Shown piece after piece: positions 1 to 64,000 of a stretch of 64,000 bases of DNA. Origin of the DNA: Ascoidea asiatica JCM 7603 (Eukaryota; Fungi; Ascomycota); NCBI GenBank assembly GCA_001600695.1, contig BCKQ01000001.1, positions 1,042,426 through 1,106,425 on the forward strand, read 5' to 3'. The notes under the pieces are model-generated. The model saw only the letters and a program-made list of their open reading frames with translations, did no database searches and had not been told where the DNA came from. A program made the position numbers and the translations under genes. Positions within the stretch are counted from its first letter, which is position 1. The number at the start of each line of letters is the position of its first letter.

Positions 1-95
<95 letters not shown>
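1..95. repeat. (TAA)n microsatellite, truncated by the window start
   Basis: Perfect TAA repeat from base 1 to about 95. Confidence 0.97.
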
Positions 96-151
96 GTTAT
101 AGTATTTGGGAACCAATAATTATCAATCCTAAAAAGTTTCGACTAAAATTC

Positions 152-1192
152 ATGGGAAAAGGTAAGGCAAAAAAAAGTCATCGTACAAATGTTGTCAAAG
201 ACAGTAAAATAAGTTTTAGTTTACTTGATTTAAAAAATTATGAAGATGGTGATATGACTAAGAAATTTATTACCGAGAATGAAAATTATAATTCATTTTT
301 ATCAGTAACCGAAAAATTCAATGATCATGATCATCTTCATAAATCAATTAAGAAATTGAAAAAATTAAAAAAAAAGAGGAAAAGAGTAGAAAAAATTGAG
401 GAAGAAAGTGATTTTAGTGAAAATGAATATTTTGAATTTAGCAAAAATGAGGAAAATAATACTGAAGAAGATGACAATAATAAAGAAGCTGAAAAGGAAT
501 TCAAAGGAGAGTCGTTAATAGTAAATGAACTTGAGAAAATGATGGGAATTGAAGAATTATTTGATGATAATTCCAATATAGGAAAAACAAACTTGAATAA
601 AGAAAATAATGAATCACTTATAAAAAATGAGTTCTCAAGTTTTGATAAAGTTGGAACTGAAAATGAAGCTGAAAGTCAAAAAGAGATTAAAGTTGAAGTT
701 GAAAATGAAATCCAACCTAAAAGTGAAAATTTTGTTGGAAATGGAATTGAAAACAGAGTTAATGCTAAGAATACTAAGGAAGATAATATTATGGATGAAA
801 AAAAACAGAGAGAAATTTTTGATTTAGAAATGAGAGATGTTGATATATATATCAGTCAAACAGTTTCTTTATTTTATGAAGAAGAAGCCAAAAAAAGGGA
901 AGAACTTAAAGCACATGAAAAAGAAGACAGAAAACATAGAGCAAGAAAAAGGCAGAAATTAATATCTAATTTACCAGAAGATAAAATTGAAAATGAAGCA
1001 GAAGTAGTTAATAATTCAGTTTCTTATCCTACTATATTTTCTTCTGAAGACAATAAAAATATAGAAAAAAATGATATATTTAAGGAAGATGTGTCTAATA
1101 AAAATTTTTTAGATGATCAACTGAAATCTAAAGAAGAGCCAAAAGAAAAAATTAAAATAATTTTTGAAAATCCAGAATCCAAAAAGATATAA
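152..1192 (+). CDS. Hypothetical highly charged (Glu/Lys/Asn-rich) low-complexity protein, possibly nuclear
   Basis: 346-codon ATG ORF in a stop-rich AT background, with basic NLS-like tracts (KKLKKLKKKRKR, KHRARKRQK). No recognisable domain. Confidence 0.55.
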   Translation: MGKGKAKKSHRTNVVKDSKISFSLLDLKNYEDGDMTKKFITENENYNSFLSVTEKFNDHDHLHKSIKKLKKLKKKRKRVEKIEEESDFSENEYFEFSKNEENNTEEDDNNKEAEKEFKGESLIVNELEKMMGIEELFDDNSNIGKTNLNKENNESLIKNEFSSFDKVGTENEAESQKEIKVEVENEIQPKSENFVGNGIENRVNAKNTKEDNIMDEKKQREIFDLEMRDVDIYISQTVSLFYEEEAKKREELKAHEKEDRKHRARKRQKLISNLPEDKIENEAEVVNNSVSYPTIFSSEDNKNIEKNDIFKEDVSNKNFLDDQLKSKEEPKEKIKIIFENPESKKI

Positions 1193-1441
1193 ATTAATAA
1201 TTTTAATATTAATTATCATATTCTCAATATTATTGAAAGTGCAATGTACATTATATAAAAGAATATTAATAAGTGAATTTATTAATGAATAAAGCAAAAG
1301 ATACAAAACATAATATTAAATTAATTTTAGAAAAAAAATTTGGAAAAGCAAAAAAAAAGTTTATTAAATATTAGATAGACTATAACTAATAATTGTGTAT
1401 TGTAAATTATGAATTATAGATTTGAATTCATGGACTATAAA

Positions 1442-2722
1442 TTATTTTTTACTTTTTTCCGGGGTTATAGTATTAAGGTCATCATTTTCATCAAGAACAA
1501 GATCATCGAATAAAGATTCCATATAAGCAGAAGGAGGTCTTGGATTTCTTGTAGTTTGAGTTGTATTTGATTGCTGAGTATTTTGAGAAATTCCAGTTAA
1601 TTGATTTGGTAACGATAAAGAAAAAGCAGAAGAATTATGAGCATCATGTTGATAAACACTTGAAGTTAAAGTACCGGAATTTAAAGTTCCAGAAATAGAA
1701 GATGAAGTATTAAATTGATTATTTGATTGATTATTATTTGAATTATTTGAAGGATTAGTATAATTTGGAGATAATGGCATTGGTAATGAAGGAGAAAGAT
1801 TTGTTAGTAAAGTACCACCAGTATTTTGAGAAGATAAAGTACCTGGAATTAATAAATTTGAACCAGATTTTGATTTTACATGATTTACAATATCTGCAGT
1901 TGGGGAAATAAATAAAGATTTTCTTGGACTTTTATTATTATTAATATTATTTGAATTTAAAAGATTTGAATTTGAAAGATTTGAATCAGGTAATAAAGAT
2001 AATCTTTGTTGTTGTGGTAAATTGAATTGATTAGTTAAATCTGCTAAAGAATTATTTAAATTTAAATTATTTGAAGAATATTCAAAAGAAGTTCTTTGAT
2101 TTGAAAAATCATTATTATTAATATTATTGATATTATTTTGATTATTTAAAGAATTTAATAATAAATTTGAAGCTTCTGGATCATTTTTTGAAATAAATTT
2201 TTCATTTTGTTTAACTAATTTTTTACTTATATATAAATTAATTAAATAATATATTAATAAGAATATTAAAAATACACCTAATATTAAACCAATAATCACA
2301 AAAAATAAACCAGAAGGTGTAGAAGATCTAATTATATAAGGATTATCGGAATTTGGGGGTATTGTTACAGAAGGAGTTGGAACTTGAGAAGAAGATGATA
2401 AGGTTGGCATACTTGAAGTAGAAGAAGCCTTTGATGTAGTTGAAGAGGAAGATGAAGTTGTTTTAGTTATTGAGGACGATTTCGAGGTGGAAGAAGATGT
2501 AGAAGAGGATGTAGAAGAGGATGAAGAGGATGTAGTTGTTGTTGATTTAGATGTAGAAGATGTCGAAGAAGTTGAATCTGTAGATGATGTAGATGATGTT
2601 GAAGATGTTGAATCTGTAGTTGTTGTTGAAGAAGAACTAGTTGTTGATGAAACTTCTGTTTCTGTTGCAGTATCTGTTGCAACATCACTATCTGTTGCAG
2701 TATCAGTATCGGAAGTCGTCAT
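1442..2722 (-). CDS. Ser/Thr-rich single-pass membrane protein, PRM5/YNL058C (vacuolar membrane protein) family-like
   Basis: S/T-rich N-terminus; PSVTIPPNSDNPYI motif just before one TM helix (GLFFVIIGLILGVFLIFLLIYYLI); SLFISPT motif and C-terminal RPPSAYMESLFD motif typical of the family. Confidence 0.7.
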   Translation of the reverse strand: MTTSDTDTATDSDVATDTATETEVSSTTSSSSTTTTDSTSSTSSTSSTDSTSSTSSTSKSTTTTSSSSSSTSSSTSSSTSKSSSITKTTSSSSSTTSKASSTSSMPTLSSSSQVPTPSVTIPPNSDNPYIIRSSTPSGLFFVIIGLILGVFLIFLLIYYLINLYISKKLVKQNEKFISKNDPEASNLLLNSLNNQNNINNINNNDFSNQRTSFEYSSNNLNLNNSLADLTNQFNLPQQQRLSLLPDSNLSNSNLLNSNNINNNKSPRKSLFISPTADIVNHVKSKSGSNLLIPGTLSSQNTGGTLLTNLSPSLPMPLSPNYTNPSNNSNNNQSNNQFNTSSSISGTLNSGTLTSSVYQHDAHNSSAFSLSLPNQLTGISQNTQQSNTTQTTRNPRPPSAYMESLFDDLVLDENDDLNTITPEKSKK

Positions 2723-3474
2723 TATATTAGATTATGTATTAGAAAATGATTATTTTGAATAATGTATCTTGTTATATAATGAATATTATAATGAATATTA
2801 TTTTTTGAATATCAATTTAAAGAAAGAAAGTAATTATTGATTGAAATTTGGAATAAAATTTGAAATGTTTAAAGAAATAGACTAGGATTTGAAATTTTTT
2901 TTAGAATAAGAAAAATAGAATATATTTATTCATTTGTTTGATGATTCTGTTAATTGAATTTTTACCTATTCTTAAAATATACTGTATAATTAATCACTGA
3001 ATTATGGTGAAGTAATTGATTCAAAGATTTATTGTTAAAAAAATAGGTATGAAAAAGTGTATATTTATTATCAAAGATTGAATCAGAGCCAAAATTAGCA
3101 CTAGATACGTACTTAGAAGGAGGCATTCGCGCGTATAACACCAGAAGAAAGCTAATTCTGAGAGGGCTGTACACCAATATTACGGGCATGGCCCACTCTT
3201 TGAATCGTCAACCTAAAGAAAAGTGTGTTAACCAGCTTTATCAACACCATAAAACAGTTAACAAAGAGTTCCAAAGGGCTCTGGGTCCTGAGCAGCGGTA
3301 TTTCGGTACAGCACCCAGTATTTCTGGACCCAGTGTACCGCTTACCAGTTTTCTTGTTCGTAAAGACCCACCTCAGCCACCAAAAATTGCAAACCACATA
3401 TCTGGCGTCAATAAAAATCTCAAAAAGCAAATTTCCCTTCCTAAAAAACACTTCAAAAATCTTGTTAGAAAACA

Positions 3475-3546
3475 GCACGCTTGGCGCAGTGGTAGCGCAG
3501 CAGATTGCAAATCTGTTGGTCCTTAGTTCGAACCTGAGAGCGAGCT
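3475..3546 (+). tRNA. tRNA-Cys (GCA), intronless, with an A3:A70 acceptor-stem mismatch
   Basis: GCACGCTTGGCGCAGTGGTAGCGCAGCAGATT-GCA-AATCTGTTGGTCCTTAGTTCGAACCTGAGAGCGAGCT; near-identical to yeast tRNA-Cys; followed by an oligo-T terminator. Confidence 0.95.
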
Positions 3547-3688
3547 TCTTTTTATATATATATATAAAGTTATATTTAATATGTGTTATTCTCTTTTTTT
3601 ATTACCATCAGGTTTTTATTTTTGAATCGATAAAGTTATAAAGATATACAAAAAAAAGATAAAATGTTAAAAGCAGAACAAAAAAGAA

Positions 3689-3761
3689 TGCCTTCAGCCT
3701 GATTCGAACAGACGATCTCCTCATTACTAGTGAGGTGCCTTACCAACTTGGCCATAAAGGC
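3689..3761 (-). tRNA. tRNA-Thr (AGT)
   Basis: Reverse complement GCCTTTATGGCCAAGTTGGTAAGGCACCTCACT-AGT-AATGAGGAGATCGTCTGTTCGAATCAGGCTGAAGGCA; all stems pair; T-run terminator follows. Confidence 0.96.
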
Positions 3762-5275
3762 TTTCCTTGTTTTTCAAAAAAGATATGCATGTAACCCTCT
3801 GTAAGCATTACTGTTTGTATAAAATTTCAAACAAAAAACACGTGGTTCGGATAAATCGATGACCAAAAATGAAAAACAAAGAAACTTTAAAAATAAAATT
3901 AGAAACGAAAACAGAAGTGAAATTAGAAGCATAAAACGAGTTTGAAAACTTACTCCTTTTTTTTCAGATCTGAGCTTTAGAAGTGCCCAGCGCTAGGGCT
4001 TAACGAGTTCTAGAAATTTAAAAAATGTGTGTTGAAGAAAGTGCTTAGAAAGGAGCTTAGGTCCCAAAGCCAAAGTCTCTTGTAGGCTTTGAGGAGGCTG
4101 AAGAACAAATGTCTAAAGTTAACTCTGGCTGTGGAATTGGGCGAGAGCAGCGAGAATAAAGAGTTGCGTTGAAACGTTACGGCACCAGAGCCCGGTGCTT
4201 GAGTGGCACGCTTGGAGGGTACCTGATTTTCCTTTAAATATGCCTCTGTTTCTTTCTTTGTCCAATTGTCATAAATCAATAATTAATCAAGAAATAATCA
4301 ATATGAAACAGAAATACAACAGAAACCTTTTGGAAATAATCTAAGGATCATAAAATTGATCCAGAGATAATCTTCGTGAGTAAGTTCTTCGATTTCTTCA
4401 ATTCCTTCACTATTTAATATTCGATTCTCTCGTAACGTGTTGTTGACCTTCTTCATCTTTTCATTATTCTCTTTTTCTTTTTTTCAAAAATTTTTATTGT
4501 ATTAAGAATACTCTTAACTTTATCCAATTTTTAAACCTAAAATATCCCAGACTTATAAATAGTAACCACCATAATTAAATCCACAAGATATTTTAAACAT
4601 TTAAAACATTTAAAAAAAAATTTGCAGATTCAAGTAATAGTAAATTATTAAAATAAAATATTAATAAATTTAAAATGATTCAATGAATTTCAGCCTGTTT
4701 GGCATTAAGAGTATTCTTTCTTGTAACGCTTCTTCTTTTTCTTCTTTTTCTGATTATTCTTTTCAATCTCATTATTCAACTACATATTGTACTGTACTTT
4801 ATAATTTTATACTTTTATTCATTCTTATTTTCTATTCATTCAATCCAATCAATTAATCAATCCATTATTCATTCAATCTGTACTCTCTTTATAATTTAGT
4901 ACCTAAAACCAATCATTGCATTGTTTTAGTATTTAACCATTTAATTAAATTTACTTTTTTAAAATAACCAAAAAACAGAAAGTTTATTTCTACTCCTGAT
5001 TTTATAAAAATAAATTACTTTTTTTAATTTATTCAACATATTATTTTAATTTTAATGAATGAAAATTTAAAATTATAAATAATAACTATTTTCTTCATTA
5101 TTTTTTTTGTCCTCTATTGAAAAATTTTCCTTAATTTATTAATTTAATTTTATTTGATTTTATATTATTTATATTATTCATATTTTTGTTTTTTAAATAC
5201 TTTTAATAAATTCCTTCATAAGTCAATTTCCATTAAATTCATCATCATCAATCAAATAAATTTAAAATTATAATA

Positions 5276-6508
5276 ATGAAACAGTTTTATATACTCTTTT
5301 TAAGTTTTTGTTCATTAATAAATACAGTTTTATCAACATCAACCTTTGATAAAACTTCAAATGCTAATGTTGCTGTATATTGGGGTCAGAATACTATAAG
5401 TACTTTAACAAATAATAAAACTTATGAAAGTTCTTTAGCAACTTATTGTGAATCTGATTCTGTTGATATAATTTTATTAGCTTTTATGGATGTATTTCCA
5501 GGTACAAATTCAATTCCAACTTTAACTTTTTCATCTGGTGAATTTTCAAATACTTATAAATCAACAATTAAATCTTTACAATCTGGAATTTTAACTTGTC
5601 AAGATAATGGTAAAATTGTTTTATTATCTTTAGGTGGTGAAAGTACCGGTTATGGATTCTCTTCAAATTCTGAAGCTAAATCTTATGCAACTATATTATG
5701 GGAATTATTTGGTGAAATTGATTCTGATTCAAATTCAACTGATAATAGACCTTTTGGTACTTCAATTATTGATGGTTTTGATTTTGATATTGAAAATGAC
5801 AATCAAACAGGTTACGTTTCTTTAATTTCTGAATTACAAACTATTTTTGATGATAAGGGTTCAAAAGATTATTATATTTCTGCTGCTCCACAATGTCCAT
5901 ATCCTGATGAAAATGTTGGACAAATTTTAAATCAATCAAGTCTTGATTTTGTTTTTGTTCAATTTTATAATAATGAAGCAAATTGTGATGCAAATACTCA
6001 ATATTTTAATTGGGATACTTGGGCAACTTATGCTTCAAGTGTTAGTAAAAACGATGATGTTAAAATATTTCTTGGTTTAGCAGGTTCTGAAGATGCTGCT
6101 TCTTCTGGTTTCATAAATTCTTCTTCAACTTTAGAATCAAAAATTACAATTGCAAGTAAAAATGATTCTTTTGGTGGTGTTATGCTTTGGGATGCTTCTG
6201 TAAGTTTTAATACAACTTTAGATGATGAATTATATGTTGATATAGTTAAAGAAACTGTTTCTAATGTAACTGGTACTGATGATGGAAGTACTGATGATGA
6301 TGATGATGATGATACTACTTATACCTCTGGAAGTAGTTCCTATGTTTGTACTGCAACAAGCAATTGCTTTTTTCAATATGGATCTTCAACATCTTCTTCT
6401 AGTTCTAGTAGTAGTTCTGGAATTGCCATGGGACAGAATGATTTAGTTTCATACTCATTTGGATTCTCCTTATTTTCAACAATCATAATGCTCTTTAACT
6501 TAATTTGA
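5276..6508 (+). CDS. GH18 class III (Cts1/Cht2-like) endochitinase, secreted and probably GPI-anchored
   Basis: Signal peptide, AVYWGQN, KIVLLSLGG, catalytic DGFDFDIE, SAAPQCPYPD, VQFYNN, GGVMLWDA; S/D-rich stalk and hydrophobic C-terminus. Confidence 0.93.
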   Translation: MKQFYILFLSFCSLINTVLSTSTFDKTSNANVAVYWGQNTISTLTNNKTYESSLATYCESDSVDIILLAFMDVFPGTNSIPTLTFSSGEFSNTYKSTIKSLQSGILTCQDNGKIVLLSLGGESTGYGFSSNSEAKSYATILWELFGEIDSDSNSTDNRPFGTSIIDGFDFDIENDNQTGYVSLISELQTIFDDKGSKDYYISAAPQCPYPDENVGQILNQSSLDFVFVQFYNNEANCDANTQYFNWDTWATYASSVSKNDDVKIFLGLAGSEDAASSGFINSSSTLESKITIASKNDSFGGVMLWDASVSFNTTLDDELYVDIVKETVSNVTGTDDGSTDDDDDDDTTYTSGSSSYVCTATSNCFFQYGSSTSSSSSSSSSGIAMGQNDLVSYSFGFSLFSTIIMLFNLI

Positions 6509-7533
6509 GGTACCTCTTGATTTTAATTTTGAAACTTTCCTAGAAAAGTTTTGTTAAAAACTAAAAAGACTAGAGAAATTATATTTCTACTTTTATTTAT
6601 TTCCGGTTTCCTTTTTTTTGTTTTTACTTTTGTTTCATTGATTCCGATATTGCTAACAGTCATTCTCCTCATTAAGCTCATTGAATGCTTCTTTTTTTTT
6701 AAAATTTTTTTTTTTCATCTTCAATGGTGTTTCATCTTCTTGTTTTGGATATCCTTTATTATTTATATTTTCTCATATTTTCAGGTGTTTATTGTATATC
6801 TTTATTTTGGTGGTTTTTATGTTTTCTTTAAAATTTTTTTCATAAAAATTGCATTTTCATTTATTGAGTTTTAATATACTTAATTTGTTCATAATTTTTT
6901 AAAAAAGAATATATATATATATATATATATAAAAATAAATTCAAAGTATTGATTAAGATCTTCTCAATAGTTATACTTATAATCTATAGAGAAAGTAAAA
7001 TATAGAAATTAAAAAGTTCACATACAATATTTTAAGTAAAAGAAAGAAAAATGAGTAAAAGTAAAATCAATAAACATATAAGTAGGCTTTTACGATATTT
7101 AAAAAAAAAATTCCCAAATCGATTTGAAAAGTAATGCATAGAATTTAAGCATTGAAAGCTATTACTTATTTAATAACAATGAGTCCAGTTTCAAATACAT
7201 TGTTGGTTCTTTACTACTTAAGTCGTATGCTAAAGCACAGTTCCCATCTTGAAGCCAATTTTCATTGAAATTATCCAGCATATACCAATCAGATCAAGAA
7301 AATTTCCTTTTCTAACATTAAATATTATAAACTGATCTGTAACATATTTTATTCAATTGCCTATTGCACCACCGAAATACTATTAATCCTAATTGATATT
7401 TCATTCAAATTACATTTTAGTTACTATTTTATGGTTTTTTTTGCATTTCACTGCTATTTTCAATGCTTTTTTTGTATCTGGGTTTGTTTTTGTTTGGTTC
7501 TCGGGCACAGAAAAGAAGCCAGACTGAGTTCCA

Positions 7534-7541
7534 TTACCCGG
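7534..7541 (+). promoter_or_regulatory. Reb1-like site (TTACCCGG) in the GEF1 promoter
   Basis: Exact Reb1 consensus about 190 bp upstream of the ATG; an identical site lies at 56323-56330, far upstream of BEM1. Confidence 0.45.
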
Positions 7542-7727
7542 GCGGAAAGTCAAACTAGCTCCAAAACACCTTTTTTGATTTCGAGTGTAAGCACCGAATC
7601 TGAGAAGTAATGCCAGTTAGAACAGATAAGTCAAGAACAAGATCCAGATGTAAAAGTGCCATAGATAGCTATTGGTTATTATTCCTCAATTCAATTCAGA
7701 TTATAATCTTGCTTTTTTACAAGTAAT

Positions 7728-10160
7728 ATGGTAGCATCTAATTCATATCAGTCTGATGATTTGCTTTCTTTGCGAACTCTTGATGATGCTTCAGCTACAA
7801 GTTCAGATCAATTACTCTTTGAGATTGATAACGACGTAAACGAAGAAGACAACAATGGTTTAGATTCTAGATCTACTAATGAAAATAATTTTTTTGATTC
7901 AAATAATATACATGCTAATCAAAAAGTAAGTGATGATAATTTTTCAACTAATGATCCAAATTTTCAAGATATTATACATAATAAAACTAAAGGGTTCAAT
8001 AATTTCATCACTGTTGATTGGGTTGATGATCAAAAATCTGAAAATGAGAAAAAATTATTAACTTTTGAAAGAATTTATTTCAGGAATAATAAAATATCTT
8101 CATTTTTTTTACATATTGTTACATCTTCACAATCTTGGTTAATTTTAACTTTAATTGGTATACTGATTGGTTTAATAGCGGCTTCCTTGAATATAATAAC
8201 AGAGTTTTTAGCAGATATAAAATCTGGTCATTGTAAAAATCACATTTATTTAAATAAATCTTTTTGTTGTTGGGGGGAGAATGATGAAAATAATCTGAAT
8301 TGTTCTAATTGGTCAAATTGGTCTCCTTTTGGATTTTTTAATTATTTGATTTTTATTTGTTTTTCTTTAATTTTAGCTTTTTCTTCTGCAATTCTAGTTA
8401 AATTTTATGCTCCTTTTGCTGCTGGTTCTGGTATATCCGAGATAAAATGTATTATTGCAGGTTTTCAAATGGATGGATTTTTAAATTTTTGGACTTTAAT
8501 AATTAAAACAATTGCTTTACCGGTAGCAATATCTTCTGGTTTAAGTGTTGGAAAAGAAGGTCCAAGTGTACATTATGCTGCTTGTGTTGGAAATTTTGTT
8601 GTTAATTTAGTCAATAAAAATAATAGAAGTTCAAGACAGCAAAAAGAATATTTAACAGCTGCAACCGCAGCCGGAGTTGCTGTGGCTTTTGGGTCTCCAA
8701 TGGGTGGTGTTTTATTTTCTGTTGAAGAAATTTCAAGTATTTATCAATTATCAACAATGTGGAAATCTTATTTCTGTTCTTTAGTTGCAACATCTGTATT
8801 ATCCATTATGAATCCATTTAGAACAGGTCAATTAGTTATATTTCAAGTTAAATATGATCAAAACTGGCATGTATTTGAGATACCAATTTTTATATTATTA
8901 GGCATATTTGGTGGTTTATATGGAATTGTTGTGAGTAAGTTTCATATACAGGTTGTAAGTTTAAGAAAAAGATATCTTTCAAAGTATGGGGTTGAAGAAG
9001 TTTTAGCCTTAACTTTTATAACAACTGCAACTTCTTATTTTAATGAGTTTTTAAGATTAGATATGACTGAAAGTATGCAAATTTTATTTCATGAATGTGG
9101 TGTTGGTTGGGAACATTTTACTTGTGATCCAAAAAATCCAAAATTCTCTCATGTTTTATCTTTATTATATGCAACAGTTATTAGAATGGTTTTAATTATT
9201 TTTTCATATGGATGTAAAGTTCCTGCAGGAATTTTTATTCCTTCAATGGCAGCTGGTGCTACTTTTGGTAGAGCTATTGGTGTTATAACTCAACATATAT
9301 ATTCTAAATATCCAAATTCAAGTATTTTTCAAACATGTTTACCTGATGTTCCTTGTGTTGTACCAGGTACATATGCGTTTATTGGAGCCGCTGCTGCTCT
9401 TAGTGGTATAACTAATTTAACTATTACTTGTGTTGTTGTAATGTTTGAATTGACAGGTGCATTAAGATTTGTTATACCAACGATGATTGCTGTTGCCATT
9501 ACAAAAGCAATTAATGATAAATTTGGAAAAGGTGGAATAGCAGATCAAATGATAAAATTTAATGGATTACCATTTATAGATCCAAAAGAAGAGCATAACT
9601 TCAATAATCAACCAAGCTTTAATGCTATGACAAAACATACATTATGCCTTACTACAAAAGGATTAAAATTATTCAATATCAATAAATTATTATCTGAAAC
9701 TGATTTTCAATCTTTTCCAATAATAGAATTCACCGAAGTTGAAGAAAATAATATCAAAGTAAAAAAGCCTGTGCTTTATGGCTCAATATCAAGAAATGAA
9801 ATCATAAAATGTATAAAATTTCAGCATTATAGTGCTATTGATGAGCAGACTAATAATAGCGAATTATTACAATTAGATGTTGATTGCTTTTTCAAAAAAT
9901 TTGAAAATTTGAATAATTTTACTAATAGCTTCATAGATTTCTCAGAATCGGTCAACATATCGCCATTAACAATTTATGGAATTACACCTTTGGAGAGAAC
10001 CTGTGAGATTTTTTATAAAATTGGACCTAGGGCTTTATATGTCAAGGATAAAGGTTTTTTCGCAGGATTGATAACTAGAAAAGACATTTTGAGATACGAA
10101 TTTTATCTTGAAGAAATCGAAGAAAAAGTCAAGCAAAATGAAACAGAATTAACTATCTGA
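7728..10160 (+). CDS. GEF1: CLC-family chloride/proton exchanger
   Basis: GSGISE, GKEGP (gating Glu), GGVLFSVEE, GIFIP motifs; multiple TM helices; C-terminal CBS pair. Confidence 0.93.
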   Translation: MVASNSYQSDDLLSLRTLDDASATSSDQLLFEIDNDVNEEDNNGLDSRSTNENNFFDSNNIHANQKVSDDNFSTNDPNFQDIIHNKTKGFNNFITVDWVDDQKSENEKKLLTFERIYFRNNKISSFFLHIVTSSQSWLILTLIGILIGLIAASLNIITEFLADIKSGHCKNHIYLNKSFCCWGENDENNLNCSNWSNWSPFGFFNYLIFICFSLILAFSSAILVKFYAPFAAGSGISEIKCIIAGFQMDGFLNFWTLIIKTIALPVAISSGLSVGKEGPSVHYAACVGNFVVNLVNKNNRSSRQQKEYLTAATAAGVAVAFGSPMGGVLFSVEEISSIYQLSTMWKSYFCSLVATSVLSIMNPFRTGQLVIFQVKYDQNWHVFEIPIFILLGIFGGLYGIVVSKFHIQVVSLRKRYLSKYGVEEVLALTFITTATSYFNEFLRLDMTESMQILFHECGVGWEHFTCDPKNPKFSHVLSLLYATVIRMVLIIFSYGCKVPAGIFIPSMAAGATFGRAIGVITQHIYSKYPNSSIFQTCLPDVPCVVPGTYAFIGAAAALSGITNLTITCVVVMFELTGALRFVIPTMIAVAITKAINDKFGKGGIADQMIKFNGLPFIDPKEEHNFNNQPSFNAMTKHTLCLTTKGLKLFNINKLLSETDFQSFPIIEFTEVEENNIKVKKPVLYGSISRNEIIKCIKFQHYSAIDEQTNNSELLQLDVDCFFKKFENLNNFTNSFIDFSESVNISPLTIYGITPLERTCEIFYKIGPRALYVKDKGFFAGLITRKDILRYEFYLEEIEEKVKQNETELTI

Positions 10161-10683
10161 TTATATTTTAGATAAGTTCTTATTCGTTCCGGAAGTATTT
10201 TCTATTATACTTATTTTTACACCCAAAAAATTCCTGAAAGTATTCACTTGAATTAGCATTCTTGGAATTCTATTCAAAGAAAACTACACAAAATCATAGA
10301 TTCAATTAATTGGTTCTTAACCTGGAGTAGATGATAACTTTCCAAAGATCTTGTAATTGGTAGAATGTATGTGTTCGGCAATCAATTATATTGGATGCCT
10401 TTTTTATAAATCGAGATTAATTATCGACTACTTGAAAATAAGTATCTTTAACTTTTTTTAAGTATTTTAAACTAATAAAATTTATGTAAATCTATTTATT
10501 TTAAAAGATCAGAGAAAATGCAAAAAAACAAAAGAGCAGTAAGTGTATAAAAATATGAGGAAAATTATAGACATTAAAACAATAAAAAAATAAACTGTAT
10601 ATAAATTGAAAAAAAAAGCGAATCATAAAAGTAATTATTTGAAAAATGTAAAGTATGACAAAATGCTGTTACATAAAAATATT

Positions 10684-12807
10684 TTAAATTATTAACTCAT
10701 CAATTTGATCATTATGACTTCTTGGAACCATAGAGAATGGAGTGTTGCCAAGGCCATAGAGTACGTTATTATTGGATCCCGGCAACCCATAAGTAGAAGC
10801 TTGAGAATCAAAGTTATTATTTATATTAGATGCAACACGAGCTTGTAGTAAAGGAGAAAGTAAAGGATTCGAATCCATACTTTGAGCATATGTTGGAGGA
10901 GATAAAGCTTTAACATTCTCATAAGTTGGTGGAACCTCATCATCCCAGGCCACACCAAGTCCTGATCTTTCACAGAAATTTAGATTGAACTGCATTCTCA
11001 AAACTCTGGCAGCACCAGTAGGTGCACCATATTGTGTATTATTTTTAGACTCTAAAGTAGTCGAATTTTTAACATTTGCAGTATTAGATTGAGAAATCGA
11101 AGGAGAATTAGCTTTTGAAGTAGTTTTCTTAATTTTTGAAGAGCTATTTCTTCTTGAAATGGAACCATAATCTTCCATGGGAGGAACAGTAGATTCTTCA
11201 GCCACAACAACTTCTACACTTAAAACATGATTCACATATATTCCAAGAGTTGGATCAGAAATATCACAAGACATATTTGCGCCTTGTTTTAAGAGATTTT
11301 TAGATATTTGTTTTGAAGAAGTAGATTCTGGGATATAATTTGAATAACCAGTAGAAATATGTTGAGCATTAATATCAAGGACAACTTCACAACTTCCATC
11401 ACCAGAAAAATCAGTTTTCCAACCATGTTTAACTTCCCCAAAAGCTATTGTTCTTAACTCTTCTAAAAAAAGAGCTTCTTCAGTATTCTGAGGTTTTTGA
11501 ATTGGAGTTGAAGGAGTGGTTATTGGGGTTGATATATTGGATGGATTTCGCTGAATTGAATTCATTGAATTCGGATTGGAAGAACTTGATGATAACAGTT
11601 CAGAATCATGATTATTATTTAAAGATGAATTTGAATTTGAATTTGAATTTGAATGTGAATTTTCATTTAGATTAGTTGTAGAAGGGTTGTTTTGAATATC
11701 AGGAAGAATATTAGCATCAGTTTCTTGAGTTAAATTTTCAGTTAAAGAATGAACAGAAGAATTCGTACAAACCAAATTCAAACTTGAGATTTTTTTTGGT
11801 TTTGATTGATTTTTTTTAACATGTTGTTGAATAACTTTCAATTTGGTTTTATGTAAATTACAAGAATTAGCTCTAACTTTAACATTTTCTTCAATTCTCC
11901 AATTAATTCTTCTTAATCTCCAACGTTTATTTTCTGCATGATTATTAATACCATCTAATTTAAATTCTAAAGAGAAATTGGACTTTGGATAAACTACATT
12001 AGGAAACAACGCATTTGCAGTTACATTGGTTGGGGGAAAAATTCTTAAAGAATTTTTATCAGGACCTTTTAAAATTGATCTCATTATTTTTAAAGGCAAA
12101 GAAGTTGAAATTTTATATTCTTTATTTTTAATTAAACATTTTGAAGTGGCGATTAGTTTATAAGATATTGAAGTTGAATGATAAGAACCTAAAACACAAG
12201 TTGGAGGTAAAGAACCTGGTAAAAGATGTGAAAATGGATAAGCTTGACGACCGGGATTAAAAATTGAAGGTTTAGTTAATACATTCCATCTTGCAAGTTC
12301 AGTTTCCTTATTTTTACAATTTGAACAATTAGCTAAAGAATTTGAAGGAGGTAAAAAAGGTTTAGTATAAGTAATAGATTGAATTAAAGATAGAGATACA
12401 GAAGTAATTAATATTGAGTTTAAATTTGAATTTGAAATTAAGTTTGGATCAAATTTATAATCGGAAGAGTTTGATAAAGAAGGAGATAACGTTGGAGAAG
12501 ATTTATATGGAATTTTAATTATTAATAGACCAGATAATAATGAACCACTTGAATCAGATGGAGGACCATAAAATACTAATGGAGGACTTTCTAAAGATAT
12601 TGATAATGAAAATGGTTTTTTATTATTATTTATTGCGTTTGCTATATGATTGAAATTTGGTATTCTATGATGATCATTATGCTTTGAATGCTCTTTAACT
12701 TCGTTATTTTCATTATATTCATGAGTATTGTTATCATTATTATAATTATTGAGATTGCTAATATGATCAGAAGAACTTTTTAATAATTTGCTTACAAAGC
12801 TAACCAT
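10684..12807 (-). CDS. LDB19: Arrestin-related trafficking adaptor (Rsp5 adaptor)
   Basis: LESPPLVFYG..SSGSLLSG, YPFSHLLPGSLP, RSILKGPDKNSLRIFPPT, WRLRRINWRIEE, GWKTDF, TGAARVLRMQF, RSGLGVAWDDEVPPTY and PPTY PY-motifs, all characteristic of Ldb19/Art1. Confidence 0.9.
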   Translation of the reverse strand: MVSFVSKLLKSSSDHISNLNNYNNDNNTHEYNENNEVKEHSKHNDHHRIPNFNHIANAINNNKKPFSLSISLESPPLVFYGPPSDSSGSLLSGLLIIKIPYKSSPTLSPSLSNSSDYKFDPNLISNSNLNSILITSVSLSLIQSITYTKPFLPPSNSLANCSNCKNKETELARWNVLTKPSIFNPGRQAYPFSHLLPGSLPPTCVLGSYHSTSISYKLIATSKCLIKNKEYKISTSLPLKIMRSILKGPDKNSLRIFPPTNVTANALFPNVVYPKSNFSLEFKLDGINNHAENKRWRLRRINWRIEENVKVRANSCNLHKTKLKVIQQHVKKNQSKPKKISSLNLVCTNSSVHSLTENLTQETDANILPDIQNNPSTTNLNENSHSNSNSNSNSSLNNNHDSELLSSSSSNPNSMNSIQRNPSNISTPITTPSTPIQKPQNTEEALFLEELRTIAFGEVKHGWKTDFSGDGSCEVVLDINAQHISTGYSNYIPESTSSKQISKNLLKQGANMSCDISDPTLGIYVNHVLSVEVVVAEESTVPPMEDYGSISRRNSSSKIKKTTSKANSPSISQSNTANVKNSTTLESKNNTQYGAPTGAARVLRMQFNLNFCERSGLGVAWDDEVPPTYENVKALSPPTYAQSMDSNPLLSPLLQARVASNINNNFDSQASTYGLPGSNNNVLYGLGNTPFSMVPRSHNDQIDELII

Positions 12808-13690
12808 TCTATTTTATGAAAGATAATTTTGAATTATAATATACAAGATAAATATATTGTATAAAATTTAAATAAGAAGTACTAATATAATATAATAAAG
12901 TATAGTGTAATATGAAATAAATTGATATGAAAAGATAAGAAAAGATATAAAATTAAATAAAAATTGAAATAAATTATAGATATAGAAAAAGATAAGAAAA
13001 GAAGACAATTTATATAGAAAATAAGAGAGAAAAAGAAAATAAGAACAAGGAAATAATTTTGATTAAAATTTAATCCGAATTTAATATAGTTACTAATGCA
13101 GTTAAGTAAAATTTGATTTTCATAACAGTTACTTGAATTTTTATTTTTTCAAAAAAAGATCAAAACAAATAAATGAGGGAAAAAGACTAAAAGAGGTTTA
13201 AAATTTCCGTTAAATAAACGTTTATGAAATGAAAGTATTAAATACTAAAATAATGTTTAAAAAAATCAATAAATCAAAAAATATTGAAATATATTTAGAA
13301 TTTATGAGAAATTGGAATATTTAGAAAGGTAACTCGAGCCATGATAATAATTTGCTCATTAGTTTTGAAAAAATTTTGAATAAAGTAAAAAAAAAAATAA
13401 GAAAACATTAGAAAATATTCGAGAATAAATTGAAAAACATGGAAATAAACGTTATTTTAGTCATTCACAAAACCAAAAATGAAGGTTTACTCTGGTAAAA
13501 GACAGAATATGTCTGTCGAGAAGTAAGGTAATTATTTGTGCAGGTACCAGCGTTAAGCGAAGGTGGTGAGGGAACCTTAATTTCGCTTATTTCCAGATGG
13601 AATTCTTAATTTATTGCTTGTTTTATTGCATATTTATTGCATAATTCATGCACTTTTATTGCTTTCTTTAATGCTTTCTATTGAAAATAC

Positions 13691-13711
13691 TCACGTGCGA
13701 TTTTTCACGTG
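13691..13711. promoter_or_regulatory. Paired TCACGTG (Cbf1/bHLH E-box) sites upstream of LDB19
   Basis: TCACGTG at 13691-13697 and 13705-13711. Confidence 0.5.
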
Positions 13712-16074
13712 CGCGCGTGTTTCCGTAGTGAAATGATCAGTCACATTGAAATTATTAAGACAAGCATACAGTGTGGAACAAAGAATAGTAGGAGAATACT
13801 TAAAAAGTATGAGAATATTCTCTCATTTGTCGAGAAATATGAGATTGATTGACATATTTCAAATTATGAATAGAAATGAGTGATGATTCAAAATCAAGGA
13901 AAAGAATATTGTATTTGGCGGGTGAAACTTTCTCAAATAAAAAGTGTGCGTATTATTTTTCGCTTATTATGAAAAGACGTTAAATGATCAGATTTTTCCG
14001 TCGCTCAACACCGTTCTCACTAACTGCATTGAAATAGAAAATGTAACCGAGAATTCTGACTTCTGTGTGAATTTAAAAAAGTCGGTGGTATAAGATGAGA
14101 ATTATAACCCCATGCTATTTTCTGAGGTATTTCGAGAAACCATCATTTTATCTTGAAAGCATTCACGATGAATTGCAAAGTAATTTCAGTGGCATTTTTT
14201 CTTTTCTTTTGTGTTGCCGTTGGTGGTTGTGGTGCTTTTGCTAGTTTTTTTGTATAATTGTGTGGGTGTGGCTTTTTATGTGGTTCTTCTGACTTGGCTG
14301 GTTGAATTTCTCTATTTCCGTCGGAAAAGCCGAGGTGTCGTGACTTTTTTGACAGCAAGCCACAGAAGAACCATAGCGGATTTCGGACAAAAACAAAAAG
14401 AAATTCCCTTCCTCTTTAGGAAGCTCAGTAAGCAAGCGCATTAAGTCATGTGACAATGGCTAATATTGGCTTATGGAAACCGGAATTGTATTTTACAGAT
14501 CTGGGTGATAATTATAAAAATAATTATAATTAAATAGCTAAACATTTATCATATGGTAAGGCATAAATAAAAATATAATCAGGCAACAATTCCTATTTTT
14601 ATTGTTTTTTTTTTGGTTTACTGTTATTATACTCATAATTGGAAACCATCAACATTTCATATTATTTTTGTGCTTTTGAAATAGATTTTACTTGTGTCGA
14701 TTTCCTAATAACTATTATCACAGCGAAAATTGAAATCGTGGATTCCCTTTTACTTTAAACTTACTAACTTACTTGCCACGAATTCTCTTCACTTACAAGT
14801 TAGTATTTATTCTTTTGTTTGATTGTTTCTAACCGAGCAGCTCATGTAATCTGTCATAAAGACAGCTTCGCTTGAAATTTTGGTAATATTCTAAGACAAT
14901 AATAACTTTTCAGTAAAATTGGAGGACCCTTTAAATTTGCATTGACACTAAGCTGGCTACTAAAAATAACTTCACCTCGGGCGTAGCCAATAGGAAATTC
15001 TTATTCTGGGGTTGTCGACCTTGTCTGGAGAAAACCATCCAACATCTCGCTGTCTGGAACCGTGAGGGGAGTAAAGAATCCCGTTTAGCAAGGGCATTCT
15101 GGCTGGGGGTTTTTCTCTTTAACACAAGAAACCCATACTTTAGCGGGTGTCTTGGGTGAAACGAACAGGGGTACCCCGCGAACAAGCTGGGAGTGTTCTC
15201 AAGCGGGGAACAAGTCCAAGAGAATCTCCATAGAACAAGCGGATAATGCGATCTTTCTATTTAAATTAGCATTTCTCATTACTATTTCTATTATTCTTGC
15301 TATTATTCTTGCTATTACTCTTCCATCACACTTCTAGTTCTATCTAATTTACTACTGTAGTAGATTCAAATTCAAATTCAAATTAAAATTCAAAATTCTA
15401 ATTCTGCTTATTAAAAAAATGAAAGCCTGAAAGGAAGTAAAGTTCTAGCAAATACAGCTCACTGGTAGCAAACGATCAAAAATGATTAAAAGCACTTTAA
15501 TTGTAAAAAAGTCTGGATAAATGCAAAAAAGATGAAAAGATGATATTTTTTATCGATTATCTTCCGTACTTTCACTGTTTTATTGCAATTAATAGTAATT
15601 TCAATTGTCCAATTATCCAATATTCAATAATAAATTTCCAATTATCCAATTATTCACTCGCTTAACATTAAATATCTTTAATTTCATTTTTTTACTTTCA
15701 TCCTTTTACAAAATTTGAATTGGCTCCAGAATTGGAATACCAATCATAATTGATTTCTCACTAATCTTAAGCTTAAGATTACGATTACGAAAATTAATCC
15801 CTGAACAATCCAATTATATTAGTATCTTATCCTTTCAGGGATATCATTTTATGCCATTTATATATAAAGAGTTATTCTTTTCCCTTTTTCTTTCTTTATA
15901 TTGTTTCATAATTATCTTCTATTAATATTAATATTAATATCACTATAGGAAATTTATAATCTTTAATTGCTCATATACTATTCCTCTATTATTTATCTAT
16001 TATTCATCTATCATTTATTCCATTTAATTAATCAATAATCATTATTATCTAGTTTTTTCACTTATTCAATAAAA

Positions 16075-18072
16075 ATGTCTCCAAATGAAAACGAGCATTT
16101 AATGCATGTTAATAAAATTGATCCAACTCCATTATTTAAGAAAAATCATCCATCAACTCCAAATTTAGAAAGTTTTGAAGAATATCAAACTTTATATAAA
16201 CAATCAATTGAAAATCCAATTGAATTTTATGATAAAATTGCTAAAAAAGAATTAGATTGGTTTAAAGAATTTGATGTTACAAAATATCCAAAAACTGGTT
16301 TCAATACTTCTTGGTTTTTAAATGGTCAATTAAATGCTTCATATAATTGTGTTGATCGTCATGCTTTTAAAGATCCAAATAAAGCTGCAATTATTTATGA
16401 AGCTGATGAACCTGGTGAAGGTAAAATTATAACTTTTGGTGAATTATTAATTAAAGTTTCTCAATTAGCTCAAGTTTTAACTGATTTAGGTGTTAAAAAA
16501 GGTGATACAGTTGCTGTATATTTACCAATGATACCTGAAGCTATAATCACAATCTTAGCCATTGTTAGAATTGGTGCTATTCATTCTGTTATATTTGCTG
16601 GATTTTCTTCAAGTTCTTTAAGAGATCGTATTAATGATGCTGATTCAAGAGTTGTTATAACTACAGATGAATCAAAAAGAGGTGGTAAAGCAATTGAAAC
16701 TAAAAAAATTGTTGATGAAGCTGTTAAAGATTGTCCAAATGTTAGAAATATTTTAGTTGTTAGAAGAACTGGTAATAGTTCCGTACCTTTTAAATTTGGT
16801 AGAGATCTTTGGTATCATGAAGAATTACCAAAATATAAAACTTATTTTCCTCCAGTTCCAGTAAATTCTGAAGATACTTTATTTTTATTATATACTTCAG
16901 GTTCAACTGGTAAACCAAAAGGTATTCAACATACAACTGCTGGTTATCTTTTAAATGCTCTTTTAACAACTAAATATTCTTTTGATGTTAATCCAAATGA
17001 TACTTTTTTCACTGCTGGTGATATTGGTTGGATTACTGGTCATACTTATGTAATTTATGGCCCTTTATTAATTGGTGCTGCAACTGTTGTATTTGAAGGT
17101 ACTCCTTCTTATCCAAATTTTTCAAGATATTGGGAAATTGTTGACAAATATAAAGTAAATCAATTTTACGTTGCTCCAACTGCTTTACGTTTATTAAAAA
17201 GAGCTGGTGATAAATATATTGAAAATTATAATTTATCTTCTTTACGTGTTTTAGGTTCTGTTGGTGAACCAATTGCTGCTGAAGTTTGGGAATGGTATTA
17301 TGAAAAAATTGGTAGAGGTAGATGTACAATTCAAGATACTTATTGGCAAACTGAAAATGGTTCTCATTTGATTGCACCATTAGCAGGTATAACTCCAATG
17401 AAACCAGGTTCTGCTTCTTTACCATTTTTTGGTATTGAACCTGCAATTGTTGATCCAGTTTCCGGTAAAGAATTAACTGGTAATAATGTTGAAGGTGTTT
17501 TATGTATTAAACAATCTTGGCCTTCAATGACAAGATCAATTTGGAAAGATTATTCAAGATATTTGGATACTTATTTTAATCCATATCCTGGATTTTTTTT
17601 CACAGGTGATGGTGGTGCAAGAGATATCGATGGGTTTTATTGGGTTCTTGGTAGAGTTGATGATGTTGTTAATGTTTCAGGTCATCGTCTTTCAACTGCA
17701 GAAATTGAAGCTGCAATTATTGAAAATCCAAATGTTGCAGAAAATGCCGTTGTTGGTTTTGCTGATGATTTAACCGGTCAAGCTGTTGCAGCTTTTGTGA
17801 GTTTAAAGAAAAAAGATTTATCAGATTCTGAAGTTCTTGCTGCAAAAAAAGAATTAACTTTAACTGTTAGAAAAGAAATTGGTCCATTTGCAGCACCAAA
17901 ATTAGTTTTAATAGTTGATGATTTACCAAAAACTAGATCCGGTAAAATTATGAGAAGAATTTTAAGAAAAGTTTTAGCTCGTGAAGAAGATCAATTAGGT
18001 GATATTAGTACTTTATCTAATCCTGACATTGTTCCTCAAATAATTAGTGCAGTAAAGGCTACTAGAAAATAA
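16075..18072 (+). CDS. ACS1: Acetyl-CoA synthetase (ACS1-type), copy A
   Basis: [14 protein letters not shown]-binding loop, [56 protein letters not shown]. The [11 protein letters not shown] and ALRLLKRAG segments resemble Acs1 more than Acs2. Confidence 0.9.
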
Positions 18073-20673
18073 GTTAATGAATTATGTTTCTAATTTATGA
18101 ATTTCCCTTTCACTTTTCTTATTTATGTTTTATGTTAATATTCACTTTTTTTAATGTATTTTTTTATATAAACTATTGATTTAATTTGATCAAATAAATA
18201 TTTATTTGACTTTAATTTATGTTAAGCTTCTTCTATTTCCAATAATAAATATTGAAAATTAAAATTACCTAAAATGAAAAGAATAAATAAACATTTCAAA
18301 TTGAATAGTACTATAGGATTAAATATCTATTATAGAAATATATCTTATACATATATCCATTAAACCATCCTATAATATTATCTATTTTAAGCTTGAGATA
18401 AAAACTCGTTTTCAGATAATTTTCAAACTTGAAAATTGCATATTAATTAAAAAAAAACTCATCTTTTTTTCTATACTTGTTTCAAATTTTTTTATTTTTA
18501 ATTGTTTGTTAGAATCTAAATTTTTGAATTTTGAAAATATGTTTCAAACCCTTAAAAAATTATGGAAAATCATGTCTTAAATTTTGAAATTTTTCTTTTT
18601 TCTAAAATATGTATCAAGGCACTGCAAATCTTAAAACTAGTCATAATTTGACGGTAAAAAAATGAGACTCTAATAAAAAAGACATCTTATTAAAATAAAA
18701 ACAAAGAGAATAAAATGAATTAACTTTTTTTTTCAATTAAATCCAAAGAATTTGGCATGTTTTCCTTTAATTAGAAAACAAAACAAGACAATAACGAAAA
18801 TATTTTCAACTATTCTTTTCTTCAAATGAGGTGAATAAAGTAATGAAATTTCCGTTCATAGAGACTAAAATCTTAAAGCCTTCAAGAAATTCTACTCAAA
18901 TCAAATATATAATTCTTTTAAGTTTTTTTGCTTAAGGTTAAGGTTCTCCTTCTTTTTAATGGTAGAATTGCAATAGATTAAAAAAAGGGCAATTTTTCAC
19001 AGCATTCATTTGAGTTAGTGCTTAATATAAAAAAGATAGTGGACTAAGGGAAATAAGACCCAATTAGGAAAGTGGGTATCGAAGAAAGCTGGGGCAAAAT
19101 TTGAAGTCGTAAAGGATTTAAAATAAATGCCTTTCATCCCAAAAATAGAAATGAGAAAAAGGACACTTGAAATAGAAGATTATAGCAACTCTTTAATTTC
19201 CTGAAGGTGAACAACATATAAGAGACAATCACAGTAATGCTATTAACATTCAGACTAGTATTACTCTATATACATAAGTTCTTTTTGAATTGAAAAAAGA
19301 ACAAGGACCCTTGAAAGTTACTCTCCAAAAAAAGATCGACAAAAAAATAATTTTGCTTTTTTAGCAAATTCAATTATCTAAATTTTACTTCCAATTCATT
19401 TTTTTTGAAGAACATACCTGTGATTTTTGAAAATATGGGTTTCTCCCTGCTGTTTGTTTGCTAATATCTCTTACGTTAAAGTAAAAAAAAAGAAAGCATA
19501 AAATAGTTCGGAGGTTGGTTTTAGATTTAGTTATATCTACCGATTTTTTTAATTCTGTGTAAAATTTAAAATCAATTGAGGCCAATGGACATTTCCCAAT
19601 CAGGAAAAAAGTATAGACTATGAGCCAAAATTCAATAATATGGGACAAAAATTCCACATGTCCTCAAACATTTTTGGCTCTGTCCATATATTTTTTTTCC
19701 ATAACGAGCTATTCGGAAGTATTTTTATATTCGACTGTCATGTGCACACTCCTCGGTTGAAACTCCGCTGAGCCTGAGTTTTGTATAGCGCTAGGCCTTT
19801 CTATGCCCGCATCAGATAGCAACCTGGCTTGATGCTTCCAGCTTTACAAATCAAGCCAACCTAAAAAGTTTGAGATCTCAGCAATTTTGTTCTCCACAAA
19901 ATATAATTCTACCAATGCAGTTGAAACAACTATGGGTTTAATAAAAAATAATGATCTGATTAGCTTTTATTAAATAGTTAAGAAAACAAGTTTCAATGGT
20001 TAGTCACTGCTTGTGAAGTTATTTATCAGTTATCATTAACAATGCATGCTCTACATTATCAATAGTAGGTATTATAGAAAGATCCACTCATGAAGGTCAT
20101 ATTATAACTCTTATTGCTTACTTACTCCACAATAATTCAAATATATGATTCTTAACTCCAATAATTGGACAATTGAATTTAGGTGAGATTCAGAAATTGG
20201 AGGTGAAAATCACTTTACAATCGAACTAAATAATATACTGATTATGTTTTTGATCGATGAAAGTTCAATATTAATTTCCGATTCTCAAAAACAATATGGG
20301 TTTTAGATTATCGTAAATTGAACCCTTTGGAAAATTATGAAGACATTATTTTAAATTGATTTTTGATTTCTAATTTTTTGATCTTAATGAACTTTAATTA
20401 TTTTTTTTCGACTAATGGTTAGCTGTTTTCCGATGAACTTTTGTCAAATATTTATATAAATATCTTGCTATTTATCAGTTAACTTCAAAACTATATTACT
20501 ATTATTATTATAACTATTATAATTATTATAATTATTCGATTACTAATATCAAAATAACAATTGAGTGAGATTTAACAATTAATTAATACAATTTTTCATA
20601 TAATTCTTATTACTCTCTTAAATTAAACTCAACTTTAATATATACTTTCAAAAAACTTTCTTTGTATTCCAAA

Positions 20674-22677
20674 ATGGCTGGTGGTAATCGTGAAGAACAT
20701 CTTTCTGATCATGTTCATGCAATTGATCCTCCTCTTGAATTTTTCAGCAATCGTCCAAAAAATGTTACTCCATACATAAATTCCTTTGAAGAATTCCAAA
20801 AAATGTACAAAGAATCTGTTGAAGAACCAAATAAATTTTATTCAAAAATGGCTAATGAAAATTTAGATTGGATTAAAAAATTTGATATTGCAAAATTTCC
20901 TGAACATGGTTTTCAAAATACTTGGTTTATAAATGGTCAATTAAATGCTTCTTATAATTGCGTTGATCGTCATGCTTTTAAGAACCCCGATAAAGTTGCA
21001 ATTATCTATGAATCTGATGAACCTGGTGAAGGTTATAAAGTTACTTATAAAGAATTATTAGATCAAGTTTGCCAAATGGCTCAAGTTTTATTTTCTTTGG
21101 GAGTTAAAAAAGGTGATACAGTTGCTGTTTATTTACCAATGGTTCCTGAAGCAATTGTTGCTATAATGGCTATTGTTAGACTTGGCGCAATACATTCTGT
21201 TGTATTTGCTGGGTTTTCTTCCAATGCTTTACGTGATCGTATTAATGACGCAAATTCAAAAATTATTCTTACATCAGATTTTTCAATAAGAGGTGGAAAA
21301 ACTGTAGAAACTAAAAAAATTGTCGATGAAGCAATTAAAGGCTCTCCAAATGTCAAGAATGTAATTGTTTTAAAAACTTCTGAAAAAGATGTTCCTTTTA
21401 ATCCAAAATATGATTTATGGTGGCATGAAGAAACTGCAAAACATAGAAATTATTTTCCTCCAGTTCCAGTAAATTCTGAAGATCCATTATATCTCTTATA
21501 TACATCTGGTTCAACAGGAAAACCAAAAGGTTTAGTTCATGCCACAGCTGGATATCTTTTGAATTCTATAATTACTGGAAAATATGTTTTTGATATTCAT
21601 CCAGAAGATGTTGTATTTACTGCTGCTGATATTGGCTGGGTACTTGGTCATACATATGTATGTTATGCACCTTTAGCTATTGGTGCAACCACTGTTTTAT
21701 TTCAAAGTACTCCAGTTTATCCAACCCCTACAAGATTCTGGGATATAATTGATGAATATAAAGTCACTCAATTTTATGTTGCTCCAACAGCTTTACGTTT
21801 ATTAAAAAGAGCTGGTTCTGATTTAATTAAACCATATAGTCTATCAACATTACGTGCTTGTGGTTCAGTAGGTGAACCAATTGCACCTGATGTTTGGGAA
21901 TGGTATTATGAAAATATTGCTAGAAAGAGATGTTCAATATTAGATACATTTTGGCAAACTGAAACTGCTTCACCGGTTTTATGTCCAGTTGCTGGAGTTA
22001 CTCCAATGAAACCTGGATCTTGTTCTTTACCTTTTTTTGGTGTGAAAGTTTCAATTTTGGATCCCCAATCTGGTGAAGAATTGAAAGGTAATGATGTTGA
22101 AGGGGTACTTGCTTTTACAACTTCATGGCCTTCATTAACTAGAACTATATGGAAAGATTATAAAAGATATATGGACACTTATTTTAATCCATTTCCAGGT
22201 TATTTTTTCACTGGTGATGGTGCTGCAAGAGATCAAGATGGTTTTATTTGGATTCTTGGAAGAGTTGATGATGTTGTTAATGTCTCGGGTCATCGTCTTT
22301 CTACTGCAGAAATTGAAGCTGCAATTCTTGAAAATCCAAGTGTTTCCGAGAATGCCGCAGTTGGATTTCCACATGATTTAACAGGACAAGCAGTTGCAAC
22401 ATTTGTTGCATTAAAATCAGGTATTACTGAACAAGAAACTGAAACTGTCAAAAAGGATTTGATTATGACTGTTAGAAAAGAAATTGGACCTTTTGCAGCA
22501 CCTAAAGAAATTTTTATTGTTAATGATTTACCTAAAACTAGATCAGGTAAAATTATGAGAAGAATTTTAAGAAAAATTCTTGTTCATGAAGAAGATCAAC
22601 TCGGTGATGTCAGTACATTATCAAATCCTGAATCGGTTAAAGCATTAGTAGATTTAGTTCATGCTTCCAGAAAATAA
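20674..22677 (+). CDS. Acetyl/acyl-CoA synthetase, tandem paralogue (copy B) with altered acyl-pocket residues
   Basis: Same ACS motifs as copy A. The true start is the ATG at 20674 (AAAATGG context), not the TTG at 20662; 667 aa. Confidence 0.9.
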
Positions 22678-24343
22678 TATTTTAACCTCCTGATTTTTTT
22701 TCCATTATCATTTGTTTTTATCGATTGTCTTTTTTTTATTCAAGATGTTGACATTTTTTTATTTATTACTTATATTTATATGACTTTACTTTATGATTAC
22801 TTATTTTTTCTAAACGTTACTTTATTTTTCCAATAAATCTAATACTTCAATTTTCAAAACAATTTAGTAAACAGACGAAAAATTAATTGTAGAGTTATTT
22901 CAACTGAGGAATTGAAACAATTTTGATAATCGTAACTATATAACAACCAAATAAAAGTTTAACCGAGTGATTCCCAATGTATAAAAAATTGTCTGGAGAT
23001 TTTCTGGCTATTAATATGCATAAAGATTAGTAGATTTCCATTTTTTTAATTGTAATCGAACTTTCTTCACAATACTGGAAAATATTCGACCCATAAAGAT
23101 GGTCTCCAAACTCAATTCAATTTTTTTTTTCTTTAAATTCCTAATTTTAGCATTGGTTTGACTGGAACACATTTATTTCTTTATCTTAAGCCTATGACCA
23201 ATACCTAAAGTTCTTTTTTAACGAATTATTGAACAATGCTTAAAGAGAGAAACAATAACTGGTCATTTATTTATTCCAAAAAAACCGAATTATCATTTGA
23301 TTTGGAAGAAGTCAAACCTCCTACTTAAATTTCCAAGGAACATGGATTGTAATAATCAGGATTCCAGCATTTTTTGTTCACCTGTATGTGTTTCACTCTT
23401 TGGGTATTTGTAAATAATGGGACTAATATTTATGCTGAGTATCAGCGATAAAAACAAGATCTGATTTTCAGAGGAAAGATTAAGTGTTTTTAGCTTTAAT
23501 TCATTATTACTTGTGCTTTACTATTAAATGTTTAACCTTTTAAGAAATTCAGAGAGAAAAAAATGAATGAATGAAGAGTTTAAAATATTAACAATAAAAG
23601 TGATGTAACAGATCTCAAAAATTTTTTATTAGTTCTTAAAAAAGAATACTTTCAATGAAATGAATTACTTTCAAAATATTCTTGAACTCAAATTTGAGTA
23701 CTCATATGTTTCCTCATTTAGATTAAATTTGCTTCAACGTAAAACAAATATACAGTAAACATCTGCTTTATGATTTGGATTTGATAATAAAGAATAAAAA
23801 TTATTATCAAATTAGTTGTAAGACTATGATCAATATAATATTTGCCACTGAGGAAGTACTTAATGACATCTTAACTCAATTTTTGTTTTTGAATTCATAA
23901 GTACAGTATAATTATAATTGGTGAAATAATAATATGTATTTTGGTTAGATAAACTTAGACTCTTTTTGTGGTATCCCAGTTCAGTCTATCTAGCATTTTC
24001 AAAATAATCAATAAAAATCAAAAAAAAAACTCAAATAACCTGCATTATTATATTTTCAATTTACATTAAGTTTTACTTTTTAAATATCATATAAATTAAA
24101 CAATTAGTTCCCTTCAACTTATTAATTCTTTCATACAATAGCTAAATATCTTTTATGGTAACACAAATTTTATCTCAAAAATATCTAAACAATAAGTTTT
24201 ACATTTACTTTAAACTAGTTTGGTTCAACTCAATTCAATTCCATTGAATTCAATTCATTTAATCTATTTCTTCTCAGTGCTTGTGGTATTGTATCTCAAT
24301 ATTCTTGGGTGATAATTTTTATAATAAAGATAGAACTATTAGA

Positions 24344-24517
24344 ATGCCATTAACTTCTGCTGACTGGTATTGCCATATGTGCTCCAGCAAAAATCAAGTT
24401 ACCAAATTGACTGGAAATGCTAATTGCTATCATTGTGAACATCAAGTCTGTTTTTGGGATGATAAATTAAAGAGACAAGTTATTTCTTGCAATAAATGCA
24501 AATTTGATGTAAGCTGA
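24344..24517 (+). CDS. Small Cys/His-rich putative zinc-ribbon protein (57 aa from the ATG; may be extended by an upstream exon)
   Basis: W-Y-C-x2-C...N...C-x2-C-x-H-x2-C...C-x2-C pattern in an otherwise empty 2.4-kb intergenic region. Confidence 0.5.
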   Translation: MPLTSADWYCHMCSSKNQVTKLTGNANCYHCEHQVCFWDDKLKRQVISCNKCKFDVS

Positions 24518-24796
24518 AAATTTGTTCAAATAAAAGTTCAACTAAAATCTATCTTTTATGATTTTTTAATTTCAATCAGTTTCATTTTCAAATAACATTT
24601 ATGGTATATATATTCAAATATGAGTCTTGACATTATTATTTTACTCTTTCTTTTTCAATTAATGTATTCATTTTTCTTTTTAGCTTTTCAAATTTTTTCT
24701 GTCTATTTCTTCAACTTATCTGAGGTTCAAACTTTGATTTTTAAACAAAAAATTATGTAAAAATAAATTATTATATAGTCAATATATCTTAGTTAT

Positions 24797-24849
24797 AAAC
24801 AATACTGAATTATAAAAACAATACTGAATTATATAAACAAAACTGAATC
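24797..24849. repeat. 19-bp tandem repeat x3 (AAACAATACTGAATTAT core)
   Basis: Copies start at 24797, 24816 and 24835. Confidence 0.75.
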
Positions 24850-25092
24850 AATGGATAGAAAATGTATAAAAAAACAAGTCTTTTCAAATTATCTCTAAAA
24901 TACCGAATATAAGTTAAGTTCGAACGCGAAAAAAAGTGGTAAACAAGGAAATTCATATAAACGTAAACAGACAATTAAATAGCGATATTTGAACTTTTCT
25001 TTTGTTTAAACTACACCATTTATCAAATAAATTTAATCTAAATTTCTTTCATCAATTCATCAATCAACTAGCCCAAACTATAAAATTAATCA

Positions 25093-25968
25093 ATGAATCT
25101 CATAATATCAGCCATAGTAAAATTGGCAATGTTGGCTTATGTGGCTATCAAAGCTCATTCTCATAAATCTTTAACGAACGCAGGAATTTTAGCTGCAATA
25201 AGTACTGGATTAATACACTCTTTCATATTAAAATCAAATTTACATTTGTCTTTATTGTTGTGGTTTTATATTTCAAGTACAAAATTGATTCGTTCATTCA
25301 AAAAAATAATCAAAAAAAAAAATAAAATTGATCAAAGAAATTACGCTCAAGTTTTTGCTAATTCATTAAGCGCCACTTTGATAATTCTAATAATTTCATA
25401 TTTTAATCTTGAATCAAGTAATGGCCAATCTAAACTTTATAAATCATTGATAATGGGTATTATTTCTAACTATTCTGCTGCAACAGCAGATACATGGTCT
25501 TCAGAATTAGGAATTTTATCAAAATCAGATCCAATTTTAATTACAACTTTAAAAAAGTGTCCTCCTGGAACTAATGGTGGAGTATCATCATTTGGGCTAT
25601 TATCTGGAATAGCTGGTGCTTTCTCTGTTTCGTTGATTTCTATGATTTTTATTCCTTCCATTTTCGATTCAAGTAAACCTCTGGAAATTTTAATTAACCT
25701 TATCTTTATCACTCTATCAGGATCATTTGGAACTTTATTAGATTCTATTTTAGGGTCTTTATTGCAAAGCTCATTAATTGATATAAAATCTAACAAAATT
25801 GTTGAAATTAATGGTGGATTTAAGTTATCTAATGAAAAAATATTAGAACATAAAGATTATAAATCTATTAGTGGATATAATATTTTAAGTAATAATGGGG
25901 TCAACTTATTAATGACATCATTGACATCCATCATTTCAATTTTAATTTATTATAGTTATATAGCTTAG
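25093..25968 (+). CDS. TMEM19/DUF92 family integral membrane protein
   Basis: KSLT..G, QRNYAQVFANS, AATADTWSSELG, PILITTLKKCPPGTNGGVS, DSILGSLLQ, LSNNGVNLL motifs. Confidence 0.9.
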   Translation: MNLIISAIVKLAMLAYVAIKAHSHKSLTNAGILAAISTGLIHSFILKSNLHLSLLLWFYISSTKLIRSFKKIIKKKNKIDQRNYAQVFANSLSATLIILIISYFNLESSNGQSKLYKSLIMGIISNYSAATADTWSSELGILSKSDPILITTLKKCPPGTNGGVSSFGLLSGIAGAFSVSLISMIFIPSIFDSSKPLEILINLIFITLSGSFGTLLDSILGSLLQSSLIDIKSNKIVEINGGFKLSNEKILEHKDYKSISGYNILSNNGVNLLMTSLTSIISILIYYSYIA

Positions 25969-26015
25969 ATAAATTTACTTGAAATTTAGAATCATGATTT
26001 AGCTTGAACATTAGC

Positions 26016-27120
26016 TTAAATATTACGACAATTGCTTATATTTAATAAAAATATATCTTCTGCTCCCTTTGCTTTTAAATTATCCATAACTAATCCACTT
26101 TCATTTTTTTCTATAACGACTCCAACAGCAACCCAATCTTCTTCCACTTCCTCCTTATCTTCTCCTTTTGAAAAACTTGGAAGTAATGGTGATACTGTAG
26201 GTGCTTTTTTATACGGTGTTACTTTCAAAATTTCCTCCAACTTAGACTTAGGACAGTTATAATTGCAAAATAAATATTCTGCGCTATCAACAACACCTTC
26301 AATTCTATGTTTTATTGTGTGAATTAAATCTTCAAATGGTGGATCTAAAGAGCTAATTAAATTAATTCCTTTATATTCGAAAGCTTCGGTTGATAATTCA
26401 TTTACATTAATTTCTTCCAATAATGTCATTGAATTGGAGATTAAATTCAAATCCAGAAAATCTACAATTGCATCCGAAATTCCTAATGAACAAGCAGTTT
26501 CAATAGAGCCAGATAAATGTCTGATTTTCGTCTGTATATCTTTTCTATTTTCCAATTTTTGAAAATATAATCTGGTTATATGAGTGAAATTTGTTGAAAT
26601 TGTTTTACCTATTAAATCTTTAGAAGTTTTGTAAAAATTTTTATCTTTCGACGATATTTGTAAAGTCAAAACTGAATTTATATCTATGTTAACATCAGAT
26701 TTTAATTTAGAAGGTGGAATTGTATTGTTAGAAAAAAAGGAGGATAGATTCATTATTAATTTTATTTCATTTTCTAGATCAGATTCAATAATATTGAATT
26801 GATTAACAATACCTAGAGTACATTTACCATTTGCTACAAAATTTGGAATATCAGCTTCCGGTAAAAAAATTAAGGCTATTGGTAGATTTTTAGATAGTGC
26901 TATATCTTGCCTATTCTTCCTTTTGAATATAATATCGGAACCTTCTAATAATTGCATACATTTATTATGAATATTTCCCTCTGATTAAAATAAAATGTTG
27001 CTTGAAGTTAGTCTCAATCATTTGGTTTTTATTTCAGATAGAATAAATAAGGTAGTAAAATCACATACTCTTAGGAATTGCAAATAACAATAAATCACTT
27101 AAGTTATCAATTATTTCCAT
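26016..27120 (-). CDS. ATP phosphoribosyltransferase (His1) homologue with degenerate catalytic motifs; 2 exons (27120-27069, 26980-26016), 338 aa
   Basis: Exon 1 encodes MEIIDNLSDLLLFAIPK. The intron 27068-26981 has a GTATGT donor, GACTAAC branch and CAG acceptor. Splicing restores FAIPKKG in frame. His1-like segments: RKNRQDIAL, IFLPEADIPNFV..G, C-terminal APTVSPL...WVAV...MDNLKAKGAEDIFLLNISNCR. Confidence 0.85.
26981..27068 (-). other. Spliceosomal intron (88 nt) of the HIS1-like gene
   Basis: GTATGT...GACTAAC...TTTTAATCAG on the minus strand; phase-1 join gives an AAG codon. Confidence 0.88.
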
Positions 27121-30103
27121 TTTTGAGAAAAAGATCTTTTTCGAATATTGAATTTTAATATATAGAATAAAAAAATTAAAACTGTTTTTGAATTTTTTCG
27201 AGAAATTAATACATTTAAATGCTGAAATTTATAGAAAATAACATTATGAAAAAGAAATAAAAGAAATTAATCGTTTATATTATTTAAAAGTAATTCGACT
27301 TTGATTTTCATTGATTAAAACATTGAATATTGGCTCTGAATCTTTTAATGGGTGGAAAATAGCCATAAATATAACCAAATTTGTAAGAGATTGAAAAATT
27401 GTATAGCCAATCAAACTTAATTGTTTTTCAATTGTCTTAAAAGGAGAATATTTCGTTAATTGATTCCCGATAAAATCTGTTGAGCAAAATTGTTAACGAT
27501 TGTTATGAGTTTTTTTTGATATTTTTTTTGATTTTTCGCGAGTTATCAGTTACAACCGAAATTGATTAGGGGTTATTTATTAAGAATATTTCACCAAGAG
27601 TAAATATGGAATGTGGTTGATTTTTATTTTAGTATGAAGTATTTTTCAAAAGCTGAAAGCATATGTTTAGGGAAATTTTATGGAAATATATAATGAATCG
27701 TAATAAAATATAATTACTTTTTCTTTTTCTTTTTCTTCTTTACAATAAAAGATTGTTCAACAAAAGCCCTAGGCACGCCTAGGAACCCTATGAATCATAT
27801 AATAGGTAAGTGGACCTAAATATTAGATCAGAGTTGAGCACAGTAATGGATGTCATATTTTTTCAGTAATATATGAATATATGAATAAGAAGGATATTGA
27901 TAGGTTCAATTTAATTCATACTTAATCCATCAAAGTATTATTCAGCCTTGAATTGGTTGTACCCTGCTTTTTAATTAAATTCAATCAAATTATTCAATTA
28001 AACTTAAACTTCAGTTTTTTTGAGTAACTTGTGGTCAGATTGACAGAATATAATAAAAAATCAAGCAATGTTATTAAAAATACTTTTTAAAATCAAAAAA
28101 AAAAATTATTCTTTTTTATTTGAGTGTTTTAATTCTTTTACAAAATTAAAGTAATACAGTACCAATCAAAGTTTTAATAACTTTATACAAATCTCATCAT
28201 AATACTCAAAAATAAAAAGTTACTTAATTTAAAAGGAAGTTTATTCTTAAGAATTTTTTAATTCCTTATCAAATTCCAATACGCTACTACTGTAAACTTT
28301 ACTATCAGTAATGGATAATAATTTTTTTTATCGGAATAGGTAACCTTTAACTTTTATTGAATATTCAAATCAATTTGACGCAAAAGAAAAAAAGCAAATT
28401 ATAAATTAGAAAAATATCAAAAAAAAAGAAATACGAAGCAACACTGAGTGTGTAATTTTACTTCAAATTGATTCAAACAAAAAAAAAGTTTGTATCCAAG
28501 ATTGATCAAGTCCCTTTGAAAGAAGTGTTTGAATACTAAAAGCACTTCTTTATCATGAAAAACCTCAAAATATTTCAAAAGTGCTTCATGAATATTTTAA
28601 ATTTAAATTGGGGGTTTTCCCCAATCTAGAAATAAAAAAACAAAAAATTAAAAAAACACGGACTTTCAAAGCTGCGTGCCGGGTCCCGTGATACAGAACA
28701 CAAGCAGCCGCGGGAACACCGACGAGCCGTGGCAAATTCTTTCCCCAGCACTAAATTCAAGCGAGGCCGCCAAGAGATAGGTGCGAGCGTGCGACTGTTT
28801 CCCGTGATAGTTGCCAGCGACAGTTAATCCGGACCGCTGCATATATTAAGCCTTCCTGAAAGCAGAGGTTTAGGCTACTTACCGGAGGTACATGTGTCCA
28901 CGATAGTTTCCACGGTGCGCGGTACGTGCCGCACCGCTGCTTTCCGCAGAACCGTAGTGTTTATTATTGGAATCCGCACTAATTTACATAATCCGCGGCC
29001 TGTCTATAAAATATCCACGAAATATCCGCTGCTTCCTTCCTAGTAAAAAGTAAGCTGAAAACCTTATTTTTACTTCTTGAGCTTCTTGGGCCTCTTGCGC
29101 TCTTTGGGGTTTAGCCAGTCGATAGTCTAAATAAATTAGACTAATTTTCCAATTTCCATAGGCTACTACTATAATGGGAAATAAAATATAAAAAATTCTA
29201 TGAAAAAATTAAAGGAAACACCAAGTAAAGACAAACAAGATGAAATAGGATGAGTTTGTTTTGTTTTCTTCGATAACAAAAGAAGAATTCGCTCTAAGCT
29301 TCAATATGTTTACTTGACAATTGCTTTTGCTTTGGAATTCACCTTAGAAAATCCAATTGTAGGGCCAATTACCTAGAAAAAAAATAAACTTTAAGTCTGA
29401 GAGTTTTAGTTTAAATTTCAATAGTAATTAAAGTACTCTGCATAACTTTTTCGATTGGCATTAAATTTTTCAATCGTTAGCAATTACTTCTAAAAGTTTT
29501 GTAACAAAAAAAAAATAATCTCATATCAAACATAAAAAAAAAAAAGTTTACTTTTCTTTTTTTAGTTCGTTTTTACAACACTCCAAACCCAGATGTTGAT
29601 GTACACTGGCAAAAATATTTCTTTTATCTATCTATTACTAAATAAAAAATTTTAAAAAATTTAAATATTTTCAATGTTGAAATCAGTATACTCATCTACA
29701 TACAAAATATTGATAAGAACGAATGTAAGACTCTCATTGTCAAATTAGAAGTATATGAATAATACACTACATATATCTTAAAATATTTTAATATAATACA
29801 GAAATATGTATATGAATAATAAATATAAATAATCTAAAATTTCCCTTTTTTTATTCTAATTATTTTCAAGTTAAAATTTCTTCAGATATCCTCTCAATTA
29901 GAATAATCATTATCTCTTATACTTCAAAACAAGTATTCTTATTAATTATATAATATAATAATAATAATAATAATAATAGTAATAATAATAATTAGAGTAA
30001 TATTGTTATTATCTAGAAATATATTAATAATTATTTTATAAATATATATAAATTTTGAAATAGAAAATAAAAGAGTTTATTAAAAAAAATCATAAGCATA
30101 AAA

Positions 30104-31618
30104 ATGGCAGAAGATCTTGAAAAGAAAGTGGACTCTTCAGAAGTTCATTCTGAAAATGAATTTCATGAATATGGTGAAATTGAACCAAAAGATCAATCAA
30201 TTTGGTCTAAAATTGGTTCTGTATTAAATGCAGAAATTAGAGGTGTTGAAAGAGTTCCTGAAGAAGAAAAAACTGAAAATTCTTTATGGAATGCAGCTTC
30301 AATGTGGTTAGCAGCAAATTTAGTTATTGCAACTTTTTCTTTAGGTGCTTTAGGTATTACTCTTTTTGCTCTTAATTTTTATCAATGTGTTCTTGTAATT
30401 ATTTTTTTTAATTTAATGGGTACAACTGCTGTTGCTTTTTTCTCTATTTTTGGTGCAAAATATGGTTTAAGACAAATGATTTTTTCTGTATTTTTCATTG
30501 GTGATTGGGGTATGAGAATTTTTTCTTTTATAAATTGTGTAGCAACAATTGGTTGGTCTGCTGTTAATACTATGGCTGCTGCTCAATTATTACATATTGT
30601 TAATAATGGTGCTTTACCACCATGGGCTGGTTGTTTAATAATTATTATAATGACTATTATTGTTTCATTTTTTGGTTATAAAGTTATTCATCTTTATGAA
30701 ATGTATTCATGGATTCCAAATATGATTGTATTTATTATTATGATTGCAAGAATGAAAATGTCAGGAAATTTCACTGCAGGTGAATGGGCTTCAGGTAAAA
30801 CTGCAGCTGGTGATGTATTATCATTTGGTGGTACTGTTTTTGGTTTTGCAAGTGGTTGGACAACATATGCATCTGATTTCACAACTTATCAAAGATCAAA
30901 TACAAATCCATATAAAATTTTTTTTGCAATTTTAACTGGTTTAACTTTACCATTAATTTTTACAATGATTTTAGGTGCAGCATGTGCAACAGGTACACTT
31001 ACAGATGCTAAATGGGCTACATTATATGATGAATATTCAGTTGGTGGTTTATGTTATGCAGTTTTAGTTGAAGATTCCTTACATGGTTTTGGACAATTTT
31101 GTTGTGTATTATTAGCACTTTCAACTGTTTCAAATAATTTACCAAATATGTATTCAATTGCAATGAGTGCACAAGCAGTTTCGTCAGTTTTTAGAAAAAT
31201 TCCAAGAATATTCTGGACTTTATTTGGTAATTTTGTTTCTTTAGCTATTTGTATTCCAGCATATTATAAATTTGCAGATGTTATGGATAACTTTATGAAT
31301 TTAATTGGATATTATTTAGCTATATATATTTCAATGTGTTTATCAGAACATATAATTTGGAGAAGAGGATTTTCAGGATATGTTCCAGAAGATTATTTAG
31401 ATAAATCAAAAGTTCCAATTGGTATCGCAGGTACATTTGGATTTTGTTGTGGTGTTGCAGGAACTGTTTTAGGTATGAATCAAACTTGGTATATGGGTGT
31501 TTTAGCTAAAAAAATTGGTGATTATGGAGGAGATATTGGTTTTGAATTAGCTTTTGGATTTGCATTTATTGGATTCAATGCTGTTCGTCCATTAGAACTT
31601 AAGTATTTTGGTCGTTAA
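30104..31618 (+). CDS. FCY2: Purine-cytosine permease (Fcy2/Fcy21 subfamily of NCS1)
   Basis: LNAEIRGVERVP, SMWLAANLVIA, GLRQM, GWSAVN, GWTTYASDFT, NNLPNMYS, MNQTWYMG, GGDIGFEL, RPLELKYFGR. Confidence 0.88.
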   Translation: MAEDLEKKVDSSEVHSENEFHEYGEIEPKDQSIWSKIGSVLNAEIRGVERVPEEEKTENSLWNAASMWLAANLVIATFSLGALGITLFALNFYQCVLVIIFFNLMGTTAVAFFSIFGAKYGLRQMIFSVFFIGDWGMRIFSFINCVATIGWSAVNTMAAAQLLHIVNNGALPPWAGCLIIIIMTIIVSFFGYKVIHLYEMYSWIPNMIVFIIMIARMKMSGNFTAGEWASGKTAAGDVLSFGGTVFGFASGWTTYASDFTTYQRSNTNPYKIFFAILTGLTLPLIFTMILGAACATGTLTDAKWATLYDEYSVGGLCYAVLVEDSLHGFGQFCCVLLALSTVSNNLPNMYSIAMSAQAVSSVFRKIPRIFWTLFGNFVSLAICIPAYYKFADVMDNFMNLIGYYLAIYISMCLSEHIIWRRGFSGYVPEDYLDKSKVPIGIAGTFGFCCGVAGTVLGMNQTWYMGVLAKKIGDYGGDIGFELAFGFAFIGFNAVRPLELKYFGR

Positions 31619-33009
31619 ATCAAATAGTATCCATGATTGTCTTTTTATATCTCTATTTTTATCAATTATTTTTTTTTTCAATTCTCCCTGAATTCTTTTG
31701 TTGATTGTTTTCTGTTTGATATTATGATTATTATTTTTTTTTTAGTGATTCATTTTATTATTCTTCTTTTCTCATTCAAATATAAATTATATTTCTGATC
31801 ATTTCTTTGTATTCTTCTTTTTCTTTATTATTCTGAAAATAGTTTTTCCTAAATATATTTACCAGTTGTAAGTTTTATTCTAGCTAAAGATAAGCCTTTG
31901 AAAGAATAGTTTTCCTCTTTTCTTGCATACAACATTGGCAATTAAAAACATTTAGAGTGCCATAAAATATATGCCATAGTGAAACACATAATCACTGGTT
32001 TATTTCTGTGCACATACATTTTCATTATCTCTCAAAGGGCCCAAGAAACGGAAACGAGCAATAAACCCAATCCCAAACCGTGTCCCGATAAAAGAGGAGG
32101 CTGCCTGCTTTTTCTTATCTTCCTGCGCTTTTTCAAGGCCTCTTTTTAGGCTTCAGCCAAAATTTCTGGCCAGAAATAAGGATTCCAACCAGGATTTAAA
32201 ATTTGGATTGAAACAAGAAGAGAAAACAGGATTGAAAACACTGTCAATTGCGTGCTTTTCCGTTTCAATTCCAGCGCTGTACGGATTTCAGAGCGGCCAA
32301 ACGCGTGACTGAGCAATTGGATAAACACCCAAAAGCAGCAGGTGGCAGAGGAAGTAGAATGAAAAACGGCACCAAAAATTAAGATTTCTTCAGCTGCCCT
32401 TATCTTCGTAAATCTGTAAAAAAACTCTTTTCCTGCATTTGGGTTTTTCCGACGTTTATTAGTCGCTGTTCGAATAAATTTATAATTATTCTCAATTGTA
32501 TTTTTTATTGAAAAAAGAATAAAATAATATAATAGAATGATAAATTAATATTTGAAAAATTCAAAGAGGAAATAATTTGCTTGCCAGTCAAATATTTTCA
32601 ATTTATGTTTCGTGTTTTTTTCAAATACTTCAGTTGTTTTCTGTTTGTGTTTTACTTTTCACTTTAAATGTATCATCTTATTTAACTATCCAATTTTTTT
32701 GAATTATGTTAAATCTGATCAATAAAAATTATTAACATAAAATCATTAACCCTTAAAACCTTTGCTTTTAGTTACAGCTGAGACTATTTAATCATCAATA
32801 TTCAAATAGTCTCGAAAATAAGTTAAATCACCAGATTAACATTATTCTCGTAAAAACCCTCGTTTAACGAAAAAAATACCAAAAAAAATATTATTAAACC
32901 GAAATAATGAAAAAATAAAAGGCTAAATGATTACTGATTCTATTCAAAAGTTTAGTGAAAATTTTTAAAATTAATATTAGTATTTTTTTCAAAAGTCAAT
33001 GAAAAAAAA

Positions 33010-36009
33010 TTATTCCAAGTCGTTCGTAGGTATTTTTTGACTGGAAAGTAATAAAATACTATTTTCAATTCTCAAATTGTCTAATTCCTTTTTATGATCA
33101 TTGTTTCTTTTAATTAATCTTTCTATTCTCTTTCTTTGTTTTTGAATCAATAATTCACCTCTGGAAGTAGTTTGAATTTCACTTTGAATTTGGGGTTCAT
33201 TTCGTATTTGAGATTGTATTTGACTTTGGCTTTGAGTTTGATTATTATTGAAGTTATAAAGTTTCGGCTGATTTGTTAAACTATTAGAATTTTGATCTTT
33301 ATTAGAACTAAATTCAGCATTGTTATTTCCATTATTATTAATATTTGCATTACTATTGGTAGTAATGTTTGTTTTTGGGTTTGAATTATTGGTATTATTA
33401 ATACTATTAGTGTTATTATTGATATTATTGATATTATTAGAGCCGTTGTTTATACTGGGATATGATAAATTTGAGCTAAAATTAGACTCAGTAACTGGAT
33501 TAATCATTGAGTTTATACTCATACCATTATTATTGGAATAATTATCATTGGAATTTCGATAATAATCATTTTCAAAACCAGCATTATCCAATGTTCTTTT
33601 CCTGCTCAAATTCATATTATTTGAGCTATTGATATTATTCATATTATTTATGCTATTCAAATTATTCAAATTATTCATATTCAGATTATTCATATTATTC
33701 ATATTATTCATATTACCTATATTGCTCAAGTTATTTATATTACTTATGTTACTTATATTATTCATATTACTCAAGTTGTTTAGATTAGTTACATTGTTAT
33801 TATTACTTATAGTATTCATATTATTGATGGTATTTAAATTATTCATATTATTCATATTATTAATGTTGTTAAGATTACTCATATTACTCATATCATTCAT
33901 ATTGATATTATTGATTGAATTTATAGAGTTCACCGAGTTTATATCGTTAATTCCAGTTACATTATTCATTCCATTTAACGAGTCTAATTGGTTTATGTGA
34001 TTCATATTATTTATTTGGTTCATTTGATTGAGGTGAGATATTTGATTATTTTGATTAACCGGGTTTATTTGATTACCATTTATTGAATTGGATGAATTGA
34101 ATGAACCTACTGCATTTAAAATTTGAGTAGCAACTAAATTATCAGGATTTGATTCAAATGTTGTATTTCTTTCTTGATTTTGTTCTGATTCCGGGCCAAG
34201 ATCATCATCATCATCATCATCATCTTCATCAATATCTCGAGTATTTTGACTATCCTGATTCAAATCATTATCATTATCATTATCACCTTGTTGATTTGTT
34301 GGTTCTAATAAATCGGCAAAATCTTCATTCAAATTAACTTTTGAGGCAAACTTTTTAATCATCAAATTACCAAAACTTAAAACTTGATCTCGGGTTAAGT
34401 AATTTTTTTCATTATTACAAATTTGTTTGATTAAATCTGCAGCATTTTGCTTCCTTGCAATAGCCCATTCTTCTTTACCATAAATATTTGCAGTATCGAA
34501 ACAGTTTTTAATATTTTGTTCTTTGAGAATTAAATTTCTACTAAATATAAAATCTTTTAAAAATTTTGTTCTTTTATTTTGCAAATTTATATCATATTCT
34601 TTCAAATCATTAGGGTCTTCAATAGATTGATTGATAAAAGGATAATCACTATCATTAAAGCTATCATTATCTTGATTTTGGTTTTGGAGATAATCATCAT
34701 CTTCATCATTTCCATTATCATTTTCTTCTTCACTAAAAGTTTCTTCTCTCAAATTAAAAGCATTGGAAATAGGGTTCAAAGAACTATTAGATGGATGATT
34801 TGATCGATTATTAGAATAAATACATTCATCTGATAAAGCTTGCAATATTGAGTCAATAACTTTAGAATTTGCAAGGTTATTGATACTTCTGTGAATTAAT
34901 TTGAATTTACTATATAATAATAAATCCAACGGCTGTAAATAACCAGAAAAATGAGCTGGGATCGTAGCAATTATAATTTTTTTGTCCTTACAAAACTCTT
35001 GAACAAATTTTGAGTCATGACTGGAATGACCATCAAAAATCAATAACCTATATTCATTTTCATTTATTGGTTTTGTTAAAGAATGAAAATGCTCTAACCA
35101 TTCTTTAAATAAATCTTGATTTACGAAACCAGTTAGGCTTGCTCTAAATAACCAATTTCTACAGTCTTTTGAATCAGATATACATTTATCAATAACAGGA
35201 ACTTTTGAAGAAGAATTGAATATTATCATTGGAGGTAAAATTTGAGAAGTTTTACTAATACATTCTAGAACTGTAATCAATTTTTCATTTGAATCTATAT
35301 TTGGATTATTAGCTAAAAAATTTGATTGGATTAAAGGATTAAGATAAGAAGATTCTATTGGAAATAGAGTATTTTCAGTCATTGTGAATATTTGATTTGA
35401 AGTTATGTTTTTCTCAAAAATATAATCATTAATTTGCTTTAAGTAAGTTCTAATTTCATCATTTAATTTTGATTGATATCTTTCATTATTATGATTTTTC
35501 CAAATTCTCTGTAATTTTATATTATTTGAAGATAATAAATTATAAACAAAATTTGCTCCAGTTTCAATATCATATATTGAACTCAATGCTCTTTTATAAT
35601 TTTCTACATAAACAGTAGAATTTTGAGATACAGAAGATAATTTATGAAATTGAGATCGTCTATTATATATTAATAGCTTTATAATTGAAGAAAATTGCTT
35701 TTTAGTTAATGGTACCAAATATTTTGACAATTCTTTAGCCAATTGTAAAAGTAAATCTTTATCATAATCATTAACCTTTCTTTGATTATAACCACTGCCG
35801 ACAAGAGTTGTTTCTTGTTTAATTCTTCTCATTAAATTTCTCCTATCAATTTTAAAAAAATTAGAGGCTCGTCTTCCAGACATTATACCTAATTGAATAC
35901 TCTGGATTGCAAGGTTAATTCTTTTACTTTTCTTAAGTTTAAGAACTTCTTCTTCATTTGGTTGAACATTATTTGTCAACTTTGAAGAATTTGCTTCAAG
36001 AGCAGACAT
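33010..36009 (-). CDS. pogo/Fot1 (DDE_1, CENP-B-like) transposase-derived protein with Asn-rich and coiled-coil C-terminus; probably domesticated
   Basis: N-terminal psq-type HTH (AIQSIQLGIMSGRRASNFFKIDRRNLMRR); ITVLECIS..ILPPMIIF, GFVNQDLFKEWLEHF, RLLIFDGHSSH, IPAHFSGYLQPLD. The first catalytic Asp is replaced (FTMTEN vs N/xMDET). Confidence 0.85.
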   Translation of the reverse strand: MSALEANSSKLTNNVQPNEEEVLKLKKSKRINLAIQSIQLGIMSGRRASNFFKIDRRNLMRRIKQETTLVGSGYNQRKVNDYDKDLLLQLAKELSKYLVPLTKKQFSSIIKLLIYNRRSQFHKLSSVSQNSTVYVENYKRALSSIYDIETGANFVYNLLSSNNIKLQRIWKNHNNERYQSKLNDEIRTYLKQINDYIFEKNITSNQIFTMTENTLFPIESSYLNPLIQSNFLANNPNIDSNEKLITVLECISKTSQILPPMIIFNSSSKVPVIDKCISDSKDCRNWLFRASLTGFVNQDLFKEWLEHFHSLTKPINENEYRLLIFDGHSSHDSKFVQEFCKDKKIIIATIPAHFSGYLQPLDLLLYSKFKLIHRSINNLANSKVIDSILQALSDECIYSNNRSNHPSNSSLNPISNAFNLREETFSEEENDNGNDEDDDYLQNQNQDNDSFNDSDYPFINQSIEDPNDLKEYDINLQNKRTKFLKDFIFSRNLILKEQNIKNCFDTANIYGKEEWAIARKQNAADLIKQICNNEKNYLTRDQVLSFGNLMIKKFASKVNLNEDFADLLEPTNQQGDNDNDNDLNQDSQNTRDIDEDDDDDDDDLGPESEQNQERNTTFESNPDNLVATQILNAVGSFNSSNSINGNQINPVNQNNQISHLNQMNQINNMNHINQLDSLNGMNNVTGINDINSVNSINSINNINMNDMSNMSNLNNINNMNNMNNLNTINNMNTISNNNNVTNLNNLSNMNNISNISNINNLSNIGNMNNMNNMNNLNMNNLNNLNSINNMNNINSSNNMNLSRKRTLDNAGFENDYYRNSNDNYSNNNGMSINSMINPVTESNFSSNLSYPSINNGSNNINNINNNTNSINNTNNSNPKTNITTNSNANINNNGNNNAEFSSNKDQNSNSLTNQPKLYNFNNNQTQSQSQIQSQIRNEPQIQSEIQTTSRGELLIQKQRKRIERLIKRNNDHKKELDNLRIENSILLLSSQKIPTNDLE

Positions 36010-36451
36010 CTTGAATATTATTGATTTCCTTTGATGGACCTAATGAATCTTTTCTAATCTAAGGAATAGCAGTTTTTATGATTTTATATATCTATTTTTT
36101 TGTTTCAAAACCAAGTGTATTAATAAAAAGTAATATAATCAACCTAAATTTGAATTGAATGAACAATAGCCAGCGGATACCAGAAAATGAAGGTAAACCT
36201 TACCATGGATATTGCATTCCGTATTTTTCCTTAAAAATAAAACGTGACCATTTAAAAAACCACAAAACTGGTTTCCAAAACAGAATTCAGATAACGGAAC
36301 AAAACGGAACAATCTGCAGAGATAAGTAAAATAAATAAAAAAAAAGGATACAGAATTCTGGAGGGATTAGAGAAAAGTCCCTTTCATTTAATGCGCCACC
36401 CACAAACAGAAAAAGCAGTTTAAAAAAAAAATAATTAGTTCACTCAAAACT

Positions 36452-36462
36452 TGACTCACGTG
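36452..36462. promoter_or_regulatory. Overlapping Gcn4 (TGACTCA) and Cbf1 (TCACGTG) sites in the divergent promoter
   Basis: TGACTCACGTG between the transposase-derived gene and the C2H2 TF gene. Confidence 0.45.
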
Positions 36463-36997
36463 GACTCAATGTGGAGTAGTCAAAGTTCATGGTGTTATCC
36501 GAGGTAACTTCTTTCTTTTTATGGTTGAATATTTAAGAACATGTGACACTGTAAAAGTTGAGGGTGGCGGTATCTGTGCTGGCCTAGCCACTGTATATTC
36601 TCTTGTTTTTTTGAGAAAACAGATTGTTTCTGCCGAAACTATTTTCTGTAAAACCACGCCAGTCCCGATAAAAATACTTCAAATCTTAACACAAATTTCA
36701 ATATCACTCTGAATTTAAAAATAAAGATGTAGTTAAATTCAAAAACATACTTGATCTATATTTCTTACTCATATTTTTTTTCATATTCTTTATGATGAAA
36801 TTCTTATAGACTTTATTCTCAGATCTGCTTCTAGATATTGTAAGATCTTTTATTCAAATATTCTATTTAAAATACAAAAGAATAATGCTTATAGTACCTT
36901 CAACTTTTTTCAACTTACTTTTTTAATTTATTCATCACTTTTGAAATTATCCATCTCATAGAAAATATCAAGATATTAAATAAACAAATTCTTTAGA

Positions 36998-39913
36998 ATG
37001 TCTTCGAAAATTGAGAAATTATATAGGTGTTTATATTGTACAAAAACTTATAAAAGAAAAGATTATTTAACAAGACATTGTGAAAATCATAAAAAGATTA
37101 AACCATTTTATTGTGAAATATGTAATCTAGGTTTTGCAAGAAAAGATTTGTTAGAAAAGCATTTCAAATCAATAACTCATAAAAGGAAAAATTCTGTTGA
37201 AAAAGATTCAATTCTGATAAGTAACAATAATCAAATTAGCAATAATAAAGTTAACAATAATCTGAATGAAAATATAAAAAATAATACAATCGATAATACT
37301 CAATTTCCTAATCAATTAAACAATTCAATAACAAATAATTCAATTACAAGTCATAATCTTGTACCAATTTCTCCAAATATTATTATTAATCATGACAAGA
37401 ATGACACCCTAAATAATAACATAAATAATAACATAAATAATAACATAAATAATAACTTAAATCCTATAAACTCCTTAAACAACTTAAATAACCTACATAA
37501 TCCGAGTAACCTGAATCATTTAAATCACCTAAATCATCTAAATAATTCAAATAACTCAAATAATTCCAATAATTTGCCAAATTTATCCAATATCAATATA
37601 AACTCCCCTTCCAATATAGATATAGAATTAATGTTAAATTTGGATAAATTTTCAAATTTATCAAATGGTCTAGAAGATAATTATGGTTGGTTATTTGGTC
37701 AACAAGATTCAAACATAAATTTAAATTCAAATACAAATTCAAATTCAAATTCAAATCTTGCCAATTGTAATATAAATAATCACAATAACAATATCAATTA
37801 TACTAATAATATAAATAATAGTAAATATATTAATGATAACTCCTTTAACTTAAACAATGCCTTTTTACCTTCAAAAAATTCTCAAACTTCTCTTAACTCA
37901 ATTCCTTATTCAAATTCGAACTCAAATTCAACTCGTTCAGATTCTATTTCAAGCCAACAGTCCATGAATTCTGATTTTTATATTAATAATGAAAATTTTC
38001 TAATTAATGATTCAACTAGACTAAATATCTTAAATATTCTACAATTAAATTTAAATTTCAATCCAAATTTTAATTCAAACTCAAATTTAAGTCAAATAGA
38101 TTTAATTAATTTTAGAAACTACTTATCTTTATCTGATTTAAATTCATTTTTACAAATTTATTGGACTAATTTTGACCCAGTTTATCCAATAATTCATAAA
38201 CCAAGTTTTAATCCAAATTCTTCTGATGTTTACTTTATAATTTCAATTTTAACTATTGGAATGTCCTTCTCAAATCAAAATATTCACTACTTATTATCAA
38301 TTGAAATCCATAAATTTTTAAAATTAAATTTAATGTCTCAAATGGAAAAATTCCAATCTTTTGAAATTATACCTTTAGACTTAATCCAATCTATATTATT
38401 AACTAATTTTTATAATTTATTTTTAGGTAATTATTATCAACAACAATCTGTGAATTTATATAATGGTGTTGCCGTTAATCTTTTAAAAAAATTAGGTTAT
38501 TTTGATAATTTAATCGAACCTCAAATTAATGAATCATTAGTTAATACTTTACCATTATATAAATGGCAAGATTGGATAAAATTTGAAACAATAAAAAGAT
38601 CAACTTTTTTCTGTTATTTGGTTGATTGTCAATCTTCTTTTTTATTTTGTCATAGCTCTTCAAGTGATATATCTGTATTTGATATTCAATTGGAATTGCC
38701 TTGTACTGATGTTGTCTGGAATGCAAAAAACCCTCAAACTTTCTTAAAAGAGTATTTGAAACAACCAAGAGAATTACGTTCAAGAAATAAATTAAGTGTA
38801 AATGGGGGTAGATTATATTCAAGTTCTTCAAATAATGATGATCTAACTTCAAATGGTATACTAATGCCAAATGTTAGAAATGAAGGTAGATGGCCTAATT
38901 TTTTATGGAGTTTAAGAAGATTGATGCAACCGTATAAAAAAAATCAAAAAGAATATCCATTAAACTGTTTTTCTCAATTTTCAAGATTTGTCTTTTTGCA
39001 TGGTTTATTAAGTATTGTTTGTGATTTGAGAAAAAGAAATATTTTAGATTTAGGAATTGTTTCAAAAAAAAGAATGAATGAATTAGCTGCAAAAATTGAG
39101 CAATCTTTCTTGAGTTGGAGAAGTTATTTTGATACTCATATTTCTGAAACAAATGCATTTTCAGTATCTAAAAATATTCGTAAAAAAAATGATTTTAAAA
39201 TTGGAATTTTAAATGATTATGGTACATCTCCAATATTTTGGGCAAATATAACGATTTTTGAAATTGGTTTATTGGGGTTATATTGTAATATAGGGACATT
39301 GATTCAACATACAAAAAACATTCAGTTTGCATTAAAATCATCTGCAAAAAATAGCGAAATCTCAATTGAATCACCTGGAAGATTGAGATATAATGCAGTT
39401 GAAATAAATAAAAATAAGTTAATGCTAAGTAATTGGGCAAAATCTAAAGATGGATTTTGTAGTTTAATAGAAGCATGTAAGTTTTTGAGAATGGTTTTTA
39501 ATAATAAAGATATTGTTAAAACTATTGCGCATGCTCCATTTTCTGTTTATATTTCTTCAGTTATCTGCTGGCTATATGAATCTAATTTTAATTCGGAATC
39601 AATATGTAATTCAATTAAAATCAAATCCTTAGGTGAAATACAGGCGCTCTCAGGTGTTAAATCTATTGAATCTGGTGCATCAAGTTATCTAAGTCAAATT
39701 TTAGATGATCCTATTACTACTAATGGTATAGAAGATAAAGGGTCGGCATTAAAGCAGGAAAATGAATCGATTAATTCGAAAAGAGAGTTGATAGTTGAGT
39801 TAGTGTATTATTCTATAATTCATTTAGATCAATGCTCAAAGTGGGAAAACGTCAAAGGCTGCATTGCTGATCTTTACAATCTAATCTGTCAATCAAGAGG
39901 AGAAGTAATTTGA
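36998..39913 (+). CDS. C2H2 zinc-finger transcription factor with fungal-specific TF middle-homology domain
   Basis: Two fingers (CLYC...RKDYLTRH..NH; KPFYCEIC...RKDLLEKH...H), Asn-rich linker, YWTNFDPVYPIIHKPSF, WQDWIKFETIKR, LELPCTDVVWNA. Confidence 0.9.
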   Translation: MSSKIEKLYRCLYCTKTYKRKDYLTRHCENHKKIKPFYCEICNLGFARKDLLEKHFKSITHKRKNSVEKDSILISNNNQISNNKVNNNLNENIKNNTIDNTQFPNQLNNSITNNSITSHNLVPISPNIIINHDKNDTLNNNINNNINNNINNNLNPINSLNNLNNLHNPSNLNHLNHLNHLNNSNNSNNSNNLPNLSNININSPSNIDIELMLNLDKFSNLSNGLEDNYGWLFGQQDSNINLNSNTNSNSNSNLANCNINNHNNNINYTNNINNSKYINDNSFNLNNAFLPSKNSQTSLNSIPYSNSNSNSTRSDSISSQQSMNSDFYINNENFLINDSTRLNILNILQLNLNFNPNFNSNSNLSQIDLINFRNYLSLSDLNSFLQIYWTNFDPVYPIIHKPSFNPNSSDVYFIISILTIGMSFSNQNIHYLLSIEIHKFLKLNLMSQMEKFQSFEIIPLDLIQSILLTNFYNLFLGNYYQQQSVNLYNGVAVNLLKKLGYFDNLIEPQINESLVNTLPLYKWQDWIKFETIKRSTFFCYLVDCQSSFLFCHSSSSDISVFDIQLELPCTDVVWNAKNPQTFLKEYLKQPRELRSRNKLSVNGGRLYSSSSNNDDLTSNGILMPNVRNEGRWPNFLWSLRRLMQPYKKNQKEYPLNCFSQFSRFVFLHGLLSIVCDLRKRNILDLGIVSKKRMNELAAKIEQSFLSWRSYFDTHISETNAFSVSKNIRKKNDFKIGILNDYGTSPIFWANITIFEIGLLGLYCNIGTLIQHTKNIQFALKSSAKNSEISIESPGRLRYNAVEINKNKLMLSNWAKSKDGFCSLIEACKFLRMVFNNKDIVKTIAHAPFSVYISSVICWLYESNFNSESICNSIKIKSLGEIQALSGVKSIESGASSYLSQILDDPITTNGIEDKGSALKQENESINSKRELIVELVYYSIIHLDQCSKWENVKGCIADLYNLICQSRGEVI

Positions 39914-40384
39914 GTGCCAAATGTTTAAGCAGAAAATATGAAATATATTAAACAGGATATTTAGACTTCATCAAGTCAAATAATTGAATCTTGCCAATTA
40001 GATTTTGGCCTAAGATATTTCTTCAAGGAAAAATAATATTAAATTATATCGACCAAGTTTTTTAATGTAAAGAAAAATTTGCAAGCAAATGGTTTTCAGT
40101 TGAATTTTCTATAAACTCATTCTTGTATAGTTTTTTTAAATGGCTTTTTTTTTCTATAAGTAAAATAATGAATGGTTGAATTTTTGATAAGAGAGTTAAT
40201 CAATTTTCGATAATAAAAGATTTATTTCTGTTAATTAACGTTAAATTATTTAAATAGAAGAAGGAATAGTAATTAAAGCCACTTAAAAAAAATTAAAATA
40301 AAAAAGATACATAAAGTATTAAAGAAAGTAGAAAAAAGATTAAAAAAGATTAAAAAAGACAAATAAAAAGAAATATAAGCAGGT

Positions 40385-42046
40385 TTATGCTGAAACCTTT
40401 TCATCTTTACCATCGTAAGAAACCGCTACAGCTTCTAAAGATTCAAGAGATGGATCAGGATGATCAGATGCTTCTAATGGAGTTCCATCATCTGCATAAA
40501 CTTCATCGACTTTAGTGTTTGGTTGGATGGTTTTTGAAGGGAAAACATAATTTAGAATTAAAACCAACGAACCAGTTAGTAAAACACCCCAAATATAAGA
40601 TATTTTATAAATCCAAGTCCAGAAACCTAAAGTTTTACTATTAACATCAGCACCCAACCCAGGCAAAAGAAATACGGTACCAAGAAACCAAGCAACAACA
40701 CTTCTCCAATCAACACCATTCCAAAACCAGTAAATTGATTCAGGAGAATCAATATAAAGATCTTGAAGTAAAACTTTTCTTTTATAAATAATATAGTATT
40801 TTGCAATAACAATTCCTGTTAAAGCAGAACAAAAACAACCCCAACCACTACCAAAAATAACAACAGCTTTTGCTGAAGATAAAATTTTCCATGGCCAAAT
40901 AAGTAAACCAACAGTCATTACAATCCAAGAGCCTCTTCTAATATTAATATATTTTGGCCATAAACCAGTCATATCCATTGAACTTGAAAGAGTATTCAAC
41001 ATTAAATTAATTGCCAATTGTTGTAAGAAAAAAGCTAAACCTCCAAAAAAACAACCAGCTCTTGCAGCAGAAGAATTGTTTTCATGATCTTGAATTCTTC
41101 CAATTAATACAACTGGATTCCAAATAATTTCACCAAAAATATCATAAGCAGCAGAAGTTGTTACAACACCAATAACAGTTGAAAATGTTAAAGCACATGG
41201 AGCACCAAAAAATTGAGGAAATTTTGGAGAATTTTTATTTTTTGCATAACGAGTAAAATCAGATTGTCCAAGAATACCAGTACCAGTTGTTCCAACAACA
41301 GACATAATACCTTGAACACAAGCCCAACCTAAATCACCAGAACTTGAAAAACTTTCAGAACCTTCATTAAACATTGAACCAGCACCACCAGCAGTTTTAA
41401 CACAATAACCAATTAAACCAAAAAAAGCACCAAGAGTAATAAAAAAAGTAATTCTAAAAAAATATTGTAAATTTTCTGGAGCTAAGAAAGTACATGGAAA
41501 CATGAATACAAAATATAATATTAAACCAACCAAATCTCTTGAGGTTATACCATTTTTGTTATTAAGAGAATCCCAAGTTGCAAAAGAAGGAGATAAAGCT
41601 GATAAACAAGTTCTCATTGCTTGACCACCATAGTATGCTTGAACCCCAAACCATATAGTACCAGTAATAATTCTAATAATAATTGGAAAATAAGCACCTT
41701 TTATACCAAAAGTTGCTCTTGAAAAAACTGGAAAACCAATATGATGATGAGAACCAATCCAACCCATTACAACAGCCATTATACCATATATAATACCAGC
41801 GGCAACACTACAGCAGATACTTTGTTTAGCAGAAAGACCAAAGCCCATTAAACTTGAAGCAGTTGTCCAACCTGAAATACTTACACCTTCAATAATCCAA
41901 TAATTTACATAAGCAAATAAACTCCAGGTTCTTCTTTTAGGTGGAATTGGAATAATATCTCTATTAGTTAAAGAATCATTTTCATAATAAGAATTTTTAT
42001 CTTTTGGAACTTGAAGTTTTTCTTTCCAAACTTCCCAATCAACCAT
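40385..42046 (-). CDS. NCS1 nucleobase/allantoin/hydantoin-type permease (Fur4/Dal4/Thi7-like subfamily)
   Basis: NRDIIPIPPKRRTW, HIGFPVFSRATFGIKG, IWFGVQAYYGG, QSDFTRYAK, IIWNP, PKYINIRRG, WPWKILSSA, YWFWNGVDWR. Confidence 0.92.
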   Translation of the reverse strand: MVDWEVWKEKLQVPKDKNSYYENDSLTNRDIIPIPPKRRTWSLFAYVNYWIIEGVSISGWTTASSLMGFGLSAKQSICCSVAAGIIYGIMAVVMGWIGSHHHIGFPVFSRATFGIKGAYFPIIIRIITGTIWFGVQAYYGGQAMRTCLSALSPSFATWDSLNNKNGITSRDLVGLILYFVFMFPCTFLAPENLQYFFRITFFITLGAFFGLIGYCVKTAGGAGSMFNEGSESFSSSGDLGWACVQGIMSVVGTTGTGILGQSDFTRYAKNKNSPKFPQFFGAPCALTFSTVIGVVTTSAAYDIFGEIIWNPVVLIGRIQDHENNSSAARAGCFFGGLAFFLQQLAINLMLNTLSSSMDMTGLWPKYINIRRGSWIVMTVGLLIWPWKILSSAKAVVIFGSGWGCFCSALTGIVIAKYYIIYKRKVLLQDLYIDSPESIYWFWNGVDWRSVVAWFLGTVFLLPGLGADVNSKTLGFWTWIYKISYIWGVLLTGSLVLILNYVFPSKTIQPNTKVDEVYADDGTPLEASDHPDPSLESLEAVAVSYDGKDEKVSA

Positions 42047-42795
42047 TTTTAATAATTCGTGTTATATGAATTAGATTTATATTTTATCTTGTGATCCCTT
42101 TCAAGAAAAGGAAAACGATGAAATAAAAAGAGGATCTCTTTTTTTTGCTAAAATAATGAAAAATTTAGCACCGAAGAATGCAGTGGGCAAAGACAATTCT
42201 AGAGAATGAAATAAGAATAAGAATGAAACAATGGTTGAATATAAAAGAAGGAATACTAATAAGATTAAGAAAGCTGGACAAATTAAGCATTATTTATATA
42301 TTTTTTTTCCTTAAAGTGAAGGATAAGCTTGATAAATTATAACCAACGTTACTATTATTAATGTTAATTAACAGCAGTACTATTAAAGTACATACAGTAA
42401 ATAGTTACTTCAGTAATGTGAAGGTGATTAGGTTTTTGACTAAATTCTAAAATGTACTATGAAAGTTGTACCAAGTATACTGTACCCAAACAATATCAAC
42501 AAGGTTCTTAACTACTCGAGTTTACCAAGCTCTATTTAGCTCTAATCAAGTCAGATAAATCACAGTACTTCACTACCACGCCTTTCGATAAGAATTTGAG
42601 TTGAAGAGCAGAATAAAAAATAAAATAAGAACAACTGAAGAGCTTTCAAGTGAAGATCTGAAAACGAGAAATGAAATAAATAACGTTGAATAGCATAAAT
42701 AACTCGAATAAGATACTGAATAACACGAATAACGTTAACAACTTCAATAGCCTGGACAACAACTGCAGCCAGCCGATTTTGAGCTTTTGAAGCTC

Positions 42796-42823
42796 GGTGG
42801 GCACTACAACAAGAGTGCCCACC
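42796..42823. promoter_or_regulatory. Perfect 10-bp inverted repeat GGTGGGCACT-N8-AGTGCCCACC (cluster motif pair)
   Basis: Seen directly; lies in the divergent NCS1/AKR promoter. Confidence 0.7.
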
Positions 42824-43000
42824 CAAACACAAACTCAGCAAAGAACCAACATAGCTTGAGGAAGAAGAATAGGAAAAAGCACAAGAAAAACAAAAAGCTT
42901 TAGCTGCTTCTGAAGCGCGAAAATACTTAAGAAGTGACAATAGATTACTCAATTGTTTTTCCAGTTATTTTTTCTGTTTCTGAGCTTCAATTTTGGCTGC

Positions 43001-43030
43001 GCCCACCAGAATTTGCTCGCTGGGTGGGCA
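43001..43030. promoter_or_regulatory. Second pair of cluster motifs, GCCCACC...GGTGGGCA
   Basis: GCCCACC at 43001-43007 and GGTGGGCA at 43023-43030. Confidence 0.65.
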
Positions 43031-43720
43031 CATCTTTATTTAGTCTGTTTTCCACCAAAATCTCAGAATCCAAATATTTTACTTTATTTATTTCAGTTTA
43101 GTTTTGTTTATTCTAATTTTGCTTTACCCTTTAACTTTTCTCTGATTATTCTCTTTATCTAAATCCTCAATTGGATATTCAAAGATCAAGATTTGTTTAT
43201 TTTTCCTAAGTTTTTTGGAGTTTCTGCTTATCTTTACTTCCTCAGAACCTCAAAACATAATCAAAGCGAAAAAAAAACAGACGACTATTGAATTTAACTG
43301 CTCTGTACTAAAATAAACTATTCTGCCCACCATGGTTTATTATAACTTATCACGATAACGTTAACATAATTTCTGCTTGGTTTTGTTTCAAATTTATTTA
43401 ATAACTTCTTTACCCTTTTACAATTGGTTAACTTTAGTCTCATATCAACGGATTTTAAAATCCTCTTTAATATTAACATTAAAAAAAAATTTGTTAGGCT
43501 ACTAAAATACATAATCCAAAAAAATATAAAACTATAAGAATATATACATTTTCACCCTATTTAAATTATTTAGTACTTCCTCATATATATTCATTCTTTT
43601 GACTTTATAAAAAGAAGTAATTGTTATAACTTCTTCCCATTTTTTTGCTATTCCTTTTGCTTTTAAACTACTTTTCTTAATTTTCTTTTTGAAGTATCTA
43701 AATTTTTTCAAATTATAATA

Positions 43721-44671
43721 ATGTCAGTAAAAACAATTTATACAACTCTTAATAATGGGGTTAAGATGCCTGTGTTTGGTTTAGGTACTTGGCAATCAAA
43801 GCCAAATGAAGTTTCAAAAGCTGTTGAACATGCTTTAAAAAATGGTTATAAACATATTGACACAGCTACAATTTATGGTAATGAACATGAAGTTGGTCAA
43901 GGTATTAAGAATAGTAAAATTGATAGAGATCAAATTTTTATAACAACAAAATTATGGAATTCAATGCATGATCCAAAAGATGTTCCAATCGCTTTAGAAA
44001 AAAGTTTAAAACAATTAAATTTAGATTATATTGATTTATATTTAATGCATTATCCTTGTGCAAATGATAGAACTGAATTTGAGAAAAGTGGTAATTCTAT
44101 AAAAGTTGATATTGATTATATTGATACTTGGAATGCAATGGAAAATTTATTAAAAACTGGCAAAGTTAAAGCAATTGGTATTAGTAATTTTTCACTTTCA
44201 GAATTAAAAAATTTATTAAAAAATTGTAATATTAAACCACAAGTTCATCAAATGGAAATGCATCCATATTTAAAACAAGATGATTTTTTAAAATTTCATA
44301 ATGATAATAATATTCACGTAACTGCATATTCTGCTTTCGGTAATCAAAATTCTTCATATCAACTTAATGGTGAACCAAAAATCTTACAACATCCAAAAGT
44401 TTTACAAATTTCTGAAAAACTAAATAAAACTCCTGCTCAACTTTTAGTTTCTTGGGCAATTCATAGAGGTACTTCTATTATACCAAAATCTATAACACCA
44501 AAAAGAATTGATGAAAATATTCTTGGTCAAAATTTAATTTTAAGTGATGAAGATTTTGATACTATTTCTGACTTAGGTTATTCTATAAGATATTCTGATT
44601 TTGGTCCATTTGTTGGTTATTGGTATTACTCAGATTTAGAATGTCCAGGAAAAAAGCCAAAAGAAATCTAA
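43721..44671 (+). CDS. NADPH-dependent aldo-keto reductase (Gcy1/Ypr1-like)
   Basis: GLGTW, HIDTA.IYGNE (Asp/Tyr), FITTKLWN (Lys), DLYLMHYP (His), KAIGISNF, IPKS. Confidence 0.93.
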   Translation: MSVKTIYTTLNNGVKMPVFGLGTWQSKPNEVSKAVEHALKNGYKHIDTATIYGNEHEVGQGIKNSKIDRDQIFITTKLWNSMHDPKDVPIALEKSLKQLNLDYIDLYLMHYPCANDRTEFEKSGNSIKVDIDYIDTWNAMENLLKTGKVKAIGISNFSLSELKNLLKNCNIKPQVHQMEMHPYLKQDDFLKFHNDNNIHVTAYSAFGNQNSSYQLNGEPKILQHPKVLQISEKLNKTPAQLLVSWAIHRGTSIIPKSITPKRIDENILGQNLILSDEDFDTISDLGYSIRYSDFGPFVGYWYYSDLECPGKKPKEI

Positions 44672-46038
44672 GTTAAATTATGAATTGATAAAAACAATTT
44701 TTGTATTTTTTTTTCTTAACTAAAATTTGCATCCACTTAATTCTAATTTACTTACAAAATAGATCTGAATAAATATATTCCTTTACATAGTCTCCTATTT
44801 TTTTCAAACTTAGCTGTTAAACACATTTTGAAAACCAATTGAATTTCTTTTTTTTTCTTTTCTTACACAATACGTCACAATAAATTATCATCTCCGAATA
44901 AAACATAGCGTTAGTATTCTTTAAAACCAAACTATTACTATAAAGTTTGAAACAAGTTAAAATTCGCTTCAGAAGTTATTATGTAGAGCAAATTACTACT
45001 GAATTGCAAATTTAAATGGCTGCTTTCCATAGACAGAGGTATTATTTACAATAATCCTTAGTGCACGTTTTATTTTTTAATGTCATTTTTATAGTCCATT
45101 TAACTCGGATAGCCTTGAAATTTTTGATAACCTTGATAACCTTGATATTTTTGAAAACTGTGAAAATCTTGAAAATATACTTCAAGACAATGCGCCCCAC
45201 CAAAAAGTTCTTTTAAACTTCTAAACAGCTACATCCATAAATATTTATGAAAATCAAAACAAAATATAATGGATATTTGCTGTAATTCAAGAGGATATTA
45301 TTTTTATGGCTTTACTATCCAGTAGAAAGTTGCCGATTTTCAAGTTCACCTTTCATAAAATAATTATTTCGGCTAATTCACTCTTTGGAAAAACATTATT
45401 CAAAACTTTCAGACAAAATGAAATCAAAAGAACAAAAAAAAACACAGCAATTTTTATAAAAATTGAATTAAACTTGAATTAAGTTTTTCGGTACTTTTAT
45501 GAGCCCGTTAAAATTCAGCTTTATAGTAGATAACAATTTGAAAAAACAGATTAGAGTAGCATCACTTTTATTATAAATTGCCAAAATAAGGAGCATATCT
45601 CTATTTTACTTTAAATGCAAACTTTTCTCTTCAAATTTGTACTAATAATTGAAAATCATAAAATCAGTTTGTAAACATAAAGTTAAAATTAAGATGTAAA
45701 AATGGACTTTTTGCGTTTTCTCAATTAGTGATAGAAATAAAGTAACGTTAAACGACTCGGTTGTGATTTTATATTATTGCCCTAATAAACAATATAGCCG
45801 ATTGCCTACCAATAATAGCCGATAGCCATTTGAATTGTTGGCTTGTCAAAAGAGTTAATTTTTTATACTTATAAAGTGAATAATAGTCGTATTAAAAGAT
45901 GTATTTTGAATATAAAAAGAATTACAAATATTATAATAGAGTAAAATTTAAGTGAAATAGAAAAGCAAATAGTAAAAATCAGGTAAAAGAACAAAATGGA
46001 AAGACACATACTATATAAACACAAATGAAAAATCTTTT

Positions 46039-47472
46039 TCATTTTTTAACTTGAATAACAATTTTTCCTCTAGAAGTACCACTGGAAAGCTTTGAAAAAG
46101 CCTGTTTAAAATTATGAAAATCATAAACACTATCAATAAAGATTTTTACCTTTCCTGTTTCCAACCAAGGAACACATTCATTCCAATCTGACTGGGACAG
46201 TGTGATTCTTCTGTAATTAAATATACCATTTTTACCATAAAATAACTTCCACTTTGAAAACATTTCTCTGAAAGTAACCTTTATATTAGATAAAATGAAA
46301 TCCTTTCCATTCATATTTGAAGTATTAAATTTACTATCACCGACAATGGTGACATAAAGAGAACTAGAACCTTGTGGATTAATTAGTAATTTATTAAGAT
46401 GAGGGAATAAATCACAATTACCAATAAAGTCACAAATCAAATCAAATTGCAAATTCAAAGCTAAAATTGGAGCTGAAATATCTTTATAAATTTTATAATT
46501 AATTGTATTTGAAATGTTTGAAAACCCTTTAATAAATGTTTTAGAATTTTCTGAACAAACAAGAACAATATTTTCCGGTTTAACTTTAATTACATTGATT
46601 AGCAATTGAATTGCACAAAGTCCAACAGATGTTGCACCTCCAATGATTAAAACTTTAGAATCTTCATTTAAAACTAAACCTTTGTTATTGAATAAAGTAT
46701 CACTAGCCGTTTTTAATACAACATATGCACTTCCAGCTTCATTAAACGTAATACCATTGGAATTAAAACCCGAGTTTATATCTGTATTTGATTTTAGTTT
46801 AAACTTGACGATATCTAATTTATGATCATTAAAATCAACCAAAAGATATTTTCTTAAAGATCCATTGAAGGTGAAAGGAGCTACATATCCACCACAAATG
46901 TTATCTCCAACAATGAATTTAAATTCATTTTCATCAACTTTTTTACCAATTTTTATAATTTTACCAGAAAAATCAAAACAAACTCCTTTCGGTTTACTAC
47001 CAAAAACATAAGGATTTGCAAGACCAGAAGAAACTAAATCAACTGGATTTAAACCAACTGAATAAATCTCAATTAAAATCTTATTTTCATCTTTACTTAC
47101 TAATGTCCCATCTGTATTTAGTTCAATAGTATCTTTTATTAACTCAAAACCAGAATTCCAATTTCTATAATAGATTGCTTCATTTTTCAATATAGATAAA
47201 GAATCAGTTACGGTTTCTCTAGTATTTGGTTCTGGAACAGTAGAATTTGGTAAAAATGGGTTTATAGAAGCAGAAGGAATTAAATCATTGACTGGAATAC
47301 CTTTTGTAGTACTCGAAGGAATTGAGTCAGCTGGATTACTTGGTTTTGATGTAGTAGTAGGTCCAAGAGGAGCAATCGAAGCTGTAGTATTTGAATTAGA
47401 ATTGCTTTGATCTAAAATAGGAGCAGGTGTTACTGAAGGTAAAAAAGAATTGTTTGTAACTTTATCATCCAT
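46039..47472 (-). CDS. Zn-independent MDR/quinone-reductase-like oxidoreductase (Yim1/Ast1-like) with S/T/P-rich N-terminal extension
   Basis: VGLNPVD, DFSGKI..IG, VLIIGGATSVGLCAIQL, FDLICDFIG, KVKIFIDSVY, SRGKIVI. Confidence 0.8.
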   Translation of the reverse strand: MDDKVTNNSFLPSVTPAPILDQSNSNSNTTASIAPLGPTTTSKPSNPADSIPSSTTKGIPVNDLIPSASINPFLPNSTVPEPNTRETVTDSLSILKNEAIYYRNWNSGFELIKDTIELNTDGTLVSKDENKILIEIYSVGLNPVDLVSSGLANPYVFGSKPKGVCFDFSGKIIKIGKKVDENEFKFIVGDNICGGYVAPFTFNGSLRKYLLVDFNDHKLDIVKFKLKSNTDINSGFNSNGITFNEAGSAYVVLKTASDTLFNNKGLVLNEDSKVLIIGGATSVGLCAIQLLINVIKVKPENIVLVCSENSKTFIKGFSNISNTINYKIYKDISAPILALNLQFDLICDFIGNCDLFPHLNKLLINPQGSSSLYVTIVGDSKFNTSNMNGKDFILSNIKVTFREMFSKWKLFYGKNGIFNYRRITLSQSDWNECVPWLETGKVKIFIDSVYDFHNFKQAFSKLSSGTSRGKIVIQVKK

Positions 47473-47835
47473 TATTAAAAAAGTTTAGTTATTTTAAAGC
47501 TTGAGTAATAACAATTGATCATAAAAGATCCAAAAATAAAAGAATCAAATATCTTTTTTTTAGTATAAATAACTCCTTTATTTTCTGTACTAGTATGATT
47601 CTTCCTTAAGTATTGAATATTCACCAAAACTAGAAATTAGTTTTCTAGTACTGCACTGTAGTGCGTAAGTAAGGAGTGAGGAGTATGAGGAGTGAACGAA
47701 AATGAGCAGTTCTTTATTTGTTTATGGTATCGGGTATCCGGTAATATCGGTTATATATTAATAATTTTTATTGAACATACTGTATGTAACTATTAATATG
47801 GAACAAAAGGAAATTTAAATGAGTCAAATTAATTA

Positions 47836-49322
47836 TTAACAAAGTTCTTTTTCGAGATCTTTCAAGGTTTTTGAGAATCTTTGAGCAGCTTGATCCATTT
47901 GTTCGAAAGAAGCAGAAGCAAAAGTAGCTCTAAACCCAGCGGCTTTTAATTTTTCTGAAGGTGGAACAATAAACCATCCACCTTTGGCCAATAAAACTTT
48001 ATTAGAAATTGAATTTTCATAAACTAATTCTTCTAATGTACTAGCCCATTCTTCATCAGATAAACTACTGTCAGGTTTCTTAAATTTTTCAATATTAAGG
48101 GTGATCCAAAGGAACATTCCACTTTCTGGGCAATTCCATGAACATAAATCAGTTGGTAAATATTTATCAAAAGATTTCATTAATGAGTCTCTTCTTTTAG
48201 TATAAGATAATCTTATATGTTCTAACCATTTAAAATAACCAAGTTCACCCCACTGAGATAAGGTTGAAAATAATAATAATTGAGAAATACCGGAAGCAGA
48301 TTGAATATTAACTTCATTTAATCTTATTAATTTTTCAGAAAATACAGCATTTGAAGTTATCCAACCAGTTCTTGAACCAGGCAACATAATTTTTGAGAAT
48401 GAATCTAATCTTATAACTCTACCATCAGTATCAATACTTAATATACTCGGAGTTAAGTTATCTAAAAAGTTTTGAATTGAGAATTCTTTCAAAGGTTCAC
48501 CCAATTGAAGAAAATAATAAGGGTCATCTTCAATTATTATAATATCATGAGCTTGACAAATTTTGTAAAATTCTTTTCTTCTTTCTAATGTCATTGTTGA
48601 ACCAGTTGGATTTTGACCAGTTGGCATCATATAAATAGCTTTGGGTTTTTTTAAATCTTTATATAAGGTTGACCAATTATTTAATTGGTCATCCAAATCT
48701 TTATTTATAATTCCACCTAGATCTAAAGAAACTGCAACAACTTTCAAACCTAAAGGTCTTAAAGTTTCCATTGCAGTTGGATAGGTTTGCTCTTCTAATA
48801 AAATAGTATCTCCAGGATCAGTGATAGTTCTAAGAACTGCATCTAAAGATTGAGTTGAACCTGCAGAAATTACAGAATTCCAACCTTTATAAGGAGGATT
48901 ATGAATTAATTTTGTATTATCAAAAGTCCATTTACTTAAATAAGATGAACCGAGTGCTGGACCATATTGTAAAGCTTCGTACAAAGAAGAATTTGGATCT
49001 TCACCTAAAGTTGCAGTTTTGAACTCAGTGAAATCAGATTCAACAGTTGGATATTTATATTTAATTTCAGCACATGGAAAGACAGAAGGATGTGGTAAAC
49101 CACCACCTAAAGATACAATTCCTGGAGTCTTAAGACGAGGATGCATCATTTTAAGTGCGGATGGCTAAAATTTGCAATTTAAATAGTAAAATTTTATTAG
49201 TTTCATTGAACTTATAGTAAACTAAAAGATGATATTGTGAAAATTTAAAAATTTTAGAATAAAATACATACTTTACGACCCTTTGCCTGTTTTGATAAAT
49301 ATTGTGTCCAGTCGATTTCCAT
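47836..49322 (-). CDS. PLP-dependent aromatic/2-aminoadipate aminotransferase (Aro8/Aro9-like); 2 exons (49322-49272, 49164-47836), 459 aa
   Basis: Exon 1 MEIDWTQYLSKQAKGRK joins PSALK across a GTATGT...AACTAAT...TAG intron. Motifs: SLGGGLP, ALQYG, MPTGQNPTG, IIEDDPYYFLQ, RLDSFSK (PLP Lys)..PGSRTGW. Confidence 0.9.
49165..49271 (-). other. Spliceosomal intron (107 nt) of the aminotransferase gene
   Basis: GTATGT donor at 49271, AACTAAT branch-like element, TTTTAG acceptor; phase-0 in-frame join. Confidence 0.85.
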
Positions 49323-49530
49323 TTTGAAGTATATTTAAGTGGAATATTCTTTAGTAATTTCACTAGTAAATTAACGAGAGATGATTTTTCAGATGTTGAA
49401 AAGTTTTAAAAATTACAAAAAATTAAAATAAAGTAAAATAGACAAAAATATATACGAATGAGTGAAAATATATTTAATATATAAAGCATGAATTATTTCA
49501 ATTGATCATTTTTTGATTTGAAATACTTTA

Positions 49531-49537
49531 TGAGTCA
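49531..49537. promoter_or_regulatory. Gcn4-type site TGAGTCA upstream of the aminotransferase
   Basis: Exact heptamer about 210 bp upstream of the ATG at 49322. Confidence 0.4.
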
Positions 49538-50017
49538 GTCAGTACTTTAAGATCCAGTTCGAAACTTTAGAAGTGAAACAAATGATTGGTGCAATACAAG
49601 CTAATGATAAACAATAATAATAATATCGGATGCTTTAGCCTGAGCCAGAGAGATCTGAAAAGTTTCTCAAGTGCTTTATCGTTCGGAAGTCAGAGTCGAC
49701 CACAGAAACAGACCGTTGCCAGGCCCTGCAACCCTGGACCGGCGGGTTGGCTGATTGGTTGCTTTTCTGCCGTCAACAGTTAAAAGCTTATCCGCCCACA
49801 GCAGTAAGCAGCAGTAGACTTATATAATCGATTGCGGGGTTAATATGCTTCGTTTAGGTGATCGACCCAAGTTCCTCTTCTGGAAATATATCCGCATAAA
49901 CTACAATCAATAGCTACAAAACTGCTTTTATTAATACTGTACTTTATTTTTTATATTCTTATTTTTTCTTTATAGCTTGTATTTAATATGATAAATTTGA
50001 ATAGACGTCTTTATGGA

Positions 50018-51028
50018 TTAATAAGTAGCATTTAATCTCATGTCAAGGTAGTCTTTAGCGTTAATAGGTTCATATTTCTTAGGATTTGCTTCTGAAAATG
50101 TTCCTGGAAGACAATCAACTGTAACTTCTTTGTTTGCAGAAACAAAAAAAGGAATTGAATAACGAGTTCTGGAAACTCCAGTTTCTGAATCAATTGGTGG
50201 TGCTGTTACTCTGTGTAAAGTTGATTTCAACATATCATTTGACCACCTCATTAAAAAATCTCCAGTATTAACAACCAATGATCCTGGGATATATGGCGCC
50301 GAAACGAAAGATCCTTGCTTATATGGCTCTTCAACTTGTAATCCTTCACATGAATCTTGTAATAGCATCGTTAAAGTTCCAAAGTCAGTGTGAGCAGCAA
50401 TTCTTTCTGCTTTTCCTTTTTTTAGATCTTTTTCATCTGTTGGAGGATAATGTAATAATCTTAATTGATTATCTGAATCTGAATGATAGGGAATGAAAAA
50501 TTCTTCATCTAAATTTAGCCCTAGAGCAATTGCTCTTAAAAAATGTTTAGATACATTATTAGATATTTTGAAATATTCAGTACAAAATTGCTTAAAACCA
50601 GGAATATCTTTTTCATCAGGCCAAATATTGACATATTTTGTATTATTTTCATTTCCAGAATCAAAACTTTCTTTAACATCGGGAACTTTTCTTAAATCTT
50701 GAATTTGCTCCTTATCAAAAACCATTTGTACAACTTTTTCTTTACCTATACCTGACCAACCTCTATGATGAGCGCCATTTTTAGGATGTGAACATTTTTT
50801 TTTTTGACTTTCATCTAATTCGAAAAATTTTGCACTCCATTGAAACATTAAATCACTTTTATCTTTTGGAATTCCATGATTAATAATATACATGAATCCA
50901 ACTTCTTTCATAACTCTAACCATTTCTTTACCAGTGTTTATTTTTCCTTCTTCTTCACCATCTAAAAATGGTTGAAAATCAATCACTGGAACGTGAAACT
51001 TTTGACTATACCCTTCATTTAGTGCCAT
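50018..51028 (-). CDS. Fe(II)/2-oxoglutarate dioxygenase (DIOX_N + 2OG-FeII_Oxy; isopenicillin N synthase/thymine-7-hydroxylase-like fold)
   Basis: VPVIDF, GFMYIINHGI, LRLLHYPP, HTD...H iron triad (AHTDFG; STLHRV), RYS 2OG-binding motif. Confidence 0.92.
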   Translation of the reverse strand: MALNEGYSQKFHVPVIDFQPFLDGEEEGKINTGKEMVRVMKEVGFMYIINHGIPKDKSDLMFQWSAKFFELDESQKKKCSHPKNGAHHRGWSGIGKEKVVQMVFDKEQIQDLRKVPDVKESFDSGNENNTKYVNIWPDEKDIPGFKQFCTEYFKISNNVSKHFLRAIALGLNLDEEFFIPYHSDSDNQLRLLHYPPTDEKDLKKGKAERIAAHTDFGTLTMLLQDSCEGLQVEEPYKQGSFVSAPYIPGSLVVNTGDFLMRWSNDMLKSTLHRVTAPPIDSETGVSRTRYSIPFFVSANKEVTVDCLPGTFSEANPKKYEPINAKDYLDMRLNATY

Positions 51029-51741
51029 CTTTATTTATGTTATTTATATTGAATTAATAATTTATCTGATTATTTGATTATCGGTTATTATGAAATTGAA
51101 AGAAAGCCAACAAAAAAAACAGTTTTTGTGGTTAGTTATATATAGAAAATTTTTAATGTAATTCTAAAAATATAACTTTATGTAATAGATAAACAATAAA
51201 TAAAACTAGAACAGAGGTGTAAGCAAATTAAAAAGAAAAAATATATATCGAACCATTAAATGTGTTTAACAAAAGTCAAATAGGAAAGGTTCTTCAGAAA
51301 ACGATAATTAACAATCAAATCACCCGAATAATATATCTCCTGAGTTTACTCCACCAGAAACAGAGCCTATTTTCAGGTAAATATATAAAATAGTAATTAA
51401 TCTAATTACTTTTTTATTTTATATTGTTTATTAAATACTGCACTGAAAGAACTAAAAGCTCTACAACCAAATGAGAATGAAAATAATGACACCATTAAAT
51501 TCACTTATTATTAAAATCCTGAGATGAGGACCTCAAAAAAAGTTGATTTGATCTCGTTTTCATTGAAGAGTAATTACCAACCTATTAACATTATTCTTAA
51601 TATTTTCCTTAATAATAATTATTATTATTATTATTATCAGTAACGCTATTTTATTTTATCTCCAGTTATCTTTACTCTCTTTTTAACTCTTCTTTTTTTA
51701 CTTCGACATCGGCTTCAAACCTTATGAAACAGAGGTTTTGC

Positions 51742-51765
51742 TGGTGGGCACAGACGTGGTGGGCG
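51742..51765. promoter_or_regulatory. Direct repeat of the cluster motif TGGTGGGC x2 in the divergent dioxygenase/hydantoinase promoter
   Basis: TGGTGGGCA at 51742 and TGGTGGGCG at 51757. Confidence 0.65.
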
Positions 51766-52353
51766 TGGTGGAGGAGAACAAAACTCCCAAGTCGCTGACA
51801 ATCAACAACACAATTTTGCATAGATGGATATCGATAGATGTGAATATACTAAGTCTAAAGAGATACGAATATCAGTTTATTTTGAATCCACTCACACTTA
51901 CAACTGAATCATGAATCAATCAAGTATCTTATAGAGAAGCTTTAGTCTAAGGTTATACAGGAAGTAAGAAACAAAGCAAAAAGCCAATCCTTCATAATGA
52001 TAACTCTAATTGTTGTTGAGAGAGTAAAGAGGAAAGATCAAAATTGATTATTTGCATCGATGCATAAAAATTAGAATAAATTTACTTTTTTTTGAACTTT
52101 TTGAACTTCGTTTTTAAAGGCAAGTGGAGTGGAAGCTGAAGCAACTTGTAATTTAAAGAAAAAATAAATCTTTTACTTTTAACATACTGTATATATTCAT
52201 ATAAATAATACTTTTTTTAGTCTTTTGAAATAATCTCCTGATTCAAATTTATTTAGGAAACAACACTTCATTTCAATATTATTCCTTTAATATCTAAATC
52301 TTTAGAGAATATTATATATATAAATAAATTAAAAAAAGGAAAATTGAAAAGAA

Positions 52354-55300
52354 ATGGAAAAGACAGAAAAGAAATTATTAATTGGTGTTGATGTAGGAGG
52401 AACGAATACAGATTCTGTTCTTTTAGACCCTTCTGGATTTGATAATGAACAAACAAGAGGAATTCTAGCTTGGCATAAGTCTAATACAACTCCAGATGTT
52501 TCTGATGGTATTCAATCCGCAATTTCAAGTTTATTGGATCAAGTTAAAGATGTTAAAAAATCTCAAATTTCCGCTGTTACAATTGGAACAACTCATTTCA
52601 TAAATTCAGTAATTGAACAAGATAGAGCAAGATTAGAAAAAGTTGCAGTTTTAAGATTATGTGGTCCATATTCAAGAAATATTCCTCCATTTTCTGATTT
52701 TCCAAAGGGTTTAAAAAATATATTAAATGGTTATATTGGTTATATTAATGGTGGCTATCATGTTGATGGTAATGAAATTAAAAAAATAAATGAAAATGAA
52801 ATAATTTTTCATTGTCAAAAAATTAAAGATTTAAATATTAAAACAATTGCCATTAATAGTGTTTTTGCTCCTATGAGTCCTGATCATGAATTAATTGTCC
52901 ATGATATAATTTTAAGAGAAATTCCAGACTCAAAAATAGTTATGTCGCATACAGTTTCTGGTATCGGTTATTTAGAAAGAGAAAATGCAACAATTTTAAA
53001 TGCTTCGATTGTTAGATTTGCTGAGAAAGTTATTTATTCTTTTGAAACTTCAATAATGAAAATTGGCCTAAATTGTCCAGTTATGCTTACTCAAAATGAT
53101 GGAAGTGTAATTTCAACTTCAGAAGCTTTAAAATCACCAATTAAAACATTCTCTTCCGGAGCTACAAATTCAATGAGAGGTGCTTCTTTTTTATGTTCAA
53201 ATGATAAATCAATTTACGGAAACTCTGTTATGGTTGTTGATGTTGGTGGAACTACAACTGATGTTGGACTTTTATTACCCTCAGGTTTTCCTCGTCGATC
53301 TTCTTCATATTCCATTGTTGGTGGGGTAAGAATGAATTTTTCAATGCCTCATGTTGAAAGTATTGGTTTAGGTGGTGGATCTATTGTAAGATTTGATGAT
53401 TCTAAAGCTGGTTCATTAACCGTTGGACCTGATTCGGTGGGCAATGAAGTTATAAAAAAGGCAATTGTGTTTGGCGGTAATAAAATAACTGCTTCTGATT
53501 TAACAATTTCAATTGGTTTAGATGAAGATGCAAATAATGATATTTATCAACTTGGAAATCCATCACTTGTATTAAATAAATTTTCAGATTCTATTAAGAA
53601 TAAATTTAAAACTGATATTAAATTAAAACTTGAAAAAGTAATAGATAGAATGAGGACTTCAGCTGAAGATTTACCTGTTTTACTTGTTGGTGGAGGTTCC
53701 TTCATTGTTCCAAATGAATTAGAAGGAGCTTCAAAGGTTATTAGACCTCCGTTTTTTAATGTTGCAAATGCAATTGGTGCTGCAATTGGAAAAATATCAT
53801 CAAATGTTCATCTTATAAAATTTTTACCTCCTGGAGGAGAAACAAAAGAAGAAGTGGTGGAAAAATTGAAAAAAGAGGCTTTAGATAAAGCAATTTCAAA
53901 AGGAGCTAAAGAAGATACAATAATTTTAGTTGATCTTTCTTATGAACCAATTCCATATGTTGATAATACATATCAATTTTTAGTTAAAATGGTTGGAGAT
54001 GTTGATTATTCAAAAATGAAAGAAATTTTCAAATCAAATTATAAATCTAATAAGAAGAAAATAGATTCAAATTCTTCCAAAATATCAGTTATCAAAGATT
54101 CTAGTTTTAAAGATGAAAAAATTTCAGAAGAAACTAAAGAAATTGACTACTCCATATATAAGCCGATAATTAATAGTGAAAAAGAATGGCTATTAAGTGA
54201 ATTAGATTTAGAATTTATTTCAATAGGTTGTTATATTCTAGGATCGGGTGGAGGAGGAAATCCATATTCTTCATATTTACATATTAGAAATTTGCTAAGA
54301 AATGGAGATATTATAAAAATTATTGATGTTGAAAATATTTATAAATATACGAAAGGTAAAGCTAGTATAATTTCAGTTGGATATGCAGGATCACCTACAG
54401 TTTCTCATGAACAATTAAAAGGTGATGAATTATTAGTTTGCCATGAATATATGTCAAGGTTTCATGGAGGAAGTATGGATTTAGTATTTCCACTAGAAAT
54501 TGGAGGATCCAATGGATTAACAGGATTTGAATTAGGATGTTCATCACAGTTGAATGTACCTATAGTTGATTGTGATTTTATGGGTAGAGCATATCCAACA
54601 CATTGGCAAACATTACCAGTTGTTTATCAAGAAGAAGGAACATGTTTTTATGCACCAACAGTTATGAGTAATGGAAATGGGAATACTATAATATTTGCGG
54701 AATCTAAAAGTGATTTATTATTAGAATTAACTATGAGAGCATCATTGTCAGAATTTGGAGCAACAGCCGGAGTAATGAATCCTCCAATGAAAAGTGAAGA
54801 AATGGATTTGAAAAGTATTCATAGATCAATTTCATTAGCTTGGAGAATTGGTAGAGGAGTTTTAATAGCTAGACAAAAAAGTGAGATTGATAAGATTGGA
54901 GAAAGAATTTTAGAATCAGTTAATAATAATGGAAAATTAATATTTTCAGGTAAAATTATTGGAGTTGAAAGAAAATTAATCAAAGGACATAGTTATGGAG
55001 AAGTTATAATTGAAGAAATTGAAGGTATTAAAGGAAATAAAAAAAAATTGAGAATTCCATTTAAAAATGAAAATATATATTGTGAATTAGAAGATTTTGA
55101 TGGTACAAATAAAGAAATAATTTGTTCAGTTCCAGATTTAATTTCAGTTATTGATGCCGATACTGGAGAAGCAGTTGGAACGCCAGATTATAGATACGGA
55201 TTATTAGTTTTTGTTCTCGGAATTGCACCTAGTAATAAATGGACAGATAGTGAAAAGGCATTAAGTATTGGAGGGCCAAAAGGATTTAAATTTGATGAAA

Positions 55301-55377
55301 TTGAATATAAGCCAATTAGTAAATACAGTAAACCTAAATCGGTTATTGAAGAGTATTATAAAGAAACTGGGTTTTAA
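52354..55377 (+). CDS. Hydantoinase/oxoprolinase-A domain fused to a C-terminal DUF917 domain
   Basis: IGVDVGGTNTD, IGTTHFIN, LERENATILNA, TFSSGATNSMRGA, VVDVGGTTTD, SIGLGGGS, VANAIGAA; then GCYILGSGGGG, GSPTV..E, EIGGSNG, DCDFMGRAYP, FKNEN, VPDLI, YRYGL. Confidence 0.88.
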   Translation: MEKTEKKLLIGVDVGGTNTDSVLLDPSGFDNEQTRGILAWHKSNTTPDVSDGIQSAISSLLDQVKDVKKSQISAVTIGTTHFINSVIEQDRARLEKVAVLRLCGPYSRNIPPFSDFPKGLKNILNGYIGYINGGYHVDGNEIKKINENEIIFHCQKIKDLNIKTIAINSVFAPMSPDHELIVHDIILREIPDSKIVMSHTVSGIGYLERENATILNASIVRFAEKVIYSFETSIMKIGLNCPVMLTQNDGSVISTSEALKSPIKTFSSGATNSMRGASFLCSNDKSIYGNSVMVVDVGGTTTDVGLLLPSGFPRRSSSYSIVGGVRMNFSMPHVESIGLGGGSIVRFDDSKAGSLTVGPDSVGNEVIKKAIVFGGNKITASDLTISIGLDEDANNDIYQLGNPSLVLNKFSDSIKNKFKTDIKLKLEKVIDRMRTSAEDLPVLLVGGGSFIVPNELEGASKVIRPPFFNVANAIGAAIGKISSNVHLIKFLPPGGETKEEVVEKLKKEALDKAISKGAKEDTIILVDLSYEPIPYVDNTYQFLVKMVGDVDYSKMKEIFKSNYKSNKKKIDSNSSKISVIKDSSFKDEKISEETKEIDYSIYKPIINSEKEWLLSELDLEFISIGCYILGSGGGGNPYSSYLHIRNLLRNGDIIKIIDVENIYKYTKGKASIISVGYAGSPTVSHEQLKGDELLVCHEYMSRFHGGSMDLVFPLEIGGSNGLTGFELGCSSQLNVPIVDCDFMGRAYPTHWQTLPVVYQEEGTCFYAPTVMSNGNGNTIIFAESKSDLLLELTMRASLSEFGATAGVMNPPMKSEEMDLKSIHRSISLAWRIGRGVLIARQKSEIDKIGERILESVNNNGKLIFSGKIIGVERKLIKGHSYGEVIIEEIEGIKGNKKKLRIPFKNENIYCELEDFDGTNKEIICSVPDLISVIDADTGEAVGTPDYRYGLLVFVLGIAPSNKWTDSEKALSIGGPKGFKFDEIEYKPISKYSKPKSVIEEYYKETGF

Positions 55378-57296
55378 TAATAATAATAATAATAATGATA
55401 ATAAAAAATTGGATGATTATTTAATAATTATTTTAAATATTATTATCAAATATATTATAAATAAATTACAATTAAATCAAAGACATTGATGTAATTAATA
55501 ATAATTTAGACTTTTTGGGAATAATATTCGGAGACCAATATCTTGGTTCTTTTAAACCTCTCCAGGATTATGTACTTCTATGTATTTTAAATACCGACCC
55601 ACTTTTGAAGGTAAATTTTCAAAAAGTGCAATGCTTTAGCTTGTGGGACGCTCCAAAAAGGGATTACAATATACAGTGTAAGCCATGTAAAGGGATTGTG
55701 AACATGGTACTTTTAATTTGAAGAAAAGGATAAAAGAATAATTTAGGCAATTATTGACTTTGAATTGAAGAATTGAGTCAAGAACAAGTTTTTGAACAAT
55801 AGATTGTGAAAAACAAGTGAACCAAAAGGTAGACATTTAACAATGGATCGATAATGTAGATCAGAAACTGGTTTGAATCAGGTTTTTTTCCCAATGCAAA
55901 TAGGGATTTTGACAATAAACAAAATATAAATTTGATTGACTGAACTTTGACTTTTTTCTCGACAACAATGGTATTTCACAGCTTGGAATTGTAAAATACC
56001 AATTATTGTTGTTTTCAGAAATAATAAACTCTCCAAAAGCCAATTAAAACCAATTGAAAGTGGAGGTATGAAATCTGACTCTAGATAATGAGCATGTAGT
56101 GAGAACTTATTAATTATTAAATGACAGAAGAATAATTACGATACACCCAACTTTTTGTGTATGGAAAAAGAATAACTCAGAGAAATACAATTTAGGACAG
56201 AATAGGAAAATTGATTGGACAAACATAGCAAACAGTAACTCTGGTGAGACTGAAAGAAACACAAAATAAGATTCTCGCAGGACAGAAACTCAGCCAGTAT
56301 ACGAAAGATTCAAAGATAAAAGGTTACCCGGCTGAAAGCATATTTTTTCAGACAGTGAATAAATTCGTATCCTGCACTTTGCCGATATCGTCCCATTTTC
56401 TGGACGCGCTGTGCAGCCAGGCAGTTTTTGTTATTCTTGGGCCGTGGGGCACCTATAATTCGCGGAAATTAAAAATCCGCGGTGGAAATACGCTCTATGA
56501 TTGGCCAGAATAAAGTCTGCTGCAGCACTTTTTGTTTTTCACTTTTCATTTTTCACGTTGACGGCGATGCTCCAACTTGATTTCTTTTTACTTTTTACGT
56601 GTTTTTCTTAATTGATTTTGAATTTGGTTATTGTGGATTGGGATCCCGAAGACTTGGCTCAGGCAAATAGCATAAAGGAGTCGCTTAGGCCCTCCCCATG
56701 TGTTCTCTCCTCCCAGAATCTGTGTCACGGGAAAGGGCTAGCCTGCTGGCTGTAACTTGATCTAGGTCGCACAGTGGCCGATCTACAGCACTTTGTATTG
56801 AAACAAAGGGTTAACTATGGTTAACTATGGATTAATACAACGAGCTGTTCTGGGTGTTACCTGGGATGTTTCCTTTAGCTTTGTGTATCACGCCTGCCCT
56901 AGGAGCATCTCTGCCTGTCCTGGATCTGTGGGTCTTTGCGTGTCTGTTCTGCTTTACCGCAGCGCTATCTGCCTGTGCACCCACACCTATAACCCTTCCA
57001 GACCCACCAAACCCACCAGTCTCCCAAACTCCCACCAAAATCAAGCCCGAATTCTACTCAGGGCTTCTTTCCAAAGTGATTGTGAATAGTTTTGTGAATA
57101 TTTGTGAATAAATTCTGAATTCTGAATTTTGAATCAACTGTTGAATTAGCTGTTAATTAAGTATGAATTGACTGTGATGAATTAAGTGTGAATTTTTAAA
57201 TTGTTTTAAACTTACTAGGAAAATCTTTTTAAATAGAAACATCTTTTTTAAATCTTGAAACCAGGTTTATCTTAAATCAAAAGAAAGCTCATTGAA

Positions 57297-57404
57297 AAAA
57301 TCTTTTGGAAAATCTTTTGGAAAATCTTTTGGAAAACCTGTTGAAAAACCTGTTGAAAAACTTCTTGGAAAACTATTTGAAAAACATTTTAGAAAGCTTT
57401 TTAG
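57297..57404. repeat. Degenerate 12-bp minisatellite x9 (AAAATCTTTTGG consensus)
   Basis: Units in order: aaaatcttttgg x3, aaaacctgttga x2, aaaacttcttgg, aaaactatttga, aaaacattttag, aaagctttttag. Confidence 0.8.
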
Positions 57405-58249
57405 AAATCATTCAGTTTCATTCTGAGGGTTTAGACGAAACTGAATTCTTAAATTTAAAATATCTATCGCATTTTTGATCTCTTTTCAATCTTTTATTTT
57501 TGATTTCTTTTCATTATCTTATTCTTTAGTTCTTTTCGATATTGTGAAGGTGATTTACTGTCTCGCTCTTTAACGTCTTTTTTCAATAATACCTCCTTTC
57601 TCTCTTTCTTTTTTTGCCTAATAATTATAATTATTAGATAATTATATTTCCTAATATTATTTCCAAATATCATTTTCAAATAATATTTCCTAATACCACA
57701 AGCAGTATTTCATAATACTATTTCATAATTTTTTAAAATTCACTACAAATTTCCTCTATTTTTTCTACAGTAATTAAAAAAATAACTAAAAAAAAAAAAG
57801 ATTCAAATAGTTAATAATCAATAGGTGTAAAATCAATCAACCACAAGATTACTTTTATTTTATTCTCATTTATTTCATCATTAATTCACAAAAAGTTGAT
57901 ATATTATTTTCTACCATAATATCAATAATACTATCATAATATTACTATATTTATATTTGTATATTCCTATAACATTATTATTATCAAATCAAAATCATAT
58001 ATTATTTCATATATCATATCGTATCATTTCAAATATATAACAAATAATTAAAATTGCAAATATAAATTAAAATATTAAATTATATGAATTTCAAGTATTC
58101 TCATTAACATATTCAAATTATTTTAATTTAAAATTAACCATAATATATATAATAATTCCATATAATACCCAATCGAAAATAAATATATATTTATTTTGAT
58201 CTTCTTCCACTTCTACTACATATCCTCATCATTGTAACTTTTATCAAAT

Positions 58250-60511
58250 ATGATTAAAGGTCTTAGAAGGTCATTAAAGCATGAAAAACGTTCTTCTTCA
58301 AATATAAATAATCATCAATCTCCAATTACTTCTCATACAAGAACTAATTCTTCGGCATCTTTTACTCAACAATTATTACAATCTTCAAATAATTCAAATT
58401 CTTCAACTCAAAAATCAACTCCAACTTTAAATGTAAATACAAATTCAAATTTAAATCTTGATGATCATGATAATTTTAATAATATCAATGATAATGATAA
58501 TTCCATATTTCATTCTACAAACGGTGAATTAACTCCAAAAAAAGTAATAAAAGCCTTATATGATTATAATCCAACTGGTCAAGGTGAATTAAAATTTAAA
58601 AAAGATGATTTTTTCTATGTTTTAAATAATGAAAATGATAATGATTGGTTTGATGCTTATAATCCAATAACAAATACTAAAGGTAAAGTACCTGTTTCCT
58701 ATTTTAAAACTTTCACAAGAACAAGACCAAGTACAATTTCATCTTCGAATACAACCTCAAATTTGAATTTAAGTACTTCACCAAATTCAAAATTAAATTT
58801 AAAAAATAATACTAATTCTTTACCAAATTCTTTTAAAAACGGTGATCAACCTTTAATTTCAACTTCAAATTCTTCGAATAGAAATAGTAATAATAGTAAT
58901 TCAAATAATAATATGGATAATTTATTAATTTCAAATTCAAATATTAATACTCCAAATCAAATTATAAGTCCTTCAATAAAAGCAGCAACTTTATATGGTG
59001 TAGTATTATATGATTTTGTAGCTGAAAAAGATGATGAATTAAATGTTAAAGCTGGGGAATCTTTACTGTTATGCGCTCATCATCAATTTGAATGGTTTAT
59101 TGCAAAACCAATTGATTGCTTAGGTGGTCCAGGTTTAGTTCCTGTTTCTTATGTCAGAATAATTAATATTATATCTGGTAAAGAAAGTTCAATGGATATC
59201 AAAGAAGAAATTACTAAAAATAATTTACCAACTGTTCAAGAATGGAAACTTTTAAATGCTCAATATCAAGCTAGTAGTATTTTAGTAAATCCAGATCCTG
59301 TAATTGCAGCTCAAACTCTGGCTCAAGCTCAAGCTCAAGGCCAATCTCAAATTCCACCTCAATCTCAACCTCAACTTTATCCTTCTAGTGGTGATCCACT
59401 TTCTATAAATCCTTATATCTCAAATAACTTTCCACAAAATTCAATTATTCCTCAAAGTGCCATTTCTTCAGGATTTGAACCTAATGAATTTTCCCAAACT
59501 ACAAACAATTATCACTTAGAAGAAATCAAAGAGCAGCAAGAATTTTCATATGAAGTTTTAGCTGTTTCAATTGAAAGAATATATCTTATGAATGATGAAT
59601 ATTGGTATAATGTAATTTGTAAATTATCAAATGATACTGTAAGATCTTTATGGAGATGTTACAAAGATTTTTTCAATTTTCAAAAAATTTTATTGCAAAC
59701 TTTTGTAACTGAAGCTGGTGAATACGATAAAAAAAATAGAATTTTACCTTTTATACCGGGTCCAGTTGTTTATGTTAGTGAAACTGTTGCAAATAAAAGA
59801 CTTAATGGCCTTGAAAAATATTTGAATGATTTGATTAGATTACCCGATCATATCTCTAAATCTTCTCTAGTTTTAAGTTTGTTTGAATTATCTCAAGAAA
59901 ATGATAAAGAATATACCACTGAACAATTTATACAATCATATTCTTCAAACTCAACCTCAAATCGTTCTTCAGATACTAAAGAATCATTATCAACAGATGC
60001 TACTAGTGCAAATGATTTTGATAATGATAATAATACAATTTCAAACAATATGAAAGATTTGTCTTTAAGTTCAAATGATATTTCACCTTCTGTTCATAAT
60101 AATAATAACATTTCTCATAATACTCATAATGCCAATAATTACAGTGATGTAACAGTAACTAATTCAACATTATTAACTTCTTCTTCAAATCTAAACTTAA
60201 ATTCAAATTCAATATCTACAAGTACAACAATCAAAGAGAACATTCAGCAAACTAAAATCAAGTGCTTTTTTGAAGATGATATATTTGCATTAATGGTCCC
60301 AATTACTATTTCATTTTTGGAACTAAAAATAAAAATTTCTAAAAGGGTCGATTATGAAGTTGAACAAATCAAATTATTTGTTAAAAATAATCCTGAACTA
60401 GAAATAACAAATGATGAACTTTTGTTAAATGCTATTGAACTGGATCCTAAACTTAAATTAATTGTTACAGTTGATGATGACGATGACGATGATGATGACG
60501 ATAAAATATGA
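58250..60511 (+). CDS. BEM1: Polarity scaffold protein (SH3-SH3-PX-PB1)
   Basis: MIKGLRRS N-terminus, KVIKALYDY..ELKFKKDDFF, LYGVVLYDFVAEKDDEL, WFIAKPI..LGGPGLVPVSY, PX (RCYKDFFNFQ..LL..F..EAG, LPFIPGP), PB1 (KIKCFFEDDIFAL). Confidence 0.93.
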   Translation: MIKGLRRSLKHEKRSSSNINNHQSPITSHTRTNSSASFTQQLLQSSNNSNSSTQKSTPTLNVNTNSNLNLDDHDNFNNINDNDNSIFHSTNGELTPKKVIKALYDYNPTGQGELKFKKDDFFYVLNNENDNDWFDAYNPITNTKGKVPVSYFKTFTRTRPSTISSSNTTSNLNLSTSPNSKLNLKNNTNSLPNSFKNGDQPLISTSNSSNRNSNNSNSNNNMDNLLISNSNINTPNQIISPSIKAATLYGVVLYDFVAEKDDELNVKAGESLLLCAHHQFEWFIAKPIDCLGGPGLVPVSYVRIINIISGKESSMDIKEEITKNNLPTVQEWKLLNAQYQASSILVNPDPVIAAQTLAQAQAQGQSQIPPQSQPQLYPSSGDPLSINPYISNNFPQNSIIPQSAISSGFEPNEFSQTTNNYHLEEIKEQQEFSYEVLAVSIERIYLMNDEYWYNVICKLSNDTVRSLWRCYKDFFNFQKILLQTFVTEAGEYDKKNRILPFIPGPVVYVSETVANKRLNGLEKYLNDLIRLPDHISKSSLVLSLFELSQENDKEYTTEQFIQSYSSNSTSNRSSDTKESLSTDATSANDFDNDNNTISNNMKDLSLSSNDISPSVHNNNNISHNTHNANNYSDVTVTNSTLLTSSSNLNLNSNSISTSTTIKENIQQTKIKCFFEDDIFALMVPITISFLELKIKISKRVDYEVEQIKLFVKNNPELEITNDELLLNAIELDPKLKLIVTVDDDDDDDDDDKI

Positions 60512-61308
60512 TGAGATATGAAATATTGAGTTTTTTGTCCTTTTTTTTAAAAAAAAAAAATAAAAATGATATTTGAAATGAATTGTATTCAGTTATTTCA
60601 TTTATCGATTTTCATGTTCTAATAACTCTAATCATGAGTTAGATTTACATATGAACAAGTTTTAGATACCAACTTATCAAATTTTATTAATCAGTTAGTC
60701 AAACGTTTTTATTTTGATTACTTATTGATTTAATTTTTGTTATATATTATTCTATTTTACTGCTTTTATTGTTGTCATTATTGTTGTCATTATTTTATTT
60801 CGTTTTTGTTGATTTTTTTTTCTTTAGAAGAGTTAATTTTGAGTTTAACTCAAGATATAAAACTGAATTTATTAAATTAAATTTCGAAATCAATCGATCA
60901 TTCTTTTCATTGGAAATTTTTTTTTCAAATATCATTTCAAATTTTATATATTATTTCAAACTTTCGTTTAGTTTTTGAATATTTTTTTTTTTGGCTTTCG
61001 TTTTTTCGTTTTTTCGTTTTTTAGTTTATTTGTTTTTTCGTTTTTAAATCTTTTTTTTTATTCTTTGAAATTTCTCTCACATTTTTCTAAATTAAATTCA
61101 AATTAAGTTTTATATATAAGTTTATATTGTTTATATTACTCTTTTTAATGCTGTAATATGGATTATGGTGCTTATTTTATATTTACCTATATAATATGAA
61201 TAGCTGAATTAAATATTAGGGTATTAGTTTCTTTTTTCTTCTTGGATATCATTTTTTGTTTTTGTTTTTGTTTTTAGAAGATTTTATTTTGTTCTTTATT
61301 CTTATTCC

Positions 61309-61380
<72 letters not shown>

Positions 61381-61455
61381 TATTATTATTATTATTATTA
61401 TTACTGTTATTATTATTTATTATTATTATTATCATTATTATTATCATTACTATTA
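61309..61455. repeat. (ATT)n microsatellite with interruptions
   Basis: Seen directly; it produces the spurious poly-Ile/poly-Tyr ORF. Confidence 0.95.
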
Positions 61456-61798
61456 ATTAATTCAAGATAACTTTTAGTTAAGAAGAAATATTACTTTGGT
61501 ACAATTGACGTTATTTTATTTACACATTTTGTTTATTACTTATTACTCGTTATCTACTATTTAGTATCTATTATCTAATTATTGTTTATTTTTTGTTATG
61601 TGATTATAGTTATCCGGTTGTAATGAGTAAATATAATTAAATAAAAAGTAATAGATATTAGTGAGATATTCGTTCTAAAAAAATTAAACAATAAATTTTG
61701 TAAATGTAAATAGATTATGAAAAAAAAATGATTTACTTTGAATTATGAAAGTTTGTAATTATTTTGAATTTGATACTAACTTGAAATCATTTTGACAT

Positions 61799-62575
61799 TT
61801 ATGAGAAGTCTTTCAACGGAATATTATTTGTGTTATTATTTATTACTTTATTATTACTATTATTATTCTGATTATTTTGATTACTTGAATGCGAGTGGGA
61901 CTGGGACTGGGACTGGGACTGGGACTGGGATTGTGATTGAGAATTAGATTGAGAATTTGATTGAGAGATAGATTGTGAGTTAGGCTGAACTATACCTAAT
62001 TCTTGATCTATCATACCATCAAAAAAAGAATCTCTTAATTCTTTCCATTGTAAAGTTAAAGTACCTAAACTTACTAGAATTATAATTGAGAAAAATTGTA
62101 GGAACCACCAAGATAAATTTTTTGGAAATTGAGAAGAATAAAGCCAAACTACAATTAAATTTATGAGATGTAAAGTCAAAGCAAAATCCCAAGCAAGTTT
62201 AGATCTACCTATGATTAAAGCCATTAATAAGACAGATAATAAGGTATCTAAAAGCCAAAGTATGGATAAAGTAAAACCTAAGACATTTGTTATACTTATA
62301 AGTTCCCAAGAAAACACCCAATTAAAAGTAAATTCATATCCTGCAATTAAACAAAGAAATAAATAAAAAAGTATTGTTGCAGTTATATAATATAGGGATT
62401 GTAATAGAATTATCTGAAAGAATAATCTTCTTGGGGATAGATAATTTTTACTTTTATTATTATTATTATTAGTATTTCTGTTATTATTTCTTGTATTTTT
62501 ATTATTATTAGATAGATCAAGTGAAGATAGTTTTTTATAACCGGAATTTAAATTTTTCAAAATATTTACCTTCAT
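61799..62575 (-). CDS. SYS1: Golgi integral membrane protein Sys1
   Basis: SP..LFFQIILLQSLYY, FSWE, IIGRSKLAWDFALTLH, WW, LGT...QWKELRDSFFDGMID; SQ-repeat tail encoded by (TCCCAG)n. Confidence 0.9.
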   Translation of the reverse strand: MKVNILKNLNSGYKKLSSLDLSNNNKNTRNNNRNTNNNNNKSKNYLSPRRLFFQIILLQSLYYITATILFYLFLCLIAGYEFTFNWVFSWELISITNVLGFTLSILWLLDTLLSVLLMALIIGRSKLAWDFALTLHLINLIVVWLYSSQFPKNLSWWFLQFFSIIILVSLGTLTLQWKELRDSFFDGMIDQELGIVQPNSQSISQSNSQSNSQSQSQSQSQSQSQSHSHSSNQNNQNNNSNNKVINNNTNNIPLKDFS

Positions 62576-64000
62576 TTTTTGAATATTTTATATTATATTA
62601 TTTTATTTTATAGTTGTTATAGATATATTTATATTATTTTATGTATAATAATATATTGAAATTTTGAATTTAGATTGAATTATATTCATAAATCTTAAAG
62701 GGCATTATTTTAACCAAAATTGGAAGTAAAGATCTCAAAATTATAAGGAGGTAGAGCAGAATAAAAAAGTCGAATATTGACAAATATATATCAAATTGAA
62801 ATGGAGCCAATGAAATAAATCAAATATACATGATTGAATCAAATAATATGATTATAAATGATTATATTATTATAATATTCTATTATATTTATTACAATGT
62901 CAATAGATTTACTGTTTAATGGTTTAAACGTCTAAAATCAATCATTATCGTTCAACGTTATATTGAATAATAATTACCTATTCTGAGACTAAAACGCTAT
63001 TATAAAACGTAGCACCCTCGGAAGTAAGCGCACGTGCTTTATGGCCACAAACCTCAAATAAACTCAGTCCCAAAATGTTGGTCTCAAGAATGAAAATTTA
63101 GTTTTTATCTTTGACCCACTGCTCTGGATCTAGTTTAACTCAGTTTTAATTTTTTATCCCGTTCCGTGTGGACTCTGTGCTTCCGTCACATCCTCGGCTA
63201 ATTTATGATCGGAGAATCCCGGAATGCAAAATGATACTTTAAAACAGCATTATTAGGCAATAGAAAGCAAACATGGAAGCTACTAACAAAAGCGGCAGTA
63301 AGCTAAATGTCATGTGAACATGCGGCGGATTACGTAAGATCTGTTTGGCTTTCCGGAGGATAATTCAATTTGCTACCACGGCAGAGAAGCGGAGTGGTGT
63401 ATTATTATTGGTAATATTCATAGTGCTGATATTATTGATATTATTGATAATCTTGATAATATATTGAATTATTCAAGTAACATTGAATAATTATTACCTT
63501 TTTTTATATGTTATTGACTGTTTGGAAGTTATTTACTGTTTCTATTACCACTCCATTATCAGTTTGTAGTGGCTTTCAATCTTCTCTTATTGATTTCAGT
63601 TGTTTATTGATATTTTCTTTTGCTGCTAATCCTTTTCCAGTAAAGATATTAATCAGAAATTATAGTATATTTTCACTTCTTGGTCATATAAATCCCCAAA
63701 TCTTATCACTATTTGTATTATTATAATCATAAGCTATATCATAGAATTAATAGAGAGTAATTTTTCCATTAGAATTATTATTCCCTTTAACCATTCATAT
63801 TTTAATTCTCACTTCAAAATTCCAAAATTTCTATACATTTATATTCTTACATCATTCACAAAATTCATCGACTAATCAAGATATTATTTTTTTTATTCAA
63901 TTGAAAATTTCATTCTTTATATTGGATGTCTCTTTTTTTTTAATAGAAGCTAAAAGCTTTATTATTCTATCAACTGTTCTAAAAAAGTATTATTGTTTCA

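Follow-up and report, generated by a model that had tools for sequence, protein, structure and literature searches.

Among described systems, the Aspergillus nidulans hxn nicotinate regulon (HxnR, HxnY; PMC5746545, PMC8478523, PMC9304392) comes nearest to the locus analysed here; the initial annotation of this DNA missed it. The locus resembles hxn as a putative fungal N-heterocycle catabolic cluster: both have a regulator that combines C2H2 fingers with PF04082, a thymine-7-hydroxylase (T7H)-like 2OG dioxygenase with the DIOX_N + 2OG-FeII_Oxy architecture, bidirectional promoters with G-rich sites (predicted in hxn), and a composition that varies between lineages. The shared components are alike in architecture. 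In contrast to hxn, the transporter is an NCS1 carrier rather than an MFS carrier, an AKR belongs to the core, and a Hydantoinase_A-DUF917 fusion is the enzyme proposed to open the ring. A second relevant locus is KLLA0D00528g of Kluyveromyces lactis, where the gene for a fusion (48% identical) has an NCS1 permease gene and a transcription-factor gene next to it. However, the regulator there is of the Zn2Cys6 type, an M19 dipeptidase serves as accessory enzyme, the dioxygenase and AKR are missing, and the NCS1 permease is only 28% identical. The substrate of this locus is probably a different one. A full-text literature search found no paper describing a cluster of the A. asiatica type and no known yeast cluster of like composition, in agreement with the initial claim that it matches none of the known yeast clusters.

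The cluster spans about 18 kb (36998-55377) of the window, the 64-kb stretch of Ascoidea asiatica DNA that was analysed. All cluster ORFs are intact and intronless (ORF listing and Pfam), and the six genes originally proposed were each confirmed by Pfam at the coordinates first given. A seventh, an MDR/quinone-oxidoreductase-like ORF (ADH_zinc_N_2 by Pfam; 46039-47472, minus strand, 477 aa), had been omitted from the title of that proposal. The description of the genes as mostly divergent pairs holds for NCS1/AKR and dioxygenase/fusion, the two such pairs on the ORF map, but not for the MDR, aminotransferase and dioxygenase genes, which are in tandem on the minus strand, or for the regulator and NCS1 genes, which are convergent. 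The core consists of the C2H2/PF04082 regulator, the Fur-type NCS1 permease, the T7H-like 2OG dioxygenase, the AKR and the Hydantoinase_A-DUF917 fusion. With a probability of roughly 0.6, these genes are conserved and regulated together as a cluster for the catabolism (or salvage) of a small planar compound, a cyclic amide or N-heterocycle, that is taken up by the cell. The MDR ORF has weak PDB matches only, no homologue in any other cluster locus and no GGTGGGC motif upstream, and is probably a passenger outside the regulon.

The NCS1 permease (Transp_cyt_pur PF02133, Pfam E 2.8e-85; 40385-42046, minus strand, 553 aa) is presumed to be the dedicated importer of the cluster substrate. By residue mapping, it retains equivalents of the Mhp1 ligand residues Trp117, Gln121, Gly219-Trp220, Asn314 and Asn318. 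Cluster-linked orthologues in Brettanomyces nanus, a metagenomic yeast and Pachysolen are 56-68% identical, the clusters of Kuraishia and Ogataea have another NCS1 paralogue instead (35-40%), and paralogues inside the A. asiatica genome are only ~30% identical. The dioxygenase (Fe(II)/2OG type, DIOX_N + 2OG-FeII_Oxy by Pfam; 50018-51028, minus strand, 336 aa) has 56-71% identical cluster-linked orthologues and no close paralogue in the A. asiatica genome. Its top PDB match (5c3p, E 6.6e-69) and nearest solved relative is Neurospora crassa T7H (NcT7H; PDB 5C3P-5C3S; PMC4787775). The translation preserves the HxD...H iron triad and the 2OG-binding residues Arg286, Ser288 and Tyr194. Also kept are the dual-role Arg190 and the aromatic sandwich for the planar base, made up of Phe292 and residue 217 (Phe here, Tyr in NcT7H).

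These similarities raise the possibility of a thymine or 5-methylpyrimidine module, in which a true T7H and a thymine/uracil carrier would serve thymidine salvage and the AKR would buffer 5-formyluracil. In classical fungal thymidine salvage, thymine is converted to 5-carboxyuracil and then to uracil. The permease is consistent with such a role, being Fur-type and keeping Gln121, a position occupied by Leu in the uridine carrier Fui1, and the genome has one Amidohydro_2 gene as a candidate iso-orotate decarboxylase. However, that gene is unlinked and assigned to family level only, and the genomic partners of the dioxygenase are a permease, an AKR and a ring-hydrolase-type enzyme rather than iso-orotate decarboxylase. 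Additionally, Asn87, which makes a direct hydrogen bond to uracil O2 in NcT7H, is replaced by His, Glu122 by Asp and Asn294 by Ser. With the dioxygenase as query, more than 120 fungal proteins reach 356 bits or higher, compared to 236 bits for NcT7H, and many of them are from Sordariomycetes, the class to which Neurospora belongs; therefore, NcT7H represents a different subfamily. Core membership of the fusion also speaks against salvage, which has no need for an ATP-dependent ring-hydrolase-type enzyme. This explanation is thus unlikely, with an outside chance of being correct.

The 971-aa regulator (zf-C2H2 + Fungal_trans PF04082 by Pfam; 36998-39913, plus strand) is presumed to be the pathway regulator. 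A genome search found no paralogue within A. asiatica, and cluster-linked orthologues (34-43% identity over PF04082) are present in the Kuraishia, Ogataea, Brettanomyces, Scheffersomyces and metagenomic-yeast loci and, in two pieces, in Pachysolen. Both N-terminal C2H2 fingers are kept in an alignment with four other species. It could be envisaged that the cluster is a budding-yeast offshoot of hxn for pyridine or pyridone degradation, with the regulator corresponding to HxnR, the dioxygenase to HxnY, and a nicotinate derivative, 2-pyridone, a vitamin B6 vitamer or trigonelline as candidate substrate. Transporters of thiamine and nicotinamide riboside are among the Fur-type NCS1 carriers, and bidirectional promoters also occur in hxn clusters. 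HxnR has two C2H2 fingers and PF04082, unusual for a pathway-specific regulator (PMC5746545, PMC8478523), the nearest structure to HxnY (DIOX_N + 2OG-FeII_Oxy) is T7H (PMC9304392), and predicted HxnR sites are G-rich (GHGGGG), resembling GGTGGGC (PMC8478523). In contrast, Pfam shows the cluster to be without a Moco hydroxylase, OYE, FAD monooxygenases, SDR, cyclic imidase, amidase or MFS carrier, while described yeast hxn clusters carry hxnT, hxnV and hxnM. The likeness of both proteins to their hxn counterparts is at the level of architecture. Overall, descent from hxn is unlikely.

The fusion (Hydant_A_N + Hydantoinase_A + S-Me-THD_N + S-Me-THD_C (DUF917) by Pfam; 52354-55377, plus strand, 1007 aa) is single-copy in the A. 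asiatica genome, and has 56-60% identical orthologues in Kuraishia, Ogataea, Brettanomyces, Scheffersomyces, the metagenomic yeast and one more locus (L007). Its N-terminal 430 residues form an actin-fold ATPase module (Hydant_A_N + Hydantoinase_A), and this half matches N-methylhydantoinase and 5-oxoprolinase structures (7hk5, 1e-21; 6yra, 9e-16). The ATPase module is common to the HyuA/HyuB hydrolases (N-methylhydantoinase, 5-oxoprolinase and caprolactamase), but, unlike in those systems, a DUF917 module takes the place of the Hydantoinase_B domain. The sole HyuB domain of the genome is in an unlinked 1358-aa oxoprolinase-type ORF. The top NCBIfam match of the fusion is the caprolactamase alpha subunit, far under every equivalog cut-off (98 bits vs 1000). 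In the C-terminal half, Pfam identifies S-Me-THD_N (1.6e-46) and S-Me-THD_C (7.4e-58), and an AlphaFold model (pLDDT 90.7) matches only 2O3I, the uncharacterised bacterial DUF917 protein CV_3147, which has the same fold (Foldseek E 2e-18, TM ~0.7) at merely 18-19% identity. Neither fold nor NCBIfam comparison revealed a characterised close relative of this domain. Bacterial DUF917 genes are reported to adjoin hydantoin-type genes and transporters (bioRxiv 10.1101/2023.09.25.559410); unlike their products, the domain here is fused to an ATPase, and its gene belongs to a eukaryotic cluster that also encodes a dioxygenase and an AKR. By analogy, the fusion is presumed to be an ATP-dependent ring-opening enzyme, and a HyuB-like role for its DUF917 half may be guessed.

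The AKR (Aldo_ket_red, Pfam E 1e-51; 43721-44671, plus strand, 316 aa) has an intact D-Y-K-H tetrad in its translation and matches aldehyde and aldose reductases in the PDB (~1e-72). It is the best-conserved cluster gene, with 67-72% identity to linked copies in Kuraishia, Ogataea, Brettanomyces, the metagenomic yeast and Pachysolen. The aminotransferase (Aro8/AADAT-type, Aminotran_1_2 by Pfam; 47836-49149, minus strand, 437 aa) has Aro8 as its best PDB match (3.5e-112) and also matches human AADAT (7e-67), and its SFSK lysine and NPTG are intact in the translation. It is 61% identical to a cluster-linked copy in Kuraishia, compared to 41, 35 and 32% for three paralogues in its own genome, and its promoter has a single degenerate motif site (TGTGGGCG at 49794). 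It is absent from all other clusters examined (Ogataea, Brettanomyces, metagenomic yeast, Pachysolen, Niveomyces and Aspergillus). Because it is linked only in A. asiatica and Kuraishia, by this comparison the aminotransferase is an accessory, lineage-specific addition.

This distribution bears on a further interpretation, in which the substrate is a 5-substituted hydantoin or a histidine/ergothioneine-type heterocycle, the fusion frees an amino acid, the Aro8-like enzyme transaminates it and the AKR reduces the product. It accords with the transport of 5-aryl hydantoins by the permease's structural model, Mhp1, with the relationship of the fusion's N-terminal half to N-methylhydantoinase, and with the dedicated aminotransferase paralogue in common with Kuraishia. 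However, the AKR is invariant in the core where the aminotransferase is not, and a keto-acid role therefore cannot explain it; the initial proposal that the aminotransferase strips the amine and the AKR reduces the keto acid is not upheld. No carbamoylase or racemase is linked, and the dioxygenase is left without a role. The ergothioneine/histidine variant followed from the DUF917 name, and with the S-methyl thiohydantoin desulfurase model (NCBIfam NF058532; cut-off 450 bits) the domain reaches only 25.5 bits. Overall, an amino-acid-type substrate is very unlikely.

Co-localisation of the genes extends to other fungi. Far from being unlinked in all relatives, the five core genes are found together within 9-17 kb in four yeasts: Kuraishia, Ogataea haglerorum, Brettanomyces nanus and the metagenomic yeast. 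Partial clusters occur in Pachysolen (regulator, dioxygenase, NCS1 and AKR), Scheffersomyces (regulator, NCS1 and fusion), Niveomyces (divergent AKR and NCS1 genes, and the dioxygenase) and a Cryptococcus (divergent NCS1 and dioxygenase genes beside four PF04199 cyclase/amidohydrolase genes). As no fusion lies within 10 kb in Pachysolen, it may not be obligatory for the cluster. Aspergillus pseudodeflectus has divergent fusion/dioxygenase and AKR/NCS1 pairs with an unrelated PF04082 regulator. Its fusion is 36% identical to that of A. asiatica, compared to 45-47% for unclustered Pezizomycotina homologues, and therefore a different fusion paralogue appears to have been recruited. The divergent AKR/NCS1 arrangement recurs in Brettanomyces, the metagenomic yeast, Niveomyces and A. 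pseudodeflectus. At least 15 pairs of NCS1 and dioxygenase orthologues lie on one contig, some contigs being just 5-27 kb long. The genes have thus stayed linked in different genera and subphyla, and the cluster is more than chance.

The initial claim of a shared promoter motif was borne out. GGTGGGC occurs eight times in the window compared to 0.44 expected (0/100 shuffles reached eight), with seven copies in the two divergent intergenic regions: five between NCS1 and AKR (42796-43331) and two in tandem between dioxygenase and fusion (51743-51764). In the former, two pairs form inverted or everted repeats (GGTGGGCAC ... GTGCCCACC). The genome (20.3 Mb) has 73 GGTGGGCA sites, six of which are inside the cluster, including four in a 535-bp stretch of the NCS1/AKR promoter. 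Similarly, most or all GGTGGGC copies of the locus lie in cluster promoters in Kuraishia (8/11), Ogataea (2/3) and Pachysolen (4/4), and the 512-bp NCS1/dioxygenase promoter of Cryptococcus has four copies. The variant GGTGGAG is present in Brettanomyces and Scheffersomyces cluster promoters, and GGTGGCG in those of the metagenomic yeast (7/7), although the degenerate pattern GGTGG[GAC][CG] was set after the data were seen and p-values for these three are optimistic. Overall, GGTGGGC or a close variant marks cluster promoters in 6/6 other yeast loci. No enrichment was observed in the Pezizomycotina loci (Niveomyces and A. pseudodeflectus) or, for GGTGG, at the paralogous fusion and NCS1 locus of K. 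lactis used as control. From the motif, co-regulation of the cluster genes is inferred. A chance neighbourhood of unrelated housekeeping genes, of which the unrelated MDR gene inside the span might be a sign, is highly improbable given that the same five families cluster in Aspergillus and in no fewer than five genomes from different genera, that the linked copies are specific orthologues rather than mere family members, and that, in several species, cluster promoters are the only places where a rare motif occurs.

Therefore, the earlier interpretation is retained as to functional coupling and an N-heterocycle or cyclic amide, while the aminotransferase/AKR role and ergothioneine are not. Similarly, the suggestion of an N-heterocycle as nitrogen source is supported for the ring, by the permease and dioxygenase residues, but not for use as a nitrogen source, as GATA (nitrogen-control) sites were not significantly enriched. 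Because the Mhp1 hydantoin-binding residues and the T7H aromatic sandwich are both kept, a planar cyclic amide, e.g. a pyrimidine, pyridone or hydantoin, would be the most economical reading of the substrate class. In the catabolic or salvage cluster favoured here, the compound would be taken up by the permease, and the dioxygenase would then hydroxylate the ring or oxidise one of its substituents, by analogy with the action of T7H on thymine. Next, a ring amide carbonyl would be activated by the ATPase half of the fusion, in the manner of HyuA of hydantoinase, oxoprolinase and caprolactamase, and the DUF917 half, in place of the missing HyuB subunit, would open the ring hydrolytically. The AKR would reduce a carbonyl intermediate or aldehyde product, and the aminotransferase, where present, would dispose of an amino-acid product. 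The regulator, probably as a dimer on GGTGGGC(AC) site pairs within both bidirectional promoters, would co-activate the genes.

Within a window whose G+C content is about 27%, from a 20.3-Mb budding-yeast assembly, seven uninterrupted ORFs lie physically linked in 18.4 kb (36998-55377) and include five distinct enzyme, transporter and regulator families. By their Pfam matches, they encode a regulator with C2H2 fingers and a PF04082 domain (36998-39913, plus strand), an NCS1 permease (40385-42046, minus), an aldo-keto reductase (AKR; 43721-44671, plus), an MDR/quinone-oxidoreductase-like protein (46039-47472, minus), a class I/II aminotransferase (47836-49149, minus), a DIOX_N plus 2OG-FeII_Oxy dioxygenase (50018-51028, minus), and a 1007-aa fusion protein with Hydant_A_N, Hydantoinase_A, S-Me-THD_N and S-Me-THD_C domains, the last two being both halves of DUF917 (52354-55377, plus). 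The nearest solved structures are Aro8 (3.5e-112) and human AADAT for the aminotransferase, aldehyde and aldose reductases for the AKR, Neurospora crassa thymine-7-hydroxylase (NcT7H; 6.6e-69) for the dioxygenase, and N-methylhydantoinase, 5-oxoprolinase and acetone/acetophenone carboxylase subunits for the ATPase half of the fusion. Because the ORFs are uninterrupted and their Pfam content and catalytic motifs (read from the sequence) are intact, the initial annotation of this region as a six-gene cluster is confirmed for the genes that it named. Its title omitted the MDR ORF, and only two pairs, NCS1-AKR and dioxygenase-fusion, are divergent, rather than most of the genes as it had stated.

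Several other genes surround the cluster. Some 5 kb upstream of the regulator is a second NCS1 permease gene (30104-31618, plus strand; 504 aa); it is probably Fcy-type, since the Fur-type query did not retrieve it, and it has neither a GGTGGGC site nearby nor linkage at the other loci examined. Between it and the regulator, directly upstream of the latter, is a 999-aa ORF (33010-36009, minus) that is intact and carries a DDE_1 transposase domain of the pogo/Tigger type. Further upstream are two tandem acetyl-CoA-synthetase-like genes (ACAS_N plus AMP-binding; 16075-18072 and 20662-22677, both plus); a gene for a DUF92 membrane protein and a HisG-like ORF (26016-26957) come after them.

A search with the fusion protein returned 2914 homologues (E ≤ 1e-20), the best of which (~60% identical) belong to Kuraishia, Ogataea and Brettanomyces, yeasts related to Pichia. 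DNA around homologues was fetched and compared with the window proteins by tblastn, and 15 loci were inspected in all. In Kuraishia capsulata (L001) the order is regulator, divergent dioxygenase and fusion, two unrelated genes, divergent AKR and aminotransferase, a second dioxygenase, and NCS1. Ogataea haglerorum (L002) has the regulator, divergent NCS1 and fusion, dioxygenase and AKR; Brettanomyces nanus (L003) has the regulator, fusion, dioxygenase, and divergent AKR and NCS1; and a metagenomic yeast contig (L008) has divergent dioxygenase and fusion, divergent AKR and NCS1, and the regulator. Smaller sets are found in Pachysolen tannophilus (L009: regulator in two inverted pieces, dioxygenase, NCS1, AKR) and Scheffersomyces coipomensis (L005: regulator, divergent NCS1 and fusion). 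Flanking genes are different at every locus, and the linkage is therefore not residual synteny. The co-localisation that the initial annotation proposed to look for was thus found: the core is linked in several yeast genera and in Aspergillus (L024), so its orthologues are not unlinked in all relatives.

Identities to the linked copies (tblastn) are 67-72% for the AKR, 56-71% for the dioxygenase, 56-60% for the fusion, and 34-43% over PF04082 for the regulator. For the NCS1 permease, identity is 56-68% at three loci; the remaining three have another Fur-type paralogue in the linked position, at 30-40%. The aminotransferase has a linked copy in Kuraishia only (61% identical), to which it is closer than to its three genomic paralogues (41, 35 and 32%). 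The genome that contains the window has one copy of the fusion and no close paralogue of the dioxygenase or the regulator, and its other Fur-type permeases are only ~30% identical to the cluster NCS1. At the level of sequence comparison, the linked genes are specific orthologues, beyond mere family membership. The MDR gene was rejected as a cluster member, as it has no counterpart at any other locus compared and no promoter motif.

Some features of individual loci deserve mention. In Pachysolen, regulator matches lie on opposite strands within 6174-7972 of the locus (residues 378-634 forward, 638-952 reverse), which suggests that an inversion has split the gene in that assembly. There is no fusion gene within 10 kb, and a 272-aa gene without a Pfam match, considered as an hxnM-like imidase, corresponds instead to the C-terminal part of the regulator in inverted orientation. 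Two neighbouring genes were weighed as clues to the substrate, namely an Amidohydro_1 gene beside the Kuraishia regulator, which is an N-acetylglucosamine-6-phosphate deacetylase (7e-71), and an Ogataea A_deaminase gene, which is an ordinary adenosine/adenine deaminase; both are uninformative because neither recurs at other loci. Directly upstream of the cluster on the metagenomic contig (1821-5756) are a Hydantoinase_A plus Hydantoinase_B (oxoprolinase-type) gene, an MFS carrier and a DAO oxidase.

Beyond budding yeasts, the permease and dioxygenase homologue lists have a contig in common in at least 15 cases, three of which were inspected, with intron-containing genes compared exon by exon as separate tblastn segments. 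Aspergillus pseudodeflectus (L024) has a PF04082 regulator, divergent fusion and dioxygenase, and divergent AKR and NCS1, which are the window's five families in the same two divergent pairs. Niveomyces insectorum (L023) has divergent AKR and NCS1 followed by the dioxygenase. In Cryptococcus sp. (L022), a divergent NCS1-dioxygenase pair adjoins four tandem PF04199 'cyclase' genes (133-6905); this family has metal-dependent formamidases and a lactam hydrolase among its members, and these genes may supply an alternative ring-hydrolysing partner in basidiomycetes. Overall, the core was found again at five loci (L001, L002, L003, L008 and L024), and in part at four (L005, L009, L022 and L023). The Aspergillus fusion is 36% identical to the window protein, whereas Pezizomycotina homologues of 45-47% exist (the one inspected is unclustered), which suggests that another paralogue joined the same core of permease, dioxygenase and reductase. 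Such recruitment argues for functional coupling and, if it took place, would clearly exemplify the convergent assembly of a cluster. Kluyveromyces lactis (L004) has a fusion 48% identical to that of the window beside an NCS1 permease of 28% identity, a Zn2Cys6 factor and an M19 dipeptidase; this locus, interpreted as a sister module with a different substrate, served as the motif control.

The exact heptamer GGTGGGC, set beforehand from the window, occurs there eight times against 0.44 expected. Five copies are in the NCS1-AKR promoter (42796-43331), two in the dioxygenase-fusion promoter (51743-51764) and one within the fusion gene, so that the shared promoter motif noted at the outset holds up, with seven copies in the two divergent cluster promoters. 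Several copies form inverted or everted pairs, for instance GGTGGGCAC-N10-GTGCCCACC, and six of the 73 GGTGGGCA sites in the whole 20.3-Mb genome are within the cluster. The aminotransferase promoter has one degenerate copy only, and the MDR and regulator promoters have none. Cluster promoters likewise hold 8 of 11 GGTGGGC sites at the Kuraishia locus, 2 of 3 in Ogataea and all four in Pachysolen, and the 512-bp NCS1-dioxygenase promoter of Cryptococcus has four copies. One-base variants replace the exact heptamer elsewhere: GGTGGAG in Brettanomyces (5/9 in cluster promoters) and Scheffersomyces (3/4), and GGTGGCG in the metagenomic yeast (7/7). Statistics for the degenerate pattern are optimistic, because it was derived from these same data. 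No motif enrichment was seen in the K. lactis control or in the two Pezizomycotina loci (L023, L024). The linked regulators have two conserved N-terminal C2H2 fingers in common, and we infer that the regulator binds the GGTGGGC site. Co-expression of the cluster genes has only indirect support, from this shared and conserved element.

Further regulon members were sought in the rest of the genome, and two candidates were unconvincing. The only other close GGTGGGCA pair, 13 bp apart (contig 7, 142395-142415; 5996-6016 of the fetched locus L015), sits in an 8-kb stretch without an ORF of 120 aa or more, and a less tightly spaced pair, on contig 5, borders DAO and GFO/IDH/MocA oxidoreductase ORFs. 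Next to the cluster itself, the 2.9 kb between the fusion and an SH3/PX (Bem1-like) gene (55378-58249) lack any ORF of 100 aa or more, and contain three closely spaced GGTGGGT/GGTGGGA sites on the minus strand (57003-57037).

The nearest described system is the nicotinate (hxn) regulon of Aspergillus nidulans (PMC5746545, PMC8478523, PMC9304392). The window regulator has the same unusual architecture as HxnR (two C2H2 fingers plus PF04082), both systems have a T7H-like dioxygenase (in hxn this is HxnY, whose own role is unresolved) and bidirectional promoters, and the predicted hxn sites are G-rich. However, the enzymes and carriers are different. In 14 budding yeasts, hxn clusters have been reported that contain hxnT, hxnV and hxnM (PMC8478523), which are absent from the window cluster. 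Among the cluster ORFs, the Pfam families of the hxn enzymes HxnS, T, V, X, W, M and N and of the MFS carriers HxnP/Z are all lacking. The window cluster does not fit the defining features of classical hydantoinase operons. The DAL cluster includes allantoinase, allantoicase and ureidoglycolate lyase, and URC includes URC1, URC4, URC6 and urea amidolyase; as initially claimed, the composition here is unlike either, since none of their families is among the Pfam matches of the cluster ORFs.

The residues of the permease and dioxygenase bear on the likely substrate. The permease (PF02133, 287 bits; TIGR00800, 296 bits, under the 353-bit cut-off) retains the equivalents of Mhp1 Trp117, Gln121, Gly219-Trp220, Asn314 and Asn318, with Gln42 replaced by Ser, and thus combines the PF02133 fold with the Mhp1 ligand residues of a Fur-type NCS1 carrier. 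In Mhp1, these residues stack on and hydrogen-bond the hydantoin ring (PMC4195764). A free cyclic amide is a likelier substrate than a nucleoside, because the uridine carrier Fui1 has Leu in place of Gln121. In the dioxygenase, the iron triad, the 2OG-binding residues, Arg190, and the aromatic sandwich of Phe292 and position 217, which in T7H holds the planar base (PMC4787775), are kept; Tyr217 is Phe, as reported in some T7Hs (PMC4787775). The residues that hydrogen-bond the uracil ring in T7H are not kept (Asn87 to His, Glu122 to Asp, Asn294 to Ser). The dioxygenase scores 236 bits against NcT7H, whereas over 120 other fungal proteins, many from Neurospora's class (Sordariomycetes), reach 356 bits or more. 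It is thus not an orthologue of the characterised NcT7H and, with so many fungal proteins far closer, is a T7H-like enzyme of a separate subfamily. Elsewhere in the genome, unlinked to the cluster, an Amidohydro_2 gene is a candidate iso-orotate decarboxylase.

The fusion protein contains a HyuA-type ATPase module (Hydant_A_N, 2.2e-29; Hydantoinase_A, 4.5e-26; N-methylhydantoinase in the PDB, 1e-21). A HyuB module (PF02538) is present neither in the protein nor in the window, and the genome has just one copy, in an oxoprolinase-type ORF of 1358 aa on contig 10 that is not linked to the cluster. All NCBIfam equivalog cut-offs are far above its scores, for instance 98 bits against 1000 for the caprolactamase alpha equivalog. 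For the DUF917 half, a confidently predicted model (pLDDT 90.7) matched only the uncharacterised protein 2O3I, and because that structure is unannotated no catalytic inference is drawn from it.

The likeliest mechanism is a pathway in which the permease would import a planar cyclic amide or N-heterocycle, which the T7H-like dioxygenase would hydroxylate or oxidise. The ATPase half of the fusion may then activate the ring amide and DUF917 open the ring in place of HyuB, while the AKR would reduce a carbonyl intermediate or product, much as aldehydes are reduced in the Rut, URC and Eubacterium nicotinate pathways. The aminotransferase would be an optional downstream step, and the regulator would act through paired GGTGGGC sites. 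That the compound serves as a nitrogen source is no more than plausible, because the cluster promoters show no significant enrichment of nitrogen-control sites (GATAAG, p = 0.06; HGATAR, p = 0.63). The amino-acid or ergothioneine scenario put forward at the outset is not supported: outside the window the aminotransferase is linked in Kuraishia only, and the fusion scores 25.5 bits against a cut-off of 450 for S-methyl thiohydantoin desulfurase (NF058532).

The cluster is real and conserved, with a conserved promoter element, and the general idea of a functionally coupled cluster is supported by both linkage and element. It is apparently undescribed: a full-text literature search, with subscription-only papers outside its coverage, found no description of it, nor is it mentioned in the paper on the Kuraishia genome. 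More tentatively, with a probability of roughly 0.35, it would represent an unrecognised Dikarya-wide catabolic route for a common heterocycle, for example a pyrimidine or pyridone pathway that is oxidative and independent of molybdenum, in which the T7H-like dioxygenase primes the ring and HyuA-DUF917, with DUF917 standing in for HyuB, cleaves it as a new ATP-dependent class. Budding yeasts have only a small number of known catabolic clusters (GAL, DAL, NAG, nitrate, URC and hxn-like), each of which has taught something about how pathways evolve and are regulated. Carriers of the present cluster include laboratory-tractable or industrial species (Ogataea, Brettanomyces, Pachysolen and Cyberlindnera). 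Since its regulator is linked and the candidate binding site is sharply defined, the cluster is directly testable. Functions would follow for the widespread, uncharacterised fungal Hydantoinase_A-DUF917 fusion, for an orphan Fur-type NCS1 subfamily and for a large T7H-like dioxygenase subfamily. If the proposed route is correct, it would give DUF917 its first eukaryotic function, and define a new regulon under an HxnR-like C2H2 factor through GGTGGGC sites kept from budding yeasts to a basidiomycete.

Follow-up and report, generated by a model that had tools for sequence, protein, structure and literature searches.

The promoters of an undescribed gene cluster in the yeast Ascoidea asiatica carry repeated copies of a G-rich word, GGTGGGC (GCCCACC on the opposite strand), which raises the questions of whether this word is a true cis-element and which protein reads it. 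The cluster, whose candidate function is the breakdown of a nitrogen compound, lies in the stretch of 64,000 nucleotides analysed here (the window). One of its genes (36998–39913, forward strand) encodes a candidate regulator, hereafter TF, with two N-terminal C2H2 fingers, a Fungal_trans domain (PF04082) and a long insert rich in Asn. The presumed targets are genes for an NCS1-family permease (PF02133; 40385–42046, reverse), an aldo/keto reductase (AKR; 43721–44671, forward), a 2OG-Fe(II) dioxygenase with DIOX_N and 2OG-FeII_Oxy domains (50018–51028, reverse) and a fusion of hydantoinase-A with an S-Me-THD-like DUF917 domain (52354–55377, forward), the last being single-copy in the genome. 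A class I/II aminotransferase gene (47836–49149, reverse) is a facultative member of the set and is also present in the Kuraishia cluster.

Distribution of the word in the window and the genome

A first-pass annotation of the locus had listed seven exact copies in two divergent promoters (at 42796, 42817, 43001, 43023, 43325, 51743 and 51758), all of which are present. In the NCS1/AKR promoter, two of them belong to the left (42796–42805, forward) and right (42814–42823, reverse) arms of a perfect 10-bp inverted repeat (GGTGGGCACT / AGTGCCCACC), as had been noticed, and a second inverted pair is formed, 22 bp apart, by the copies at 43001–43007 (reverse) and 43023–43029 (forward), while the fifth copy (43325–43331, reverse) lies about 390 bp 5' of the AKR start codon. 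In the dioxygenase/hydantoinase promoter, the copies at 51743–51749 and 51758–51764 (both forward) are the first two members of a direct triplet completed by a related word, GGTGGAG, at 51767–51773 (forward). This second word, which had been overlooked, also occurs at 51349–51355 (reverse), about 320 bp 5' of the dioxygenase start codon; GGTGGGC and GGTGGAG are referred to below as sites A and B. The only other exact copy of site A, located at 53436–53442 (reverse; first placed at about 53437), falls within the hydantoinase coding sequence and is probably incidental. The GCCCAC core occurs by itself at 3191, 42183 and 49794. The copy at 42183–42188 (forward), 137 bp 5' of the NCS1 start and preceded by A instead of G, and that at 49794–49799 (reverse), which abuts a CTTATC GATA site in the region upstream of the aminotransferase gene, are weak candidates. 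The aminotransferase promoter has no full site besides this core, and the promoter of the MDR gene contains neither A nor B.

Such copies could reflect chance, GC-rich promoter islands or local duplication, and the bare word is indeed not unusually common in the genome as a whole, the 20.3 Mb containing 204 copies of it and 145 of the reversed control word. Nevertheless, the GC content, estimated at about 25%, ranges from 21 to 33% per 2 kb across the window, and 100 dinucleotide shuffles gave a mean of 0.64 copies and a maximum of 4, in line with the earlier expectation of less than one, as opposed to the eight observed. Seven of these eight lie within the two divergent promoters, where local composition predicts 0.016 copies for 42750–43350 (five found) and 0.022 for 51700–51800 (two found), and neither GGTGGGC nor GGTGGAG is present in the 13 other GC-rich islands of the window. 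Promoter GC islands, which had been offered as a caveat, are thus not the cause of the count. Moreover, the copies are not duplicates, as their flanking sequences differ, and the same words recur independently in the cluster promoters of seven other species. Local composition, specificity and cross-species recurrence effectively refute an origin by chance or GC islands, which is barely conceivable.

The genome-wide count that had been suggested as a check gave a divided answer, since the word by itself is not enriched but its inverted pairs are unique to the cluster. Across the whole genome, the NCS1/AKR promoter is the sole place where copies of site A form inverted pairs with a spacing of up to 60 nt, and direct A–A pairs are confined to the dioxygenase/hydantoinase promoter and a single further locus. 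The upstream regions of three NCS1 paralogues located elsewhere lack the sites, and one A+B pair outside the cluster precedes a proteasome subunit gene.

Conservation of the cluster and of its promoter words

Orthologous clusters that include the TF gene are found in Kuraishia capsulata, Ogataea haglerorum, O. philodendri, Brettanomyces nanus, Scheffersomyces coipomensis and Priceomyces carsonii, with a gene set consisting of the C2H2 + Fungal_trans TF, the NCS1 permease, the AKR, the 2OG dioxygenase and the hydantoinase-A/DUF917 fusion, and sometimes the aminotransferase. In Pachysolen, the cluster is conserved only in part; the TF gene is absent from the locus, and two sites, both of the A form, lie 5' of the hydantoinase gene. 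Of the eight cluster loci included in the motif scan, seven have the TF gene next to cluster genes. Adjacency is seen in the window and at loci L005, L006, L007, L010, L011, L012 and L014, and is not seen at locus L008.

When the 7-mers in the cluster promoters of eight yeasts (A. asiatica and seven others) were scanned without bias, GGTGGGC ranked first, with 28 occurrences against 0.84 expected in six species, and GGTGGAG second, with 21 against 1.12 in seven species. Both words keep the top ranks when the window is excluded, and every species is significant on its own (P from 2e-3 to 3e-14). GATAAG is also enriched in the cluster promoters of the eight species (34 observed, 11.8 expected), and beyond GATA sites and A/T runs the scan returned no further specific word. 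Altogether, 49 A and B sites occupy 20.0 kb of cluster promoters. The remaining intergenic DNA of these loci (50.1 kb) has a single one, and 153.6 kb of coding DNA contains 44. The motif is therefore conserved in orthologous promoters, a check that had been suggested, and far less common in the other intergenic DNA of the loci. GGTGGGC/GGTGGAG is a real cluster-specific cis-element. It also appears beside members of the TF family that have other neighbours, with three sites in the adjacent promoter at both L012 (sugar transporter/NCS1) and L013 (sulfatase/MFS).

A known general factor might in principle read these words, the candidates being Rpn4, through the PACE element (GGTGGCAAA), or a Mig1/CreA-type repressor (SYGGRG/SYGGGG). 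The CreA consensus is SYGGRG, which GTGGAG fits. The Mig1 site has been given as SYGGGG (PMC3897899). In addition, GGTGG is common to the motif and PACE, C2H2 proteins are bound or proposed to bind in both cases, and the A+B pair outside the cluster lies, as mentioned, upstream of a proteasome subunit gene. However, the cluster motif carries an extra G or A and lacks the AAA tail of PACE, and canonical PACE, which has 86 copies in this genome against 43 of a control word, is present elsewhere but absent from the cluster, with none of the 86 located between C1:880789 and C1:1364369, the stretch containing the window. A Mig1/CreA site does not account for the motif either, as GGTGGGG is not found among the 49 sites and neither the fixed GGT prefix nor the GGC form fits. 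The sites of a general factor would also be expected in other intergenic DNA, so the near-absence of the words there (the one site in 50.1 kb) counts against this explanation, which seems very improbable.

Two forms of the element

The word first noted, GCCCACC, is present as described but is only part of a wider element. All 49 sites consist of GGTGG followed by GC or AG, never by a mixture such as a GGG or GAC ending, and T is preferred just 5' of GGTGG in both forms, far more strongly in B, giving a consensus of about (T)GGTGG + GC or AG, and then a purine. The use of the two forms varies among species. B. nanus and S. coipomensis have the GAG form only, although the contact residues of their TFs are identical to those of species with mainly GGC, and site counts are 8 A and 1 B in K. 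capsulata and 0 A and 5 B in B. nanus. In Ogataea and Kuraishia, A and B sites lie 27–37 bp apart in an arrangement resembling a composite element. This strict GGC/GAG split could reflect two binding modes or two proteins, and how zinc fingers with Tyr at helix position +3 would recognise two strictly alternative forms is a minor puzzle.

The candidate regulator and its predicted specificity

The helices RKDYLTR and RKDLLEK, which the first-pass annotation had judged compatible with a G-rich site, are present in the ORF at 36998–39913. A Pfam scan located Fungal_trans at residues 385–666 (E 2.5e-29) and zf-C2H2 at residues 37–58, both fingers being visible in the translation. Nine orthologues share 31–36% identity with the window TF, and residues R20, D22, Y23, R26, R48, D50 and K54 are invariant across them, so that the base-contacting residues read R-D-Y-R in finger 1 and R-D-L/I-K in finger 2. 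In a family profile search of 1.84 billion representatives, all 21 strong members examined had this RDYR/RDLK-type signature (one with REYR in finger 1, some with I for L in finger 2), and among the yeasts sampled it extends to the distant Lipomyces and Tortispora. Weaker relatives examined mostly had R-(D/E)-H-R / R-D-L-R, with a few other combinations, some with a finger-1 Tyr. Ten family members that were looked up either come from budding yeasts and bear generic names only, or are unnamed sequences of read assemblies or metagenomes. No other protein of this genome was found with the same finger signature.

According to the canonical recognition code, Lys +6, Leu +3 and Arg −1 of finger 2 specify GTG, and Arg +6 and Arg −1 of finger 1 specify GNG. 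Together, they give GTGGNG, which equals site B: GTGGAG fits the prediction fully and GTGGGC at five of six positions. By this code, the proposal that the finger residues are compatible with a G-rich site holds for GTGGAG, but less well for GTGGGC, whose final C takes the place of the G expected to be preferred by Arg −1 of finger 1.

The finger domain also matches the NMR structure of Adr1 from Saccharomyces cerevisiae (2ADR, E 1.2e-10), and the two-finger domains of both proteins are homologous. In Adr1, the contact residues are R-E-H-R / R-D-L-R, and UAS1 of ADH2 contains inverted half-site pairs about two helical turns apart. Inverted half-site pairs with a spacing of about two helical turns, a frequent arrangement of Adr1 sites, and a TGG(A/G) core are common to the Adr1 and cluster sites. 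Nevertheless, Adr1-type contacts were rejected for this family, since the window TF and the 21 strong members read R-(D/E)-Y-R / R-D-(L/I)-K, and so was the Adr1 site, TTGGRG (PMC3897899), which matches none of the 49 sites because the hexamer starts with G and not T in all of them. The commoner form of the cluster site ends in GC, unlike that of Adr1, and the window TF has a Fungal_trans domain and would target one gene cluster. The differences at contact positions between the TF and its Adr1-like relatives could explain GTGG(A/G) versus TTGG(A/G)G.

That the TF encoded at 36998–39913 binds both forms, as its predicted docking sites, is probable. The first-pass annotation had named the adjacent C2H2 protein as the simplest pathway-specific regulator; conservation and cluster specificity of the motif, co-location of the TF gene and invariant contacts make it the best-supported candidate for the predicted binding. 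Since binding is inferred, the element might instead be read by an unlinked regulator, with the cluster TF recognising another sequence. In Tortispora and Lipomyces, the member of the TF family lies outside any cluster of these genes, which indicates that TF and cluster are separable. However, GATA sites and A/T runs aside, no other specific word is enriched in the cluster promoters, the predicted specificity of the TF overlaps the motif, and the motif follows members of its family to different neighbours, all of which render an unlinked regulator improbable.

Alternatively, two factors could divide the forms, the cluster TF taking GGTGGAG only and a separate, unlinked protein taking GGTGGGC. 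The unmixed GC or AG endings, the fit of the canonical code to GAG and not to GGC, the species with a single form (B. nanus and S. coipomensis with B, Pachysolen with A at a locus without TF) and the composite-like A–B spacing in Ogataea and Kuraishia all speak for such a division. On the other hand, the GGTGG core and the 5' T preference are common to both forms, which makes unrelated proteins unlikely, and a search of this genome for another protein sharing these finger residues found none. Moreover, K. capsulata and B. nanus have the identical finger-1 helix RRDYLQR despite their opposite A/B usage, which fits site turnover under one factor. Two factors are therefore unlikely, albeit somewhat less so than an unlinked regulator.

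A putative regulon and its relation to known systems

If the cluster TF is the reader of both forms, GGTGGGC and GGTGGAG would serve as upstream activating sites for a catabolic cluster conserved in budding yeasts, and the pair of N-terminal C2H2 fingers in an uncharacterised Adr1-type finger relative, fused to a Fungal_trans domain, would contact them. The finger domain (about residues 1–70) would be expected to bind TGGTGGGCA or TGGTGGAGA. The inverted pairs, 21–22 bp apart, and the direct triplet could host several TF molecules in the two divergent promoters and allow the joint switch-on of the NCS1, AKR, dioxygenase and hydantoinase-DUF917 genes, and the co-enriched GATA sites may add nitrogen control. 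The TF would act as an activator rather than a repressor. On a broader scale, the regulon may be common to several budding-yeast lineages, where one R-D-Y-R / R-D-L-K family would recognise TGGTGGGC and TGGTGGAG by docking finger 1 in two different ways and, with GATA factors, drive an N-heterocycle catabolic cluster (NCS1 importer, 2OG dioxygenase, hydantoinase-A/DUF917, AKR), a proposal that could equally well prove right or wrong. The motif, a regulator family of fixed signature and a conserved target cluster do coincide in several of these lineages, and the motif offers a handle on an uncharacterised catabolic cluster for defining its regulon and tracing the inducing substrate.

Pathway-specific regulators of fungi are nearly always Zn2Cys6 proteins, C2H2 cases such as HxnR of Aspergillus nidulans being rare. 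The authors of the HxnR work likewise regarded a pathway-specific C2H2 regulator as unusual in fungi (PMC5746545, PMC8478523). If the proposed regulon is real, the cluster TF would join HxnR as the second such cluster regulator and would be the first whose site is comparatively defined. The HxnR site is a computer prediction only, GHGGGG or GNGGDG (PMC5746545, PMC8478523), whereas the present motif was derived from enrichment across species, and GTGGGC, its commoner form, disagrees with the predicted HxnR site. The gene content differs as well, this cluster having NCS1, AKR and hydantoinase-A/DUF917 and no genes of the hxnS, T, V, X, W, M or N types. The likeness to HxnR, drawn from its published description, concerns domains and gene setting: both proteins, of about 700–970 residues, have two N-terminal C2H2 fingers and PF04082 (PMC5746545, PMC8478523), and each gene sits within a cluster for nitrogen-heterocycle catabolism that has divergent promoters. 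The DIOX_N + 2OG-FeII_Oxy dioxygenase of this cluster has an HxnY-like domain composition, and in both systems GATA (AreA-type) sites accompany G-rich candidate TF sites in the target promoters.

Distribution of the Motif in the Cluster and in the Genome

According to Pfam assignments, the window encodes a C2H2 and Fungal_trans protein (36998-39913, forward strand), an NCS1 permease (40385-42046, reverse), an aldo/keto reductase (AKR; 43721-44671, forward), an MDR-type dehydrogenase (46039-47472, reverse), an aminotransferase (47836-49149, reverse), a 2OG-Fe(II) dioxygenase (50018-51028, reverse), and a hydantoinase-A/DUF917 fusion (52354-55377, forward), the closest match of which is only 60% identical. 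The heptamer GCCCACC (GGTGGGC on the other strand) occurs eight times in the window, both strands counted, whereas 100 dinucleotide-preserving shuffles average 0.64 copies and never exceed four. Of these eight, five (42796, 42817, 43001, 43023, and 43325) fall within the 1.67 kb that separates the NCS1 and AKR genes, two (51743 and 51758) between the dioxygenase and hydantoinase genes, and one (53436) within the hydantoinase coding sequence, with additional copies of the six-nucleotide core GCCCAC at 3191, 42183, and 49794. This recount agreed with all the coordinates of the first-pass annotation, including its perfect 10-bp inverted repeat (42796-42805/42814-42823) and the core copy at 49794, which directly abuts the GATA-type sequence CTTATC. 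The aminotransferase promoter contains this core-only copy alone and the MDR promoter contains no site. A second form of the site, GGTGGAG, is also present: one copy (51767) immediately follows the site at 51758, and another is at 51349. The two forms are written as test probes in TGGTGGGCA and TGGTGGAGA.

It had been cautioned that GC islands in the promoters would raise the expected number of copies, a reservation that does not hold, since local composition predicts 0.016 copies in 42750-43350 and 0.022 in 51700-51800. Moreover, the 13 other stretches of the window with at least 40% GC carry neither GGTGGGC nor GGTGGAG. An origin by chance or from GC islands is thus ruled out by the shuffles, the local expectation, and the motif-free islands, and local duplication is ruled out because the flanks of the copies differ. 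The region at about 55.4-58.2 kb has no genes, only short overlapping ORFs, and includes a GC-rich island of 900 bp (56251-57150, 44% GC) devoid of Rfam matches and of motif copies; this island could represent a large promoter or a gene for a non-coding RNA. The core copy at 3191 is close to tRNA-Cys (GCA) and tRNA-Thr (AGT) genes, located on opposite strands at 3474-3761.

The assembly searched (20.3 Mb in 71 contigs) is AT-rich; its genes are largely intron-free and their best protein matches are from Saccharomycotina, which together suggest a budding yeast. The motif had been described as a rare word recurring in paired arrays, and the genome-wide count separates both parts of this description: the word itself occurs at about the chance rate (204 copies of GCCCACC versus 145 of the reversed control word), whereas its paired arrangement is unique. 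The NCS1/AKR promoter alone has inverted pairs within 60 nt, and direct pairs are confined to the dioxygenase/hydantoinase promoter and one ORF-poor locus on contig 7 (G000:C7:137400-147399 in this assembly). The latter contains three copies of GGTGGGC (4996, 5009, and 5954), two of them spaced 13 bp, in about 7 kb lacking ORFs of at least 120 aa and including several GC-rich islands; no nearby gene was found that could account for the group. Sites are absent upstream of three NCS1 paralogues encoded elsewhere in the genome. Outside the cluster, pairs combining GGTGGGC and GGTGGAG precede a PDK/BCKDK-like kinase gene and a proteasome subunit gene and also lie between divergently transcribed DEAD-box helicase and Zn2Cys6 transcription factor genes; they were not adopted as further regulon members because their number is close to the chance prediction.

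Conservation in Other Yeasts

The element is a real, conserved, cluster-specific cis-element. Among contigs with hydantoinase-fusion or transcription factor (TF) homologues, the TF is grouped with the same gene families in Kuraishia capsulata, Ogataea haglerorum, O. philodendri, Brettanomyces nanus, Scheffersomyces coipomensis, and Priceomyces carsonii. The cluster intergenic regions of K. capsulata contain eight copies of GGTGGGC; those of B. nanus and S. coipomensis contain no exact copy, and repeatedly carry GGTGGAG, which departs from it by one or two bases. In Pachysolen, the hydantoinase gene is present and the TF is not in that locus, and the Candida boidinii locus of the hydantoinase homologue, an informal negative case, contains neither TF nor sites.

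Conservation in orthologous promoters, predicted for a regulator-binding site, was borne out by an unbiased 7-mer scan covering the cluster promoters of eight species, with an order-1 Markov background. GGTGGGC ranked first (28 observed versus 0.84 expected, six species) and GGTGGAG second (21 versus 1.12, seven species), both remained the top two when the window was left out, and every species was significant individually; the 6-mer GATAAG was observed 34 times versus 11.8 expected, in seven species. Cluster promoters totalling 20.0 kb hold 49 copies of the two words, compared with a single copy in 50.1 kb of non-cluster intergenic sequence from those loci and 44 copies in 153.6 kb of coding sequence. 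The base immediately 5' of the core tends to be T, and in Ogataea and Kuraishia a site ending in GC is often spaced 27-37 bp from one ending in AG. The occurrence of sites in both orientations, together with their conservation over distant lineages, points to a protein-binding site acting at the DNA level, and the element is very probably functional.

Candidate Regulators of the Cluster

The cluster's own C2H2-Fungal_trans regulator, proposed initially as the reader of the motif, probably fulfils this role. Nine orthologues are only 31-36% identical to the protein of the window; nevertheless, the residues expected to contact bases do not vary in either finger, being R-D-Y-R at helix positions -1, +2, +3, and +6 of finger 1, and R at -1, D at +2, L or I at +3, and K at +6 in finger 2. 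In the canonical finger code, Lys +6, Leu +3, and Arg -1 of finger 2 specify GTG, and Arg +6, Tyr +3, and Arg -1 of finger 1 specify G-N-G. This gives GTGGNG as the predicted site, which corresponds to the GGTGGAG form and to five of the six positions of GGTGGGC, the GC ending of this commoner form being at odds with Arg at -1.

The strict split between the two forms, with all 49 sites ending in GC or AG and none in GG or AC, and the use of one form only by certain species leave room for a second factor. However, K. capsulata and B. nanus share identical finger-1 helices and yet use opposite forms, which fits site turnover better, and the genome of the window yielded no second protein bearing this signature. 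TF relatives with the same signature are also found beside other genes, namely a sugar transporter and an NCS1 gene (L012, 4841-5674) and a sulfatase and an MFS transporter (L013, 14432-16472), each with three sites in the adjacent promoter. The family may control differing sets of transporters and enzymes in different yeasts. In Tortispora and Lipomyces, the TF is not grouped with the cluster genes.

When 1.84 billion representatives were searched with a profile, the 21 strong family members examined all proved to carry this type of signature, one with REYR in finger 1, and the ten looked up have generic names or none. The weaker relatives examined carry mostly R-(D/E)-H-R/R-D-L-R and a few other combinations, some with Tyr at +3 of finger 1; R-E-H-R/R-D-L-R is the Adr1 type. 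The finger domain of the window's TF matches the Adr1 structure 2ADR, and the Adr1 site is TTGGRG (PMC3897899). Among known systems, the closest counterpart is HxnR of Aspergillus nidulans, which is alike in architecture and in its position within a nitrogen-heterocycle cluster co-controlled through AreA GATA sites, and the site of which, GHGGGG or GNGGDG, is only predicted (PMC8478523, PMC5746545); the gene content of the two clusters differs. Literature searches retrieved no published description of the present cluster or motif.

Mig1/CreA-type sites were ruled out because the GGGG form never occurs. Rpn4 was likewise discarded, since its canonical PACE word GGTGGCAAA is absent from the cluster despite 86 genomic copies (versus 43 of the reversed control), an excess that points to a conserved regulon of proteasome genes. 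In one promoter of a proteasome subunit gene (L023, 4291-4310), GGTGGAG and GGTGGGC, 13 bp apart, stand in place of PACE.

The related word GGGTGGCG occurs twice upstream of the TF gene (36396 and 36563), and similar GGTGGC words precede the TF genes of K. capsulata and O. haglerorum. These may be weak autoregulatory sites; GGTGGC had no prominence in the k-mer scan of cluster promoters. The TF of the window also contains an Asn-rich low-complexity insert of about 300 residues (about 70-370) between the fingers and the Fungal_trans domain, which its orthologues of 708-807 residues lack. Divergent from the TF gene, an intact ORF of 999 aa (33010-36009, reverse) encodes a DDE_1 domain of the pogo/Fot1 transposase type. 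Extra neighbours accompany the cluster in K. capsulata (an Amidohydro_1 gene, a PNP_UDP_1 gene, and a second dioxygenase) and in Ogataea (an adenosine/AMP deaminase family gene, an SSF symporter, a proline-racemase-like gene, and an MFS gene), and hint at a nucleobase or N-heterocycle as the substrate.
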